A stretch of 41,501 bases of DNA from an uncultured Anaerolineales bacterium (lineage in GTDB: Bacteria; Chloroflexota; Anaerolineae; UBA3071), in contig CBDURC010000002.1 of NCBI GenBank assembly GCA_965369635.1, positions 1 through 41,501 on the forward strand. The letters are read 5' to 3'. Below are positions 1 to 41,501 of this stretch, piece after piece (position 1 is the stretch's first letter; every line of letters starts with the position of its first letter). The translations under genes were made by a program, and so were the position numbers. The notes below the pieces were generated by a model that saw nothing but the letters and a program-made list of their open reading frames with translations, did not search any database and was not told where the DNA came from.

Positions 1-284
1 GGAGCATGGCCGCCAGCAGGTTCCGCGCTCGTTTGAATCGCTCAGCAACACGCATGAAGTGCCTCTTCTCCCTCTCTTGTCCCGCCGCCATTATGCGTCC
101 GTTGCTCTATCTTGTCAAGAAAACCGGCTCGTCTAGGCTGGCGCGCGAACGTCGGCCGAGTATTGGAAAGCGAAGATCATCGTGACCGTGGGATAGCAGA
201 AAAACGGCCCAGAGAGGTGGGCGGACATAGCCCATTGCTCCCTGGGTCCTGAGAAGGCAGGGCAGCGACGGAGGTGCTCACTCC

Positions 285-1013
285 TCAGATGCCGAGGTAG
301 GCCTCCCGCACGTTTTCGTCTGTGGCCACCTCACGGGAGGGCCCTTCCAGCACCACACGGCCATCGGCCAGGACGTAGGCGTAGTCGCTGACGGCCAGCG
401 CCAGTTGGACGTTCTGCTCCACCAGCAGCATGGTCAATCCGCCGCCCTTTAGGTCAAGCAGCACTTCGAAGATTTCCAGGACCAGGAATGGTGCCAGGCC
501 CAACGAGAGTTCGTCGAACATCAGGACCTCGGGCTGGGCCATCAGCCCGCGGGCCACGGCCAGCATCTGCCGCTCGCCACCGGAGAGGGTGCCCGCTTTC
601 TGATCGGCGCGCTCCTTCATGCGCGGGAACATATCGTACACTCGTTCCAGGTTGCGCAGGAAATAGGGCTGGGCGCGGCGGGTGAAGGCTCCCATTTCCA
701 GGTTCTCGTGGACGCTCATCTCAGTGAATAGTTGGCGACCTTCGGGCACCAGGACCACTCCCTGCGCGGCCTTGGCGTGGGGTGAGACGCGGGTCACATC
801 GCTACCATCGAAGGTGATCGAACCCTGCCAGGGCTTGAGAAGTCCCACCACCGTGTGCAGCAGCGTGGTTTTGCCCACGCCATTGGACCCCAGCAGCGCC
901 GTGAGTTTGCCGCGCTCCAACTTCAGCGAGACGTCCCACAGAATCTGAACCTCGCCGTAGCCAGAAGAAACGTTCTGAATCTCCAATAGAGCCATTTCAT
1001 ATCTCTCCCGCAA
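285..1013 (-). CDS. livF: Branched-chain amino acid ABC transporter ATP-binding protein, LivF type
   Basis: 242-aa ORF. Walker A GSNGVGKTT, ABC signature LSGGERQ, Walker B LMFDELS. Last gene of a livJHMGF-ordered operon. Confidence 0.9.
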   Translation of the reverse strand: MRERYEMALLEIQNVSSGYGEVQILWDVSLKLERGKLTALLGSNGVGKTTLLHTVVGLLKPWQGSITFDGSDVTRVSPHAKAAQGVVLVPEGRQLFTEMSVHENLEMGAFTRRAQPYFLRNLERVYDMFPRMKERADQKAGTLSGGERQMLAVARGLMAQPEVLMFDELSLGLAPFLVLEIFEVLLDLKGGGLTMLLVEQNVQLALAVSDYAYVLADGRVVLEGPSREVATDENVREAYLGI

Positions 1014-1060
1014 TATCTAGCATCCAATACCAGATATTGGATATTGCGTATTACTGATCA

Positions 1061-1813
1061 CTAGGCGTTCCTCATCAATCTCTCGGCCATCTTGGGGTCG
1101 CCCAGATAGGCTTCGATCACGCCGGGGTCGCTGGTGACCTCCTCCGGTGTGCCCTCGGCGATTTGCTCCCCGTAGTTCAGCACGATTACTCGATCCGACA
1201 CCTTCATCAGCGCGTGCATCACGTGCTCGATGATGAGGATGGTCACGCCCTGCTCGCGGACCTGGCGCAGCACCGCAAGCATTTCCGTGATCTCCACCGG
1301 ATTCAGCCCCGCCAGCACCTCATCCAGCAGGATCAGGTAGGGCCGAGCGGCCAGCGCGCGCGCCAGTTCCAGTCGCTTCTTCTGGGCCACGTTCAGACTG
1401 ACCGCCAGGGCCTCGCACCGTTCGTCCAGGCCGACGAAAGTCAACACCTCTTCGGCGATATCCCGCGCCTGGCTCAGTGACCGTTGTTCGTGCCCAAAGC
1501 AGGCTCCGGCCATCACGTTTTCCAGCACCGTCAACTCGTTCAGCGGCTGCACGATCTGATGCGTGCGGGCCAGCCCCAGATGCGCCACATTATAGGGCTT
1601 CCACCCGGTAATATTCTGACCCTGGAAGATCACCTGGCCCCCGTCCGGCGGGTAAACGCCGTTGATGCAGTTAAACAACGTCGTCTTGCCCGCGCCGTTG
1701 GGACCGATCAGGCCCAGGATCTGCCCTTCGGGCAGGTCAAAGGTGACGTTCGAAAGGGCCTGCAGGCCGCCAAAGCGTTTGGAGACGGTTTCCACTTGTA
1801 GGATCTCGCTCAT
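1061..1813 (-). CDS. livG: Branched-chain amino acid ABC transporter ATP-binding protein, LivG type
   Basis: Walker A GPNGAGKTT, Walker B LILLDEV, C-terminal LivG-type extension. Start moved from 1855 to ATG 1813 (MSEILQVE), which forms an ATGA stop/start overlap with livM. Confidence 0.88.
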   Translation of the reverse strand: MSEILQVETVSKRFGGLQALSNVTFDLPEGQILGLIGPNGAGKTTLFNCINGVYPPDGGQVIFQGQNITGWKPYNVAHLGLARTHQIVQPLNELTVLENVMAGACFGHEQRSLSQARDIAEEVLTFVGLDERCEALAVSLNVAQKKRLELARALAARPYLILLDEVLAGLNPVEITEMLAVLRQVREQGVTILIIEHVMHALMKVSDRVIVLNYGEQIAEGTPEEVTSDPGVIEAYLGDPKMAERLMRNA

Positions 1814-2805
1814 TCCAGCACCCTCCGCAGACGGGGAAAGCGGCTGTGCAGCCAACCGACCGCGCCCGCCGGCACGAAGAGAATGATCACCAGCAGCAGC
1901 ACACCGGCGACTGTCAGCTGGATGTTCTTGAACAGCGGGCTGATCAGCAGCAGGCCGCGCAGTCGCTGGTACGCGGCCGCGCCGAGCAGCGGCCCCAGCA
2001 CGGTGCCCTGGCCACCCAGCATCACCATGACGATGGTTTCAATGGACTGGTGCAGCACGAAGGCATCGCCTGGCTCGATGTTGCCATTTTTGAAGAAGAA
2101 GAGCACGCCGACCATGCCCGGAAAGACCGCTGACAGAACGTAGGCCCAGGTCTTGGCATTGGGCGCCACCACGCCCATCACCTCCGCAGCGTCTTCGTTC
2201 TCGCGGATAGCCATCAGGCCCAGGCCAAAGCGAGAGGTCTTGATCAGGAAGCTGACGAGGATGATGACCAGGGTCAGGACGGCCATGGAACCGTAGGCGA
2301 TCCACAGTGCCTGGCCGGGGCCGCCGTAGGCCTGATAGGCCTTGAAGTTCAGCGTCATCCCGATGGGGCCGCCAAAGGGCTGGAAGTTCTTGATGAAGGA
2401 GCGGGCGGCTTCGTTGACGCCGATGGTGGCCAGGGCAAAATACGCGCCACGCAACCGCAGGATCGCCTTGCCCAGCAGAAAGGCCAGCAGGCCGGCGCTT
2501 AGCGCGCCTGCTAGCACGGCAACGTAGAGGGGAAGGCTGTGTACGCTCAGCAGGTAGAAGCCGACGTAGCCACCCAAGCCGAAGAAGACGATGTGGCCAA
2601 AGCTCACGTAGCCGGTGTAGCCTAGCAGAATGTTCAAGCTGGAGGCCAGCGCCACCGCCTTTAGGATGGTGAAGGCTACCTCTCGTGCATAGGCCTTGTT
2701 GTCGGCGAGGGTCGGCCAGATGGCGAAGGCCGCGGTGAGTGCCAACGCCAGCCACAGTCCGGGGTTTCGCCATTGCTTGCCATGAGTTCCAGCGAATGGT
2801 TTCAT
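1810..2805 (-). CDS. livM: Branched-chain amino acid ABC transporter permease, LivM type
   Basis: 331-aa polytopic hydrophobic ORF between livH and livG. ATGA overlaps at both ends (1810-1813 and 2802-2805). Confidence 0.88.
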   Translation of the reverse strand: MKPFAGTHGKQWRNPGLWLALALTAAFAIWPTLADNKAYAREVAFTILKAVALASSLNILLGYTGYVSFGHIVFFGLGGYVGFYLLSVHSLPLYVAVLAGALSAGLLAFLLGKAILRLRGAYFALATIGVNEAARSFIKNFQPFGGPIGMTLNFKAYQAYGGPGQALWIAYGSMAVLTLVIILVSFLIKTSRFGLGLMAIRENEDAAEVMGVVAPNAKTWAYVLSAVFPGMVGVLFFFKNGNIEPGDAFVLHQSIETIVMVMLGGQGTVLGPLLGAAAYQRLRGLLLISPLFKNIQLTVAGVLLLVIILFVPAGAVGWLHSRFPRLRRVLE

Positions 2806-3662
2806 GTTTCGCTCCCCAGGAGGCCGGATGGCTTGACCAGCAGGATGATAACGAACAGCACAAACTCCAGGACAGGCACCCAGGAGGTTTCCATGAAAAC
2901 GGGGATGATCCCTTCCAGTGCGCCCAGCAGCAAGCCACCGATAAGTGCCCCCAGCGGATTGCCCAGGCCACCCAGCACGCAGATCACGAAGCTCCTCAAT
3001 TGGTAGGTGCCGCCGGCCAGGATGGTGAAGGGAAAGAAGGTGGCGATCAGCCCACCGGCGATAGCGGCCAGCATCGTGCCCAGGCCGAAGGCAAGCGCCA
3101 GCACCCGGGATGAGGGGATGCCCATCAACTCCGCCGCCACGCGGTTGTTGGCCACGGCGCGGATGGATTTGCCGGGCCGGGTGCGGTAGAGGAACAGGTA
3201 GAGCAGCCCGGTCACCAGCGTCGCGGCCAGGGCGGCGGCCACTCGTGTCCAGGGCAAGGTGATGGGCCCCAGCGAAATCATGCCCAGGGAGAAGTCCACG
3301 TTGCGCGGCGAGGTGGTGAAGGCCGCTGTGCCCAGCCCGATGATGATCATATTGACGGAAAAGGTGGCCAGCAAGGAAGAGAGGTGGGGTGCGCTGATGA
3401 TGCGGTGCACGGCGACGGTGTAGATTAGGACGCCCAGCAGCAGGCCACCTCCGGCTACCAGTGGCAGGGTCACGTAGGGATTCAGGCCGAGTTCGGTGAA
3501 GGCGAAGTAGATGCCAAACATGCCCAGGGCGATGATTGGGCCGTGCGATAGATTGATCACGTCCATCACGCCCCAGATCAGGGAGAGTCCCATGGCCGCG
3601 ATGCCGTAGACGAATCCCAGAAGCAGGCCATCGGCCAAGGAGGCAACAATAAAGTCAAGCAT
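2802..3662 (-). CDS. livH: Branched-chain amino acid ABC transporter permease, LivH type
   Basis: 286-aa polytopic ORF with a typical LivH N-terminus (MLDFIVASLADGLLLGFVYGIAAMGLSLIWG). Operon position. Confidence 0.88.
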   Translation of the reverse strand: MLDFIVASLADGLLLGFVYGIAAMGLSLIWGVMDVINLSHGPIIALGMFGIYFAFTELGLNPYVTLPLVAGGGLLLGVLIYTVAVHRIISAPHLSSLLATFSVNMIIIGLGTAAFTTSPRNVDFSLGMISLGPITLPWTRVAAALAATLVTGLLYLFLYRTRPGKSIRAVANNRVAAELMGIPSSRVLALAFGLGTMLAAIAGGLIATFFPFTILAGGTYQLRSFVICVLGGLGNPLGALIGGLLLGALEGIIPVFMETSWVPVLEFVLFVIILLVKPSGLLGSET

Positions 3663-3694
3663 AGGCGTCTCCTTAGTCTGCGCAGATGACGAAA

Positions 3695-3727
3695 CCCCGC
3701 AGGCGCTGTGAAGGAACGCCTGCGGGG
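3695..3727 (-). terminator. Intra-operon hairpin between the binding-protein gene and livH (attenuator or mRNA-stability element)
   Basis: Perfect 11-bp stem ccccgcaggcg / cgcctgcgggg with an 11-nt loop. On the minus strand it starts 13 nt after the stop of the binding-protein gene (3741-3743) and is followed by only a short TTTC. Read directly from sequence. Confidence 0.45.
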
Positions 3728-3740
3728 CTAAAAGGTGGCG

Positions 3741-5021
3741 TTACGGCAAGGGGTAGAGGGCGTCGGCCGTTGCGCCTTCCAGTGGCCAGACCACCTGTTT
3801 CACCAGGTTGCCCGCGTCATCCTTCTGCCACTGAACGTAGACCATGTCGTGGCCGAGCTGCAAGCCGTGAGCCTCGGCGCTGGTATCGAACTTGACGTGG
3901 CCATAGCAGGTGAGGATATCCATCTTGTCCATGGCCGCTTTGATGGCCGCGGGATCGGTCGCGTCGGCGTCCATGATGGCCTTCTGCAGGATCAGGCCGG
4001 CGGCGTAGCCACCCATGGAGTGGTAGGAGGGCTCCTCGTCGTAAGCGGCGACGTAGCCCTTCACGAAGTCGTCACCCAACGGGCCGAACCATTCCAGGCC
4101 AGCCTCCTTGGCCGATTCGGGGGTGAAGGCAGCCAACGGTTCCCACTGGCTGGGCCCGATCACGCCCAGAGCCGCGTCGCCCAGCTCGGCAAAGTCCGGC
4201 TCGGGCGGGGCTACAAGCAGGGTAAAGAACTTGACCGCCACGTCCTTCTCATGCATCTGCCGGGCAAAGGTACTGCCGTCCTGGAAGTGACCGCCGCCCA
4301 GGATGGCCTCGGCGTTGGATTCCAGGATCTTGTTGATGAAGGGCCCGAAGTCGGTGGTCTCGGCGTCGTAGCCTTCGAAGAGAACCACCTCGTAGCCTTG
4401 CCCCTCAGCATAGGTCTTGGCCGCTTCCACCACGCTGGTGGCAAACACGGTGCTTTCGTACACGAAGGCTACCTTCTTGACGCCCGGATCAAGCTTGGCC
4501 AGCAGGTCCACTGCGCCGGTCAGATAGCGGCTGGCGGGGGTGTAGGCCTGGAAGATCCGCGTGTAGCCTTCCTTGTAGGTGGCGTCGGAAGCGGCACCCG
4601 TGGTGATCATCACCTTGCCGTACTGCTCGGCAATGATGGCGGAGGCGGCGGTCAGGCCGCTGGAGTAGGGGCTGATCAGGAGGTCGGCGCTGTCCTCGGT
4701 GGCCAGCCGGGTGTAGAGTTCCTGGACGCGGTCCTTGCTGCTTTCGTCGTCGTAGGATACAGAGTCGAATTTGACCACCGTGCCATCGCTCAACTTGATC
4801 CCGCCGGCATCGTTGACCTCCTTCATCCACTGGCTCAGGCCGTTGACCTGGCGCGTGGAGGAGACGTTGTACTTGCCGGTCTGCGAGGCGGTGAAGCCGA
4901 TGACCAGCGTCTTGACGGCCGACTCCGCAGGGGGCGGAGTCGGGGCAGGTGCACAGGCAGCCACCACCAGGGCGGCTGCCATCAGCAATACTAGGGTCAG
5001 GGCCCATTTCTTGGAGATCAT
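3741..5021 (-). CDS. livJ: Branched-chain amino acid ABC transporter substrate-binding lipoprotein (LivJ/LivK-like, Peripla_BP_6 type)
   Basis: 426 aa. Signal peptide with a lipobox-like LVVAAC followed by a Pro/Ala linker. First gene of the liv operon. AGGAGG-like RBS (gaaggaggaaagg) upstream. Confidence 0.85.
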   Translation of the reverse strand: MISKKWALTLVLLMAAALVVAACAPAPTPPPAESAVKTLVIGFTASQTGKYNVSSTRQVNGLSQWMKEVNDAGGIKLSDGTVVKFDSVSYDDESSKDRVQELYTRLATEDSADLLISPYSSGLTAASAIIAEQYGKVMITTGAASDATYKEGYTRIFQAYTPASRYLTGAVDLLAKLDPGVKKVAFVYESTVFATSVVEAAKTYAEGQGYEVVLFEGYDAETTDFGPFINKILESNAEAILGGGHFQDGSTFARQMHEKDVAVKFFTLLVAPPEPDFAELGDAALGVIGPSQWEPLAAFTPESAKEAGLEWFGPLGDDFVKGYVAAYDEEPSYHSMGGYAAGLILQKAIMDADATDPAAIKAAMDKMDILTCYGHVKFDTSAEAHGLQLGHDMVYVQWQKDDAGNLVKQVVWPLEGATADALYPLP

Positions 5022-5213
5022 GCCTTTCCTCCTTCTTCTTGCTTACTCTGAGAGTGGAAACAGAACAACGACGTTGTGCGAGGGAGCTCTTCTAGGCGCT
5101 ACGGCGCTTTCTCCTAGGAATCACCTCCTTCGAAGCTACATGCGGGGCGGTGCTCCAGCGTCGCTGGCCAGAGCCGCGAGGTCGACCCATCGAGAACCGG
5201 TCTGTTGATGGCA

Positions 5214-5242
5214 ATTATACCATACTCTGCGGTAGATGGCAA
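5214..5242 (-). promoter_or_regulatory. Sigma70-type promoter of the liv operon
   Basis: Minus strand reads TTGCCA - 17 nt - TATAAT with an extended -10 (TGgTATAAT). It lies about 190 nt upstream of the livJ ATG. Confidence 0.6.
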
Positions 5243-5462
5243 GGTTGAATCTTCGGGGACGCTCTAGCGTAACGGTTGTGCAACCACAGCCCAAACCGTT
5301 CTAAACCGGCCAAGATCGGCACTTTTACAATCGAACAGCTTTGAGGTAACCTTATCGTGACCTCGAAAAGACAAAGGAGGATTCACGATGAGGGATATTG
5401 AAGCTACACCCCCGGACGCCCCGGTAACCACACTGACCAACCCTGCGATGCTGCCGGTTTGA

Positions 5463-6269
5463 GGCCACTTTGGTCGAGGAATTGGCCTCGTCAAGAACCT
5501 GGAGGAGACCCCGATTCCGCAACGCAAACGGGTTCATACGCCCCAGACCAAACTCTTTGAGTTTCTGCTTGCCATTCTGGGGGGTTGCGCCTACTTGCAG
5601 GACCTGAGTCACGGGCCACATCCTTTGGACAAAGATCAGGCGGTTGCCGATGCCTGGGGCCAGCCAGGTTGGGCTGACTACAGCGGCGTGAGCCGCACCC
5701 TAAAGGTCTGCGGCGAAACCATCGCCAACTGCCCCTACTGACTGGATGTGGCTCTGGAACGCTTCTACACCGGTGACAAGATGCGGCACGGTGTGTTGCT
5801 GCACTACGGCGAGGAAAAGGTCACGGCCAACCTCTCCGACTGGTTAGGTCTCTACAACGGACGCCAGACCATTGAGGCAGGGATCAAGGAAGGCAAGAAC
5901 GTCTTCCAGATGCGCCATTTGAAGGTGCGTTCCCCAGCTGGGCTGGAGATTCAGGAGCAGTTTGCGGCCTTCGCAGCCGACTTCGTCCGTTGGGCAGCGC
6001 TGTGGCTGCATGAAACCTGCCCCCGTGCGGAGGCACCGTTTGACTGTTCCCAGCCTAGCGTCAAGCAGATGGTAAGGGTTGCAGCCAACACCTCGGCCCA
6101 TGTGATACAAGCACCTGAAGGCTGTTTGGTAGGGTTCACTGAGTTGAGCCCCTTTGTGGGCATCGAACTCCTATTGCACGGCAACAGGTACTTCCAATTG
6201 CCGCTACTGCTATTCAAAAGTGATGATTTCTCGCCGTTATGGTCAACTGGCCCGCCAGTTGCACAATAG
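5463..6269 (+). pseudogene. Internally deleted DDE transposase remnant (IS4/IS1380 superfamily)
   Basis: An N-terminal piece (KLFEFLLAILGGCAYLQDLSH...YSGVSRTL) runs into an in-frame TGA at 5739. It is followed in the same frame only by the C-terminal Y-x2-R-x3-E-x6-K block (LYNGRQTIEAGIKEGKNVFQM). The catalytic DD core is missing. Confidence 0.6.
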
Positions 6270-6352
6270 TTACGCCAGCGTAGTTGTCCAATTCTAGGGG
6301 GGCACTACAGCACGAGACTATGGCTTCGTACTTTGCCACTCGGGAGAATGTC

Positions 6353-6886
6353 ATGCAGAGAGTAAGAAGAGAACAGGTTTTTGTGCTGTTGGTTTCCGGT
6401 TTTGAGGAAGTGGATGTGTCTACAGTGATACGCAACCTGCGTAGGTTTGGGTTTCTGGTGACGGTCGTGGGGCTAACGGCAGGTTCAGTGCGCGGAGCCT
6501 ATGGTGTGTTGCTCGTACCGGAGGCGGTCCTCGGTGAAGTGGAGAATGAGCAGCCCTGTGCCGTGGTGCTACCAGGGGGGAGTGCAGAGTGCCAGACAAT
6601 TGAGCGCCGATCCTCGAGTGCACGCCTTGCTGCGCCGGGTGATTGCTCAAGGAGGGGGTATACGTGTCCTGGACGCGGCTTATCCGGTCTTGCCCAGTGC
6701 GGGAGTGTTGGGCAGGATCGGAGCGGACTCTGTTGAGAGGCCAGTATCCGGATGGCGTGGAACGGGGGCACTTTCCGAACGAGTGGTGACGGATGGGCGA
6801 TGATCTTTGGTCAAGATTCGGGATCAGCTCAAGAAGCCACGCTGACATTGGCGGCATTGCTCGAAGGTGGTGGAATGAAACGGTGA
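6353..6886 (+). pseudogene. DJ-1/PfpI family gene with at least two frameshifts
   Basis: Homology runs through three frames: VFVLLVSGFEEVDV...AVVLPGG; then QLSADPRVHALLRRVIAQGGGIRVLD...VVTDGR; then GSAQEATLTLAALLEG. The nucleophile-elbow Cys is not visible. Confidence 0.5.
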
Positions 6887-6887
6887 T

Positions 6888-6916
6888 TTGACATAGCTAC
6901 TGCGTGGTGTTATAAT
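6888..6916 (+). promoter_or_regulatory. Perfect consensus sigma70 promoter heading the zinc-ribbon supercluster
   Basis: TTGACA (6888-6893), exactly 17 nt of spacer, TATAAT (6911-6916). It is followed by a ~260-nt leader before the first cluster gene (ATG 7185, AGGAGG RBS). Confidence 0.65.
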
Positions 6917-6960
6917 GTCCACACTATCCCCGAATGCGTTCCACGTGAACCTGAAGATTG

Positions 6961-6989
6961 TCCTCTGGGTCAGAGGATGACATGTCATC
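6961..6989 (+). promoter_or_regulatory. Leader hairpin plus 14-bp perfect palindrome (candidate operator or RNA element)
   Basis: tcctctg-ggt-cagagga (7-bp stem, 6961-6977) overlaps gatgacatgtcatc, a perfect 14-bp palindrome at 6976-6989. This is ~50-65 nt downstream of the predicted TSS. Confidence 0.35.
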
Positions 6990-7184
6990 GAAAGCCTTTG
7001 TCCTGTTTGTGGCATCTCTGACGGGTGGTCTTCCAGCCGGATGGGTTTGCAACATATGCATGGATGAGGCCCGGCATACGGCGCAAGAAGCGCTCAGTAG
7101 ACTTACTCCCTGACTTATCAAACACAGTCGTTTGACCTTCACCCTGGCTGAACGCAATGAACTACCCACAGGAGGCATGATGCA

Positions 7185-7994
7185 ATGAGCTTCATCAGAG
7201 GTCTTCGTACCAAGGCAGATCAGGTCACGCTGGAAGCTGACAAGATGCTTCGCATCAATCGCAAACGTAGTGAAATCGGTCAGCTTCGCAAGAGCATTTC
7301 GCAACTCATCACGCAATTGGGCAACACTGCCTACGGCCTGCATAACCAGGGCCAGACCCTTGCGCCTGAGTTGGCGCAGGTATGCCACCAGATTGATAAC
7401 CTGTACGCTGATATCCAGCGGATGGAGCAGGAAATCGAGCAGATCAGACGGGAAGCATTGCCCACCCAACCCATAGCATCAGCAGAGCGCTGTCACGTCT
7501 GCAGCGCCGCATTGCCCCAGGCAGCCACCTTCTGCCCGAGTTGCGGCAGCCCCCGGCCCAAACCGCAGCCTACCATCACCTGCAAGAACTGTGGCAGTAG
7601 CCTGCCGGCTGATGCCAGTTTCTGTGCTAACTGCGGCCAGCCCGTGGCGCTCTCTGGCCCGGAATCCGAAGACGTTGAGACACTCCCACCCAGCGAGCTG
7701 CCCAAGAGTGAGGCTATTCTGTGTTCCTCTTGCCGGACGGAAATCCCACTCCAGGCCACCTTCTGTCCCGTCTGCGACCATCCTGTTGCGATCCCTGGCT
7801 CGCAACTCGAAAGCGCGGAGACAGGCCCACCCATCGAACCGCCCAAGGCTGAGGCCACTCTGTGTTCCTCCTGCCAGGCGGAAATCCTGCTCCAAGCCAC
7901 CTTCTGCCCTGTGTGCGGTACTCCGGTGGACAGCGGTCCATCGTCGGAAGAGATGGTTGAGGAAGAAACTGTCGCAGACGAGGACGAGCCGTAG
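7185..7994 (+). CDS. Soluble coiled-coil protein with four tandem zinc ribbons and an acidic tail
   Basis: 269 aa with no TM segment. The N-terminal ~95 aa are heptad-like (EIGQLRKSISQLITQL...IQRMEQEIEQIRRE). Four ribbons follow: CHVCSAALPQAATFCPSCG, CKNCGSSLPADASFCANCG, CSSCRTEIPLQATFCPVCD, CSSCQAEILLQATFCPVCG. C-terminus is EEMVEEETVADEDEP. Confidence 0.8.
   Translation: MSFIRGLRTKADQVTLEADKMLRINRKRSEIGQLRKSISQLITQLGNTAYGLHNQGQTLAPELAQVCHQIDNLYADIQRMEQEIEQIRREALPTQPIASAERCHVCSAALPQAATFCPSCGSPRPKPQPTITCKNCGSSLPADASFCANCGQPVALSGPESEDVETLPPSELPKSEAILCSSCRTEIPLQATFCPVCDHPVAIPGSQLESAETGPPIEPPKAEATLCSSCQAEILLQATFCPVCGTPVDSGPSSEEMVEEETVADEDEP
7677..7958 (+). repeat. 141-nt (47-codon) tandem duplication encoding ribbon units 3 and 4
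   Basis: Copy 1 (7677-7817, gagacactcccaccc...) and copy 2 (7818-7958, gagacaggcccaccc...) align colinearly at roughly 80% identity by eye. Confidence 0.7.
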
Positions 7995-8047
7995 AACTCG
8001 GCCAAACCACTCTTCCTGCAATCGAATAATCACGGGAGTATGCCAGT

Positions 8048-9721
8048 ATGCCTATAAACTGCCCACACTGTGATTTTGAGAATCATGAAGACGACCGTTT
8101 CTGTGTGGAATGCGGTCAATCTCTCTATGAGCCTGTGGCAGCACCAGCGTTGGAGCGGCCTCGCCGCCGCAGACGCTGTCCCTGGTTCCTCCTCCTTGCC
8201 TTGATTCTCCTGGTCGGCGCAGCCGCTGCTGTTCACTTCGACCTCGTTCCACTACCTTCGCCAATCGCTAGCCTGTTTGGGCAAAAGGCCCCGGATTTCC
8301 CAGATGTAGAGATCGTTGGCACGGGGGAGCCTTTCCTGGTACTGCAAGCAGCTGCCGATAGCGACTTGGAGGTAATCGTCACCGACGTTGTGGGCAACTA
8401 CATTGCCACAATTGGCCCAAACAATGGCGTAGACTCTGCCCGGTTCGTCTTCTATGATCCTGAGTACGCAGCTTGGTCAACTGCTCCTGTGCCGCAGATT
8501 TCCGGTGCTTCGGCTTGGGCCTGGCCTCGCGGCAGGTCCGCTCTGGTCGCCCTGCACGCACCAGAGGGGTGGGACCTGCTGCGCTACGATGCTTCCATCG
8601 GGGAGATAAGGGAGATCGTGCAGGCTGCTGAATACCTGCAGGTCTCCGGTCACGTGAAACACGACAGGTTCCTGTTGGTCTATTCCCAGGACGGGGAGTG
8701 GACGCTCGTAGGTGGAGACCCAGACGAAGAAGAGGCCATCGAATTTCTGGATCGAGCCGAGTCCATCACGGAATCCGTCATATCCAGCGATGGCAGGTAC
8801 GTGGCGTTTCTCACCGATGATCTCTACGTCGCCAGCACCGAAGGTCGGCGCACCTATCGTCAGCCAGGCGAGTACCAATCACTGGTCTATGCTCCCGATG
8901 GCCGTTACCTCTTCTACTCCAGTGGTCATCAGCTCATTCGAGCCGACGCCGACGGCCGCAACGCCCGCATCATCGCCGAGGTGGGGCGCAATGATCGCTT
9001 GTGGCCATTCAGTGTGGGCCAAGCCCAGCTCGCTGCTCTGCAGACCATCGGCGATAGCTACGACGTACGCGTCATGACCCTTGATGGCAGGAGCAGTACG
9101 CGTCTTGGCCGATCGGATGCCTCCTATTCGGCTCGCTATCTGCCTGGGCAACAGGGGCTGTTGATTGTCCAGGGCTCCGGCCCAACCTGGAGCGTGGAGC
9201 TAACCGACCCCGCCGGCGAGGGACGTCGCGATTTGGCGCGTGACGTTCAGGGTTTCGCCGTCCACCCGCTGCGGGACGGTCGACATATCGCCCTTGCCTA
9301 CCAGCAGGACAATCGTTGGCAGCTGATGCTCTACGACACGCGCGAGGACGAGCAGCAAGGCTTGGAGAGAGACCTGACCCAATTGTGGATTCTGGCGACG
9401 AACGAACGACATCTTGTCTACAGTGCCCAGTTCGAGGACGATTGGTCATTGCTGGCAGTGGATCTGCGTAACAAGGAAACGAGCGAGTTAGATTCCGGCT
9501 CACTCGGGGGCTATCCCATTGCCTTCTTCAGTATAGATGGAAAAGAGGTCATCTATGAGGCCCGCGAGGAGACAGTGGCGGAATTTGTCCTTGATGAAGA
9601 TGGTACTACCAACACGGTGTACCATATTCTGGGTGGCGTGTATGCTGTTGACCTGGAAGACCTCGCGCCGCGTCCCGTCTACGAGGGCGCCAACCTGCTG
9701 GCGGCTTCGCTGTCCCGCTAG
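8048..9721 (+). CDS. N-terminal zinc ribbon - TM - PD40/TolB-like beta-propeller ectodomain protein
   Basis: 557 aa. Ribbon at residues 5-23 (CPHCDFENHEDDRFCVECG), then RPRRRRRC plus TM FLLLALILLVGAAAAV. Blade-like repeats follow: SSDGRYVAF, YAPDGRYLFYSS, RDGRHIALAY, SIDGKEVIYEA. Confidence 0.75.
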   Translation: MPINCPHCDFENHEDDRFCVECGQSLYEPVAAPALERPRRRRRCPWFLLLALILLVGAAAAVHFDLVPLPSPIASLFGQKAPDFPDVEIVGTGEPFLVLQAAADSDLEVIVTDVVGNYIATIGPNNGVDSARFVFYDPEYAAWSTAPVPQISGASAWAWPRGRSALVALHAPEGWDLLRYDASIGEIREIVQAAEYLQVSGHVKHDRFLLVYSQDGEWTLVGGDPDEEEAIEFLDRAESITESVISSDGRYVAFLTDDLYVASTEGRRTYRQPGEYQSLVYAPDGRYLFYSSGHQLIRADADGRNARIIAEVGRNDRLWPFSVGQAQLAALQTIGDSYDVRVMTLDGRSSTRLGRSDASYSARYLPGQQGLLIVQGSGPTWSVELTDPAGEGRRDLARDVQGFAVHPLRDGRHIALAYQQDNRWQLMLYDTREDEQQGLERDLTQLWILATNERHLVYSAQFEDDWSLLAVDLRNKETSELDSGSLGGYPIAFFSIDGKEVIYEAREETVAEFVLDEDGTTNTVYHILGGVYAVDLEDLAPRPVYEGANLLAASLSR

Positions 9722-9749
9722 AAGGATCGTTTGGGAGATTTGAGAACAT

Positions 9750-12038
9750 ATGAAGCACACAAACAGACGGCTACTCACTGCTTTGAGCCTCCTCCTCGTT
9801 CTGTTTCAGGCTGTCGGTGCCCATGCTGGCGAGGAAACCTGGACAACAGACTCGTTGAGGGGATTCGACGTTCGGTCCATCATCGTTGATCCACAATCGC
9901 CAGCGCGCCTGTACGCTTTTGCGCCAGGGGTTACTATAGCCAGCGTTGACGGCGGCACCGAATGGGCGCCAAGTGGTGCTCTCCCTCTGGGGGGGCTGAC
10001 GCCCGGACAGTTCGAGATCGATCCCTTGACACCTGGTATCTTCTACGCGGTTCGTTCTGGTCAGCTCTGGCGCAGCCTTGATGCCGGTGCAACCTGGGCA
10101 GAGATCGCTCCTGGGTTGCTCAGTGACGTGCGCTGGTTCAGCCTGGACCAGGCTAATCCCAATATCATTTGGGCATTCACTGGCCAGGACACACTGCGTT
10201 CACTGGATGGGGGGCAGAATTGGGCTTCTGCCGGCTTGCCGGTGAGAGGACTGGCCACCAGCTTTGCTCAATCTGGTAGCGCGGTCTACATCGCAGTAGA
10301 GCAGCAAGGGCTGTTCCGCAGCGACGATGGCGGCAAGACCTGGCTGATCATCGGCGCAGAACTGCCAGCTTCTGCCTATTTGTTCGATTTGGCGATGGAT
10401 AATGCAGTTTCAGATACGGTTTATCTTTCCAGTGACCAGGGCCCTTTTCGCAGCAGCGATCGAGGTAGCACGTGGCAGCCGATTGCTCCCGAGCAGGGAA
10501 GCTGGCAACGGGCCAGACTGGCCATAACCGGATCGGGCAAAGGTGATATCCTTCTGATCTCACGAGATCGCTTTACGGCCATCAGCAGCGACGGCGGAGC
10601 GACCTGGCAGATATCTGAAGAACCCATTTTCGATGGCTACATACGGCAGGTGGTGATAGATCCGCAAGTCCGTGAGGTTGTCTACGTGCTGGCGAATACT
10701 CTATGGAAAAGCCAGGACGGAGGCGCCAACTGGAGCTTGCCATCCGTTCCTTCTTTGAACCTGCAACTGCTCGCCGCGCATCCCCGGCAAACTGACCGGC
10801 TCTATGCCAACAGCGGGTCAGGAATCCAACGCTCGGAAGACGGCGGCCGTAGTTGGCAGGCCGCTCCCGGATTTCCTGAGGGGCAAGGTGTGAGCGCTAT
10901 CGCTTGGGCGCCGGGCGACGCCAACGTTGCCTATGCCAGCTATGGACGTGGACTCTTGCGCAGCGCAGATGGTGGCGACCGAGAGTGGGTGGCGACCTTG
11001 CTGCCGGAAACGGCACTGGTTCAGGCTATTCGCGTCTCGCCACACGATCCCAACCTCGTCTTCATCGTGAGCAATGGGCGGGTGCTGTTCAGCAGTTCAG
11101 GTGGAGAGGCATGGGGTGTGCTACCCCTGGCCGCCGGAATCGCCGCCACAGATCTGGCCTTGTCGCATGAGGATGCCGGTGTGATCTACGTCGCCGCCGG
11201 CAGCAGTGTTTACAAGAGCGAAGATGAGGGTCTGACCTGGACAATGCAAGCTGACGGGCTTCCACATGTCTGGCGTTTGCTGATCAATCCTGTTAGCCCA
11301 CAACATCTGCTTGTGCTGGCCGGTGGCAGCGTATTGTCTAGTCAGGATGGCGGTCAGAGTTGGGTGCCGGTGCAGGGCCTGGAAGATCACCACAATGTGC
11401 GTGGCATTCTGCGCCATCCAGGAAGCCCGGCCATTCTCTACGCCTATGAGCTACAGCAGATCTATATCAGTCCGAATGGAGGCCAAACCTGGCTACCGAT
11501 GGGTGGAACCTTGCCGGGTCAGATTCAGAGTGTGGTCGCTGGTGGGGGCGATCTGCGCTATGTGCTGGCCATTATCAACAACAACACCGTCTGGCGCTAC
11601 AGCTTCCACGGCCTGCCGCCCACTCCCACACCGACGCCGACAGTGACGCCGACGGTGACGCCGACGCCAACCGTCACACCGACTCCTGCTCCTACCAGCA
11701 CGCCGACGCCCACGCCGCGGCCCAAGCTCGCCATCCGCCCCGCGGCCACGCCCATTGATCTCGATCCACCACAACGGCTGACCAAGGGCACAGGTGGAGA
11801 CCGCGGCGGCCGCGGCTGGCTGCCGTGGGTGGTCGGAATAGCGGCTGCTGCTGTGGTTGGACTGGTTGCCTTCTGGTGGTACCGTCGCCTCAGGACCGCT
11901 GCTCTACCTGTGCCTTATTCGCCGCCTCCACCAGCAGCAAAGCAGCCCCAGTTCATCGTTTGCTGCAAAGGGCATACCAGCCCACCGGGATCGCGCTTCT
12001 GCATGACCTGTGGTGAAGCGTTCGAAAAGGAGTCCTGA
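9750..12038 (+). CDS. Secreted BNR/Sortilin-Vps10 (Ycf48-like) double-propeller protein with PT linker, TM anchor and C-terminal cytoplasmic zinc ribbon
   Basis: 762 aa. Signal peptide LLVLFQAVGAHA. About 13 repeats of S-x-D-G-G-x-[TS]-W (RSLDGGQNW, RSDDGGKTW, ISSDGGATW, KSQDGGANW, RSEDGGRSW...). PT linker, TM WVVGIAAAAVVGLVAFWWY, then the tail CCKGHTSPPGSRFCMTCG. Confidence 0.8.
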   Translation: MKHTNRRLLTALSLLLVLFQAVGAHAGEETWTTDSLRGFDVRSIIVDPQSPARLYAFAPGVTIASVDGGTEWAPSGALPLGGLTPGQFEIDPLTPGIFYAVRSGQLWRSLDAGATWAEIAPGLLSDVRWFSLDQANPNIIWAFTGQDTLRSLDGGQNWASAGLPVRGLATSFAQSGSAVYIAVEQQGLFRSDDGGKTWLIIGAELPASAYLFDLAMDNAVSDTVYLSSDQGPFRSSDRGSTWQPIAPEQGSWQRARLAITGSGKGDILLISRDRFTAISSDGGATWQISEEPIFDGYIRQVVIDPQVREVVYVLANTLWKSQDGGANWSLPSVPSLNLQLLAAHPRQTDRLYANSGSGIQRSEDGGRSWQAAPGFPEGQGVSAIAWAPGDANVAYASYGRGLLRSADGGDREWVATLLPETALVQAIRVSPHDPNLVFIVSNGRVLFSSSGGEAWGVLPLAAGIAATDLALSHEDAGVIYVAAGSSVYKSEDEGLTWTMQADGLPHVWRLLINPVSPQHLLVLAGGSVLSSQDGGQSWVPVQGLEDHHNVRGILRHPGSPAILYAYELQQIYISPNGGQTWLPMGGTLPGQIQSVVAGGGDLRYVLAIINNNTVWRYSFHGLPPTPTPTPTVTPTVTPTPTVTPTPAPTSTPTPTPRPKLAIRPAATPIDLDPPQRLTKGTGGDRGGRGWLPWVVGIAAAAVVGLVAFWWYRRLRTAALPVPYSPPPPAAKQPQFIVCCKGHTSPPGSRFCMTCGEAFEKES
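11614..11723 (+). repeat. Pro/Thr-rich low-complexity linker coding repeat
   Basis: Encodes PPTPTPTPTVTPTVTPTPTVTPTPAPTSTPTPTPRP. Built from iterated acgccgac/gtgacgccgac units. Confidence 0.8.
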
Positions 12039-12040
12039 TC

Positions 12041-12817
12041 ATGCATACCCACTCGATTTCCGCCAAGCACCATCTGACCCACGCCAGCTTTCGCCGCTTG
12101 CTTTGCCTGCTCGCCGTTAGCATTGGCTTTGTGCTGGTGCTTGCCGGATGTGGCGATATAGAACAGGATGTGACGTTCTATGCCAATGAAAAATGGAAAG
12201 CGGAGTCTCGCGTCGGGTTGTCGCCGGAGGAACTTGCTATGGCTGGTGGTCAGGCAGAGATAGAGGCGTCTCTGAACGAGGGGCAGGCCACCGCCGAGGC
12301 ACAAGAGCTTGATTTTCGATGGAAGCGCCAGAAGGGCGACGACGACCGCCTGTATTACATCATCACTATGGCGGGAGAGGGATACGACCTGCTCAATCAG
12401 AACGCGTTTGGCGACACCGCCACGATTGACACGATCACGTACGATGGTCAAGATGCTGTCCAGTTCGACTTTGCATCACCCTATGACCTGTCTCACTACG
12501 AGTTGACTCTCCATGCTGGTGAGGTGCTCGATACCAATGGCAGTCAGGAGGGCAAGGGAGAAGTCCACTGGTCTGGTGCTGGTAAAAGGATGTACGCGGT
12601 TTTTGAGCCTCGAAGTGGACCAAACTGGCTGCTACTGGTTCTGGGATTGATCATGCTGGGTGCCATGGCTGTTGCTGGCTTTTTCTTCATCCGATCGTGG
12701 CAACACCAGCGAGGCCAGAAGACCGCCACAGCGTCGGCAAACTTCTGTCACAAATGTGGCACCAAGCTGGAGGGAGCAGGTAGATTCTGCCCGTCTTGTG
12801 GAGCCAGGCGAGCTTAA
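12041..12817 (+). CDS. Lipoprotein-type ectodomain - TM - C-terminal zinc ribbon protein
   Basis: 258 aa. Lipobox VLAGC, a ~165-aa unknown ectodomain, TM LLLVLGLIMLGAMAVAGFFFI, and the C-terminal ribbon CHKCGTKLEGAGRFCPSCG. AAGGAG RBS. Starts 2 nt after the preceding stop. Confidence 0.75.
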   Translation: MHTHSISAKHHLTHASFRRLLCLLAVSIGFVLVLAGCGDIEQDVTFYANEKWKAESRVGLSPEELAMAGGQAEIEASLNEGQATAEAQELDFRWKRQKGDDDRLYYIITMAGEGYDLLNQNAFGDTATIDTITYDGQDAVQFDFASPYDLSHYELTLHAGEVLDTNGSQEGKGEVHWSGAGKRMYAVFEPRSGPNWLLLVLGLIMLGAMAVAGFFFIRSWQHQRGQKTATASANFCHKCGTKLEGAGRFCPSCGARRA

Positions 12818-12875
12818 CCAGGTTTTCTAACGATTTACCGCCGCGTTGTACATAATCTACGCTGAGGGAGGAAAC

Positions 12876-13814
12876 ATGCGTTGTCCTCACTGCAATGCTT
12901 CAGATGCCGGCAGCGGCAAGTTCTGCATTCACTGCGGCATGGCGCTGCCGCTTCAACCTGTGTCAACGACGCAACAGCCTGATCAAGCCGGTTCCCTCAT
13001 GTCCCGCGAAGACACCTCGCCGCAACCGCTTGCCACCAGACGAGATGTCGAGCTTCCCCAGAAGCGGCCAGCAACCGAGAGACCGGTTGCCCCTATGGGA
13101 CCAACTACCACCGCGCCGGCTAGCATTTGGGGGCCGTTCGCTGGCTACGGTACGCGAGGCCGCCACGTTGCCTGGTTGCTCGATGACTTGGGCCACCGCG
13201 CCGAAGATCTGCGTCAGGCAGTAACAGCGCGCTTTCAGCAGCGACGCATCCCTGGTGCAGATGTGATACCACGCATTCTGACTGCAAAGGGTGTGTTGGT
13301 CGAGCAACGCCCCTACTACCTCGTTCAGCGGGGCCGGGCCACGGCAGGCCTCTACCTGGCCAGGTTCGGTGAGGACATCTACATCTCCCAGGTCACCTAT
13401 TTCAAGAGTCCTGTCAGCACGGTGCGCATTCTTATTGCCGCCGCCTTGATTGCTTTCATAATTGCCTACCCTGCGATGCTCTCCTCAGCCGCAGATGACG
13501 TGTCAGCCGATCTGTTCGGTGGCGTCTACGGCGCGGGCGAGCTAGCCAGAATGCTGTGCTGCCTCGGGCCTTTCTACCTGGTGAGCTTTCTGGTCTTGAC
13601 ATTGGTTGCCCTGATGAGCCTGTGGAAGTTCATCACCGAGAAGGACCTCCTGGCGCCACTACGAGTACAGCCCAACGAGTTCGACCAGGACGATCTGATC
13701 GCCCTGGAGAAAGCTGTCGAGCAGACCGTGCGCGAGTCGCTGGACGTCGTGGGCATTGATCGCCAGCTCATGCCGCCGGCAGCGCGCTACGGCTTACGAG
13801 GACGCATCATTTGA
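12876..13814 (+). CDS. N-terminal zinc ribbon - cytoplasmic domain - 2-3 TM membrane protein, partner of the downstream ATPase
   Basis: Start set at ATG 12876 (GAGGGAGG RBS). The ribbon MRCPHCNASDAGSGKFCIHCG begins at residue 3. A ~120-aa domain follows (HVAWLLDDLGHRAEDLRQAV...YYLVQRGRATAGLYLARFGEDIYISQV). Hydrophobic segments are ILIAAALIAFIIAYPAML and LCCLGPFYLVSFLVLTLVALMSLW. The stop TGA overlaps the next start. Confidence 0.7.
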   Translation: MRCPHCNASDAGSGKFCIHCGMALPLQPVSTTQQPDQAGSLMSREDTSPQPLATRRDVELPQKRPATERPVAPMGPTTTAPASIWGPFAGYGTRGRHVAWLLDDLGHRAEDLRQAVTARFQQRRIPGADVIPRILTAKGVLVEQRPYYLVQRGRATAGLYLARFGEDIYISQVTYFKSPVSTVRILIAAALIAFIIAYPAMLSSAADDVSADLFGGVYGAGELARMLCCLGPFYLVSFLVLTLVALMSLWKFITEKDLLAPLRVQPNEFDQDDLIALEKAVEQTVRESLDVVGIDRQLMPPAARYGLRGRII

Positions 13815-16504
13815 TCTCGCCAATTGAAATGAACAGCTTCCCACTGGTCCACACCGCCAATCAAGCTGCCACCTTTGGCTTCAGGCTGCCGTACCTGCCG
13901 GATTTCTTGGAAGACCACACGCTGGTCGGCGAGCGACGAGCCGAGAAAGTCGAGGAGGTGCTGGCCCGCCAGGTGCAGTTTATCGAGACGTTGTGGCGCT
14001 GGCGCAACACGGCTTTCAGCTTGCGTTACCTCTACGAGCCAGGGGCAGCGACGTTGCAAGTAGCGCTTCTGGCCCGTATTGCCGGTCGTCCACAGACAAG
14101 CCGTCGCGCCGGACAGGAGTTGGCCGCTAATCTACTGCGCCTGGGCCAGGCCTTCAGTTTACCGCTCCAGCCAATCGAGCATCAGAACGAGTTGCTGCAC
14201 CTGCTCGATCCTTTCGACCAGGCTGCCATCGTGGAACTGCGCCAGCGCGATGATGTGGTGCCACTGACCTGGCTCAACAGCGATGCCTACGTTGTCTACC
14301 CGCTGGGCCAGCCGGCTGGTAGCTTTCTGCCACCGTTCCAGAGCCTGGCCCACTACGCCGATCCTATTCTGATCAACCTGCACATCCAACCTACACAACT
14401 GAGCGGGCAGGAGACCCAGGCTCTGGCCGAAGCAGCCAGCATCGCCCAGACCGCCAGTGATTGGCAACGCCAGGGCTACAGTCCTCAGCACAGCGGCCGC
14501 TTCGTTGATCCGCAGGCGCAACTGGTGGCTCAGGCCTACAGCGGTTATCTGCGCCGGTTGTCGCAGCCTTTCCTGGTCGTCGCTCAGGTGGTTAGCCCCA
14601 ACCCCGTGGCCTCTATGAGCCTGGCCCAATCGTTGGCGGTAGCTGCTACCGTTCGTCCTGCCGGTCAGAATACCGGCAACGAGCTGCCCCCTGCGCTTGA
14701 CTGCCTTCCCGCCCTCCACCCAGACGATGCCCAGCGGGCCAGGCAAACGCTGAGTGAACTCAATCTAGCGATTTGGGGGAACCACAGGGCTACGCCGGGC
14801 AAGGAACGGTTCCGCTATCTCGTCGATGCCCGGGGGGCTGCGGCCCTGTTTCGGTTTCCCATAGCTGTGCAGGGCGGCATTCCTGGCATCGTCGTACGAC
14901 AGGCGGCGCCCGACTTCGTGGCGGGCGAGCAGCGGCATCACTTGCAGGCGGGTGAGCTGCACCTGGGCAACTACCAGAGCGGTGGCAACGTGGTGATGCC
15001 CATTGCTCACCTGACCCGCCACGGCCTGATCGCCGGTCTGCCCGGCAGCGGCAAGACCAACACATGCCTCTACCTGCTGGATCAGCTCTGGCGACGGCAT
15101 GGCGTTCCCTTCTTGGTCATTGAGCCGGCCAAGACGGAATACCGCGGGTTGCTCCGGCAGCCGGGCTACGAGGATCTGCTCATCTTCACCCTGGGTGACG
15201 AGACCACTGCGCCCTTCCGGCTCAATCCATTCGAACTGCTGCCAGGCGTGCGCGTGGAGACCCACCTGGAGATGCTCAACGTGGCCATCAATGCCGCCCT
15301 GCCCCAGTTTGGCGTCCTGCCCACCATCATCGAGGAGGCGTTGGAGAATGTCTACGCCCAGCATGGCTGGGAACTGACGGATCGGGCGGGCGAGGATAGC
15401 AATCGCTTGTTCCCCACCCTGGGGGACTTCTATCGAGAAGCCGTGCGGGTCGTGGGAGAGCGCGGCTACAGAGGTGAGCTGCGCGACAACATCACCGCCG
15501 CCGTCAAGGGACGTATCGGTAGCCTGCTGCGGGGCAGCAAGGGCATGATGTTCAACTGCCGCCGCTCGCTGCCGCTGGAGCACCTGCTCAGGCGGCCAGT
15601 GATTCTGGAAATGGACGCTCTCAACGATGACGCCAAGGGGTTGGCCATCATGTTCCTGTTGATTCTGCTGCGTGAGCACCGGCGCACGACTCGCGGAAAT
15701 CAGCCCCGGCGCGGCCTGCGCCACTTACTGCTCATCGAAGAAGCGCATCGGGTGATGGAAAACGTGACCTCGGTAGGGCCATCGGAGGTGGCGGCCGACA
15801 CCCGGGCCAAGGCTGTGCGAGTCATCACCGACTTCCTGGTAGAAATGCGAGCGATGGGTCAGGGCATGTTGATTGCCGAGCAGAGCCCGGAGAAGTTGGC
15901 CCCCGACGCAGTGCGCAACACCAATCTGAAGATAGCGCACATGCTACCAGGCAGGCAGGATCGCGAAACGCTGGCAGCGGCCATGATCATGGACGAGCAA
16001 CAGGAGCTCTTCATGGGCAAGTTGCGGGTAGGCCAGGCGGCCGTGTTCATGACCGGATTCGAGAAAGCCACCTTCATGCGGGTGCCTAACTACAAGGATA
16101 GCGTGGGCTTTGCCGACCATCTGCCGGATGCAGCCGTGGTGGAGCACATGGTTGGCTATCGCCAAACGGCGCAGCAGCACTACCTGCCCTTCGACGGCTG
16201 TCGCTTTTGTGGCGAGCCGTGCTATCACCGTCGGGCCATTGAGCCGGTCACGCGGCACAGGGAGATAGCTCAGCGCTTTCAGGTGGCCTTGCTGGCCTTC
16301 GATGAGCGTCCGCAACCGGAGCACTGGCCTGACAACTGGCGCGGCGTGGCCGGAGTGTGCGCCGAGGCGGCGGCGCAAGCTGGTCTGCCTGGAGGAAAGG
16401 AGGTTGCCTACTGCTATTTCGCCCACGAAGTTGATTTTCCGTTCACCGAGCACATGCGGCGCGAGTTTGTGCGGGCTGTTGAGGCATTGCCGGCGAGCGG
16501 GTAG
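13811..16504 (+). CDS. HerA/FtsK-superfamily (DUF87-like) P-loop ATPase with a ~400-aa unknown N-terminal domain and a Cys-knuckle C-terminal domain
   Basis: 897 aa. Walker A GLPGSGKT (15035-15058). Walker B LLLIEEAH (15725-15748). HerA-type block RNTNLKIAHMLPGRQDRE. C-terminal CRFCGEPCYH knuckle. TTG start at 13811 lies 8 nt after GAGGA and overlaps the upstream TGA (TTGA). Confidence 0.8.
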   Translation: MISPIEMNSFPLVHTANQAATFGFRLPYLPDFLEDHTLVGERRAEKVEEVLARQVQFIETLWRWRNTAFSLRYLYEPGAATLQVALLARIAGRPQTSRRAGQELAANLLRLGQAFSLPLQPIEHQNELLHLLDPFDQAAIVELRQRDDVVPLTWLNSDAYVVYPLGQPAGSFLPPFQSLAHYADPILINLHIQPTQLSGQETQALAEAASIAQTASDWQRQGYSPQHSGRFVDPQAQLVAQAYSGYLRRLSQPFLVVAQVVSPNPVASMSLAQSLAVAATVRPAGQNTGNELPPALDCLPALHPDDAQRARQTLSELNLAIWGNHRATPGKERFRYLVDARGAAALFRFPIAVQGGIPGIVVRQAAPDFVAGEQRHHLQAGELHLGNYQSGGNVVMPIAHLTRHGLIAGLPGSGKTNTCLYLLDQLWRRHGVPFLVIEPAKTEYRGLLRQPGYEDLLIFTLGDETTAPFRLNPFELLPGVRVETHLEMLNVAINAALPQFGVLPTIIEEALENVYAQHGWELTDRAGEDSNRLFPTLGDFYREAVRVVGERGYRGELRDNITAAVKGRIGSLLRGSKGMMFNCRRSLPLEHLLRRPVILEMDALNDDAKGLAIMFLLILLREHRRTTRGNQPRRGLRHLLLIEEAHRVMENVTSVGPSEVAADTRAKAVRVITDFLVEMRAMGQGMLIAEQSPEKLAPDAVRNTNLKIAHMLPGRQDRETLAAAMIMDEQQELFMGKLRVGQAAVFMTGFEKATFMRVPNYKDSVGFADHLPDAAVVEHMVGYRQTAQQHYLPFDGCRFCGEPCYHRRAIEPVTRHREIAQRFQVALLAFDERPQPEHWPDNWRGVAGVCAEAAAQAGLPGGKEVAYCYFAHEVDFPFTEHMRREFVRAVEALPASG

Positions 16505-16541
16505 TGCTGAGAATCGTAATGACGAAAGGAGAGATTTGACA

Positions 16542-16910
16542 ATGAACTGTCCCAGTTGTAACGCCGTCAATCCCGATGGCGGCAGATTCTGTATGACTTG
16601 CGGCCAGCCATTATCTGCTGTGACGGCATCCAGCGCCACCGACGTTCCAGCTACTGCGTCCGCGGCAAAGATGACTACGTCACCCACTGCACCGCCTATC
16701 GCAGCTCTGCCCGTGAACAGCGCGGCGGGTATGCAAAGCCTGAGAGTCGTCGTGACCGACGTGAACATGCAATTTGGATCGATGGTTGTCTTCATGATCA
16801 AGTGGGCATTGGCGGCAATTCCTGCCGCTATCGTGCTCGTACTTGCGTTTGCCCTGATCTCGGCAATCTTTGGCGGCTTGTTAGGTGGAATCCTGTCCAC
16901 CCTCTTCTGA
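16542..16910 (+). CDS. Small zinc ribbon - linker - two-TM membrane protein (DUF4282-like, unverified)
   Basis: Start trimmed to ATG 16542 (AAAGGAGAG RBS). The ribbon MNCPSCNAVNPDGGRFCMTCG starts at residue 3. Ser/Thr/Ala/Pro linker, then a hydrophobic C-terminal half FGSMVVFMIKWALAAIPAAIVLVLAFALISAIFGGLLGGIL. Confidence 0.7.
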   Translation: MNCPSCNAVNPDGGRFCMTCGQPLSAVTASSATDVPATASAAKMTTSPTAPPIAALPVNSAAGMQSLRVVVTDVNMQFGSMVVFMIKWALAAIPAAIVLVLAFALISAIFGGLLGGILSTLF

Positions 16911-17088
16911 TGGTGTACAGTGCGCCATTGATATCTTCTCTGTCGCCAACAAGTACTCCGTCAGTACCGTGTATCAAGGGATGGAGAAGCAGGTCGAAGG
17001 GAAAGAGATACGCCCCTCTCTCTCCCCGATTCTCACTATTCCATTCAGTCGCTTGTCCTTCGATTTTCTCTGAGAAAGGGGATCCTTC

Positions 17089-17604
17089 ATGTATCAACAA
17101 CAGCCCTCCAAGAACCCAGCTCTGGCAGCCATCCTCAGTTTCCTGATCAATGGTCTGGGGCAGATCTACAACGGAGAGATTGCCAAAGGGATCATCATCA
17201 TTGTCGTCCAGATTGTGAACGGGTTGCTGACTATGGTGATTATCGGTTTCATCACTTTGCCTATCGTCTGGATCTGGTCGATCTACGACGCCTATACGGT
17301 TGCCCAGAAGATCAATGAGGAGGCCACAACACAGGTCATTGAGGGAACCAAGCAATGCCCGCGTTGCGCTGAACGTGTTCATTTGAGTGCACAGGTTTGT
17401 CGCTATTGCGGCTATCAGTTCGTTCCGGCTGTAGCAGCCCTAGCAACGCCTGCGCAGCAACCGGTTTTCCCTCAGTCGCCTCCTTCTGCACAGCCGCCAC
17501 AGCCGGCTGCGGCGCAAACAAAGCCCTGTCCCCAGTGTGGTCAGCAGGCTCAAGCCGAGGCACGCTTCTGTATGCATTGCGGATATGCGTTTGAGACAGC
17601 ATAG
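17089..17604 (+). CDS. Small two-TM membrane protein with two C-terminal zinc ribbons
   Basis: 171 aa. N-terminal NPALAAILSFLINGLGQIYNG motif plus a second TM. Ribbons CPRCAERVHLSAQVCRYCG and CPQCGQQAQAEARFCMHCG are separated by a Pro/Gln/Ala linker. Confidence 0.75.
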   Translation: MYQQQPSKNPALAAILSFLINGLGQIYNGEIAKGIIIIVVQIVNGLLTMVIIGFITLPIVWIWSIYDAYTVAQKINEEATTQVIEGTKQCPRCAERVHLSAQVCRYCGYQFVPAVAALATPAQQPVFPQSPPSAQPPQPAAAQTKPCPQCGQQAQAEARFCMHCGYAFETA

Positions 17605-17814
17605 CCGGCCGTTTCGGCCGTCCCGCCAGCACAGTCCGACGTCTCGCTGGATGGCCATGTGTCAAAGTCAGCTGAAGACGCGGTTGATCCAGTCGCTTGA
17701 CGTGCTATCAGGAAACTGAGTCTTCCACCTCTCGGCTAGGAAGTAGAACAAAGTCACAATCGGTTCACTGCTCGGCTGGAGCAGGATGGTTAATCGCATG
17801 AACTGAGGTGCCCT

Positions 17815-19437
17815 ATGATGCGAGTTCCTCACCTACGGCGCGTAATTCTAACGTCACTACTTTTGGCCGTGTGCCTCTTCACGGATTGTCGTCAGGCAAC
17901 ACACGCCTCGGAGCCACCCATTTGGCGTGGCGGGCTCCTTTGTGAGCCAACGCAGCAACACTTCCGAGGCGTGGAGTATTGTACGTCTGAGGATAGACAG
18001 GTACACGTCATCGTTGTGGATCTCCACAGCCCAGGTGTCCGGTTGGAGTACATCATTGCTAAGGGTATGAACGGAGACGGGACGTTTGGCGAGTGCAGAG
18101 ATGTCAACCGGCCGTACTGGGGGCCAGTCCGGGGAGGGTGCCACGACAGTAAGAATGAGCTCTATCCGGTGATGTCGTTGGCCGACGCTGTCAGGCGCTA
18201 TACCACTGCTGCAGCAGTGATCAATAGTGACTACGGGGCTTTTGAACCGGGCGAACCAAAGAACCGGGGGCATGGCCCTGAAGGGTTCACTGTAGTTCGC
18301 GGCGATCGTCGAGATGGTCCTGCACTTGGAGACACCGACAACAACGCCGAGAACCGTCCCTGGCTAGCGGTCAGCCAAGATGCGCCTCTGCGAGCGGAAC
18401 TGCGGCAGTTTGGCCCAGGCAAGGACGACGGTGGCAAGCCCGACTGGGTGTATACAGGAGTGGGTGGCGCTCCGTGGCTGATCAGGCACGGCAGCATCCA
18501 AAACGAGCACGTCGCAACTTGCAGGGACGCGAGGGAGGGGGCTTGCCGCCAAGGTGCAGCACAGACGGCCGCGGGGCTTTCTTCCGATGGGCGCTGGCTG
18601 TTCCTGGTGGTGGATGAGCGCAAGGTGGTGGAAGAGCGCAAAGCCATGTTGATCGATCTTGCCGAATTCATGTATGAGCGGTTGGGGGTCTCGGAAGCCA
18701 TCAAGTTCGATGGCGGCGGTTCTTCCCAACTATGGTATGGTGGAGAGGTTATCACACCCCGTGATGAGCGACTTCTCTCGCAATACCTGGCGGTTATAGC
18801 AGACCAGGGGCATGGAATCGATAACAACGCTGGCGTACCTGAATTGCACGCATCGCCCGTTTCCCTCGTTTTCTATGACATTGTGCTGCCTGGAGAAACG
18901 GCTGAGTTGACGTTTAGGATGCGCAATGAGGGACGCACGGCGTGGGAGCATTCTGGGTATTCGTTGGTTGTTGTAGAAAAAAACCTGACGTCAGCACCTA
19001 TGTCATTGCCGGTGGAAGGTGCTGTACTGCCAGGCGACACCTCCCAATGGACAGTGCGGATTCCAACCGAGGCTGGTTCTGTTTGGCCCGATCTGCGCTC
19101 CGTGACCTGTCAGATGCACTACGAAGATGAGGCCTTTGGCAAAGTCGCTACCGGCTATGTGATCGTGTTGCCAGAAAAGCTGAAGTGGCTCGAAGGCCGT
19201 ATCCGAGAGCAAATCGAGGAATGGCAGCAGCAGGGCGAGCAGGCGGTCGAGGACCTGATGCAGCAGATATGGGACTCGATCCAAAAAGAATTCGCAGAGC
19301 AGCGTGACCAATTGCTAGAGAGGTTATGGCGAAAGGTCAAGGGGTTTGTCGAAGAGCTTCTTGCGTCGTGTACGGGATCATTTGCGATGCTGGGATTGGC
19401 GCTGGCTTTCACATGTCGGCGACGACGTCGCCACTGA
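17815..19437 (+). CDS. Secreted phosphodiester glycosidase (NAGPA/DUF2233) family protein with an Ig-like domain, coiled coil and C-terminal TM plus poly-Arg tail
   Basis: 540 aa with a signal peptide. Family-typical blocks are AAAVINSDYG, GGAPWLIRHG, AAGLSSDGRWLFLVVDE, AIKFDGGGSSQLW. C-terminus is SCTGSFAMLGLALAFTCRRRRRH. No zinc ribbon. Confidence 0.7.
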   Translation: MMRVPHLRRVILTSLLLAVCLFTDCRQATHASEPPIWRGGLLCEPTQQHFRGVEYCTSEDRQVHVIVVDLHSPGVRLEYIIAKGMNGDGTFGECRDVNRPYWGPVRGGCHDSKNELYPVMSLADAVRRYTTAAAVINSDYGAFEPGEPKNRGHGPEGFTVVRGDRRDGPALGDTDNNAENRPWLAVSQDAPLRAELRQFGPGKDDGGKPDWVYTGVGGAPWLIRHGSIQNEHVATCRDAREGACRQGAAQTAAGLSSDGRWLFLVVDERKVVEERKAMLIDLAEFMYERLGVSEAIKFDGGGSSQLWYGGEVITPRDERLLSQYLAVIADQGHGIDNNAGVPELHASPVSLVFYDIVLPGETAELTFRMRNEGRTAWEHSGYSLVVVEKNLTSAPMSLPVEGAVLPGDTSQWTVRIPTEAGSVWPDLRSVTCQMHYEDEAFGKVATGYVIVLPEKLKWLEGRIREQIEEWQQQGEQAVEDLMQQIWDSIQKEFAEQRDQLLERLWRKVKGFVEELLASCTGSFAMLGLALAFTCRRRRRH

Positions 19438-19648
19438 TCTGACGCGGAGAGGGTCCAATGTCCTTTGGCGCACGAGACCAAAGCGATACTCCAGAAATGA
19501 CTGAAGCTCAGCAGGAAACAAGCACATCCAAATAGAGCCCGGCAAAACAGGCAGCAAGGAACGAGGGCCAGGAGATATCCCCGTCTATCGTGAAGGGCGC
19601 CTCAAGAATAGATAGTAGACGGTAGGTAGCAATGAGGAGAGTGCGTGC

Positions 19649-20143
19649 ATGCCATCAGACACCTCCGATCACAGAGATACCAAGAGTGTCCGAGAAGCCC
19701 GTTCAGATACGGCCTCCACCGCCAAGCGGCTGAGACCGACCGGCAGGCGGGCCATGCAGGGCAAGTTGTCGCCCGAGAAATCGCCCTCGATTGGTTCACT
19801 CCGGAAGGAAGCCGTGTACAATGCCTGGAAGCAGGAGAGTGAGTTGGTTCGAGCCGCCGGGAGCGGTACTCGTTCCTGGAAACCAGGTGAACTGAGCCGA
19901 CTGCGCCGGCTGCGCCCAGGAGAGACGATAAAGGGCTACGAGGGACATCACATGTACAATGTGAAGCACCATCCCAGGTGGGCAGGCGACCACCGCAATA
20001 TCGAGTTCGTGACGGAAAAAGAGCACCTGGCGCGGCATCCAGGCAATTTCCATAAACCCACCACGGGAAAGCTCATTGATCGGGAGAAGATGATCAGGAC
20101 GGCGCGCAGGAACCGCCAACAGGTACGATACGCCAAGTCATGA
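19649..20143 (+). CDS. Stand-alone HNH/EndoVII-fold nuclease toxin domain protein, GHH type (Tox-GHH-like)
   Basis: 164 aa. Basic, disordered N-terminal ~70 aa, then WKPGELSRLRRL...IKGYEGHHMYNVKHHPRWAGDHRNIEFVTEKEHLARHPGNFHKPTTGKLIDR (GHH at 19943-19951). GAGGAG RBS 8 nt upstream. Domain assignment is from remembered family signatures and has not been searched. Confidence 0.6.
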   Translation: MPSDTSDHRDTKSVREARSDTASTAKRLRPTGRRAMQGKLSPEKSPSIGSLRKEAVYNAWKQESELVRAAGSGTRSWKPGELSRLRRLRPGETIKGYEGHHMYNVKHHPRWAGDHRNIEFVTEKEHLARHPGNFHKPTTGKLIDREKMIRTARRNRQQVRYAKS

Positions 20144-20154
20144 GGAGGAATCTG

Positions 20155-20580
20155 ATGATTGAGCAGATCAAGTCTTTTCTAATGGATCACGGCTGGGAGT
20201 TTGAGCAGGTCGATGAGTGCACAATCGCCACTGGTTTCACCTCTTCCCTGCCCGATGGCCGTGAGCACAGCTTTCCACTATACGTCATGATCCTCAGGGA
20301 CATGTTCGAGGACCTGTATGTCCGTCTGGGCATTGTGCCCTACGTGGACAGGCCGAAGGCTGGCTACGCTGCCAATCTCCCCAGTCTGATCACCCAGATT
20401 AACCATGACCTGCCAGAGCTGAAACTTGCCGTTGATCCTGATGGGGATTTGGAGTTGCTCCTTGACATGCCCGCAAGTCAGGTCGATCAGGCTCGCTTTG
20501 ATGCGGCGATCCAGTCTGTGGCTGACTACGCAGGCCTCTACTACAACGAAGTTGCGTCTGCTTCAGTATCAGGCTCGTGA
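20155..20580 (+). CDS. YbjN / T3SS-chaperone-like small acidic protein, putative immunity or antitoxin partner
   Basis: Preferred start is ATG 20155 (MIEQIKSF), 6 nt after a perfect AGGAGG. An alternative ATG at 20140 overlaps the toxin stop as ATGA. The pattern is YbjN-like: GWEFEQVDE...F.LYVMI...LYVRLGIVPYV...LAVDPDGDLELLLDMP. Confidence 0.55.
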   Translation: MIEQIKSFLMDHGWEFEQVDECTIATGFTSSLPDGREHSFPLYVMILRDMFEDLYVRLGIVPYVDRPKAGYAANLPSLITQINHDLPELKLAVDPDGDLELLLDMPASQVDQARFDAAIQSVADYAGLYYNEVASASVSGS

Positions 20581-21854
20581 CCAAGCAGTCCCGTTTCTGC
20601 CCCAACTGTGGCGCACAACAGCGCCGGCCCGATGGTCGCTTCTGCCCCAACTGCGGCCAGCCTTGGGGTGTGCAGGCGGCAGATGCAGCAACTCCAGAGC
20701 GTGAGCCAGACCGCCGCAGCCGCCGGCTCGTGTGGCTGCTGCCCCTGGTGCTGGTGGCAGCGCTTGTGTTGGCTACTGTGATCTTCTGGGAGCCAGCGAG
20801 CGAAGCGTACCAGGTGCTGATAGGTCGCTGGCGATCCAGTACACCGCCCACACCCGCTGTTCCCATGGCCAGGGCGGTAGCAACTCAGACGAGAGTGGCA
20901 AGCGCTGCACCCGAAGAACCCGCAGTCCCTGGCGTGCTCCCGACGGCAACGCCACCGCCAACAGCCACTGCGCCACTAGCGCCTACGCCGCAGCCGACCA
21001 ACACTCAGCCGCCCACGGCGCCGCCTAAGCCTACCGCCACACCCCAGCCCACGGCGACACCGCCAGCGACGGCGACGCCCTCGCCCACTACCATCCCCAG
21101 TCCATCACCAACACCTGAGCTGATGGCCTTTGTGCGCGAGAACGCTAGCCTGCGGACGGGGCCAGGTCAGGACTTCGACCGAATCGAGGTGCTGGCTGGT
21201 GGTCAGCAGTTGATGATACTGGGACGCGACGAGGCGGGCGACTGGCTCCAGGTGGAAGCACCCGATGGCGCCACCGGTTGGATCTTCGCAGACCTTCTCA
21301 ATACGGGTTCGCTGATGATTGGTGCCATTCCCGTGACGACTGCGCCGAATCTGCCGCAATGCGCCATTGCAGTTGATGGCCGCTTGCGTACCGCCTACCA
21401 GCGCAGTTTGCTGGGTTGCCCGATTGCCGAGGCACACATCACGTGGTCGGCATGGGAGCCCTTCGAGCGGGGGGCGATGCTCTGGCGCGGCGATACGAAT
21501 AGAGTGACAGTGTATCACTCAGATGGCTGGGCGACGATTGATGACTCGTGGGATGGGGTATCGCCGCCGTCCTCTCGTGGGTCTCCACCTTTCGGTCTGC
21601 AGGCGCCCGTGCGGGGGTTTGGCTGGCTGTGGGGGCGTCGGGACGACGTGTTCAACTGGATGGGCTGGGCCACAGACATCGAGAAGGGATTCTGCGCCCT
21701 CGTACAGGACTTCGACCGAGGCTTCATCTACACCAAGAGCGATGCCTCGCACTGTACGGATCGATGGGGCAACCGCAACTTCAGCCTGGCCCATGAATTG
21801 CCCAGGCTCTTAAGCGCCGCTTACGAGAACGGCGCTAGTTGGAAGTCCTACTGA
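20577..21854 (+). CDS. Zinc ribbon - TM - PT linker - SH3b - conserved C-terminal module protein
   Basis: 425 aa. GTG start overlaps the upstream TGA (GTGA). Ribbon FCPNCGAQQRRPDGRFCPNCG. TM LVWLLPLVLVAALVLATVIFW. SH3b-like LRTGPGQDFDRIEVLAGGQQLMILGRDEAGDWLQVEAPDGATGWIF. The C-terminal module is shared with the next gene. Confidence 0.75.
   Translation: MTKQSRFCPNCGAQQRRPDGRFCPNCGQPWGVQAADAATPEREPDRRSRRLVWLLPLVLVAALVLATVIFWEPASEAYQVLIGRWRSSTPPTPAVPMARAVATQTRVASAAPEEPAVPGVLPTATPPPTATAPLAPTPQPTNTQPPTAPPKPTATPQPTATPPATATPSPTTIPSPSPTPELMAFVRENASLRTGPGQDFDRIEVLAGGQQLMILGRDEAGDWLQVEAPDGATGWIFADLLNTGSLMIGAIPVTTAPNLPQCAIAVDGRLRTAYQRSLLGCPIAEAHITWSAWEPFERGAMLWRGDTNRVTVYHSDGWATIDDSWDGVSPPSSRGSPPFGLQAPVRGFGWLWGRRDDVFNWMGWATDIEKGFCALVQDFDRGFIYTKSDASHCTDRWGNRNFSLAHELPRLLSAAYENGASWKSY
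20938..21117 (+). repeat. Pro/Thr/Ala-rich linker coding region
   Basis: Encodes LPTATPPPTATAPLAPTPQPTNTQPPTAPPKPTATPQPTATPPATATPSPTTIPSPSPTP. Confidence 0.8.
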
Positions 21855-21887
21855 TCGCGGATTATCCTAAGACGAGTAACGAAGACG

Positions 21888-23510
21888 ATGGCAGATCACC
21901 CGATGTTCTGTCCCCAATGCGGGGCACCTTCTGACAATCCTGACGCTCGCTTCTGCGGCCAATGTGGAGGCTCTATGCCAGGGGCAGCCACCAGCATCTC
22001 AACGGGCGCCAAGCCGATGGCAGTCTCAAGTGAACGCCAGTCTCGCCCGAGGCGCCGGTGGCCAATCGTGTTGGCAGTTGTGTGCTTGCTGGTGCTGGCC
22101 GGGGCAGCGCTCGTCTGGTTAACACCTGCGCGGGAGCTTGTGCTGGCCATGCTGCCGCTCGGCCGATCGGAGTTGCCACCAATGCCCAGAGGGGCACCCT
22201 CGCCGACCGGTGCGGCTGCAACCGAGACACTGGTACAGACACCCACGTCTGTTGTAACAGCGACTCCAGAAATACGAGCTACCCAGCCTCAACCCTCTAC
22301 GCTGACGCCAACGGCAACCACCGCGCCGCCAACGCTGCCTCCCACCAGCACGCCGCGTCCAACGGCGACGTTTCCACCCACAGCCACGCCTCTGCTCACA
22401 GCGACTGCGGCCGCGACGCCGACGCCTGTTGAGCCGTCACCCGCTCCGCCGGCTACCCTTCACTACCACACACTCTCTCTGCAAGGGATCGCCAACGCCA
22501 ACATAGCCGAGGGCTACGTCGGCCCACCACTGGGCAACGTGACCCTGGGAAGCGTGCCTTTCAATCTGGGCCAGGGCGGGAGCGTCACTACCCAGGCGGA
22601 ACCGCTTCCTGATCATCCCCAGCAGGTGCGACTGCCAGCCGATGTACCCAGACCCCATGCTGTCTACTTGCTGGTTACCGGCGGCAACATGTATAGTCGC
22701 TTTGCCGGCCGAGTCATCGGTCTAGTGCGACTCGTCTTCGATGATGGCGCAGACTATGACATTGATTTGATCAGCGGCCAAAACATCCGCGAATGGAAGC
22801 ACTCCGGCGAGGGAATTGTATCAGAGGCAAGCAGTCCTGACTTGACTGAGGTATGGCGGGGGCAAAATCGCCATGATGAGGGCACAGCAGTCATAGACAT
22901 GCTCACCATCTGGGTGCCTGAGGGACTGCGAGGAAAACGGCTGTCCAGCATTGAGATCAACGACCGCAGCACCGAAACCGTCGGCGAGATGGATCCAGCC
23001 CTAAACTGGATCGGTGCGACAGTGGCCGGTGCCGAAAACGTCCAGCCAACGCCCGCTCCACCAGCATGTCAGTTCGAACCGGAAGGCCGCTTCGCTGCCC
23101 TATGGCAGCAGCACCGAGATCTACTAGGCTGTCCACTCAACCAGCCTACCCAAAGCGGTGCCGCCACCGAGCGGTTTCAGCACGGTCGCATGATCTGGGG
23201 TGAGAACAGAGACTGGCACTACGTGCTGTACGATGACGGAACGTGGGAGAGCTATGGCAACGAGTACGAAGAAGGCATGCAAGAGCCCGGAATCTATCAA
23301 CCGCCGACTGGCCTGTTCGTACCGGTGCTTGGTTTCGGCATTGTTTGGCACAAGCACCTGGGCGGAGCCGATGCTCGTATCGGCTGGGCGACTGAGCAAG
23401 AGTACTGGCTGCCTATTCAGGTGCAGGATTTCGAAACCGGTCTCGCCATTGAAATGGAGAGCGTGACCTATCTGCTGGGCGATAGTGCCGCCCGCTGGTT
23501 CACGCCGTGA
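21888..23510 (+). CDS. Zinc ribbon - TM - PT linker - unknown ectodomain - conserved C-terminal module protein (paralogous architecture to 20577-21854)
   Basis: 540 aa. Ribbon MFCPQCGAPSDNPDARFCGQCG. RPRRRW plus TM PIVLAVVCLLVLAGAALVWL. C-terminal LLGCPLNQ...RFQHGRMIWGE...VLGFGIVW...IGWATEQE...VQDFETG aligns with the previous gene. Confidence 0.75.
   Translation: MADHPMFCPQCGAPSDNPDARFCGQCGGSMPGAATSISTGAKPMAVSSERQSRPRRRWPIVLAVVCLLVLAGAALVWLTPARELVLAMLPLGRSELPPMPRGAPSPTGAAATETLVQTPTSVVTATPEIRATQPQPSTLTPTATTAPPTLPPTSTPRPTATFPPTATPLLTATAAATPTPVEPSPAPPATLHYHTLSLQGIANANIAEGYVGPPLGNVTLGSVPFNLGQGGSVTTQAEPLPDHPQQVRLPADVPRPHAVYLLVTGGNMYSRFAGRVIGLVRLVFDDGADYDIDLISGQNIREWKHSGEGIVSEASSPDLTEVWRGQNRHDEGTAVIDMLTIWVPEGLRGKRLSSIEINDRSTETVGEMDPALNWIGATVAGAENVQPTPAPPACQFEPEGRFAALWQQHRDLLGCPLNQPTQSGAATERFQHGRMIWGENRDWHYVLYDDGTWESYGNEYEEGMQEPGIYQPPTGLFVPVLGFGIVWHKHLGGADARIGWATEQEYWLPIQVQDFETGLAIEMESVTYLLGDSAARWFTP
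22285..22452 (+). repeat. Pro/Thr/Ala-rich linker coding region
   Basis: Encodes QPQPSTLTPTATTAPPTLPPTSTPRPTATFPPTATPLLTATAAATPTPVEPSPAPP. Confidence 0.8.
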
Positions 23511-23564
23511 CAAGCTCCTCATGGCAGAATTGCTCGGCACAGAGGCCTCAGAAGATCAGAAGAG

Positions 23565-25982
23565 ATGTATACCGTGAAGATGCTCAACAGTGGAGATGAT
23601 GTGCTTGGACTACTACGACACGTTGCCACCGGACTTGCACTGACCGCTGTCGTTGCGCTGGCTCTACCGGTGGTGGGCAGTTCAGGCCGGCTGGAGACGG
23701 AATCCTCCGGGCCGACCACAATGCAGACTGAACGGAAGGCCTTGCTGGATGGGCGGATCGTTCCAGTGGATAGAACCGATTGGCCTGATGGTGCTACGCC
23801 CAACGCGATCTTTCCGCGGCGATCCAGCGAGCCCATGGACATGAGTGGTCGCATCGCGTTCGAGACGGATCGCGACAGTGCGTTCAACCTGTACGTGAAA
23901 CATGCTGGCGGTGGCAGTCTGGCCACCACGTTGGTCACCAGTGGGGGCAACGATGTGACGCCCGTCTGGTCGCCCGACGGCGGCCAGGTTGTCTTCGCCA
24001 GCGACCGAGGCGGTGACTACGACATCTACCTACGCACGGCCAGCGGCCAGGAGCACAAGCTAACCCACAATGCGGCCGACGACGTCCATCCAGCTTGGTC
24101 ACCCAGCGGGGATCGCATCATCTTCTCCTCTGACCGCAGCGGGAGCTATTTCCAAGTCTACACTATGCGCGCTGACGGCAGTGACGTGCGACAGGTTGGG
24201 GTCGTGCCAGGCAACAACGCCATGTATCCGCGCTACTCGCCGAACGGCAGCAGGATCGCTTTCATGCGGGCCAGCGTCACGGCTCCCCTCTGCCAGTGGA
24301 ACTGGGACGTCTGGCTCATGAACGCCGACGGCAGCAACCAGCGGCGGGTCACAACCAGCTTGGTCGCTGATGTGTATCCCAATTGGAAGCCCGATGGCAG
24401 TGCGATCATATATGGCAGTTGTCGCAACTTCTTGGATTTCGACCTCTATCTGGTTAATCCAGATACAGGTGCCGAATCCCAGCTCAACGCCTGGTTTCTC
24501 AGCAATGAATGGGGGGCTGTGTACTCGCCTGACGGCCAGTCCCTGGCCTTCGACACGGACTACGAGGGTGACATCGAGATCTACACAGCGCCCGCAGCCG
24601 GCGGTACAGCCTCCAATTTCACGCTGCACATGGCGAACGACCTATCCCCCAGTTGGGGCGACCCGTCCGCCGTGCCTACGTACTCGATCTCCGGCCGCGT
24701 GACTGGGGAAATAAACAATCCGGTACCCGGTGTGACTATCTCCACCGGAGTAGGGCACACCGCTATCACGGACGCCGCCGGCAACTACGCCCTCACTGGC
24801 CTCTTTGCTGGCACCTATACCCTCACCCCGTCCGATCCCGGCTACACCTTCTCGCCGGCTTTACGCTCGGCTACCGTACCGCCGGACGCGACTGACGTTG
24901 ACTTTAGAGCCTACGATGCCGTTTCGCCTGACGGTCGGGTGACGTCGCCAGAGGACGGTACGACCATTGGCCATGGCACGATCATGATCGCTGCTGATGC
25001 CTGGGACAACCCAGGTGGTAGCGGAGTCGCCCGGGTTGATTTTTACGTTAGCTACGACGGCATCCAGCACTGGGTAGACTCTGACGACTCTGTACCCTAT
25101 ACGACGACATGGTCAGTACTCGAAGACCTGCGCTCACAGCAACTCAGGTTCTCTGTGTTCCTGGTGGACAATGCTGGAAATGGCTCCTTTGGGTCTGAGA
25201 GCAACTTGGTGACGTTCCTTGAGTCTTCTGGTGCCCCCGATGTAAGTGAGAACTGGGTGCCAAGGGGCCAGCGAGCGTACTTGAACCAGCGATCCCTGCC
25301 GAGTGGCGACAGCAAGTGTAGCGCTGCCAGTATGTCCATGGTGCTAGCAATGAGCGGCCTGATAGACTCGGACTATGACACCATGGCCAGCAAAGCCAAC
25401 GACATGTACCCTAACGTGCTGGTAAATGGAACGGCCTATGTTTATCAGATGAGGAATGAACTCCGTAACCAGGGCGCGGCGTCGGAGTATGTCGAGGGTA
25501 CAGCAGAGCAAGGATGGCAGAAGATCAAACAAGAAGTTGATGCTGGTCGGGCGGTCATTGTCCGGACGGAACATGGCGTCGTTACTGCAGCGGGCCACTT
25601 CTTTGTGGCTGTTGGCTACCGAGAGACTTCTACAGAACGCCAGATCATCAACTACGACCCCTATGGACGCTGGCAAGGCACTTGCTGCCAGAACAACTAC
25701 GACAAGAACAGTCAGAATCCGAATAGTCACAAAGGGCGATGGGTTCTCTACGACTTCAATCGGGTCTTTGGAAACTACAACTACCTGATTACCGCTTCAC
25801 CGCCACCTCTCTCCGAGTCACTGACGGTGGAAGACACTCCGGACACGGCGCCAGATGAGATTAGCACTGAGCCAGAGGACATTGACACATATCTCGGTGT
25901 TCCCACGGGGGGCTCTACCCTTTTGGATCAACAGGTATTCCTGCCGCTAACACTAGGCTCTCGCTCCTTTGCTCACCGATAG
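23565..25982 (+). CDS. Exported PD40/TolB-like beta-propeller - CarboxypepD_reg-like - Ig-like - C39-like (papain-fold) cysteine peptidase protein
   Basis: 805 aa with an N-terminal hydrophobic anchor or signal. PD40 repeats: PVWSPDGGQVVFASDRGGDYDIY, PAWSPSGDRIIFSSDRSG, PRYSPNGSRIAFMR, PNWKPDGSAIIYGS, AVYSPDGQSLAFDTDYEGDIEIY. SISGRVT...GVTIS...TDAAGNYALTGLFAGTYTLTP. Peptidase motifs KCSAASMSMVLAMSG (Cys codon 25317) and GHFFVAVGY...NYDPYG. No zinc ribbon. Confidence 0.75.
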   Translation: MYTVKMLNSGDDVLGLLRHVATGLALTAVVALALPVVGSSGRLETESSGPTTMQTERKALLDGRIVPVDRTDWPDGATPNAIFPRRSSEPMDMSGRIAFETDRDSAFNLYVKHAGGGSLATTLVTSGGNDVTPVWSPDGGQVVFASDRGGDYDIYLRTASGQEHKLTHNAADDVHPAWSPSGDRIIFSSDRSGSYFQVYTMRADGSDVRQVGVVPGNNAMYPRYSPNGSRIAFMRASVTAPLCQWNWDVWLMNADGSNQRRVTTSLVADVYPNWKPDGSAIIYGSCRNFLDFDLYLVNPDTGAESQLNAWFLSNEWGAVYSPDGQSLAFDTDYEGDIEIYTAPAAGGTASNFTLHMANDLSPSWGDPSAVPTYSISGRVTGEINNPVPGVTISTGVGHTAITDAAGNYALTGLFAGTYTLTPSDPGYTFSPALRSATVPPDATDVDFRAYDAVSPDGRVTSPEDGTTIGHGTIMIAADAWDNPGGSGVARVDFYVSYDGIQHWVDSDDSVPYTTTWSVLEDLRSQQLRFSVFLVDNAGNGSFGSESNLVTFLESSGAPDVSENWVPRGQRAYLNQRSLPSGDSKCSAASMSMVLAMSGLIDSDYDTMASKANDMYPNVLVNGTAYVYQMRNELRNQGAASEYVEGTAEQGWQKIKQEVDAGRAVIVRTEHGVVTAAGHFFVAVGYRETSTERQIINYDPYGRWQGTCCQNNYDKNSQNPNSHKGRWVLYDFNRVFGNYNYLITASPPPLSESLTVEDTPDTAPDEISTEPEDIDTYLGVPTGGSTLLDQQVFLPLTLGSRSFAHR

Positions 25983-26042
25983 GTGGTGTTGCTGTCATAA
26001 CGCCAAAATGGCACTAGCTGATCTTGCCGTGAGGTGATCCTG

Positions 26043-26219
26043 ATGCCTGTTGAGAAGCTCGCAACCGATACTGCCTCTATGGCTGCCCACTTGGTCGAGA
26101 CCATCATCAAGGATGTGTGGTCGAAACTGGATGCGGCATCAGAGAAACCCAAGCCCAGTGAATACCTTGGCCAGCGTGCCATCAGCGCTATTCAAGGACA
26201 CAGGGATGCGGGTGAATAG
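26043..26219 (+). CDS. Hypothetical small protein (58 aa)
   Basis: ATG 26043 lies 6 nt after GAGGTG. Coding-like codon usage in an otherwise empty 254-nt gap. No recognisable motif. Confidence 0.3.
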   Translation: MPVEKLATDTASMAAHLVETIIKDVWSKLDAASEKPKPSEYLGQRAISAIQGHRDAGE

Positions 26220-26236
26220 GGGAAACGAACAAGATC

Positions 26237-28027
26237 ATGTACTGCACTCTATGTGGAAAACGAAACGAAGACACCTCCAAGTTTTGCATGTACTGCGGTG
26301 CGGCCTTGCAGGCGCCACCCCGGCCTGCACCCCCGACGCCGCGGCCATCACGAACTTCTTCCGTCGCAATGGGGCCCTCCAGGCCAACTGGTCGAGGACG
26401 AGGCCCGCGACGCGCCCTGCTGATCATAAGCAGCTTGATAGGTGTGGTAATCCTGTTGGCTGCCGCTGCCTGGCTGGTTGGACGTCTCTGGCTGCGTCTG
26501 GGGGCTAACGAAACGGCGAAGATGATGCCGGCCGACACCGATCTCTACGTGATCTTCAACCCCGGACTGCGCCAGTTGATCCGCCTGAACGACCTATCCC
26601 GGCTGCAAGTGTTGGGCGCACCGGTGGAAGCCCTGGGCTTGGCTGATGCGTTGGGGATCAGCGAGAGCATCAACGAATTAGGCATTGACTTCCAGACGGA
26701 CGTCAGGCCCTGGATCGGGCTGGAAGCAGCAGTCAGCGTCATGGATATCGAAGACGCATCGCAAGGCGTTGTCGTTGCTGCCGCAACTCGCAGCCGGAAA
26801 GCATCGGACAAGTTCCTCCAGAAGCTGCGGGATCAAATGGAAGCCGGTGGTTCTTCTTTCGATGAGACGACGTACCGGCGTATTCCGATCGCATTCGAGG
26901 TTGTGGGGTCCGAGGAGAAGACAGCCTTTGCGACGCTCAATCGTTTTGTGGTTGTGGCCGACAGCCTGGCGGCAATGCAGCAAGTCATTGACGCCACCCA
27001 GGGCGAGGCACCCAACCTTGGAGAGAGCTCCAACTACCGCGACCTCATGCGCCATCTTCCGAGTAACCGCTCTGGGGCCATCTATGTGCCACAGGCTCTG
27101 ACACGGGAATTGGGTGAGGTACTCGGTCTTGGCGTTTTCGAGGGATATCGAGGTCTGGCCATAGCGCTCTCGCTGGAAGCTAACCGCGCTTGCCTCGATA
27201 TCGTGCAGGAGTTCGGCACGGACACCCTGAGCCGGGCAGAGATCGACTACATCCGTCGTTCAGGCCATAGCCCACAAATCACCAGGGCGATTCCCGATGA
27301 TGCACTGTTTGTGCTGACCGGCAAGGACTTGCCAACTGGCTGGCGTATGTCTCTGGGAAGTATACCAGGCTTCTCCCCAGAAGGCATTGATGACATCGTG
27401 GAAGAAATCCGTTACGATACTGGCGTTGACCTGGAAGAGGACATCTTCAGTTGGATGACCGGTGAATACGCGCTGGTAGCCCTGGGCGATCCAGATGACC
27501 CCTTGGCTCTGGATATGCCCATTTCCTTGCTTTTTGTTGCTGAAGTACCCGGTCGAGACCAGCGCCAAGCTGAACGTGCCGTCAATGATCTATTCGAAGC
27601 ATTGGCCCTGAACAGCGACGCGACCCTGGAGACCCGCACGTTGAACGGTATTGAGATGCATACTTTCAGCGACCGTTGGTCAGACTTCTCTCTGGGCTAC
27701 GGTATGCTCGATGAACACCTTGTGGTTGGCGTCTCGCTGTCCACGCTGAGGGCTGCGGCTCGCGCTAAAGACAACCCCCTGGCCGAGTATCCTACCTTTC
27801 AGCAAAGCGTGCGCCCGTTGCCCAAAAACAACCACGGTGTCTTTTATCTCAACGTTCGCGACGTTGTGCGTCTTCTCAAACGCTCTATGAGCGACTACGA
27901 GCGTCAGGATTTCGAGAAAGAGGTCGAACCCTATCTCGACCCGTTGGTCGCCGTCAGCGGTACAAGCCTGCCTGCTGACAAGAACGGATTTCAGCGGAGT
28001 GTGATCTACCTGCACCTGGCCCAATAA
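26237..28027 (+). CDS. Zinc ribbon - TM - large uncharacterised ectodomain protein (possibly DUF3352-like, unverified)
   Basis: 596 aa. The ribbon MYCTLCGKRNEDTSKFCMYCG starts at residue 3. Pro/Arg-rich spacer, TM ALLIISSLIGVVILLAAAAWLVG, then a ~500-aa ectodomain with no motif I can name with confidence. Confidence 0.7.
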   Translation: MYCTLCGKRNEDTSKFCMYCGAALQAPPRPAPPTPRPSRTSSVAMGPSRPTGRGRGPRRALLIISSLIGVVILLAAAAWLVGRLWLRLGANETAKMMPADTDLYVIFNPGLRQLIRLNDLSRLQVLGAPVEALGLADALGISESINELGIDFQTDVRPWIGLEAAVSVMDIEDASQGVVVAAATRSRKASDKFLQKLRDQMEAGGSSFDETTYRRIPIAFEVVGSEEKTAFATLNRFVVVADSLAAMQQVIDATQGEAPNLGESSNYRDLMRHLPSNRSGAIYVPQALTRELGEVLGLGVFEGYRGLAIALSLEANRACLDIVQEFGTDTLSRAEIDYIRRSGHSPQITRAIPDDALFVLTGKDLPTGWRMSLGSIPGFSPEGIDDIVEEIRYDTGVDLEEDIFSWMTGEYALVALGDPDDPLALDMPISLLFVAEVPGRDQRQAERAVNDLFEALALNSDATLETRTLNGIEMHTFSDRWSDFSLGYGMLDEHLVVGVSLSTLRAAARAKDNPLAEYPTFQQSVRPLPKNNHGVFYLNVRDVVRLLKRSMSDYERQDFEKEVEPYLDPLVAVSGTSLPADKNGFQRSVIYLHLAQ

Positions 28028-28052
28028 CGAGAATCATACTTGGAGGTAAACC

Positions 28053-29954
28053 ATGGCCAAGCCCAAATTCTGTCCCTACTGCGGCGAACCAACCGGCTCT
28101 CAACTCGGCAACTTCTGCATGGCCTGTGGCAAGCCCCTGAGCAAGACACCAGAACCAGCACCTAGGAAAACCGCTACGGCAGCGGCCGCCCCGCAGCTTC
28201 GGGTGCCGAAGCCTGCAAAGGTGTCAAAACCCCGCCTGCCGCGCTCTCTATCGGTTCGCCGTTTCCGCATCTTTGTTCCCACCACCCTATTTGGCATCTT
28301 CGATGTCATCGCAGTGATTGCCGCTGTCATCGTGCTGGCTGTCACGCAGATCCGTCCCCCATCCAGCAGTTGCCAGCCCCTGACCCCACCTGAGGATGCC
28401 CGTGTAGCTGATAGTCGCGATACCATATCCGGCAAGCTCAGCGGCTTTGTGATTCTGCAAGCCGGCCAAACCTACGACTTGACAGGAGCGGTGACCGTTC
28501 TCGAGGAGGCCACACTGCAGATTGAAGCGGGGGCGCGTCTACACTTTGATCGGGGTGCCCGGCTCGACGTCAACGGTCTGATCCACGCCTGCGGCAACCG
28601 CAGCAATCCGATCATATTCACCTCCAACCGCGACGGCGCGACCAGCGGGCCGGTCGCCAAGGCAGGCGATTGGCAGGGGATTCGCATCCTCGACTCCAGC
28701 AGTGATTCCTCAATTCTGAATCACGTCCAGATACGCTTTGCCGGTAGCGATAACTACCCCGCCATCTATCTGGATCAGGCCTCGCCCACGCTGGCCGACG
28801 TGCGAATCACCGACAGCGCCGCCTTTCCTATCAGCGCCGACGTCATTTCAGAGCCCAAGTTCGCCGGCGACGTGATCCTGGATAACAACGCTGTCAAAGG
28901 CATGGAAGTGCGCGGCGGTGAGCTGTACGGCAGCACGACGTGGGAAGGCAGCGAAGTTGTGCGTGTAATCAGCGGCAACATAACCATCAAGGATAGCGGT
29001 CGTCTGACCATCAAGCCAGGCCTGGTGCTGAAGTTCGGCGACAACCGCGGGCTAAACGTCGAGGGCACGCTGATCGCCGTCGGCGGGCGGGGTGCGCCCA
29101 ACCTCAACGATGGCAAGAGCATCGTCTTCACCGGGTTGCGAGATGACGCAGCGGCAGGCGATACCGATCTGCACACAGCCGAGCCTGATGCCGGCGACTG
29201 GCGGGGCATCACCTTCCGCGAGAGTAACCGCAATACCAGTCTGCGCCGGGCCTTCGTACGCTACGCCGGTCAGGATGGCCGCGCCGCTATCCATCTGGAG
29301 AATGCCGATCCAGAGCTGTCGGACGTTGCTATCGAGCACAACGCCGGCTATGCTATCAGCAGCGACGCCGTTTCCTCACCCGAGATCAGCAACCTGATTC
29401 TTAGCGACAATGGACTGGGCAGCGGTTGGGAAATCCGAGGCGGAACGCTGTCCGAGCGGGCAACCTATCGCTGGCAGGCTACTCGTGGGCTGGTGCGAGT
29501 GGTTAGCGGCAACCTGGCCGTGGGCCGAGAGGCTACCTTGGTCATTGAAGAGGGTGTCCAAGTGCGCTTTGCTCTGGGTACAGGGCTGAACGTTGACGGC
29601 GCCCTGGAGATTGCCGGCGGCGAAGATCGCCCGGTCGTGATGAGTTCGCTTCGCGATGATGCCGACGACGCCGGTGGCGACGTAGATGGCAGCGCAGCGA
29701 CCTCGGCACCGGGCGATTGGCGAGGTGTGACCTTCGGCCCCAACAGCAATGATCGGCGCAGCGCTGTGCGCCATACCTTGATCCGCTACGCCGAAAGCGG
29801 CCTGAGATTCGACGGCGTGGGGCCTGCGGTAGAGAACGTGACCGTGGAGCAATCCAGAGGCTCCCCATTACGCTGTGACGGCAACGCCCGACCATCTTTC
29901 AGCAACATCACCCTGTTCGACAATGCGGAGAGTGCTACCTGTGACATCCCTTAA
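28053..29954 (+). CDS. Zinc ribbon - TM - right-handed parallel beta-helix repeat ectodomain protein
   Basis: 633 aa with a GGAGG RBS. Ribbon FCPYCGEPTGSQLGNFCMACG. TM LFGIFDVIAVIAAVIVLAV. Three iterations of a ~190-aa module carry GDWQGIRI/GDWRGITF/GDWRGVTF and IRFAGSD/VRYAGQDG/IRYAESG. Confidence 0.75.
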   Translation: MAKPKFCPYCGEPTGSQLGNFCMACGKPLSKTPEPAPRKTATAAAAPQLRVPKPAKVSKPRLPRSLSVRRFRIFVPTTLFGIFDVIAVIAAVIVLAVTQIRPPSSSCQPLTPPEDARVADSRDTISGKLSGFVILQAGQTYDLTGAVTVLEEATLQIEAGARLHFDRGARLDVNGLIHACGNRSNPIIFTSNRDGATSGPVAKAGDWQGIRILDSSSDSSILNHVQIRFAGSDNYPAIYLDQASPTLADVRITDSAAFPISADVISEPKFAGDVILDNNAVKGMEVRGGELYGSTTWEGSEVVRVISGNITIKDSGRLTIKPGLVLKFGDNRGLNVEGTLIAVGGRGAPNLNDGKSIVFTGLRDDAAAGDTDLHTAEPDAGDWRGITFRESNRNTSLRRAFVRYAGQDGRAAIHLENADPELSDVAIEHNAGYAISSDAVSSPEISNLILSDNGLGSGWEIRGGTLSERATYRWQATRGLVRVVSGNLAVGREATLVIEEGVQVRFALGTGLNVDGALEIAGGEDRPVVMSSLRDDADDAGGDVDGSAATSAPGDWRGVTFGPNSNDRRSAVRHTLIRYAESGLRFDGVGPAVENVTVEQSRGSPLRCDGNARPSFSNITLFDNAESATCDIP

Positions 29955-32181
29955 ACGTAACTGCCCGGCCTGCGGCCAGCCCAATCCACCCAACGCCCGA
30001 TTCTGTATCCGGTGCGGTCAGCCTCTGGCAGAGCCACCGCGCCTGTCGGCCAGGGAGACTCCGGAAGCCGCTGATGGCAACGTGGTCGTGCCCCAGTCTG
30101 ATCAGAAGGCTATCGTCATTGGACGTGATCCTCGGCTCAGCCAACGGGGAGGCTATTTCCTCAACCATCCTGCGCTGTCGTTCCACCACGCTCGGATCGA
30201 ACGCCGCGGCAGCGGTTGGTTCGTTGTGGATCTGAACAGCGAGAAGGGCACGTTTGTTGACTACACCGCCGTGCCGCCCGGCCCAGAAGGTTTGCCCATC
30301 GGCCCCGATAGTGTGGTATGGATCGCTCCCTACGCCTTTCGGGTGCGCAGCCGGGGCGATCGGAGTCCGCTGGAGCAAGCGCACATGCAATTGGACGCTG
30401 TGGATCTGAAGCGCACGGTGCCCGGTGGCAGGCGCGGCGAGTCGATCACCATCCTGGATACGCGAGGCGTGCCCCTTTCCTTTCGACCCGGCGAATTCAT
30501 CGCCCTGGTGGGTGGCAGCGGCACGGGCAAGACCACGCTGATGAAGGCGATCAACGGACTGGCGCCGGCACAAGAGGGTCAGGTGCTGATTGACGGGTCT
30601 CCCATCATCGACGCCGGCAATGCTCGTCAGTTCGCTGCACTCTACAGTATCATCGGCTATGTGCCGCAGGATGACGTGATGTATCGCGATCTGACTGCCA
30701 ACGAGGTACTCACCTACACTGCTCGCCTGCGTTTGGCCAGCCTGAAGCGGGACGAGATGAACCGAGTGATCGAGCAGACGCTGGTCGCAGTAGAGTTGAG
30801 CGAGCATGCCCACAAGCGCGTCGTTCAACTCAGCGGCGGCCAGCGCAAGCGGGTTAACATCGCCATGGAGCTAATCGCCCAACCGCGGCTGCTTTTCCTG
30901 GATGAGCCTACCTCTGGCCTCGATCCGGGCCTCGACTTGGAAGTGATGATGCTCCTGCGGCGATGGGCCAGGGGCCAGGTAGTGGCTGGTGACGGCGGCC
31001 AGACATCAGCAGCCGATCCCAAGACCATCATCCTGGTAACCCACGCCACCGAGAACATCGAGCTGTGTGACTATATCGCCTTCATGGCAACCGGCGGGCA
31101 GTTGGCCTATTTCGGTCCACCGGCGGAGGCAAAACAGTTCTTCTGCCCCTCACGACCGGCTGAGACCGTCACCTATTCTGAAATCTACCGCCTGGTAGCC
31201 AGCACACCAGCAGACGCTGAAACCGGGGCAGTCACCTGGCCCGAGCGCTTCCGGCAGAGTGACTTTTTCCAGCGCTACGTCATCAGCCGCGCGCCAGCGG
31301 CTGTATCGGATACCAAGATAGCACCGGCAGCAGGCGCTGAGCCGCCAACACCCTGGTCTCGACGATTCAGCGGCCAGCGCCTGCGCAGTGCTATGGGCCA
31401 ACTCCGCATCCTGGTCGGCCGTTACAGCCGTTTGGTCTCCAGGGATCGGCTCAACGCCGGCATGTTGTTGTTTCAAGCGCCGCTGACTGCGATGTTATTG
31501 GGGGCTGTCTCTTCGCCCAATGCCCTGCGACCGGCTGGCGCATTAGATGCTGAGAAGGTGCTGTTCATCCTGGCCTGCGCCGCCACCTGGCTGGGGATCA
31601 TCAATGGCACCAAGGAAATCGTCAAGGAGCAGGATATTTACCAGCGCGAGCGGCTGTATGGTCTGGGGGCGGTGCCCTACGTGCTGTCCAAGATCTCTGT
31701 GCTCGGCATCATAGCCTTGCTGCAGACAGTACTCCTGGTGCTGTTTGTGGCGCTGCAATTCGAGCTGCCCGCAGGAGGGGTCTTTCTGCCCCTGTCTGCC
31801 GAGATGTTCATTACCCTCTCTTTGAGCATGATCGCCGGTCTATCGCTGGGTCTGCTGATCTCGGCCTATGCGCGAACGTCTGACCTGGCGACGTCGCTCA
31901 TGTTCCTGGCGCTGATCGTGCAGATCATCTTCTCTGGCCTGCTCTTCGACGCCAGCGGGCTGGCGCAGATACCATCTCTGCTGACGACTAGCCGCTGGGG
32001 ATTGGAGGCGCTGGGTGCCAGTGCCAACCTCAACAGTCTGCTGGTTAGTGCCATTCCCGGTTACGATTGGGACGCAGGATATGCCAGCAGTGGACCAAAC
32101 CTTGTCATTCATTGGTTCATCCTGGTGACATTCAGTGCCGTTCTGATTGCTCTCACCTGCCGCCGCCAGGCACGCAAGTAG
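29941..32181 (+). CDS. Zinc ribbon - FHA - ABC ATPase - ABC-2 permease fusion (ABCG/White-type half transporter)
   Basis: Ribbon NCPACGQPNPPNARFCIRCG. FHA-like IVIGRDP...HHARIERRGSGWFVVDLNSEKGTFVD. Walker A GGSGTGKTT (30511-30537). Signature LSGGQRKRV. Walker B LLFLDEPTSGLD. Six C-terminal TM helices. Start is uncertain: GTG 29941, ATG 29923 or ATG 29875. All three overlap the previous gene's end (29954). Confidence 0.8.
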   Translation: MTSLKRNCPACGQPNPPNARFCIRCGQPLAEPPRLSARETPEAADGNVVVPQSDQKAIVIGRDPRLSQRGGYFLNHPALSFHHARIERRGSGWFVVDLNSEKGTFVDYTAVPPGPEGLPIGPDSVVWIAPYAFRVRSRGDRSPLEQAHMQLDAVDLKRTVPGGRRGESITILDTRGVPLSFRPGEFIALVGGSGTGKTTLMKAINGLAPAQEGQVLIDGSPIIDAGNARQFAALYSIIGYVPQDDVMYRDLTANEVLTYTARLRLASLKRDEMNRVIEQTLVAVELSEHAHKRVVQLSGGQRKRVNIAMELIAQPRLLFLDEPTSGLDPGLDLEVMMLLRRWARGQVVAGDGGQTSAADPKTIILVTHATENIELCDYIAFMATGGQLAYFGPPAEAKQFFCPSRPAETVTYSEIYRLVASTPADAETGAVTWPERFRQSDFFQRYVISRAPAAVSDTKIAPAAGAEPPTPWSRRFSGQRLRSAMGQLRILVGRYSRLVSRDRLNAGMLLFQAPLTAMLLGAVSSPNALRPAGALDAEKVLFILACAATWLGIINGTKEIVKEQDIYQRERLYGLGAVPYVLSKISVLGIIALLQTVLLVLFVALQFELPAGGVFLPLSAEMFITLSLSMIAGLSLGLLISAYARTSDLATSLMFLALIVQIIFSGLLFDASGLAQIPSLLTTSRWGLEALGASANLNSLLVSAIPGYDWDAGYASSGPNLVIHWFILVTFSAVLIALTCRRQARK

Positions 32182-32195
32182 CAACGGAGTTTTCT

Positions 32196-34373
32196 GTGCA
32201 TTGCCCAAACTGTAACACATCATTGCAGCCAAACGCTCGCTTTTGCGGTACCTGTGGACATCGACTCGATCAACCGCAGTGTCCGAATTGTCAAGCACCA
32301 GTCAATCTCAGCCATCGCTTCTGCGCCCGATGTGGCTGGGACCTGCAGCAAGCGCAGCCACCAGTATCTGAACCGGTCAGCACTGACACAGAAGCGGTTC
32401 AAGACAAGCCAGCACCAGAGGGCAGACGGCGGCGGTGGGGCATCCTGATCCTGGCCGCAGTTGTCATCGTGGTGCTGGCGGCCGCGGCCTGGTACGTGGT
32501 GCGGACTCTCCAGCCTTCCCAGGAGGTTGGCACGGCGGTTCTGGTTGAAACACCTGTCCTAACGCCTGCTGAGCAAGTCCCGCCGCCAGTAGAGGAGACT
32601 GAGGAAGTTGAGGAGAGTGAAGAACTGCAAGAGCCTCAGTCTTTGTGGCAAGCAGTACAAGATGCTGTGGAAGCCGGTGACACGCTCCAGGCCGTTCAGT
32701 TGCTGCAGCAACTGCGCTCCGATCATCCCAACTTCGAACCGCAAGCGGTTGGCGACCAACTCTACACCCTGTGCCGTGCCTGGTACGATGACTCGGCCGA
32801 AAGCATATCCCCAGAGGTGCTGGCCGCGCTCGATTGTCTCGCCCGGGTGCGCCCAGAGGATCCGGCGGTTGCACAGCAAGCCTGGTGGAAGGAACTTGTC
32901 GAGGCAAAAGAGCATCTGCTGGCCGGGGAAGCGGCCCAGGCCATTGACTTGCTAGAGTCAATGATCGCCGCAGCGCCGTCCGATTTCGCCCAGGGACGTC
33001 ACAAAGGCTTCCTCTACGAGGCCTATTTGCAGCAAGGAGATGCCGCGTGTGCGGCAGAAGACTTTGAGGCGGCCAGAGCCAGCTACATCAAAGCGCGCAC
33101 ACTGGATCCAACGCGCCTGGAAGCTGGCAACCGCATCGCCAGTTGCCAGCCCCCCACGCCGACTCCAACGATCACGCCGGCACCGACGTTGACGCCTACA
33201 CCGTTGCCACCAGGAGCAATGGTCATCTCCTACACCCAGGAGGAGCGGTTGAACTTGCGCATGGGACCGGGACTGAACTATCCTATCGTTGGACGGGCTG
33301 AGGCAGGTGCTGTGTTTACTGCTACAGGTCGGAGCGAGGATGCGGGGTGGCTAAAGGGCCAGCGGCCTGGCGGTGGCGAGGTCTGGATGTCCGGTGAGGT
33401 CGTCGAGGCCAACTATCCCTTTGTGGCTGCGCCGGTCGTAGAGATACCATTGCCGCCAAGTGAGTTTGTGATTGCAGATTCGGTGAGGGATTTCAGCACC
33501 AAGCAAGGCGAGAACGGCTGGTACTATCTGGCCTCTAGGTCGCCGGGAAGCCTTGACTACGACTGGATGCCTGCCGAGGGGGGATGGTACCGATGGACCA
33601 AGTCGGGCCGCAGCCCCGAAATGCGGCTCAGTGCCGAGGGCAGCTATCCTAGCTGGAACTCGGACACCATGCGGCTCTGGAGCAGCATGTACGAGGGTAC
33701 CGTCCGCATTGAGGGCCAGGCACACAAAGAGGTGGGCGCTGGGCGTGGTGGCAACGGTGTAGCGCTACGCGTTGTCTTGCTCAGTACCGCCGAGAATGGT
33801 GACACCACGCTTGACCAGGAGCTATGGTCTGATACCCTTGGGGCTTATGATACCAGCGGTTACAAGTTTACCGTGGACCCCTTCGAGATACGGCCAGGGG
33901 GCGGGATCTACTTTGTCACCTCCGCCTCGGGAGACGATCGGAAGGACAACACTGTTTTCACGAGTCGTATTATTCTCGTGAACGAAGGGGGTGTGGTTCT
34001 GACCCCAACGCCAACCCCGGAACCCACACCAGTTCCCACTCCAAGGCCGCCGCTGTGCTTCGAACCGCGTCAGCGTCATTTTGAGGATCACAAAGGTTGT
34101 TGCGGTGAAGTGGTTGGTATCGCCTACACCAACCAGGGGCGGCTCAGTTGGGGACAGGTTCACATTGAAGGCCCACCTGCCACCAACCAATACCGTATGG
34201 ACTTCGCCATCAACAAGGACGGCGGCTACGAAATAACGGCACTGAACATGTTTGCTGATTACACGATTTGGCTCAAAGGTGCACGCATTCGCAGCAGCAA
34301 ATTCGTAGTCCACTACGAGGATCTTGGCAAGGTCCGCGCAGTGGTCGACTTCTATCAGGTATCTTGCAGGTAG
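32196..34373 (+). CDS. Double zinc ribbon - TM - acidic linker - TPR-like helical region - PT linker - SH3b - large C-terminal ectodomain protein
   Basis: Start set at GTG 32196 (ACGGAG RBS) because the 32067 extension overlaps the ABC gene. Ribbons CPNCNTSLQPNARFCGTCG and CPNCQAPVNLSHRFCARCG. RRRRW plus TM GILILAAVVIVVLAAAAWYVV. EETEEVEESEELQE. SH3b-like LNLRMGPGLNYPIVGRAEAGAVFTATGRSEDAGWLKG. Confidence 0.75.
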   Translation: MHCPNCNTSLQPNARFCGTCGHRLDQPQCPNCQAPVNLSHRFCARCGWDLQQAQPPVSEPVSTDTEAVQDKPAPEGRRRRWGILILAAVVIVVLAAAAWYVVRTLQPSQEVGTAVLVETPVLTPAEQVPPPVEETEEVEESEELQEPQSLWQAVQDAVEAGDTLQAVQLLQQLRSDHPNFEPQAVGDQLYTLCRAWYDDSAESISPEVLAALDCLARVRPEDPAVAQQAWWKELVEAKEHLLAGEAAQAIDLLESMIAAAPSDFAQGRHKGFLYEAYLQQGDAACAAEDFEAARASYIKARTLDPTRLEAGNRIASCQPPTPTPTITPAPTLTPTPLPPGAMVISYTQEERLNLRMGPGLNYPIVGRAEAGAVFTATGRSEDAGWLKGQRPGGGEVWMSGEVVEANYPFVAAPVVEIPLPPSEFVIADSVRDFSTKQGENGWYYLASRSPGSLDYDWMPAEGGWYRWTKSGRSPEMRLSAEGSYPSWNSDTMRLWSSMYEGTVRIEGQAHKEVGAGRGGNGVALRVVLLSTAENGDTTLDQELWSDTLGAYDTSGYKFTVDPFEIRPGGGIYFVTSASGDDRKDNTVFTSRIILVNEGGVVLTPTPTPEPTPVPTPRPPLCFEPRQRHFEDHKGCCGEVVGIAYTNQGRLSWGQVHIEGPPATNQYRMDFAINKDGGYEITALNMFADYTIWLKGARIRSSKFVVHYEDLGKVRAVVDFYQVSCR
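33150..33212 (+). repeat. Pro/Thr linker coding region
   Basis: Encodes PPTPTPTITPAPTLTPTPLPP. Confidence 0.75.
34001..34051 (+). repeat. Pro/Thr linker coding region
   Basis: Encodes TPTPTPEPTPVPTPRPP. Confidence 0.75.
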
Positions 34374-34462
34374 ACAGCGCCAGCCTATCGCTGCAAGGCT
34401 TTTCTGGTATTGCCGATAGAACCCATTCTGGAAACAATCGCCTTTGCTTTGCGTCAAGTGTA

Positions 34463-34800
34463 TCATGCTCCACAGACCAAGGCAAGCGTGGCGTGGGTCG
34501 GGAAGACGAAGCAGTTTCGGAGTTCTCGGCGGCCCCTCTTGGTAGCAGCCTCCGCTGCCAGGGCACTCCCCGCTACACGGATGCTTCGGCTGTGCTCAGC
34601 ACAGGCTATCGGATTGGGTTCTCCCCAATCGTAGCGGTTGACCGATGGTTGGGGCCAGGTCGTGGGAAGTCTCCCCACTCGAACCGGCACTCCGGTGCTC
34701 TCATCGAGCCCTTGGAGATACTTGCGCAGGATGTTGATGGCGCCGTTGATATCAGTGTTGAGGGTAGCAGCACATTCCGCAGACGGATGCGGGTAATCTC
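34463..34800 (-). pseudogene. C-terminal remnant of a TnpB-like (IS200/IS605 OrfB) gene
   Basis: The minus strand reads ...RDYPHPSAECAATLNTDINGAINILRKYLQGL.... This is the TnpB terminal zinc-finger/RuvC-III signature (C..CG...RD.NAA.NIL) with degenerate Cys/Gly positions. An in-frame TAA lies immediately upstream, and no N-terminal part is present. Confidence 0.45.
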
Positions 34801-34829
34801 GCGAGGTTTAGGTGAGTTTGCCCCCATCA

Positions 34830-35336
34830 TGGAGGCGCTGATAGACTGGAAGAATGAGCGGTTTCTGAAGGACCTGGCCGCCGACGTGAAGCGGGCGCCG
34901 CACGACATGGCCGGGAAGGGGTACGCGCCTGGTGAGTTTCAGCCCCGAGGCTACAAGGCCGAACCGGTGGAGATCGGCAAGCGGCGGGATGGCAAGCCCC
35001 GCATTGTCGCCCGCTGGGTGGAGGATCCGGAGGCGGGGCCGCTAGCGCTGTTGGGCGGAACGGGCCTCCCTCTTCAGACAACGAGCGGAACTGGAAGCGC
35101 TCCACTGCTCGGAGCTCCTCACTATTCCCCCTGATCTCACCACTGAGGTCATTTCCTCTCTCACCGCCCAACTGCATGCCAATGAGGTGGCCACGGCTCG
35201 CGCGGCTCTCCAGCAAGTCCTTCTCCGAATAGAGATAACAAAAGAGCAGGCAACGCTCTACTACACGCTGCCTGCTTCGTTACACCCCAGTTTGGCAGTG
35301 CCCCCAACCGGGTTCGAACCGGTGTTGCAGGCTTGA
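34830..35336 (+). pseudogene. Large serine recombinase remnant (mid-domain piece plus frameshifted C-terminal tail) reading into the tRNA 3' end
   Basis: One frame reads ...KGYAPGEFQPRGYKAEPVEIGKRRDGKPRIVARWVEDPEAGPLA (start of the recombinase domain). A second frame reads RAELEALH...ARAALQQVLLRIEITKEQATLYYTLP (typical C-terminal end). No resolvase catalytic domain is present. Confidence 0.45.
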
Positions 35337-35371
35337 AAGGCCTGAGTCCTAGTCCTCTAGACGATGGGGGC
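35299..35371 (-). tRNA. tRNA-Glu (anticodon UUC)
   Basis: The minus strand reads GCCCCCATCGTCTAGAGGACTAGGACTCAGGCCTTTCAAGCCTGCAACACCGGTTCGAACCCGGTTGGGGGCA. It has a 7-bp acceptor stem, a GTCTAGAGG D-loop typical of tRNA-Glu, the anticodon loop CTTTCAA and a GGTTCGAACCC T-arm. CCA is not encoded. Confidence 0.9.
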
Positions 35372-35382
35372 GGATCGGTCGT

Positions 35383-35411
35383 ATTCTATCAGAAACGGCG
35401 AATAGCGTCAA
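35383..35411 (-). promoter_or_regulatory. Sigma70-type promoter of tRNA-Glu
   Basis: The minus strand reads TTGACG - 17 nt - TAGAAT. The -10 ends 11 nt before tRNA position 1. Confidence 0.55.
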
Positions 35412-35450
35412 ATGTGCGCGATCACTCCGCAGGGTGGCTGGCGATCTCTT

Positions 35451-35479
35451 TTGACAACAAGGGACGAGAATGCTACAAT
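35451..35479 (+). promoter_or_regulatory. Sigma70-type promoter of the cysteine desulfurase gene
   Basis: TTGACA (35451-35456), 17 nt, TACAAT (35474-35479), with an extended -10 TGc. ATG lies 35 nt downstream with an AAGGAG RBS. Confidence 0.6.
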
Positions 35480-35513
35480 GGCGGCGAATGGCTAGATGCA
35501 AAGGAGTGTGAAC

Positions 35514-36698
35514 ATGGCCGAGGTACGCCGGGCAATCTACTTGGATCACGCCGCAACCACACCGGTTGATCGACGTGTGCTGCAAGTCATGCTTCCCTAT
35601 TGGACAGAGTACTACGGCAACCCTTCTGGCGTGTACCGCCTGGCACGCGAGGCGGCCAAAGCTCTGCAGCAGGCGCGGGGGACGGTGGCCTCCGTACTGG
35701 GCTGCAAGCCGCGGGAGATTATCTTCACCAGTTGCGGTTCCGAAAGTGACAACCTGGCGCTGCGCGGCGTGGCCTTTGCCCAGCGGGCGCGGGGCAAAGG
35801 CAACCACATCATCACCACCCCCATTGAGCACCACGCTGTGCTGCACACGGCTGAAGAATTGCGCGACCGCTTTGGCTTCGAGTTGACTCTGCTGCCCGTG
35901 AATCACTACGGACTGGTGAACCCGGATGATGTTTCAAAGGCGATCCGAGACGACACTATGCTCATCAGCGTGATGTACGCCAACAACGAGGTGGGTACCA
36001 TCGAGCCCATTGCTGAGATCGGCGCCATTGCCAGGGAACGGGGCATTCCATTCCACACCGATGGAGTGCAGGCAGGCGGTGTGCTGCCGCTGGACGTGGA
36101 CGATCTGAACGTGGACATGCTCTCTCTCTCGGCGCACAAGTTCTATGGCCCCAAGGGGGTCGGCCTGCTGTACGCTCGTGATGGCATCCCTCTCTGGCCC
36201 ATGCAGACCGGGGGCGGGCACGAGCGGCGGCGGCGGGCGGGCACGGAGAACCTCCCCTACATTGTAGGCCTGGCCACGGCGCTGAAGCTGGCCTACGAAG
36301 AGGCAGAGCAAACCAGCCATCGCATTGCCAACCTGCGCGATCGTCTGGTCGCCGGCGTGCTCGATAGCATCCCGCATGTGCACCTGAACGGACATCCCAT
36401 TCAGCGACTGCCCAACAATGCCAATTTCACCTTCAAGTACATCGAGGGAGAGGCGGTGTTGATTCAGCTCGACCTGATGGGCGTGGCGGCATCCAGCGGC
36501 TCGGCGTGCAGCAGCGGGGCGGTGGAGCCTTCGCACGTGCTGCGAGCCATGGGCGTACCAGCAGAGGAAGCGTTCGGCAGCCTGCGGCTGACCTTGGGAC
36601 GGGAGAACACCGAGGAGGACGTGGACTACGTGCTGGAGGTGCTGCCGCCGATAGTGGAACGGCTACGAGCCATCTCACCCTTGGTCCAGAACCGCTGA
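35514..36698 (+). CDS. nifS: Cysteine desulfurase, NifS/IscS family (class V aminotransferase)
   Basis: Start set at ATG 35514 (AAGGAG RBS). IYLDHAATTP N-terminus, PLP-lysine motif SAHKFYGPKGVG, active-site loop SSGSACSSG, and a typical C-terminus GSLRLTLGRENTEEDVDY. Confidence 0.9.
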   Translation: MAEVRRAIYLDHAATTPVDRRVLQVMLPYWTEYYGNPSGVYRLAREAAKALQQARGTVASVLGCKPREIIFTSCGSESDNLALRGVAFAQRARGKGNHIITTPIEHHAVLHTAEELRDRFGFELTLLPVNHYGLVNPDDVSKAIRDDTMLISVMYANNEVGTIEPIAEIGAIARERGIPFHTDGVQAGGVLPLDVDDLNVDMLSLSAHKFYGPKGVGLLYARDGIPLWPMQTGGGHERRRRAGTENLPYIVGLATALKLAYEEAEQTSHRIANLRDRLVAGVLDSIPHVHLNGHPIQRLPNNANFTFKYIEGEAVLIQLDLMGVAASSGSACSSGAVEPSHVLRAMGVPAEEAFGSLRLTLGRENTEEDVDYVLEVLPPIVERLRAISPLVQNR

Positions 36699-36830
36699 GT
36701 GGCGACGTGCCTGTTTGGCAGCTCCATCCGGCGCGTGGACGCGTCTCACCCGACACCTATTCTCTCCGCGTTCATCCGCGTCCCATTCGCTCTCTCGTGC
36801 TGTTCAATGTCCATCTCACCACCGTACTCT

Positions 36831-37085
36831 CTACGGCAACCCCACCTCGCGCAGTGCTCCCAGCAAGTTCTCTTTGCCTGGCGCCAGCCCCCCGAACTTG
36901 GCCAGGTCACCGACGACCAGCGGCGTTGTCATCAGGCCATACTGTTCCGCTTCCGGCCCAAGGGCACCGAGCTTGAGCACCTCCACTAGTCCGGGGAACC
37001 TCTCTTCAGCCTTATGGGCCTGTGCCCCTGCGCGCTTGCAGTTGGCGCACGGTGGGATCGTGCCACAGACCTTGATCTGAACCAT
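36831..37085 (-). CDS. Small thioredoxin-fold CxxC protein (MTH895-like)
   Basis: 84 aa. MVQIKVCG...CANC, then ...YGLMTTPLVVGD.... This has the same beta-CxxC-alpha layout as the neighbouring paralog. Confidence 0.5.
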   Translation of the reverse strand: MVQIKVCGTIPPCANCKRAGAQAHKAEERFPGLVEVLKLGALGPEAEQYGLMTTPLVVGDLAKFGGLAPGKENLLGALREVGLP

Positions 37086-37262
37086 TCTTCGCCTCCTACG
37101 AGTTCCTGGAGCGGATTTGCGCCCTCCTCACCTTCATCGCATCGGCCGAGGATGGGGTGCATCAGACCCATTGGCCCACTCCCACCACTGGTCATACCGC
37201 GTAGCCCCAGACTCCTCGACAGTCGGGGTTCCATGTCATGTCAATCGTCTGCCATGGTCGAT

Positions 37263-37508
37263 CTAAGCGCTTTGGGCCGCACGGATCCACTCCATGATCT
37301 CCTCCTTGCGCGGAATGCGGCTCGCAGACTTGACTTCCTCGTTGATCACCAATGCCGGCGTGTTCATGACGTCGTAGGCCATGATGCCATCCATGTCCTT
37401 GACCTTGGTGAACGCCGCCTCGACGCCCAACTCACCCGCCGCCTCACGGACCAGCCTCTCCAACCGCTCGCATTTGGCACATCCACCACCCAGAATCTTG
37501 ATCTCCAC
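37263..37508 (-). CDS. TM0996/MTH895-family glutaredoxin-like protein (redox-active disulfide protein 2)
   Basis: GTG start at 37508 lies 7 nt after AGGAGG. VEIKILGGGCAKCERLERLVREAAGELGVEA...YDVMNTPALVINEEV is the family-typical sequence. It sits next to an ArsP-type permease, as is usual for this family. Confidence 0.75.
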   Translation of the reverse strand: MEIKILGGGCAKCERLERLVREAAGELGVEAAFTKVKDMDGIMAYDVMNTPALVINEEVKSASRIPRKEEIMEWIRAAQSA

Positions 37509-37571
37509 GGACAACCTCCTGTTATCAAAGCCTAGCATTGCGGTAGACCATCACGCAACGCGTATCATATT

Positions 37572-38957
37572 TCAGCGTATGAACCACCCAAAGATCAGCC
37601 CTGAAAGAGTGCTGAAGATGGTCACAAGTACTACGTACACTGCCGTCTTCTTGCGGCCGATCACCGAGTTGGTGATGAGGATAGACTGCACACTCAATTC
37701 AGGGTCGGCCAGCAGATAGGCCAGCAACGGCCCACGGTGCATGCCCAACGACAGGAACGTCTGAGCAATGGGCACCTCCACCAGCGTGGGGAAGTACATA
37801 AAGACGCCGAACAGCACACCAGTGAAGTTGGCCCACACCGTATTGCGTCCGGTGAGGGTCTCGATCCAGGTTGCGGGAATGAGCGCCCGCGCCATTCCGG
37901 CCAGGAAAACGCCCACCACGAGCAGCGGGATAATCTGTTTGACAAAGCGCCACATCTCCCACAGCCACTCCTGGACATCGTATGCCTGAAAGCGCCTGGC
38001 AGCCATCCACCACACGGCAGCGATGAGCGTGATCTCCGCAATCAGCTTGCCCGTGACACCAACGCTTAGGCACTGTCCTGAGCCTGCCGAAGGGCCACCG
38101 GCGATGGCCACGACCTTGAACGAAGCCACGACCAGTGTCAGCGTGACCAGCCCGAGGGCCACGTAGGTCCAGGCATTGAATCCCTCATCGACCTTGTTCA
38201 ACCCCAGCCAGGCGGTGACGGCTATCAGGATCAGCAGGCCGATCAGGAACACCCCGTGGACACTCACACCCTCGATGCCCAGGGCAGGGTTCGGCGGCAC
38301 GACGCTGTCGAGCCAGGCCTGGAAAGAACCGGCCCACGAGCCAGGGAGCGTGAAAGTGGCGTAGCTGCGAGTCAGCAACCCCACCTGCAACGTCCCGGCG
38401 ATCAGCACGCCTAGCAGCAAGGCGAAGAAGACCCACGTGCGGCCGGGTACCTTGTCCTCCCGGGCGAAGGCACGTCCACCGTTGGTGGCCGCATTATGAG
38501 CTTCGTCGTCTTGACGGAAGAACCAAGCCATCAGGAGGCCGATGCCGATGCCGAAGACGATGGAGAGCACGATACGGGCCAGGGCGATATCCATGCCGAT
38601 CTGCACACCGGTGAAGGAGATGGCCAGGATGTTGACCGCCGGCCCAACGAACAGGAAGGTGATAGCCGGACCCAGCCCAGCGCCCTTTCTGTGGATGCTG
38701 GCAAAGAGCGGCATGATGGTACAGGAGCAGACCGCCAGCACAAATCCACCCAACGCCGACGCCGGGTAGGAAATCCACTTGGGGGCGTCTCGGCCCAGGT
38801 ACTTGGTGATGGCTTCCTTGGGGACGAGAGCGGACAGCGCTCCGGCGATGAAGAAGGCCGGCAGCAGGCACAGCAGCACGTGGGCCGCCAGATATGCCGT
38901 CAGGCTGCCGAGTCCGGTTTGCAGCAGCGTGAAGATGTAGTTTACGATGGGGTTCAT
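37572..38957 (-). CDS. UPF0718/ArsP_1-type permease
   Basis: 461-aa polytopic protein. Hallmark CSCTIMPLFASIHRKGAGLGPAITFLFVGPAVNILAI. Confidence 0.8.
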   Translation of the reverse strand: MNPIVNYIFTLLQTGLGSLTAYLAAHVLLCLLPAFFIAGALSALVPKEAITKYLGRDAPKWISYPASALGGFVLAVCSCTIMPLFASIHRKGAGLGPAITFLFVGPAVNILAISFTGVQIGMDIALARIVLSIVFGIGIGLLMAWFFRQDDEAHNAATNGGRAFAREDKVPGRTWVFFALLLGVLIAGTLQVGLLTRSYATFTLPGSWAGSFQAWLDSVVPPNPALGIEGVSVHGVFLIGLLILIAVTAWLGLNKVDEGFNAWTYVALGLVTLTLVVASFKVVAIAGGPSAGSGQCLSVGVTGKLIAEITLIAAVWWMAARRFQAYDVQEWLWEMWRFVKQIIPLLVVGVFLAGMARALIPATWIETLTGRNTVWANFTGVLFGVFMYFPTLVEVPIAQTFLSLGMHRGPLLAYLLADPELSVQSILITNSVIGRKKTAVYVVLVTIFSTLSGLIFGWFIR

Positions 38958-39100
38958 GATGCGATGTCCGATACTCCTTTCGATGGTCTGCTTTCGGCTT
39001 GTGGGTAAGCGTCCGGCGAAGCTGCGCCTCAGACCGATGAGTTAGATGGGGCACGGATTAACACCGATCGACACGGGCAAAATCAGTTTTTGATCTGTGT

Positions 39101-40267
39101 CTATCCGTGTCCCCAATTGCTGGAGCTCCTTTCTCCACGAGACGAACAGACGCAGGACAGAAGATGCCGACGGGTCAATTCCCGCACCAGGTAGGCAGCA
39201 GCCAGCCCGGCGACGAAGCCCACGGCCATGTTGGTGACTGCCGCGACGGCAGCGGTGACCAGGGCCAGCCACAGCTTCCACCCTCGCAGCTTCACCACCA
39301 CCTTGCCCAGCTCGATCCCCGCCAACAGCATCATCCCGCCCACCAAGGGCATGGGAAAGACGGCCAGCAGGTTGCCCACCGACTTGCTCAGAAACAGCCC
39401 CAGACAGACCTCGATCAACCCCTCTAGGATGCTGGTGCCGCCTGTGCGGGCGCCGAAGTAGTACTGCCCGGCCAGCCCCCCGGCACCGTGGCACATGGGC
39501 ATCCCGCCGAAGAAGGAGGCGATCACGTTCATCACCCCCATGTTGAGCATCAGCTTGCGCTCGCTGACCGCCTTATCGGGGAAGTAGTCGCGGATGAGCG
39601 CTGCCGTGGCGATGACGGCGTTGGTGATGGAAAGGGGGATCTGAGCGAAGCCGGCCAGCAGCATGGCCTGCCAGACGTCCCCCAGGCGGGGCAGCGTCAG
39701 CGGCGGCACGGTGACCGCCAGCTCCAGCGCGCCCCGCAGCTCCCCCCGCCAGGCGATGATCCCCACCCCCAGAGCCATAAGCACAATGGCCGCCGGAGCG
39801 TAACGGTTCTTCCGCAGGGTGAGCACGATGATGACGGCCAACAGCCCTAGCAGCGGCGCTGGCTGCATCATCTTGAGCCCCTGCCAGGCGAGCATTACAC
39901 CCAGCGCCAGTTGGATGCCCCGCGCCACAAACAGCGGTGTGACGGCGATGATCCTGCGCAGGAGGCCGGTGAAGACGAGAATGAACCAGGTGATGCCCAG
40001 CCCCAGGCCTGAAGCGTAGATCAAGGATGGTGGCCATTCCTGAGCGATGGCCGCCACGGCCACCACCTTCTTGGGCTGCAAAGGCATCGGCAGGCGGTAG
40101 ATGAGCCCGATGGCGATGTTGGTCAGGCCCATCATGATGAACAGCCCCGCCGGGTCCAGGCCATTGATGGCGATGAAGCCTATGACCAGGGGGAACAGGG
40201 TGCCGAAATCGCCCATGGAGCCGGCCAGTTCTCGCAGGTTGAACTCGAAGTCCTTGTGCTTACTCAT
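39101..40267 (-). CDS. Putative sulfate/molybdate transporter (MOT1-like, MFS_MOT1 family)
   Basis: 388 aa. N-terminus FNLRELAGSMGDFGTLFPLVIGFIAINGLDPAG...LPMPLQPKKVVAVAAI matches the family signature. Confidence 0.7.
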   Translation of the reverse strand: MSKHKDFEFNLRELAGSMGDFGTLFPLVIGFIAINGLDPAGLFIMMGLTNIAIGLIYRLPMPLQPKKVVAVAAIAQEWPPSLIYASGLGLGITWFILVFTGLLRRIIAVTPLFVARGIQLALGVMLAWQGLKMMQPAPLLGLLAVIIVLTLRKNRYAPAAIVLMALGVGIIAWRGELRGALELAVTVPPLTLPRLGDVWQAMLLAGFAQIPLSITNAVIATAALIRDYFPDKAVSERKLMLNMGVMNVIASFFGGMPMCHGAGGLAGQYYFGARTGGTSILEGLIEVCLGLFLSKSVGNLLAVFPMPLVGGMMLLAGIELGKVVVKLRGWKLWLALVTAAVAAVTNMAVGFVAGLAAAYLVRELTRRHLLSCVCSSRGERSSSNWGHG

Positions 40268-40332
40268 CTCAGCAAGTCGTCAGCAAATATGATGTCTCGT
40301 CACGTTTCGCGTTCTCGCGGCCAGTTCTGGTT

Positions 40333-40575
40333 TCACGGAGCATGTTTCCACGCCGCCAACATGCCGCGGATGATGGCGTCTACGGCCCCTTCCTCGTCCA
40401 GCCCGTGAGCCATCAGCGTCTCCAGTTCCTTCTTGTTCACCGTGCCGATGGCCGTCTCGTGCGTGACGTGCGCCCGCTCGTTTCGCACCCGCACCACGGG
40501 GATTGCGCTGGCCACGGCCTGATCGCGCATGATCTCGTTGCAATCCACATGGCCGCTGGCGTAAGGGGCATTCCC
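40333..40575 (-). pseudogene. C-terminal ~80-aa remnant of a SufB/SufD family gene
   Basis: The frame reads ALGNAPYASGHVDCNEIMRDQAVASAIPVVRVRNERAHVTHETAIGTVNKKELETLMAHGLDEEGAVDAIIRGML, the conserved SufB/D C-terminal block ending in HEA.IG....QL.YL..RGL.E.EA. The ~300+ aa normally preceding it are absent. Confidence 0.55.
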
Positions 40576-41306
40576 CAGCGCTCATAAGCTCCCACCTCCT
40601 CCACCATCTCCGCTATCGGGCAGGGCCGGCAGCGCCGGGCGTAGTGGCGGCGCACCTCCTCCGGGTCGCCGACGCGCATGATCTCCCCTTCGCACATCAG
40701 CGCCGCAACGTCGGTCACCGGCACCATCTCATCGCGGTGAGTGATCAACAGCACGGTGGTCCCCTCGCTGGCCATGCGCCGGATGAGTCGGCCGATGTCG
40801 TCGAGGGATAGGACGTCAATCCCCGAGTCCGGCTCATCTGGGATGGCCAGTTTCGGCTGCATGGTGTAGACGGCGGCCAGTTCGACGCGCTTGCGCTCGC
40901 CGCCGGAGAGGGTCTCATCTGCCGGGCGGCTCAGGTACGCGGAGGGCGAAAGGGCCATCGCCTCCAATGCCTCCTACATTTGTTCCCAGGAGGGTTCCTG
41001 CATCCCCAGGGCCAGGTAGTCCTGTACCTTGAGCCCTTCGAATCGAGCTGGCTCCTGCCAGGCTAAGGTCAGTCCCAGCCGGGCTCGCTTGGTGATGGGC
41101 AAAGGGGCAATGTCCTGACCGGCGAAGAGGATGCGCCCCCGCTGCGGCGCATAGCCGGCGCAGCCCATGAGCGTGTAGGCCAGGCTGGACTTGCCGGAGC
41201 CATTGCGGCCGATGAGCCCAAACACCTGCTTCGGGGCGAGGGCCAGATGCAGGCGGCGCGGAATCTAGAGTCCCTCCCTTTGCAGGTATAGATCTTCGAT
41301 CTGCAT
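40437..41306 (-). pseudogene. SufC-like ABC ATPase gene interrupted by two in-frame TAG codons
   Basis: A single frame from ATG 41306 reads MQIEDLYLQREGL*IPRRLHLALAPKQVFGLIGRNGSGKSSLAYTLMG...SWEQM*EALEAMALSPSAYLSR..LSGGERKRVELAA...IPDEPDSGIDV...LLITHR. The TAGs are at 41265-41267 and 40974-40976. Confidence 0.6.
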
Positions 41307-41320
41307 AAGGTAACCGCTTC

Positions 41321-41500
41321 TCATGTTTGCTCACCTCCACGGCGCTGGCACTTGGGACATGGGCAATGGGGGAGCGGACAGACTGACGACCGGCTGTCAT
41401 CGTGCGCTTCCCCTCGCGCCAGCGCCAGCAGTGCTGGCACTCGCTCGTCCGCCGAGCGGTAGAAAACGTAGAGTCCCTCTTGGCGATCGCTCACCAGCCC
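41321..41500 (-). CDS. ArsR/SmtB-family transcriptional regulator, C-terminal part (5' end outside window) with a Cys-rich tail
   Basis: The minus frame reads GLVSDRQEGLYVFYRSADERVPALLALARG (the wing, R.G..V.Y.L.d..v..ll) followed by SSVCPLPHCPCPKCQRRGGEQT and a stop at 41321-41323. Confidence 0.55.
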   Translation of the reverse strand, partial: GLVSDRQEGLYVFYRSADERVPALLALARGEAHDDSRSSVCPLPHCPCPKCQRRGGEQT

Positions 41501-41501
41501 T

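Follow-up and report, generated by a model that had tools for sequence, protein, structure and literature searches.

A conserved Chloroflexota locus encoding a VirB4-like ATPase and zinc-ribbon envelope proteins

Eighteen co-directional genes, thirteen with zinc ribbons

We analyzed a 41,501-nt stretch of DNA (the window) from an uncultured Anaerolineales bacterium (GCA_965369635.1, contig CBDURC010000002.1), which in this analysis is Caldilineales-like. The open reading frame listing and translations reveal 18 intact forward-strand genes between positions 7185 and 34373, a cluster of ~27 kb (Table 1). With refined starts, intergenic gaps measure −4 to 58 nt at 13 of 17 junctions, confirming the first-pass annotation of intact, closely spaced genes on one strand; larger gaps of 178, 210, 211 and 254 nt lie 5′ of g8, g9, g10 and g15, respectively. 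A putative promoter 269 nt 5′ of g1 matches the sigma-70 consensus at 12 of 12 positions and is the only perfect site within positions 6000–21000. The flanks had been described as full of pseudogenes, which holds in part: a DJ-1/PfpI gene there is truncated, an ABC ATPase gene is split and two stretches lack any intact gene, but nifS, two permease genes and the liv transporter genes are intact.

Table 1. Features of the cluster, with window positions and Pfam matches
Feature	Position	Strand	Description	Pfam match (E-value)
Promoter-like site	6888..6916	+	TTGACA, 17 nt, TATAAT; extended -10 TG; perfect sigma-70 consensus	
g1	7185..7994	+	Soluble; N-terminal coiled coil, 4 zinc ribbons, acidic tail	DZR (3.6e-26), Zn_Ribbon_1 (9e-21)
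g2	8048..9721	+	N-terminal ribbon, one membrane helix, PD40-like beta-propeller ectodomain	
g3	9750..12038	+	Signal peptide, BNR/Sortilin-type propeller, Pro/Thr linker, membrane helix, degenerate C-terminal ribbon	Sortilin-Vps10 (5e-28), BNR
g4 (core)	12041..12817	+	Lipoprotein-type signal LAGC, ~170-aa ectodomain, membrane helix, C-terminal ribbon	
g5 (core)	12876..13814	+	N-terminal ribbon, disordered linker, alpha+beta domain, membrane hairpin, C-terminal helix	
g6 (core)	13811..16504	+	897-aa P-loop ATPase, HerA/FtsK/VirB4 superfamily	DUF87 (3.5e-6)
g7	16542..16910	+	Small; N-terminal ribbon, linker, C-terminal membrane helix	
g8	17089..17604	+	Small membrane protein, DUF5683/DUF6677-like N-terminus, two cytoplasmic ribbons	UPF0547 and Zn_Ribbon_1 (ribbons)
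g9	17815..19437	+	Secreted NAGPA phosphodiester glycosidase, C-terminal membrane anchor; no ribbon	NAGPA (1.5e-19)
g10	19649..20143	+	Tox-GHH (HNH/EndoVII-type) nuclease toxin domain; no ribbon	Tox-GHH (8e-12)
g11	20140..20580	+	YbjN-like; overlaps g10 (start) and g12 (stop)	YbjN (5e-7)
g12	20577..21854	+	N-terminal ribbon, membrane helix, Pro/Thr linker, SH3_3, C-terminal domain in common with g13	
g13	21888..23510	+	N-terminal ribbon, membrane helix, Pro/Thr linker, ectodomain, C-terminal domain in common with g12	
g14	23565..25982	+	Membrane-anchored; PD40 propeller, CarboxypepD_reg, Big_7, C39-like peptidase domain; no ribbon	
g15	26237..28027	+	N-terminal ribbon, membrane helix, DUF3352 ectodomain	DUF3352 (1.7e-63), Zn_Ribbon_1 (8e-8)
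g16	28053..29954	+	N-terminal ribbon, membrane helix, right-handed beta-helix ectodomain	
g17	29923..32181	+	Single chain: ribbon, FHA, ABC ATPase, ABC-2 permease	ABC_tran (4e-30), ABC2_membrane (7e-15), FHA (3e-9), Zn_Ribbon_1 (1e-6)
g18	32196..34373	+	Two N-terminal ribbons, membrane helix, TPR-like region, SH3_3, C-terminal ectodomain; GTG start	DZR (1.3e-11), SH3_3 (2e-7)

Thirteen of the 18 genes (g1–g5, g7, g8, g12, g13 and g15–g18) carry zinc ribbons, as first counted, with a total of 18 Cys4 ribbons of the form CX2C-X10/11-CX2C. A six-frame scan with the strict pattern C-x2-C-x(6-14)-[FYW]-C-x2-C-G recovers 15 ribbons, all on the forward strand and spanning 7491–32336, and none in 14 kb of flanks. 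A looser Cys4 pattern adds the fourth ribbon of g1 and the first of g8, and the translation of g3 shows a further, degenerate ribbon at its C-terminus (CCKGH...RFCMTCG), which completes the 18. N-terminal ribbons begin at residues 2–8, near the start as noted before, and precede the membrane helix; g3 and g4 run from signal peptide through ectodomain and membrane helix to a C-terminal ribbon, which lies where the C-terminus is the cytoplasmic end. This helix and signal-peptide topology therefore predicts that all ribbons lie inside the cell, supporting the proposal of a shared cytoplasmic module. Disordered Pro/Arg-rich linkers follow most ribbons.

Pfam analysis confirms the diversity of attached domains, including PD40-like and BNR/Sortilin propellers, beta-helix, SH3_3, TPR and DUF3352, as well as the FHA, ABC_tran and ABC2_membrane combination, the DUF87/HerA ATPase, NAGPA, Peptidase_C39_2 and Tox-GHH with its YbjN-like partner. 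No membrane helix is predicted in g1, a candidate cytoplasmic hub with homologues in 16 related loci (numbered L001 onward) when ribbons are masked in the search. Orthologues of g2 occupy the same position in L002, L006 and L007, the g3 orthologue in L002 has a weak Zn_Ribbon_1 match, and g7 has homologues in L001 and L006. Homologues of g8 lie 3′ of the ATPase gene in 7 loci, as do NAGPA genes in L001 and L002. The g10 protein contains no recognisable trafficking domain, and g11 is its likely immunity partner. The C-termini of g12 and g13 share 30% identity (E = 1e-16), g14 has homologues in 8 loci, and g15 has counterparts in the L005 and L015 clusters. Genes g16 and g17 are one module: a beta-helix gene lies directly 5′ of an FHA–ABC gene in L005, L166 and L167, and homologues of both lie near each other in L022, L034 and L053. 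The g17 nucleotide-binding domain is nearest to those of ABCA/ABCG lipid exporters, and the protein is an ABC-2 type exporter, likely regulated via phosphothreonine binding.

A conserved ATPase core with a variable periphery

The g6 ATPase, which has >1654 homologues, combines a 350-aa alpha/beta N-domain with a C-terminal invariant Cys cluster. Walker A (GSGKT) and EEAH motifs are invariant, and CxxCxxxC occurs in 119 of the 120 listed homologues. Foldseek comparison of a moderate AF2 model (pLDDT 72; disordered stretch 649–756) ranks full-length TrwK/VirB4 best (E = 4e-11), followed by DndH-C, VirB4-C and HerA. The initial assignment as a HerA/FtsK ATPase thus stands at the level of the superfamily (DUF87), but the fold is nearer VirB4 than HerA or FtsK. 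The protein presumably assembles as a hexamer, and its putative role is read from the predicted fold alone.

Immediately upstream, the g5 stop overlaps the g6 start. Alignment of g5 homologues reveals an invariant cytoplasmic alpha+beta domain (WGPFAG...R.RH..WL) and a conserved C-terminal helix. None of its 264 homologues is informatively named, and it matches 369 clusters in a library of 1.84 billion proteins. A Pfam search of g5 found no domain besides the ribbon, and comparison of its AF2 model (pLDDT 73) with PDB folds gave no significant match; g5 is a new family and the dedicated membrane partner of g6, encoded just upstream and translationally coupled. The ectodomain of g4, a bitopic lipoprotein, belongs to no known family; g4 had no match in a PDB sequence search and is present in 22–24 related loci, nearly always just 5′ of g5.

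Among GTDB species genomes, g6 has 425 relatives, the closest in Caldilineales, Anaerolineae, Ca. Amarolinea, Promineifilum, Leptofilum, Thermoflexales and Ardenticatenaceae. The expected conserved neighborhood exists: g5 lies directly 5′ of g6 in 42 fetched loci of relatives. Clustering of 50 loci finds only the ATPase (49/50), g5 (38/50) and g4 (22/50) to be common. Of the cluster's composition, only the g4–g5–g6 part is near-universal, and the other genes form a periphery that differs between lineages. In the window, the ribbon-bearing periphery consists of bitopic envelope proteins (propellers, a beta-helix protein, SH3b proteins and DUF3352), the ribbon–FHA–ABC-2 exporter and soluble g1. 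Peripheral genes reappear close to the core in distant relatives, including those for the 4-ribbon coiled-coil protein, propellers, the beta-helix protein, the FHA–ABC exporter and DUF3352; L005, with 50% ATPase identity, encodes beta-helix, FHA–ABC, DUF3352 and multi-ribbon proteins in a different gene order, and a g3-like propeller is joined to the g5 core in P0271. In a reverse test, two FHA–ABC homologues picked blind to context both lie 6–9 kb 3′ of a DUF87 ATPase gene and downstream of a g5-like gene. The locus is a real, conserved system.

Several features would fit a horizontally acquired 27-kb island with a gene content of conflict systems and not housekeeping envelope biology: a tRNA-Glu gene directly 3′ of the cluster, degraded genes at both borders, cluster GC3 below that of flanking housekeeping genes, the toxin/immunity pair in the window, and AbiEii in L001. 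We regard such an origin as highly improbable, however, since an intact integrase or transposase is absent, defence-system models (PADLOC) gave no match to the locus, synteny is kept across classes, and ATPase identity declines in step with taxonomy (72–75% in Caldilineales, 64–65% in a second group and ~50% in Anaerolineales and Promineifilum).

Ribbon enrichment and the role of the ribbon

Against a background of ~849 kb of metagenome contigs from presumed relatives, picked by NifS similarity, ribbons are strongly enriched in the cluster. The background contains one strict-pattern ribbon, giving an expectation of 0.03 in 27.2 kb compared with 15 observed (Poisson P ~3e-35). Ribbon density is 0.55/kb in the cluster and 0.27/kb in 47 ATPase loci of relatives versus 0.0012/kb in the background, a ~230–470-fold excess. 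In the relatives' loci, by crude gene calls, ribbons occur on 143 of the 475 genes that share the strand of the ATPase gene, whereas none of the 154 opposite-strand genes has one (P = 1e-20). Of 27 Chloroflexota loci spanning 15 kb or more, only 14 contain at least five ribbons, and ribbons are nearly absent from the loci of distant ATPase homologues in other phyla. The window holds the expanded version of this conserved system, which is apparently specific to Chloroflexota.

The ribbon itself is not a locus-specific tag: its motif follows the general PF13240/DZR consensus. Every ribbon in the window resembles that of its orthologue in other genomes more closely than it resembles the neighboring window ribbons; local copies are therefore not one clade, and ribbons are old within each gene family. 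Thermoflexales (L023) and L014 retain g5–g6 with zero ribbons, and in L025, L043 and L058 ribbons are restricted to g4 and/or g5, so the core works without the ribbon-rich periphery.

This plain consensus, the age and divergence of ribbons inside each family and the ribbon-free cores are compatible with a ribbon that is merely a stable cytoplasmic cap, setting topology or stability of the phylum's bitopic membrane proteins; under that view, the locus would amount to an operon-rich island of envelope proteins whose ribbons share no partner and have no functional tie to the ATPase. Firmicutes also encode ribbon–membrane–ectodomain proteins, the first g8 ribbon has a weak match to the N-terminal end of the TcaA model in NCBIfam, and a Cys-zinc site in L. 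lactis is very stable, with a suggested stability role (PMC4628341). Such a cap is nevertheless rather unlikely, as it leaves unaccounted the soluble ribbon proteins (g1 with four copies, ribbon–FHA and ribbon–kinase), ribbons on the cytoplasmic ATPase, and both the opposite-strand count and the sparse background, and as two membrane-anchored proteins of the cluster, g9 and g14, lack ribbons.

Ribbons could alternatively act as thiol or zinc switches through which the envelope proteins respond jointly to oxidative or metal stress. M. tuberculosis Ruc, which joins a zinc ribbon to a disordered tail, offers a precedent in that Cys4 zinc sites can be redox switches (PMC7448276); the linkers after most ribbons here would fit, and in L. 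lactis, mutation of llmg_0524 confers sensitivity to cumene hydroperoxide (PMC4628341). We consider joint sensing very unlikely: the L. lactis zinc site withstood oxidants (PMC4628341), no redox enzyme is present in the cluster, and the links to ATPase and to kinase/FHA proteins are left unaccounted.

An ATPase-centered envelope complex and comparison with known systems

Of the 120 listed ATPase homologues, 8 carry a ribbon on their own chain. This tagging argues against the first-pass idea that the ATPase services the ribbon as a substrate handle and favors instead joint recruitment of every component to a single site; these fusions and the ribbon on the obligate partner g5 support a putative ribbon–ATPase link. 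Other genomes' clusters encode ribbon-tagged Ser/Thr kinases and ribbon–FHA proteins, and one ribbon-tagged CBM9/PG_binding_1 protein. Envelope-type domains in or near clusters comprise NAGPA, C39-like peptidase, SH3b, LysM, PG_binding_1, Peptidase_M14, YkuD and GH3, and the peptidoglycan enzymes near other clusters (M14 peptidases, LysM, YkuD) mostly lack ribbons.

We tentatively favor, at somewhat below an even chance, an ATPase-centered complex for envelope remodeling or export in which ribbons are used for assembly. Ribbons would be co-assembly modules gathering all parts, in some species including the ATPase, at one membrane site, with g1 or the cytoplasmic face of g5/g6 as a possible hub. 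The ATPase would power assembly or translocation, the ABC-2 exporter may provide a lipid-linked or polymeric substrate, ectodomains may build or reshape a layer of cell wall or of surface glycopolymer, and kinase/FHA signaling would gate the process.

A literature search found no description of this system. Its VirB4-like ATPase could also drive a protein or DNA translocation apparatus loosely resembling type IV or type VII secretion, with variable toxin/immunity cassettes as cargo; the ribbon-tagged envelope proteins would form the channel, pierce the cell wall and provide regulation. Both T6SS and T7SS typically employ FHA and kinase regulators. Toxin/immunity-like genes share the variable spot 3′ of the ATPase gene (Tox-GHH and YbjN in the window, LIM/DA1-like and YezG-like in L001, Imm33 in L006), and a C39-like peptidase is encoded in the cluster. 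We judge secretion improbable: a Pfam search of the cluster found no VirB6, VirB8, VirD4, relaxase, WXG100 or pilin family, g10 carries neither trafficking domain nor ribbon, and most loci lack toxin-like genes.

Among known systems, the hairpin protein g5 encoded just 5′ of g6 recalls VirB3 preceding VirB4 in type IV secretion, but homology of g5 to VirB3 is not detectable. T6SS provides a parallel for the combination of FHA and kinase regulators (PMC12607579). For the favored envelope complex, precedent comes from L. lactis proteins that bind zinc, are encoded in one shared operon and affect cell-wall integrity (PMC4628341).

A one-strand gene cluster with cytoplasmic zinc ribbons

The cluster comprises 18 intact genes (g1–g18), all on the + strand in the ORF listing and translations, with four start codons refined from Shine-Dalgarno context and orthologue alignment (see table of features). 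At 13 of the 17 junctions the neighbouring genes overlap or lie no more than 58 nt apart, and four wider gaps of 178–254 nt precede g8, g9, g10 and g15. We scanned six frames of the window with a strict ribbon pattern, C-x2-C-x(6-14)-[FYW]-C-x2-C-G, and found 15 ribbons, every one on the + strand and within the cluster, and none in the 14 kb of flanking sequence. Seventeen ribbons fit a Cys4 pattern with CxxC knuckles ~10–11 residues apart, and counting the degenerate C-terminal ribbon of g3 gives a total of 18 ribbons in 13 genes. Against the Pfam models PF13240 and PF12773, ribbons of g1, g8, g15, g17 and g18 exceed the gathering cut-off, those of g2, g4, g7, g12 and g13 reach significant E-values yet stay under it, and g3, g5 and g16 give no ribbon-model match at E ≤ 0.01. 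The g5 and g16 ribbons fit the Cys4 pattern, the g3 ribbon fits only in degenerate form, and many g5 orthologues carry precomputed PF13240 matches. These scans bear out the first-pass annotation, made from the sequence alone, in its description of a one-strand cluster with ribbons on 13 genes, and Pfam confirmed essentially all of the domains that it had named.

Hydropathy analysis predicts that all ribbons of the cluster are cytoplasmic. Where the ribbon is N-terminal, a single membrane helix lies 20–60 residues further on and leads to an ectodomain; g3 and g4 run from a signal peptide or lipobox through an ectodomain and a membrane helix to a C-terminal ribbon, and g1 carries four ribbons and no membrane helix. 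NCBIfam matches of the ribbons to TcaA or the '4-Cys prefix' kinase domain are sub-threshold, and Pfam gives no support for a PspA-like assignment of the g1 coiled coil. At their C-termini, the membrane proteins g12 and g13 have in common a ~170-aa ectodomain (30% identity, E 1e-16) that lacks annotation and contains a conserved LLGCP...W motif.

A perfect sigma-70-type promoter consensus is separated from the g1 start codon by a leader of ~269 nt that has no Rfam match; the tRNA-Glu directly downstream of the cluster is the only RNA match in the window. Degraded genes lie at both cluster borders, and third-position GC is 0.57–0.76 in cluster genes compared to 0.77–0.86 in the flanking liv, nifS and permease genes.

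To measure ribbon enrichment we used an external background of 80 metagenome loci around nifS homologues (57–82% identity; 849 kb, mean GC 0.57). This background, whose contig taxonomy is presumed, contained a single strict ribbon (0.0012 per kb), compared to a density of 0.55 per kb in the cluster and 0.27 per kb over 47 non-redundant Chloroflexota loci holding homologues of the g6 ATPase (739 kb). A Poisson model predicts 0.03 ribbons in the cluster, and the 15 observed are far beyond chance. Among crude gene calls at the relatives' ATPase loci, ribbons occur in 143 of 475 genes on the ATPase strand versus 0 of 154 on the opposite strand (Fisher P = 1e-20). We relied on this strand contrast and the external background because the crude gene calls broke + strand gene runs, and an in/out-of-cluster comparison based on such runs, which placed 30 ribbons 'outside', was dropped. 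Both backgrounds contradict an even spread of the ribbon and support its enrichment at the locus.

Coordinates of features in the window and in related loci and proteins
Feature	Sequence	Position	Remark
Cluster g1–g18	window	7185-34373	+ strand
Refined start of g5	window	12876	
Refined start of g7	window	16542	
Refined start of g17	window	29923	
Refined start of g18	window	32196	
Promoter consensus	window	6888-6916	sigma-70 type
Leader before g1	window	6917-7184	
Left border region	window	5264-7185	degraded genes
ORF without family	window	5748-6269	
DJ-1/PfpI gene	window	6284-6736	truncated
Conserved Cys region of g6	window	16199-16414	residues 797-868
Tox-GHH + YbjN (g10, g11)	window	19649-20580	variable spot
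Shared ectodomain of g12	window	21264-21854	
Shared ectodomain of g13	window	22992-23510	
Interval from cluster to tRNA-Glu	window	34373-35298	0.9 kb, no intact gene
ORF without Pfam match	window	34268-35134	
tRNA-Glu(ttc)	window	35298-35371	- strand
Strong promoter-like sites	window	35383-35479	beside tRNA-Glu
Right border region	window	40437-41400	degraded genes; SufC-like ABC ATPase, - strand, broken into two frames
LIM/DA1-like + YezG-like	L001	15955-20728	variable spot
Imm33	L006	18880-19182	variable spot
g5 core in propeller protein	P0271	residues 701-934	
Paralogous DUF87 ATPase family	L083	3600-13800	
Paralogous DUF87 ATPase family	L080	6782-12746	
Distant ATPase with upstream partner	L077	6581-13917	
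Distant ATPase with upstream partner	L056	9020-15519	

A conserved ATPase core and its variable periphery

The ATPase g6 has a single P-loop domain and no membrane helix, and its Walker A motif and acidic Walker B motif are invariant in the homologue alignment. A C-terminal cysteine cluster, C797-x2-C800-x3-C804 with C868, is likewise invariant, and C850 is present in at least 90% of sequences; the cluster could be an Fe-S or zinc site, unusual for HerA/VirB4-type ATPases. We detected more than 1654 g6 homologues, and the following figures are taken from the best 120: all are ~900 aa long and at least 49% identical, 119 retain CxxCxxxC, and where named they are only 'ATP-binding' or 'DUF87' proteins of Chloroflexota. 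Scanning GTDB at one genome per species returned 425 relatives, the nearest in a Caldilineales MAG (75%), followed by Anaerolineae, Ca. Amarolinea, Ardenticatenaceae, Promineifilum, Leptofilum, Longilinea and Thermoflexales, with distant relatives (31–39%) in Verrucomicrobiota, Planctomycetota, Symploca and Streptomyces.

Directly upstream, g5 defines a new family with 264 close homologues lacking an informative name and 369 clusters in a 1.84-billion-protein library. From its N-terminus, a ribbon leads through a disordered linker into an invariant alpha+beta domain, after which come a membrane hairpin and a C-terminal helix that is also conserved. A 934-aa protein from the representative library (P0271) joins a g3-like BNR propeller to the g5 core, either as a true fusion or through a read-through gene call.

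We searched all loci by tblastn with the 18 window proteins, masking the ribbons. Homologues of g5 occur in 42 loci, always directly upstream of g6, and those of the lipoprotein g4 in 24, followed by g1 (16 loci), g3 and g14 (8 each), g8 and g17 (7 each) and g9, g12 and g16 (6 each). Clustering of called proteins identified the same near-universal core, with the ATPase in 49, g5 in 38 and g4 in 22 of 50 loci and every other protein cluster in 9 or fewer. The neighbourhood is conserved in relatives, and its tagged periphery is variable but not random. A locus with 50% ATPase identity (L005) encodes a beta-helix protein, an FHA-ABC exporter, a DUF3352 protein and a multi-ribbon protein downstream of g5–g6. 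Two homologues of the exporter g17 (48% and 42% identity) were picked blind to context; in both cases a ribbon-bearing g5-like gene and a DUF87 ATPase lie upstream, and a beta-helix gene directly precedes the homologue. Among ~44 long contigs with g17 homologues at least 15 equal in length contigs listed with ATPase or g5 homologues.

Ribbon-bearing non-core neighbours in relatives (n=71) include FHA proteins (7), PD40 propellers (6), protein kinases (5), ABC exporters (4) and beta-helix proteins (4). Ribbon-free neighbours (n=115) include protein kinases (12), PD40 (6), BNR (5), LysM (3) and C39-like peptidases (3), with M14 peptidases, PP2C and NAGPA at two each, and loci L004 and L166 add YkuD, GH3 and PG_binding_1. 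Cell-wall or surface-polymer chemistry and Ser/Thr-phosphate signalling therefore run through this repertoire. Within the window, g17 combines a ribbon with FHA (3e-9), ABC_tran (4e-30) and ABC2_membrane (7e-15) domains, and the closest matches to its nucleotide-binding domain are ABCA/ABCG lipid exporters. A variable spot downstream of the ATPase, following a NAGPA/glycosidase-type gene, contains toxin/immunity-like genes that differ by genome.

Some lineages carry the core with few ribbons or none. Thermoflexales and one other lineage encode g5–g6 without any ribbon, which argues against a strict dependence of the core on ribbons, and in three lineages the ribbon occurs on g4 and/or g5 only. 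Anaerolineae also encode a second, paralogous DUF87 ATPase family (1045–1121 aa), 36–38% identical to g6 over the ATPase domain only. The ATPase-plus-ribbon theme recurs here, as these paralogues also sit among ribbon proteins, including DZR-kinase-RDD, ribbon-RDD and HSP70-like proteins. Distant g6 homologues (33–38%), in several Streptomyces loci among others, retain an upstream partner of 310–370 aa; these loci have no ribbons, and next to the ATPase lies a protein kinase in Streptomyces and, in Limisphaerales, a vWA protein. Homology of these partners to g5 is not demonstrable (BLASTP E 0.06–0.13, hhalign probability <1%).

The ribbon as a candidate assembly module

The ribbon consensus, M-x-C-P-x-C-G-x7-A-[RK]-F-C-x2-C-G, agrees with that of PF13240 as a whole and is no signature specific to this locus. 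Every window ribbon is nearest to its orthologue's ribbon in another genome, with the internal repeats of g1 as the sole exception. The local copies therefore do not form one clade and are old residents of their gene families, which rules out a recently spread local repeat or cassette.

In Chloroflexota, Firmicutes and archaea, membrane proteins that bear a small zinc ribbon on their cytoplasmic end rank among the most frequent features without an explanation. One explanation of the ribbons is that they act as generic topology caps. Several observations speak against a generic cap: the ribbon is strongly enriched around g6-type ATPases, soluble proteins carry it too (g1, and proteins that join it to FHA or kinase domains), it sits at whichever protein end is predicted to be cytoplasmic, and it is fused to the ATPase itself in 8 of the best 120 of more than 1654 homologues. 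Because the ATPase can carry the tag, we read the ribbon as a co-localisation or co-assembly module and not as a handle for the ATPase. The first-pass interpretation is thus partly supported, in that placement and enrichment agree with a shared cytoplasmic module, whereas the tagged ATPase speaks against a handle on which it acts.

Other explanations compete with co-assembly. The locus may serve secretion or toxin delivery, and it encodes a toxin/immunity-type pair in which g10 matches Tox-GHH (8e-12) and the adjoining, overlapping g11 is YbjN-like (Pfam); g10 is a 164-aa protein with a charged, probably disordered N-terminus and no signal peptide, ribbon, membrane helix or trafficking domain. 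The ribbons may act as redox or zinc switches. The locus may also be a mobile island, and foreign origin is one of three causes, with different expression and faster evolution, that could underlie its lower third-position GC.

Under the co-assembly reading, ribbons would bring the components together at one membrane site; g1 or the cytoplasmic face of g5/g6 is a candidate hub. The ectodomains would remodel the wall or surface polymers, g17 would, under the control of its FHA domain, export a lipid-linked or polymeric substrate, and g6 would power assembly or translocation. We offer as a tentative proposal, which we hold to be possible but on balance unlikely, that the PF13240 ribbon is a modular cytoplasmic address tag, a counterpart of dockerins and effector-associated adaptors, that plugs an evolving set of envelope enzymes, an exporter, kinases and FHA proteins into a hub formed by a new VirB4-like ATPase, g5 and the multi-ribbon g1 scaffold. 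With such a hub, the system would be an ATPase-driven envelope machine of a class that has gone unrecognised, found to date chiefly in Chloroflexota lineages that we take to be filamentous (Anaerolineae, Caldilineales, Ca. Amarolinea and Promineifilum).

The assembly-tag idea is directly testable, since ribbon density rises more than 200-fold around one conserved ATPase, to which the tag is at times fused, and a soluble protein carries four copies of it. The system adds a new ATPase of the VirB4/HerA family, together with a new family of partners, to Chloroflexota, a phylum in which little is understood of the cell envelope and of filament biology; most carriers are uncultured, and some, such as Ca. 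Amarolinea and Ca. Promineofilum, matter in wastewater treatment. If the ribbons are merely caps, the conserved g4–g5–g6 core would still be an uncharacterised machine.

Comparison with known systems

The best Foldseek matches of the g6 AF2 model (pLDDT 72) are full-length TrwK/VirB4 of plasmid R388 (8rtd and 7o42; E 4e-11 to 1e-7 over ~850 aligned columns, with TM-scores of only 0.3–0.46), followed by DndH-C, the VirB4 C-domain, HerA and TrwB. In this model g6 resembles VirB4/TrwK over its full length, with a large N-domain followed by the ATPase domain and a similar size of about 800–900 aa, and its gene overlaps by stop/start with that of a membrane-hairpin partner directly upstream, as in the VirB4–VirB3 pair. 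Unlike VirB4, g6 has an extra C-terminal Cys-cluster domain and lacks the Pfam signatures CagE_TrbE_VirB, AAA_10 and TraC, matching DUF87, HerA_C and FtsK_SpoIIIE only weakly; an NCBIfam match to CedD is partial, sub-threshold and limited to the ATPase motif region. The position and hairpin of g5 recall VirB3 by analogy, without demonstrable homology: g5 (~310 aa) adds a ribbon and a novel cytoplasmic domain, has no detectable similarity to VirB3, and its AlphaFold model matches no PDB fold at E ≤ 0.001 (Foldseek).

The locus departs from established classes at their defining features. Pfam detects no VirB3, VirB6, VirB8, VirD4, relaxase or pilin family among the 18 cluster genes, as a type IV secretion system would encode. 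HerA structures rank below VirB4 in g6 fold matches, and NurA, Sir2 and DUF4297 are absent from the cluster, unlike HerA–NurA systems. Type VII secretion relies on a membrane ATPase (EssC/EccC) with FHA domains and three FtsK-like domains, whereas g6 has one P-loop domain and the cluster has no WXG100 or EssB family (Pfam). A search of PADLOC-DB 2.0 matched no anti-phage defence system and gave only weak, generic HerA and mad8 ATPase and coiled-coil hits.

Individual components have counterparts elsewhere. The exporter g17 shares its chain order of FHA head, ABC ATPase and ABC-2 permease with Mycobacterium tuberculosis Rv1747, an FHA-ABC exporter regulated by the kinase PknF (PMC3138270, PMC5549992). 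Rv1747 has two FHA domains and no ribbon, whereas in g17 a ribbon replaces the first FHA domain (PMC3138270), and Pfam finds no kinase gene in the window. The nearest experimental analogues of the tag are Lactococcus lactis Llmg_0524 and Llmg_0526, membrane proteins whose N-terminal CX2CX10CX2C motif has been shown to bind zinc (PMC4628341). The two L. lactis ribbon genes share one operon, with a phenotype in cell-wall integrity and lysozyme resistance; unlike the Chloroflexota cluster, this Firmicutes operon has three genes and no ATPase, FHA, kinase or large ectodomain set. In Bacillus subtilis, the genes of two ribbon proteins, YdjG and YdjL, accompany that of PspA (PMC11237479). The kinase-controlled Sulfolobus pair ArnA–ArnB, a zinc-finger-FHA protein and its vWA partner, recalls the ribbon-FHA architecture in L004 and the head of g17, and the role of the zinc module is unassigned in ArnA too (PMC6509490). 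The g15 ribbon region matches the ArnA N-terminus weakly and non-significantly (E 0.15). Unlike the window system, ArnA is an archaeal, soluble regulator of archaellum expression with no ATPase core, and ArnA–ArnB are not membrane-tagged ectodomain proteins.

Each individual domain class is known, the system is undescribed in the literature, with journals covered in part, and its function is one that we infer. A parallel in logic is that of effector-associated domains from NTPase-centred conflict systems of multicellular bacteria, in which one small adaptor is common to a core NTPase and diverse neighbours, and ribbons, kinases, vWA domains and membrane segments recur in systems common in filamentous phyla (Kaur et al. 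2020, PMC7159879). That study does not describe the window system, and its cores are STAND, GTPase and other NTPases with cytoplasmic effectors as partners (PMC7159879), whereas the window system is built around a VirB4/HerA-like ATPase, with partners that are for the most part extracytoplasmic envelope domains.

Follow-up and report, generated by a model that had tools for sequence, protein, structure and literature searches.

Membrane proteins encoded by a conserved gene cluster in the window (the whole 41,501-nucleotide stretch of Anaerolineales DNA that was analyzed) carry a short Cys4 ribbon at one or the other terminus, and our analysis supports the cytoplasm as the best placement of all cluster ribbons. 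The apparent switch of terminus from protein to protein is best explained as domain accretion constrained by compartment. The rule that the ribbon occupies a cytoplasmic end is not special to the window; it is a general rule for this domain family.

Ribbons of the cluster proteins

The ribbon is a module of ~20 residues with four cysteines arranged in two knuckles and the general pattern CxxC-x10-[FY]CxxCG, of the PF13240/PF12773 kind. Every listed cluster protein except 9750 satisfies the pattern CxxC-x(8-14)-CxxC with four Cys. In a profile search of 18 cluster proteins, window ribbons were assigned to Pfam PF13240 (Zn_Ribbon_1) or PF12773 (DZR); the curated cut-off was exceeded by the ribbons of 7185, 17089, 26237, 29950, and 32196, the matches of 8048, 12041, 16542, 20577, and 21888 were below threshold, and no Pfam ribbon match was obtained for 9750, 12876, and 28053. 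Short beta elements are seen in the AF2 models of the 8048 ribbon (pLDDT about 85) and the 12041 ribbon (pLDDT 68-77). These ribbons presumably bind zinc. Open reading frames, ribbons, and hydrophobic segments were all located where the preliminary description had placed them.

The conserved cluster is opened by 7185 (7185..7994; all genes described here are on the + strand), a soluble coiled-coil protein with 4-5 ribbons of the FCP type (Pfam DZR, 3.6e-26) and no transmembrane segment (TM), whose orthologs lead the cluster in genomes G056, G098, G157, G215, and G236. The gene annotated at 29875..32181, with a true start probably near 29950, encodes a ribbon, an FHA domain, an ABC ATPase, and an ABC2 permease in one chain (Pfam Zn_Ribbon_1, FHA, ABC_tran, ABC2_membrane); its orthologs (59% identity) also have the N-terminal ribbon. 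The direct fusion of the ribbon to FHA and ABC ATPase domains in this protein serves as an internal cytoplasmic control, and the soluble 7185 is a further one. In related loci, the ribbon is fused to Ser/Thr kinase domains. Domains known to be extracytoplasmic (LysM, SH3b, PD40, BNR, and DUF3352) are always on the side of the membrane opposite to the ribbon.

Membrane proteins with N-terminal ribbons

Topology was called by a Kyte-Doolittle hydropathy scan with manual checks, which amounts to a crude hydropathy and charge analysis, and Lys and Arg residues (K/R) were tallied in the 15 residues preceding and the 15 residues following the TM. The order ribbon, Lys/Arg-rich stretch, TM, ectodomain, proposed earlier for proteins without a signal peptide, was borne out for six single-pass type II proteins (8048, 20577, 21888, 26237, 28053, and 32196), which have 4-6 K/R before the TM versus 0-2 after it. 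In 8048 (8048..9721), the ribbon at nt 8060-8113 (aa 5-22) is followed by RPRRRRR, a TM at nt 8177-8233 (aa 44-62; 6 versus 0 K/R), and a big beta-propeller ectodomain. Its AF2 model contains a helix at residues 47-61 and an all-beta ectodomain, and a structure search with this model returned the sortilin Vps10 propeller as the top global fold match (TM-score 0.5). An N-terminal ribbon, a basic stretch, a TM, and a PT linker precede the ectodomain in both 20577 (20577..21854; 5 versus 1), where Pfam identifies SH3b, and 21888 (21888..23510; 5 versus 2), whose orthologs in G056, G098, and G236 have the ribbon at 46-49% identity. Ribbons of the FCM type, again followed by a basic stretch and a TM, are found in 26237 (26237..28027; 5 versus 2), which has a DUF3352 ectodomain (Pfam DUF3352, 1.7e-63; Zn_Ribbon_1, 8e-8), and in 28053 (28053..29954; 4 versus 1), which has a beta-helix ectodomain and whose orthologs in G056 and G157 contain RFCMACG. 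The database gene model of 26237 begins within the TM and thereby loses the ribbon, an example of how gene callers can miss this element. Finally, 32196 (32196..34373; 5 versus 1) has two N-terminal ribbons, RRRR, a TM, and a TPR/SH3b ectodomain (Pfam DZR, 1.3e-11; SH3_3), and orthologs of it were found.

The same order had been assigned to 12876 and 16542. Both have the N-terminal ribbon, but neither has an ectodomain, and 16542 has no Arg stretch. In 12876 (12876..13814), the ribbon is followed by a cytoplasmic region of about 165 residues, two TMs, and a cytoplasmic C-terminal tail. This protein is the membrane partner of 13811 (13811..16504), a HerA/FtsK-like ATPase of 897 aa (Pfam DUF87/HerA_C/FtsK) that is a constant neighbor of ribbon-tagged proteins; in five genomes, 12876 orthologs 45-51% identical to the window protein have the ribbon at residues 3-20 and adjoin the ATPase. 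The short 16542 protein (16542..16910) consists of an FCM-type ribbon, a linker, and a C-terminal hydrophobic anchor. Small ribbon and TM genes resembling it come after the ATPase in G056, G157, and G215.

Membrane proteins with C-terminal ribbons

For the proteins that begin with a cleavable signal peptide (9750) or a lipobox (12041), the claimed order of ectodomain, TM, and C-terminal ribbon holds, with the reservation that the ribbon of 9750 is atypical and is missing from two orthologs. The type I protein 9750 (9750..12038) has a signal peptide at nt 9750-9827 (n-region +3, 12-residue h-region, cleavage between AHA and GE), a BNR/Sortilin-type propeller (Pfam Sortilin-Vps10, 5e-28), a PT-rich linker, a TM at nt 11817-11873 (aa 690-708), and a ribbon at nt 11961-12011 (aa 738-754). 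The latter is non-canonical: its first knuckle is CCKGH (CxxH), its spacer has 8 residues, and its second knuckle is CMTC. Orthologs from G056 and G157 have the same topology and no ribbon, ending 12 residues past the TM. The idea that 8048 and 9750 are one family anchored both ways was rejected; both are propellers, but the hhalign probability of 0.75% means no detectable homology.

The LppM-like lipoprotein 12041 (12041..12817) has the lipobox LAGC with Cys37 at nt 12149-12151, a TM at nt 12629-12685 (aa 197-215; hydropathy 2.59; AF2 helix 196-229), a basic stretch, and a ribbon at nt 12746-12799 (aa 236-253). In its lipobox, Cys37 and Leu34 are invariant in 6/6 in-cluster sequences. In 17089 (17089..17604; Pfam UPF0547, Zn_ribbon_3, DUF5683), a DUF5683-like TM hairpin is followed by two cytoplasmic ribbons, in agreement with the C-terminal position reported for this protein.

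According to the preliminary description, the positive-inside rule puts every ribbon on the inside. The cytoplasmic side stands, but the charges do not decide it for these three proteins. K/R at the flanks of the C-terminal TMs of 9750 and 12041 are balanced (4 versus 3 and 3 versus 3, respectively), so the rule does not settle the orientation of either; this is decided by the signal peptide in 9750 and by the lipobox in 12041. Flank charges of 17089 are likewise uninformative.

The rule beyond the window

The PF13240/PF12773 family is common across bacteria and archaea, frequently in a terminal position on membrane or multidomain proteins, and PF13240 ribbons were present in 41/41 relatives searched. 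A set of 126 proteins with both a ribbon and a TM was pooled from this genome, its relatives, and a global sample. Of the two flanks of the nearest TM, the one richer in K/R was on the ribbon side in 99 cases versus 16 (sign test 9e-16), and the position of the ribbon relative to that TM (N or C) went with the K/R-richer side (78/11 and 5/21; Fisher 9e-11). At the level of families, the ribbon side was K/R-richer in 20 versus 4 (p 0.0015). Where a single N-terminal anchor is combined with a C-terminal ribbon (L013, L036, P0052, and P0115), K/R follow the TM. Peak picking on the Kyte-Doolittle profile gives wrong TM counts for polytopic proteins (for L021, three instead of four), the "TMs" of P0128, P0014, P0111, and P0132 are doubtful, and in C20 a charged hairpin loop was misread by the charge rule; when these proteins were checked by eye, no convincing outside ribbon was found among them. 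The best-scoring PF13240 loci of the relatives mostly encode soluble proteins of ~345 aa with three C-terminal ribbons and hence contributed few membrane cases. The rule is seen in unrelated proteins worldwide. In the literature, we did not find an explicit earlier statement of it for these Pfam families. The rule is expected and is chiefly useful for annotation, where a short Cys4 ribbon shows which end of a membrane protein is cytoplasmic.

Gain, loss, and conservation of ribbons

Homologs that have no ribbon have short tails. Proteins 45-50% identical to the DUF3352 protein have the ribbon, while those 23-29% identical have only a 10-25-residue tail and the TM. Two homologs of 12041 located outside the cluster stop right after the TM, and no open reading frame for a ribbon was found within ±10 kb of them. 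We therefore conclude that the ribbon and its linker joined whichever tail was already cytoplasmic.

Within the cluster, the ribbon was kept by 12041 in 6/6 cases (the window protein and five relatives). In the alignment of these sequences, C236, C239, C250, and C253 of the ribbon are invariant, as are F235, G240, F249, G254, and the lipobox C37, and all four ribbon Cys are retained in the orthologs at about 29% overall identity to the window protein; beyond the structural Cys, Phe, and Gly positions, the ribbon surface is variable. Homologs of 8048 keep the ribbon in 6/6 cases, and at an overall identity of 41-58% to the window protein they show no change at the four Cys, at the aromatic position preceding the third Cys, or at the Gly that follows the knuckle(s). 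These invariant residues in the 12041 and 8048 families favor the earlier view that the ribbon is a functional cytoplasmic module rather than a random fusion. The argument from placement, on which that view was originally based, is weak evidence of function because the placement is a general rule for the domain family and because a Cys4-zinc module would be very unlikely to last in an extracellular environment.

Synteny extends over the entire 27-kb cluster in G056 and G157, two further genomes of the class, and over the cluster core in G098, G215, and G236. G218 has genes resembling 7185, 12041, 12876, and 21888, with no ATPase match within 20 kb. A Met after the third Cys, in the form FCMxCG, was present in 17/34 cluster membrane ribbons versus 14/835 in the background (Fisher 2e-18, a raw P value of the kind that overstates significance since orthologs are not independent). 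The signature spans at least 7 non-homologous families and occurs at either terminus. At the DNA level, genomes with the core-type ATPase (n=10) averaged 3.2 hits to the signature, versus 0.34 for the 241 others, and the hits adjoin the ATPase. Other residues at the Met position include His in the 21888 family, Val in 8048, Ala or Ile in 29950, and, in this genome, Pro and Ile in 12041 and 12876, respectively. More distant HerA-like loci encode five consecutive ribbon-tagged membrane proteins that share a different motif, CxxCGxxNR (19/26 versus 4/835). Overall ribbon identity within loci gave a permutation p of only 0.054; the signal sits in single positions.

Possible functions of the ribbon

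We put about even weight on a reading in which the ribbon is a system-specific cytoplasmic docking tag of the HerA-type ATPase cluster. The 20-residue Cys4 ribbon can exist in the cytoplasm only, and, along with a flexible 20-60-residue linker, it joined the tail of an envelope protein already facing the cytoplasm, i.e., the N-terminus of a type II protein, the C-terminus of a signal-peptide or lipobox protein with a C-terminal anchor, or the C-terminus past a TM hairpin. The ribbons belong to the conserved gene set of 27 kb around the HerA/FtsK-like ATPase and its ribbon-tagged membrane partner; strong purifying selection keeps them on cluster-resident orthologs, and the rare FCMxCG, common to half of the cluster's membrane ribbons, follows the ATPase across genomes. 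Tethered ribbons may then bring proteins whose ectodomains are unrelated together at one shared hub in the cytoplasm, for which the complex of 12876 with the ATPase 13811 and the coiled-coil protein 7185 with its several ribbons are candidates. Several observations count against such a tag. The HerA-like ATPase is present in 22/251 genomes of the class but ribbons are in all the relatives searched, so most ribbons work without the ATPase; and the ribbon is dispensable on 9750 orthologs within the cluster. To these are added the restriction of Met to about half of the cluster's membrane ribbons, the variable ribbon surface, the permutation p of only 0.054, and the G218 genes that lack an ATPase match within 20 kb.

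Alternatively, the ribbon may be a generic module only: a zinc knuckle of the cytoplasm that is promiscuous and serves no specific purpose beyond, for example, a folded end, weak self-association, or general protein contacts. The FCM and NR signatures would then merely record the spread of ribbons by duplication and recombination within each locus. We regard this as possible, though on the doubtful side. It fits a rule that holds for unrelated proteins worldwide, the presence of ribbons in 41/41 relatives, a ribbon that orthologs gain and lose, and a variable ribbon surface, and the PGPGPFCM shared by 12876 and 16542-like ribbons points to common descent. It fits less well with the persistence of Met in several non-homologous families despite ectodomain divergence to 29-45% identity, with a 12041 ribbon that is never lost in-cluster and absent from out-of-cluster homologs, and with the co-occurrence of motif and ATPase over 251 genomes. 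These points favor the docking tag.

A terminal cap or stability switch, in which a zinc-folded knot at the tip of the cytoplasmic tail keeps out AAA+ proteases that work processively, such as FtsH, and zinc loss or Cys oxidation exposes the tail for turnover, appears unlikely. Ribbons do lie at extreme ends: the median position of the first Cys is residue 4 in N-type proteins (n=45), and a median of 8.5 residues separates the last Cys from the C-terminus in C-type proteins (n=30). E. coli FtsH starts from tails and has weak unfolding activity, and the invariant residues are structural only. However, fusion at gene ends also gives a terminal position, locus-specific signatures would not be expected of a cap, and the long tail comes with the ribbon, so that adding a tail merely to cap it is unparsimonious. 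Since tail and ribbon arrive together, a tethered binding module is the better fit.

Slightly less probable still is binding of nucleic acid or the nucleoid, whereby the ribbon would tether envelope proteins to DNA or RNA in the manner of many zinc ribbons of the transcription apparatus. Nucleic-acid binding is a common activity of zinc ribbons, and the stretches next to the cluster ribbons are basic. In B. subtilis, YdjG has a ribbon whose annotation is a DNA-binding TF_Zn_Ribbon (PMC9239133). The positive-inside rule accounts for the basic stretches, however; the ribbons are minimal, with few conserved basic surface residues, and their genomic partners are ATPase, FHA, and kinase genes, not transcription genes. 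A topogenic plug, i.e., a fast-folding N-terminal ribbon that stops translocation of the N-terminus and fixes it inside, agrees with most ribbons being N-terminal and beginning at residue 3-4 but was rejected as very improbable, since the K/R stretch already sets the orientation and C-terminal ribbons, soluble multi-ribbon proteins, and ribbons before large cytoplasmic domains are left unexplained.

An extension of the docking-tag reading, which we advance as a speculative and rather improbable one, is that ribbon "flavors" form an addressing code, whereby each HerA/FtsK-like ATPase lineage would recruit its own envelope proteins, kinases, and transporters via a matching ribbon variant (FCMxCG here, CxxCGxxNR in kinase-rich relatives). 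If so, the window would encode a previously unrecognized modular envelope machine with membership written in the ribbon. Few unexplained appendages of prokaryotic membrane proteins are as common as the PF13240/DZR ribbons. The cluster supplies a defined set of roughly twelve tagged proteins along with a candidate hub and the diagnostic Met of FCMxCG, which makes the question of what the ribbon binds testable by ordinary interaction assays.

Comparison with known systems

The Pfam families PF13240 and PF12773 carry no assigned function, and the rare Met signature is a feature of the ribbons of this cluster. ZAS-type membrane anti-sigma factors (zf-HC2, PF13490) have an N-terminal cytoplasmic zinc module, one TM, and an extracytoplasmic domain, and in this the cluster proteins are alike. 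The ZAS motif is HxxxCxxC in a helical domain, whereas the cluster motif is a 20-residue Cys4 ribbon that is also found at the C-terminus. A function as anti-sigma factors was rejected, with neither zf-HC2 (PF13490) nor a sigma-factor domain detected among the 18 cluster proteins scanned.

The 12041 protein resembles M. tuberculosis LppM (Rv2171) in its lipobox, in a soluble domain whose fold matches 2nc8, and in a TM helix at the C-terminus, a feature described for LppM (PMC5217060). The Foldseek match to 2nc8 (E 2.4e-5, probability 1.00, target TM-score 0.53) was the sole match below 1e-3. Identity over the fold alignment is 14%, and the basic stretch and ribbon past the TM are added in 12041.

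In type VII secretion variants, an FtsK/HerA-class membrane ATPase is found amid bitopic proteins, and small cytoplasmic domains mediate assembly (the FHA of EssC-type ATPases, the pseudokinase EssB, kinases and FHA proteins in T7SSc-j loci; PMC11217815). The presence of FHA and kinases in the loci, with nuclease toxins nearby, adds to the likeness. However, 13811 has one HerA/DUF87-type domain rather than the multi-domain FtsK of EccC/EssC, and a zinc ribbon takes the place of FHA as the shared module. We read the likeness as an analogy of logic and not as membership. Another parallel may be drawn with CdpC of Haloferax volcanii, which anchors FtsZ1 to the membrane through two zinc ribbons. 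Its small ribbons, connected by a long disordered linker, serve as protein-docking modules on the cytoplasmic side of the membrane, and their zinc ligands are needed for binding (10.64898/2026.07.16.738847). CdpC differs in being archaeal, in having an amphipathic helix instead of a TM, and in having no ectodomain.

Membrane topology of the ribbon proteins

Proteins of the cluster (genes between 7185 and 34373, named by start position) that carry the predicted 20-residue Cys4 zinc ribbon were assigned a topology by a hydropathy and charge scan, with Lys and Arg residues (K/R) counted in the 15 residues on either side of the transmembrane segment (TM). The preliminary description had proposed that the ribbon changes terminus with membrane topology and is always cytoplasmic. 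The N-terminal order that it gave (ribbon, K/R-rich stretch, TM, ectodomain) was recovered in 8048, 20577, 21888, 26237, 28053 and 32196, with 4-6 K/R before the TM and 0-2 after it. It was not recovered in 12876, where ca. 165 cytoplasmic residues separate the ribbon from two TMs, or in 16542, where the ribbon is joined by a linker to a hydrophobic tail; neither protein has an ectodomain. As described, 9750 opens with a classical signal peptide, its cleavage site after AHA, and 12041 with a lipobox (LAGC); at the other end each has a TM followed by a basic stretch and then the ribbon, and the two ribbons of 17089 are C-terminal of a DUF5683-like TM hairpin. The ribbon of 9750 is atypical (CCKGH, a short spacer, no Pfam match). 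The positive-inside rule, which had been invoked for all of these proteins, gives a clear bias in the six N-terminal cases but does not decide 9750 and 12041, whose C-terminal TMs are flanked by 4 versus 3 and 3 versus 3 K/R, respectively. The orientation of the latter two therefore rests on the signal peptide and on the lipobox, whose Cys is invariant in six orthologs. Controls independent of charge also place ribbons inside: in 29950 the ribbon is fused to an FHA and an ATPase domain, 7185 is a soluble protein, and ribbons of related loci are followed by Ser/Thr kinase domains. Together with the K/R flanks and the signal peptide or lipobox, they support a cytoplasmic location of every ribbon, which we regard as secure.

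AF2 models of 8048 (ribbon with pLDDT ca. 85, helix 47-61, the remainder a large propeller) and of 12041 (signal helix, LppM-like domain, helix 196-229, terminal ribbon, in this order) are predicted structures that agree with the scan-derived layouts.

Generality of ribbon placement

The placement rule was tested in this genome, in relatives and in a global sample, and the results were then pooled. A ribbon HMM built from the window detected 18 ORFs in this genome at 12 bits or more, 11 of them within the cluster; the seven ribbon and TM proteins outside it all obey the rule, examples being LysM and PD40 proteins with an N-terminal ribbon and a polytopic, CreD-like protein whose ribbon is C-terminal. 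In relatives, where a C-terminal ribbon is combined with one N-terminal anchor, the K/R follow that anchor, so these proteins are N-out, C-in. A second recurring family there has a signal peptide, an ectodomain that begins with an SLWPEYD-like motif, and a TM that a very K/R-rich stretch connects to the C-terminal ribbon. This family was seen at loci L006, L009, L011, L012, L014 and L015, the L009 member having an extra TM and a rhodanese-like end after the ribbon. The best-scoring PF13240 matches in relatives are soluble proteins of ca. 345 aa that end in a tandem array of three ribbons and look like one widespread family (L017, L019, L020, L022, L029, L040 and L045).

A double-ribbon query against 1.84 billion representatives returned 150 proteins, 98 of them without a TM by hydropathy scan; the membrane proteins overwhelmingly have the ribbon first and K/R ahead of the TM. 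Among 126 pooled ribbon and TM proteins, the K/R-richer flank of the nearest TM was on the ribbon side in 99 versus 16 cases (sign test, 9e-16), and ribbon side (N/C) tabulated against K/R-richer side gave 78/11 and 5/21 (Fisher, 9e-11), raw P values being inflated by relatedness of the sampled proteins. Collapsed to 26 single-linkage families, the ratio was 20 versus 4 (p 0.0015). Seeming exceptions were mis-called TMs. The ribbons sit at extreme ends, with the first Cys at a median residue 4 or the last a median of 8.5 residues from the C-terminus. Since the rule holds at all three scales, we conclude that cytoplasmic placement is a general property of the ribbon domain and not special to the window.

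Gain and loss of the ribbon

The ribbon is present on DUF3352 homologs at 45-50% identity; at 23-29% it is absent, and the TM carries just a 10-25-residue tail. The two homologs of 12041 outside the cluster stop directly after the TM, and neither has a ribbon ORF within 10 kb. The 9750 orthologs in two genomes of the class, G056 and G157, have the same topology without a ribbon, stopping 12 residues past the TM; in the 8048 family the ribbon is kept in 6/6 members. The short-tailed, ribbon-less homologs show that linker and ribbon were added together to whichever tail was already cytoplasmic, and so the terminus switches.

Content and conservation of the cluster

All genes from 7185 to 34373 are on the + strand, with Liv-type ABC transporter genes and a DJ-1 remnant upstream and housekeeping genes downstream. 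By Pfam the short Cys-rich motifs belong to PF13240/PF12773, and further domains are recognised in 9750 (BNR/Sortilin), 13811 (HerA/DUF87), 17815 (NAGPA), 19649/20140 (Tox-GHH with a YbjN-like neighbour), 20577 and 32196 (SH3b), 23565 (PD40 and C39-like), 26237 (DUF3352) and 29950 (FHA, ABC and ABC2). The ATPase (13811-16504) has its own Cys/His cluster, possibly a metal site, close to the C-terminus (CRFCGEPCYH). The NAGPA-domain protein (17815-19437) shares the type I layout of 9750 and 12041 in that its N-terminus is signal-like and its TM C-terminal, but after the TM it has just RRRRRH and no ribbon. The public model of 26237-28027 (P0001, 527 aa) begins at a GTG within the TM helix and so misses ribbon and linker; the conserved form, judging by homologs P0002-P0004, is 596 aa with the ribbon.

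The HerA-like ATPase occurs in 22/251 genomes of the class; the relatives of the same genus or family that were searched gave no match. Synteny is near-complete in G056 and G157 (7185, 9750, 12041, 12876, 13811, a 16542-like gene, 21888, 28053, 26237, 29950 and 32196), with the ribbon retained on all families but 9750, and synteny of the core extends to G098, G215 and G236. In-cluster 12041 orthologs, at ca. 29% identity to the window protein, show no substitution of the four Cys, two Phe and two Gly in the ribbon. By gene order and sequence, the cluster is a conserved system. Locus L079 (G218:C4:66000-85999) has 7185-, 12041-, 12876- and 21888-like genes with ribbons and no match to ATPase 13811 within 20 kb. 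An ATPase homolog at G243:C1:34282-36399 was matched in three pieces, each with 2-5 in-frame TGA codons, which reflects either decay of this copy or a problem with its reading. The same-family genome G003 has a further ribbon-rich co-directional cluster without a HerA-like ATPase (L047/L048, G003:C73:1-29634). It encodes small ribbon proteins, three large soluble N-terminal-ribbon proteins and a pair of polytopic proteins with ribbons, of which one is a homolog of 29950.

Ribbon signatures

FCMxCG, with Met after the third Cys, is found in 17/34 membrane-protein ribbons of core clusters versus 14/835 in a background of the global sample, relatives and the rest of this genome (Fisher, 2e-18). 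No fewer than seven non-homologous families have this Met, N- or C-terminally (family-level binomial, 1e-9). As a DNA pattern FCMxCG has 113 matches across 251 genomes. The 10 genomes that have a core-type ATPase account for 32 of them (3.2 per genome), and most of these adjoin the ATPase (7/7 in G056, 5/6 in the window genome). The remaining genomes average 0.34, near the reversed-pattern control by eye (control unsummed). At least two matches were present in 6/10 core-type-ATPase genomes versus 9/241 others (Fisher, 3e-6). Distant HerA-like loci have up to five consecutive ribbon-tagged membrane proteins, ribbon-kinase-TM proteins among them, and another signature, CxxCGxxNR (19/26 versus 4/835 in the background). 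At L064 (346-7362 and 12088-12540), L063 and L071, five such proteins lie upstream of an ATPase (36-39% identity), including a ribbon-Ser/Thr kinase-TM-FGE-sulfatase and a double ribbon-kinase-TM protein, with CxxCGxxNR common to all.

Discussion

That the ribbon is a functional module rather than a random fusion, as first proposed, is borne out by its invariant Cys, synteny and FCMxCG flavour: it is conserved, linked to the system and flavoured. Because tail and ribbon arrive together and flavour tracks ATPase lineage, the most economical mechanism would be a tethered docking tag, with which unrelated envelope proteins may be collected on a putative cytoplasmic hub. We propose this mechanism tentatively. 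Against it, the Met is missing from half of the core-cluster membrane ribbons, ribbons extend far beyond the genomes that have the ATPase, 9750 can do without one, and G218 has cluster genes with no ATPase match nearby. Part of the flavour may also stem from descent through duplication within the locus. The explanation that combines placement, accretion, system link and a putative docking tag has, in our estimate, an even chance of being correct.

The predicted propeller of 8048 has the sortilin Vps10 propeller as its best global match. The domain of 12041 matches M. tuberculosis LppM (2nc8, E 2.4e-5), for which a lipobox and a C-terminal TM have been described (PMC5217060), both of which 12041 shares.

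Follow-up and report, generated by a model that had tools for sequence, protein, structure and literature searches.

We found that two adjacent genes in the window (the whole 41,501-nucleotide stretch of DNA analysed here), one for a membrane protein (the partner) and one for a HerA/VirB4-class ATPase, form a real pair that is conserved across Chloroflexota. The pair stands beside a tiny conserved protein and leader-tagged nuclease toxins and is therefore most likely an unrecognised toxin-export motor, a reading that we favour with moderate confidence. No published account of the partner/ATPase system was found in the literature. The pair and the parts of the ATPase are located as follows:

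12876..13814, plus strand: partner protein, 312 aa (sequence features, homologue alignment, structure model)
13811..14935, plus strand: ATPase N-terminal domain, alpha/beta, residues 1-375 (structure model)
14936..16105, plus strand: HerA/VirB4-class P-loop ATPase domain, residues 376-765 (DUF87, hhalign, Foldseek)
15035-15058, plus strand: Walker A, GLPGSGKT (invariant residues)
15725-15748, plus strand: Walker B, LLLIEEAH (invariant residues)
16106..16504, plus strand: ATPase C-terminal helical domain, residues 766-897 (conserved columns, structure model)

The partner starts with ATG at 12876, with GAGGGAGG just 5' of it. As the initial annotation had described, the genes meet in a TTGA overlap, where the partner TGA (13812-13814) runs over the TTG start of the ATPase at 13811, with GAGGA (13798-13802) 8 nt upstream; the ATPase could alternatively start at the in-frame ATG at 13829. 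The 4-nt overlap is found in this window only, and elsewhere 13-60 nt lie between both genes. The conservation of the two genes as neighbours in other genomes, which the initial annotation had proposed to check, was borne out in a comparison set of 90 related loci, 59 of them non-redundant. Of the 41 non-redundant loci that could be tested, 38 have the partner gene upstream of the ATPase gene and in the same orientation. Both proteins have full-length homologues at 45-75% identity, at least 25 homologue pairs are found on contigs of equal size, and one pair carries adjacent NCBI locus tags (VF707_03875 and VF707_03880). Also in line with the initial annotation, no known defence or secretion model in Pfam, PADLOC or NCBIfam covers both proteins.

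The ATPase (897 aa, 13811..16504, plus strand; likewise 897 aa in the collection's gene call for the window) contains all the motifs first noted in it, namely GLPGSGKT, LLLIEEAH, the HerA-type block RNTNLKIAHMLP and the Cys knuckle CRFCGEPCYH; QSP...RNTNLKIAH also falls within residues 376-765. Invariant in 34 homologues are the Walker A residues G409, G412, G414, K415 and T416, the Walker B residues E643, E644, A645 and H646, the stretches Q691-S692-P693 and R702-N703-T704-N705, and the cysteines C797, C800, C804 and C868. The catalytic and sensor residues of the motor are intact. In agreement with the early HerA/FtsK-type assignment, membership of the HerA/FtsK/VirB4 superfamily is supported by the Pfam DUF87/HerA central domain (27.7 bits versus a gathering threshold of 23.2), the VirB4 C-terminal domain (hhalign probability 97%, E 4e–11) and Foldseek matches of the ATPase model to TrwK/VirB4 (3e–11), DndH-C and SIR2-HerA. 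PADLOC matched mad8 and HerA, NCBIfam CedD matched in part, and Pfam FtsK_SpoIIIE scored under threshold. A profile search with the ATPase returned 3142 cluster representatives (50% clustering) at E ≤ 1e–30.

Both ends of the ATPase had been described as matching nothing nameable. This stands for sequence relatives: none was found for the N-terminal domain in Pfam or PDB (hhalign probability against the VirB4 N-terminal domain, 0.1%), and the C-terminal domain had no match in any library searched. However, residues 10-330 fold confidently in the structure model (pLDDT ~90), and the Foldseek E-value to TrwK chains moves from 5e–5 (457-aa chain) to 3e–11 (full chain) with more of the N-terminal domain resolved. 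Judging by the model, the N-terminal domain may resemble that of VirB4 in architecture. The modelled C-terminal domain has helices at 805-892 (pLDDT ~85) and a low-confidence Cys loop at 792-802; C850 and H872 are near-invariant, and the Cys set presumably forms a metal-binding site, Zn or Fe-S.

The partner begins with a zinc ribbon (CPHC...CIHC, with C3, C6, C17 and C20), continues through a disordered linker into an alpha/beta domain at ~85-176 (90-176 in the AlphaFold model), and then spans the membrane with long helices. The architecture first outlined for it was recovered in all its listed sequence features, except that the '2-3 TM segments' are two, at 182-207 and 220-255, in the AlphaFold model of the protein (pLDDT 79). 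These are followed by a cytoplasmic C-terminal helix (268-292 in the model), conserved among homologues as PNEFDQDDxxALEKAVEQTVRE. The partner has no match in Pfam, NCBIfam or PADLOC, and a PDB fold search with its model gave nothing at E < 1e–3. One locus (L009) encodes a relative that lacks TM segments and retains the PNEF helix (hhalign 83%, E 1e–5). The ATPase has no transmembrane segment of its own and the two-TM partner is encoded alongside, in agreement with the early idea of a membrane-tethered motor. The partner is likely a membrane anchor or adaptor for the ATPase, which it would bind physically, and is possibly a channel for it.

A third gene follows the pair in most loci. We refer to its product as s57:

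26043..26219, plus strand: s57, 58 aa, MPVEKLATD...WSKLDAASEKPKPSEYLGQRAISAIQGHRDAGE (phmmer across loci, alignment)

Proteins of this kind (~58 aa) end in ...PSEYLSxxAIxAIQG and have no matching family in Pfam or NCBIfam. The s57 gene follows the ATPase gene in 41 of 53 non-redundant loci, usually as the next gene and with a gap of 10-90 nt; in the window it lies 9.5 kb downstream, with an ATG and a GAGGTGA ribosome-binding site. By its recurrence across loci, s57 is a third core component of the module, alongside the partner and the ATPase. Neither s57 nor the leader-tagged toxins and immunity genes had been noticed in the initial annotation.

A leader akin to the s57 end, LSPxGIxAMQG, occurs near residue 31 in ~50 distinct proteins encoded downstream (median start at residue 31, IQR 28-33, in 45 leader proteins). 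These proteins continue into variable toxin domains (Tox-GHH, WHH, AHH, Colicin-DNase, NucA-like, ParB-like and papain-like), and an N-terminal leader tag common to nuclease toxins is previously undescribed. The motif [GA][IMV]xx[IMV][QR]G is concentrated in same-strand downstream ORFs (3.14 per 10,000 aa) relative to upstream ORFs (0.22) and the opposite strand (0.07). Among the 53 loci whose downstream sequence extends for 3 kb or more, 30 encode 1-3 leader proteins and 23 encode none by the strict pattern. None of 46 leader proteins has a Sec-type signal or hydrophobic N-terminus. In the same 46, Pfam identified Tox-GHH (three), ParB_N (three), C39_2/C70 (two), Endonuclea_NS_2, WHH, AHH, Colicin-DNase and DUF6782, and ~30 have no toxin domain recognised by Pfam. 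Neither s57 nor the leader proteins match the WXG100 or LXG families. Toxin genes are often directly followed by SUKH or YbjN genes (SUKH/SMI1_KNR4 twice, 1e–21; YbjN twice), and in many cases the following ORF overlaps the toxin stop by 4 nt. The window holds one such pair:

19649..20143, plus strand: leader-tagged toxin, 164 aa (Pfam Tox-GHH, 8e–12)
20140..20580, plus strand: YbjN-family protein, 146 aa (ORF; Pfam YbjN, 30.4 bits versus a cutoff of 22)

The toxin has a polar N-terminus, then the leader (G32-RRAMQ-G38) and, at its C-terminus, a nuclease domain of the Tox-GHH HNH/EndoVII type; its stop overlaps the YbjN start (ATGA). In the window neither s57 nor this toxin adjoins the ATPase; in a close relative (L023) the ATPase is followed after 20 nt by a GHH toxin 54% identical to that of the window, and then by a YbjN ortholog. 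The YbjN protein is presumed to be the immunity protein or chaperone of the GHH toxin.

Overall, we suggest that polymorphic toxins are exported by a membrane-anchored HerA/VirB4-class motor, which would recognise their leader, in a manner resembling T7SS without homologous accessory parts. The partner, ATPase and s57 would be the conserved core of a specialised Chloroflexota protein-trafficking machine. Its ATPase, probably a hexameric ring, would be tethered by the partner at the cytoplasmic membrane face, where the two TM helices and PNEF helix could add to a channel; the module has no obvious conserved large channel-forming protein. This weighs against export, as do the 23 loci that lack a leader protein by the strict pattern, the ~30 leader proteins in which Pfam recognised no toxin domain, and the distance of s57 and the toxin from the ATPase in the window. 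The machine would read the short linear signal ...LSPxGIxAMQG near residue 31 of signal-less toxin-domain proteins, the same signal being present at the s57 C-terminus, and the ATPase itself may recognise it. ATP hydrolysis would then drive polymorphic toxins across the membrane and out of the cell, against competitors, and the immunity gene directly after each toxin would protect the producer, as for the Tox-GHH/YbjN pair 19649..20143 and 20140..20580. The class of cargo had been considered impossible to tell from sequence; the comparative context points to polymorphic toxins.

Other genes of the window encode zinc ribbons or a candidate peptidase:

12041..12817, plus strand: accessory protein, 258 aa (sequence; Pfam zinc ribbon)
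16539..16910, plus strand: small protein, zinc ribbon and C-terminal TM segment (Pfam)
17089..17604, plus strand: 171-aa protein, TM hairpin and two zinc ribbons (Pfam)
23565..25982, plus strand: extracytoplasmic protein anchored in the membrane; PD40 propeller, Ig-like domain and C39-like peptidase domain (Pfam; N-terminal TM anchor)

The accessory protein combines a lipoprotein signal (LAGC) and an extracytoplasmic domain with a single TM segment and a C-terminal zinc ribbon in the cytoplasm; homologues occur in 34 of 90 loci, mostly right upstream of the partner. The 16539..16910 gene sits directly 3' of the ATPase, as does its ortholog in L002, and homologues of the hairpin protein lie downstream of the ATPase in 9 loci, recurring in close relatives; whether either belongs to the module is uncertain. 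The C39-like gene immediately precedes s57 in the window and is linked to the ATPase in just 4 loci; a role of its product as leader-processing peptidase is speculative.

In nearly all plus-strand genes at 7185-34373 a zinc ribbon is combined with a TM segment and a domain outside the cytoplasm, and the initial annotation had pointed to surface display of the tagged proteins. In such a reading, the motor would insert, extract or organise ribbon-bearing single-pass proteins in envelope biogenesis. We consider this quite improbable, even with a ribbon on the partner (and on the ATPase in some lineages) and a lipoprotein-ribbon gene frequently right upstream of the partner. The ribbon-bearing envelope genes seldom accompany the ATPase in other loci (2-8 of 90 loci: beta-helix protein 8, FHA-ABC transporter 7, NAGPA 3, DUF3352 2) and are not the conserved module. 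Ribbons also occur on soluble cytoplasmic kinases and FHA proteins, and the best-linked genes, s57 and the leader-tagged toxins, are all ribbon-less. Zinc ribbons are cytoplasmic modules and are no evidence for a display tag; because they fold in the cytoplasm, they cannot be displayed. The conserved module comprises, by gene order across loci, the partner, ATPase and ~58-aa s57, plus leader-tagged toxins and immunity genes. The leader could instead be of the double-glycine type, whose consensus is LSxxELxxIxGG, and be handled by an ABC exporter with a C39-like peptidase, the HerA-like ATPase being unrelated or auxiliary. LSPxGIxAMQG shares its hydrophobic spacing, QGG ends 5 of 45 leaders, C39-like peptidases lie nearby (23565..25982 in the window, and in L009), two leader proteins themselves contain C39_2 or C70 domains, and the window encodes a zinc ribbon-FHA-ABC transporter. 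However, that transporter is of the ABC-2 type without a fused C39 domain, ABC transporters lie within 10 kb in 7 of 90 loci and C39 proteins in 4 of 90, s57 and the partner closely track the ATPase, and the cargoes are folded enzymes of 100-320 aa, not small peptides. This makes such a reading very improbable.

HerA-family ATPases also serve as platforms for intracellular defence effectors, which counts against export; in SIR2-HerA and DUF4297-HerA, HerA is scaffold and activator of the effector. By analogy, a membrane-tethered HerA-like ring might sense infection or assemble on it and activate leader-docked nucleases or peptidases inside the producer, as anti-phage or abortive-infection defence. 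The ATPase does resemble defence HerA proteins, Mad8 and DndH-C (Foldseek, PADLOC), variable nuclease effectors are encoded beside it, and distant ATPase clades have neighbours that are typical of conflict systems (vWA, PP2C, kinase and TerD genes). Conflict genes such as CHAT-TPR and AbiEii near several loci, also in its favour, are compatible with export as well. We nevertheless regard defence as unlikely: the signature of secreted polymorphic toxins (PMC3482391) is seen in tandem leader proteins (up to 3) that differ in their C-termini and have SUKH or YbjN genes behind them, and all toxin families found were originally defined from secreted toxins. Moreover, the partner has no PADLOC match, no Sir2, NurA or DUF4297 gene occurs in the annotated loci, and module synteny is kept across ATPases just 45-75% identical to that of the window. 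A T4SS-like or Ced-like apparatus that translocates DNA, serving conjugation or DNA exchange and having the partner in the place of VirB3, would fit the full-length TrwK/VirB4 top Foldseek matches, the partial CedD match (2e–13) and the small membrane proteins flanking the ATPase. It is very improbable given that relaxase, VirD4/TraG, VirB6, VirB8, VirB2 and integrase are all absent from the annotated loci, the partner scores 0.1% against VirB3 (hhalign), the ATPase N-terminal domain has no profile similarity to that of VirB4, and CedD reaches 49.8 bits versus a 600-bit cutoff.

The proposed toxin-export motor shares features with several known systems. With HerA-effector defence systems (SIR2-HerA/Nezha, DUF4297-HerA) and HerA-NurA it has in common the HerA-class ATPase domain and variable nuclease-type proteins encoded alongside, but Sir2, DUF4297 and NurA partners are absent, an N-terminal domain of ~375 aa replaces the HAS barrel, a dedicated partner is proposed to tether it to the membrane, and effectors are arrayed with immunity genes. 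The DNA-import ATPases CedB/CedD of Sulfolobales, also of the HerA clade, have a sizeable N-terminal domain and act at the membrane together with small membrane proteins (PMC11868833). CedD is the top named match of our ATPase (NCBIfam), but the match spans 75 residues of the core with a score far under cutoff; Ced proteins bear their own TM segment, a CedA-like polytopic protein is absent here, and the context is toxins versus DNA-damage-induced genes. VirB4 (TrwK) is likewise a two-domain ATPase of ~800-900 aa, with a homologous C-terminal domain and full-length Foldseek alignment, and as with VirB3 a small membrane protein gene lies immediately upstream. However, the N-terminal domain lacks profile similarity, the partner is unrelated to VirB3, a four-Cys C-terminal domain is added, and further T4SS genes, a coupling protein and a relaxase are all missing.

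In T7SSb, the genes for toxins and small helical export factors follow that of the FtsK-family motor EssC (PMC10765036). EssC combines two TM helices with FHA domains and several ATPase domains, whereas the motor here has a single HerA/VirB4-type ATPase domain without TM or FHA and would be anchored in the membrane by the partner, an unrelated two-TM protein encoded separately; EssA, EssB and EsaA have no counterparts, and WXG100/LXG families are unmatched by s57 or the leader proteins. Both systems place an FtsK/HerA-superfamily ATPase at the membrane; just downstream, both encode small helical proteins as well as polymorphic toxins that lack a signal but have a common N-terminal targeting region, and in both the toxins are followed by immunity genes such as SUKH. 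Moreover, s57 and the toxin leader share a short motif, which recalls the bipartite T7 signal (PMC10765036).

Three genes of the window are central to the analysis:

12876..13814, plus strand: 312-aa membrane protein (the partner)
13811..16504, plus strand: 897-aa ATPase
26043..26219, plus strand: 58-aa conserved protein (s57)

The initial annotation described the first two as a translationally coupled pair, and the sequence features it named for them are present. The partner ORF starts at ATG 12876 after GAGGGAGG and encodes an N-terminal CPHC...CIHC zinc ribbon; its TGA overlaps the TTG at 13811, with GAGGA 8 nt upstream. GLPGSGKT, LLLIEEAH, RNTNLKIAHMLP and CRFCGEPCYH were all found in the ATPase ORF. 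Related loci were compared by searching six-frame ORFs of 90 loci (the window, loci L001-L009 and 80 metagenome loci) with the window proteins. These loci, mostly metagenomic and partly redundant, with gene boundaries from our own ORF scan, fall into 59 clusters at 90% ATPase identity. We found that the pair is conserved as neighbours: of 41 clusters that could be tested, 38 have the partner upstream of the ATPase in the same orientation, and in 30 the two are adjacent. Loss of this neighbourhood in other genomes, which the initial annotation had named as grounds for refutation, is therefore not what the loci show. Five loci, including L003 and L004, carry an insert of ~5-6 kb between the two genes. 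An apparent splitting of the pair in L003 and L004 was dismissed, as a ~6 kb insertion with an FtsK_SpoIIIE gene explains the gap and linkage is kept. In L004 the insert (3832-9977) comprises four ORFs without a family and the gene for an FtsK_SpoIIIE-family ATPase of 959 aa (Pfam, 4.8e-30); it thus places a second, different FtsK-type motor within the module, whether as an accessory or as a mobile insertion.

Besides the partner, the most consistently linked gene is s57, which the initial annotation had not listed. It was found downstream of the ATPase in 41 of 53 non-redundant testable clusters, usually 10-90 nt past the ATPase stop; in the window it is displaced and has its own ribosome-binding site (GAGGTGA). 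The product (~57 aa, consensus ...VKKAWSIMDAASEKKxPSEYLSxxAIxAIQGK) matches no Pfam or NCBIfam family. The gene just before it in the window (23565-25982) encodes a membrane-anchored extracytoplasmic protein with PD40, Ig-like and C39-like peptidase domains. Directly upstream of the partner, a lipoprotein-TM-ribbon protein (12041..12817 in the window) is encoded in about one third of loci. Other neighbours are more scattered. Two unrelated loci encode large TPR-CHAT (caspase-like) proteins no more than ~5 kb from the module (L001:3012-6221 and L004:16508-19537), and in L002 an AbiEii gene lies upstream and one for a YezG-like immunity protein downstream.

The ATPase belongs to the FtsK/HerA/VirB4 superfamily, with conserved Walker A/B, catalytic Glu and sensor/Arg residues. 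In an alignment of 34 homologs, G409, G412, G414, K415, T416, E643, E644 and R702-N705 are invariant. Since the Walker A, Walker B, QSP and RNTN residues are all invariant there, the protein is predicted to be an active enzyme. It scores 27.7 bits with Pfam DUF87, the HerA central domain (GA 23.2), and weakly with HerA_C, FtsK_SpoIIIE and AAA_22; among PADLOC models, mad8 matches residues 385-747 (9.7e-9), along with several HerA models. The AlphaFold model (mean pLDDT 75.6) contains a single ATPase domain and lacks a TM helix; its N-terminal alpha/beta region (10-330) reaches ~90 and its C-terminal helical domain ~85. The initial annotation had found nothing to match the two termini. This holds for sequence and profile searches against PDB chains, where only HerA-type proteins were hit, on the core, and neither the N-terminal (1-375) nor the C-terminal domain (766-897) was matched; the N-terminal domain is nevertheless confidently folded in the model. 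Matches to S7 and CheY in these searches (E 0.04-0.5) were discarded as noise. C797, C800, C804 and C868 of the C-terminal domain are invariant in the 34 homologs. The CxxCxxxC motif (window 16199-16222) and the distant C868 are thus kept throughout, C850 and H872 are near-invariant, and judging by sequence the site could bind Zn or an Fe-S cluster.

The family is large and anonymous. At E ≤ 1e-3 the ATPase profile retrieved 6481 cluster representatives (50% clustering), of which 3142 pass E ≤ 1e-30; most are ~900-1000 aa long and align over their full length, and current annotation offers only 'DUF87' or 'ATP-binding protein'. Assemblies of Anaerolineae, Caldilineales, Ardenticatenaceae and Promineifilum contain close homologs, which places the window in a Chloroflexota genome; a genome-contig scan with a single query sequence returned three close relatives. 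One cluster member comes from a Smithella MAG, and the family therefore extends beyond Chloroflexota. A phage origin was dropped, a scan of viral contigs having returned seven distant matches to the ATPase core only. Distant clades (L008, L009, L107, L109) have ATPases of ~1050-1070 aa, after which zincin-like proteins are encoded in L009 (ATLF-like), L008 (HExxH) and L107 (DA1-like); one also occurs in L002, a close relative of the window. Further neighbours in distant clades include HSP70/GrpE/DnaJ-TPR-RDD, vWA, PP2C, Ser/Thr kinase, TerD, rhomboid and zinc ribbon-FHA proteins.

The partner has no match in Pfam, NCBIfam or PADLOC, and its homologs remain similar from end to end (45-66% identity). 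The model (pLDDT 79) comprises the ribbon, a disordered linker, a beta-alpha-beta4 domain (90-176) and two long TM helices (182-207 and 220-255), which narrows the '2-3 TM segments' of the initial annotation to two. With two TM helices in the model, both ends are predicted to be cytoplasmic. The C-terminal helix carries a near-invariant PNEFDQDDxxALEKAVEQTVRE. Foldseek of the model against PDB gave nothing below 1e-3, and TBP-like, PsbP, DcrB and SRPBCC folds, all weak matches (best E 5.6e-3), were not assigned. In the distant-clade locus L009, a TM-less 168-aa protein encoded directly upstream of the ATPase retains the PNEF helix (hhalign 83%, E 1e-5) and, judged by eye, has a sequence like the partner alpha/beta domain. 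For this reason the soluble parts look like the ancestral core; the TM hairpin may have been inserted later.

A short motif recurring in ORFs after the ATPase resembles the s57 C-terminus. Downstream ORFs on the ATPase strand contain the pattern [GA][IMV]xx[IMV][QR]G at 3.14 per 10,000 aa; the figure is 0.22 for upstream ORFs and 0.07 for the opposite strand. In the form ...(E)KLSPxGIxAMQG(D/E), hereafter the leader, it is found in about 50 different proteins (95-320 aa), s57 excluded. The median start of the leader is residue 31 (IQR 28-33), a polar, acidic N-terminus precedes it, and no hydrophobic or Sec-type signal was found on these proteins. In ~40% of loci with enough downstream sequence, no leader protein is found by the strict pattern, which misses variants. 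Leader genes occur in tandem, up to three (L035, L076, L082). Among 46 leader proteins, Pfam identified Tox-GHH (3), ParB_N (3) and Peptidase_C39_2/C70 (2), as well as Endonuclea_NS_2, WHH, AHH, Colicin-DNase and a DUF6782 metallopeptidase; for about two thirds no domain was recognised, and NCBIfam gave no family for leader proteins. The domain families by which polymorphic toxins are defined include most of those in the leader-protein set (PMC3482391). The architecture is likewise that of polymorphic toxins, with a shared N-terminal leader at about residue 31, variable C-terminal toxin domains and an immunity-type gene immediately downstream. SUKH/SMI1_KNR4 (2, E 1e-21) and YbjN (2) proteins are encoded by ORFs whose start lies only a few bases from the toxin stop; many downstream ORFs overlap the toxin stop by 4 nt, and most have no assigned family. 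The window itself holds such a cassette, a Tox-GHH gene (19649..20143, leader G32-RRAMQ-G38) overlapped by a YbjN-family ORF (20140..20580). Orthologs of both lie 20 nt after the ATPase in L023, where the ATPase is 73% identical to that of the window. The hydrophobic spacing of LSPxGIxAMQG is like that of double-glycine leaders, a QGG ending is present in 5 of 45 leaders, and the leader may be cleaved after export.

Zinc ribbons are encoded by almost all plus-strand genes at 7185-34373 of the window, whose G+C is ~56-64% throughout. Nearly every one of these genes combines a cytoplasmic ribbon (DZR or Zn_Ribbon_1) with a TM segment and an extracytoplasmic domain (BNR/sortilin, PD40, NAGPA, SH3, DUF3352 or beta-helix), and one joins a ribbon to an FHA-ABC-2 exporter. 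The ribbon-tagged envelope genes are rarely linked to the ATPase (beta-helix in 8 loci, FHA-ABC in 7, NAGPA in 3, DUF3352 in 2). Ribbons are also found on kinases and FHA proteins in L007, and four ATPase homologs (P0035, P0046, P0064, P0085) have an N-terminal ribbon of their own. The listed ORFs 29875-32181 and 32067-34373 overlap their upstream neighbours by ~80-115 nt; their true starts are probably internal, e.g. just before the ribbons at residues ~26 and ~44. At 5748-6736, two short ORFs give fragmentary matches, one to DDE transposase (E 0.014) and the other to half of a DJ-1/PfpI domain (4e-14), and may be gene remnants at the upstream edge of the cluster.

The simplest reading, and in our view a somewhat probable one, is a specialised export pathway for leader-tagged toxins. 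A HerA/VirB4-class ATPase would form a ring, be tethered to the membrane through contact with the partner, recognise the linear signal common to s57 and the toxins, and drive both across the membrane, while the immunity genes would shield the producer. A HerA-plus-effector defence system could also be considered, given the similarity of the ATPase to defence HerA proteins and the CHAT-TPR and AbiEii genes nearby; we regard it as unlikely, since tandem toxin arrays with SUKH immunity genes are less well explained by it. If it were true, the module would represent a new membrane-tethered HerA-effector architecture. Surface display of ribbon proteins, the idea of the initial annotation, appears improbable, as these proteins are weakly linked to the ATPase and ribbons occur on soluble kinases and FHA proteins too. 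The leader pattern and the nearby C39-like peptidases could point to a double-glycine-leader, C39 and ABC route, but C39 and ABC genes are seldom linked to the ATPase across loci, which leaves this route very improbable. To a T4SS-like or Ced-like DNA translocator, for which every accessory gene is absent, we give hardly any credence.

Export of leader-tagged toxins is thus the reading we favour. Going further, and more tentatively, we suggest as a serious possibility that the partner, the ATPase and s57 are the core of an unrecognised type of secretion system of Chloroflexota, with motor relatives in other phyla, that exports toxins marked by LSPxGIxAMQG. It would have only the P-loop motor superfamily in common with T4SS and T7SS; its adaptor (ribbon, alpha/beta domain, TM hairpin and PNEF helix), signal-bearing co-factor and four-Cys motor domain would be unique. 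Full-text literature searches gave no description of the module, and the catalogue of toxin trafficking modes does not list it. It would represent toxin trafficking by an FtsK/HerA-superfamily motor; the motor superfamily is already known, and export is what we infer. Soils, sediments, activated sludge and hot springs all harbour abundant Chloroflexota, and to our knowledge little is known of their protein secretion and competition. The leader, the small co-factor and the toxin-immunity pairs turn an anonymous ATPase family into a testable export pathway. If export is true, the module would be a new type of secretion system and a new route of interbacterial toxin delivery, would provide a simple sequence tag by which new toxins and immunity proteins could be found in metagenomes, and would be a third case, beside T4SS and T7SS, in which an FtsK/HerA-type motor was independently recruited to export proteins.

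We compared the module with known systems that use related motors. In Foldseek searches of the ATPase against PDB, full-length TrwK/VirB4 of R388 ranks first (3e-11), followed by DndH-C, SIR2-HerA, the Thermoanaerobacter VirB4 C-terminal domain and HerA-NurA; E-values to VirB4, DndH-C and HerA range from 1e-7 to 3e-11. Across TrwK chains the E-value improves from 5e-5 (457 aa) through 2.4e-8 (711 aa) and ~3e-10 (750-810 aa) to 3e-11 (full chain), which suggests that the N-terminal domain contributes to the match. This gain as more of that domain is resolved hints at a VirB4-like two-domain architecture in the model. Domain-by-domain hhalign used a VirB4 alignment of 10 members, R388 (NC_028464) and nine other plasmids, hhalign of the ATPase alignment against a single TrwK sequence being insensitive. 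The ATPase domain (376-765) is homologous to the VirB4 C-terminal domain (97%, E 4e-11); for the N-terminal domain the probability against its VirB4 counterpart is 0.1%, and the C-terminal domain has no match to the VirB4 alignment. The partner likewise reaches only 0.1% against TrwM/VirB3, and Pfam families of T4SS (VirB6, VirB8, VirD4, relaxase) are absent from the window and nine annotated loci.

Sir2, DUF4297 and NurA, the partners in HerA-effector and HerA-NurA systems, were not found in the window or the annotated loci (PADLOC, Pfam). The initial annotation had proposed checking against known defence models, and in the PADLOC check for MADS mad8 matches the ATPase domain only, the other Mad models hitting 0 of 10 window proteins scanned. 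The Ced system is similarly distant: CedD covers only residues 671-745 of the ATPase (75 residues) and scores 49.8 bits, far under the NCBIfam equivalog cutoff of 600. The comparison with C39-ABC exporters of proteins with a GG leader gives a mixed picture: the leader is GG-like in its hydrophobic pattern, and the ABC protein of the window is of ABC-2 type with FHA and lacks C39. The T7SS motor EssC/EccC has tandem FtsK_SpoIIIE domains and two TM helices, with FHA in T7SSb, whereas the ATPase has a single ATPase domain and no TM helix, and FtsK_SpoIIIE scores below threshold on it (16.3 bits versus GA 24). WXG100 and LXG were found neither in s57 (Pfam, NCBIfam) nor among the 46 leader proteins (Pfam). 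In T7SSb, the genes downstream of the motor code for export factors that are small and helical, for toxins sharing an N-terminal targeting region and for immunity proteins (PMC10765036). The module follows this logic, but its non-motor parts are not homologous to those of T7SSb and its motor lies on a different branch of the superfamily.
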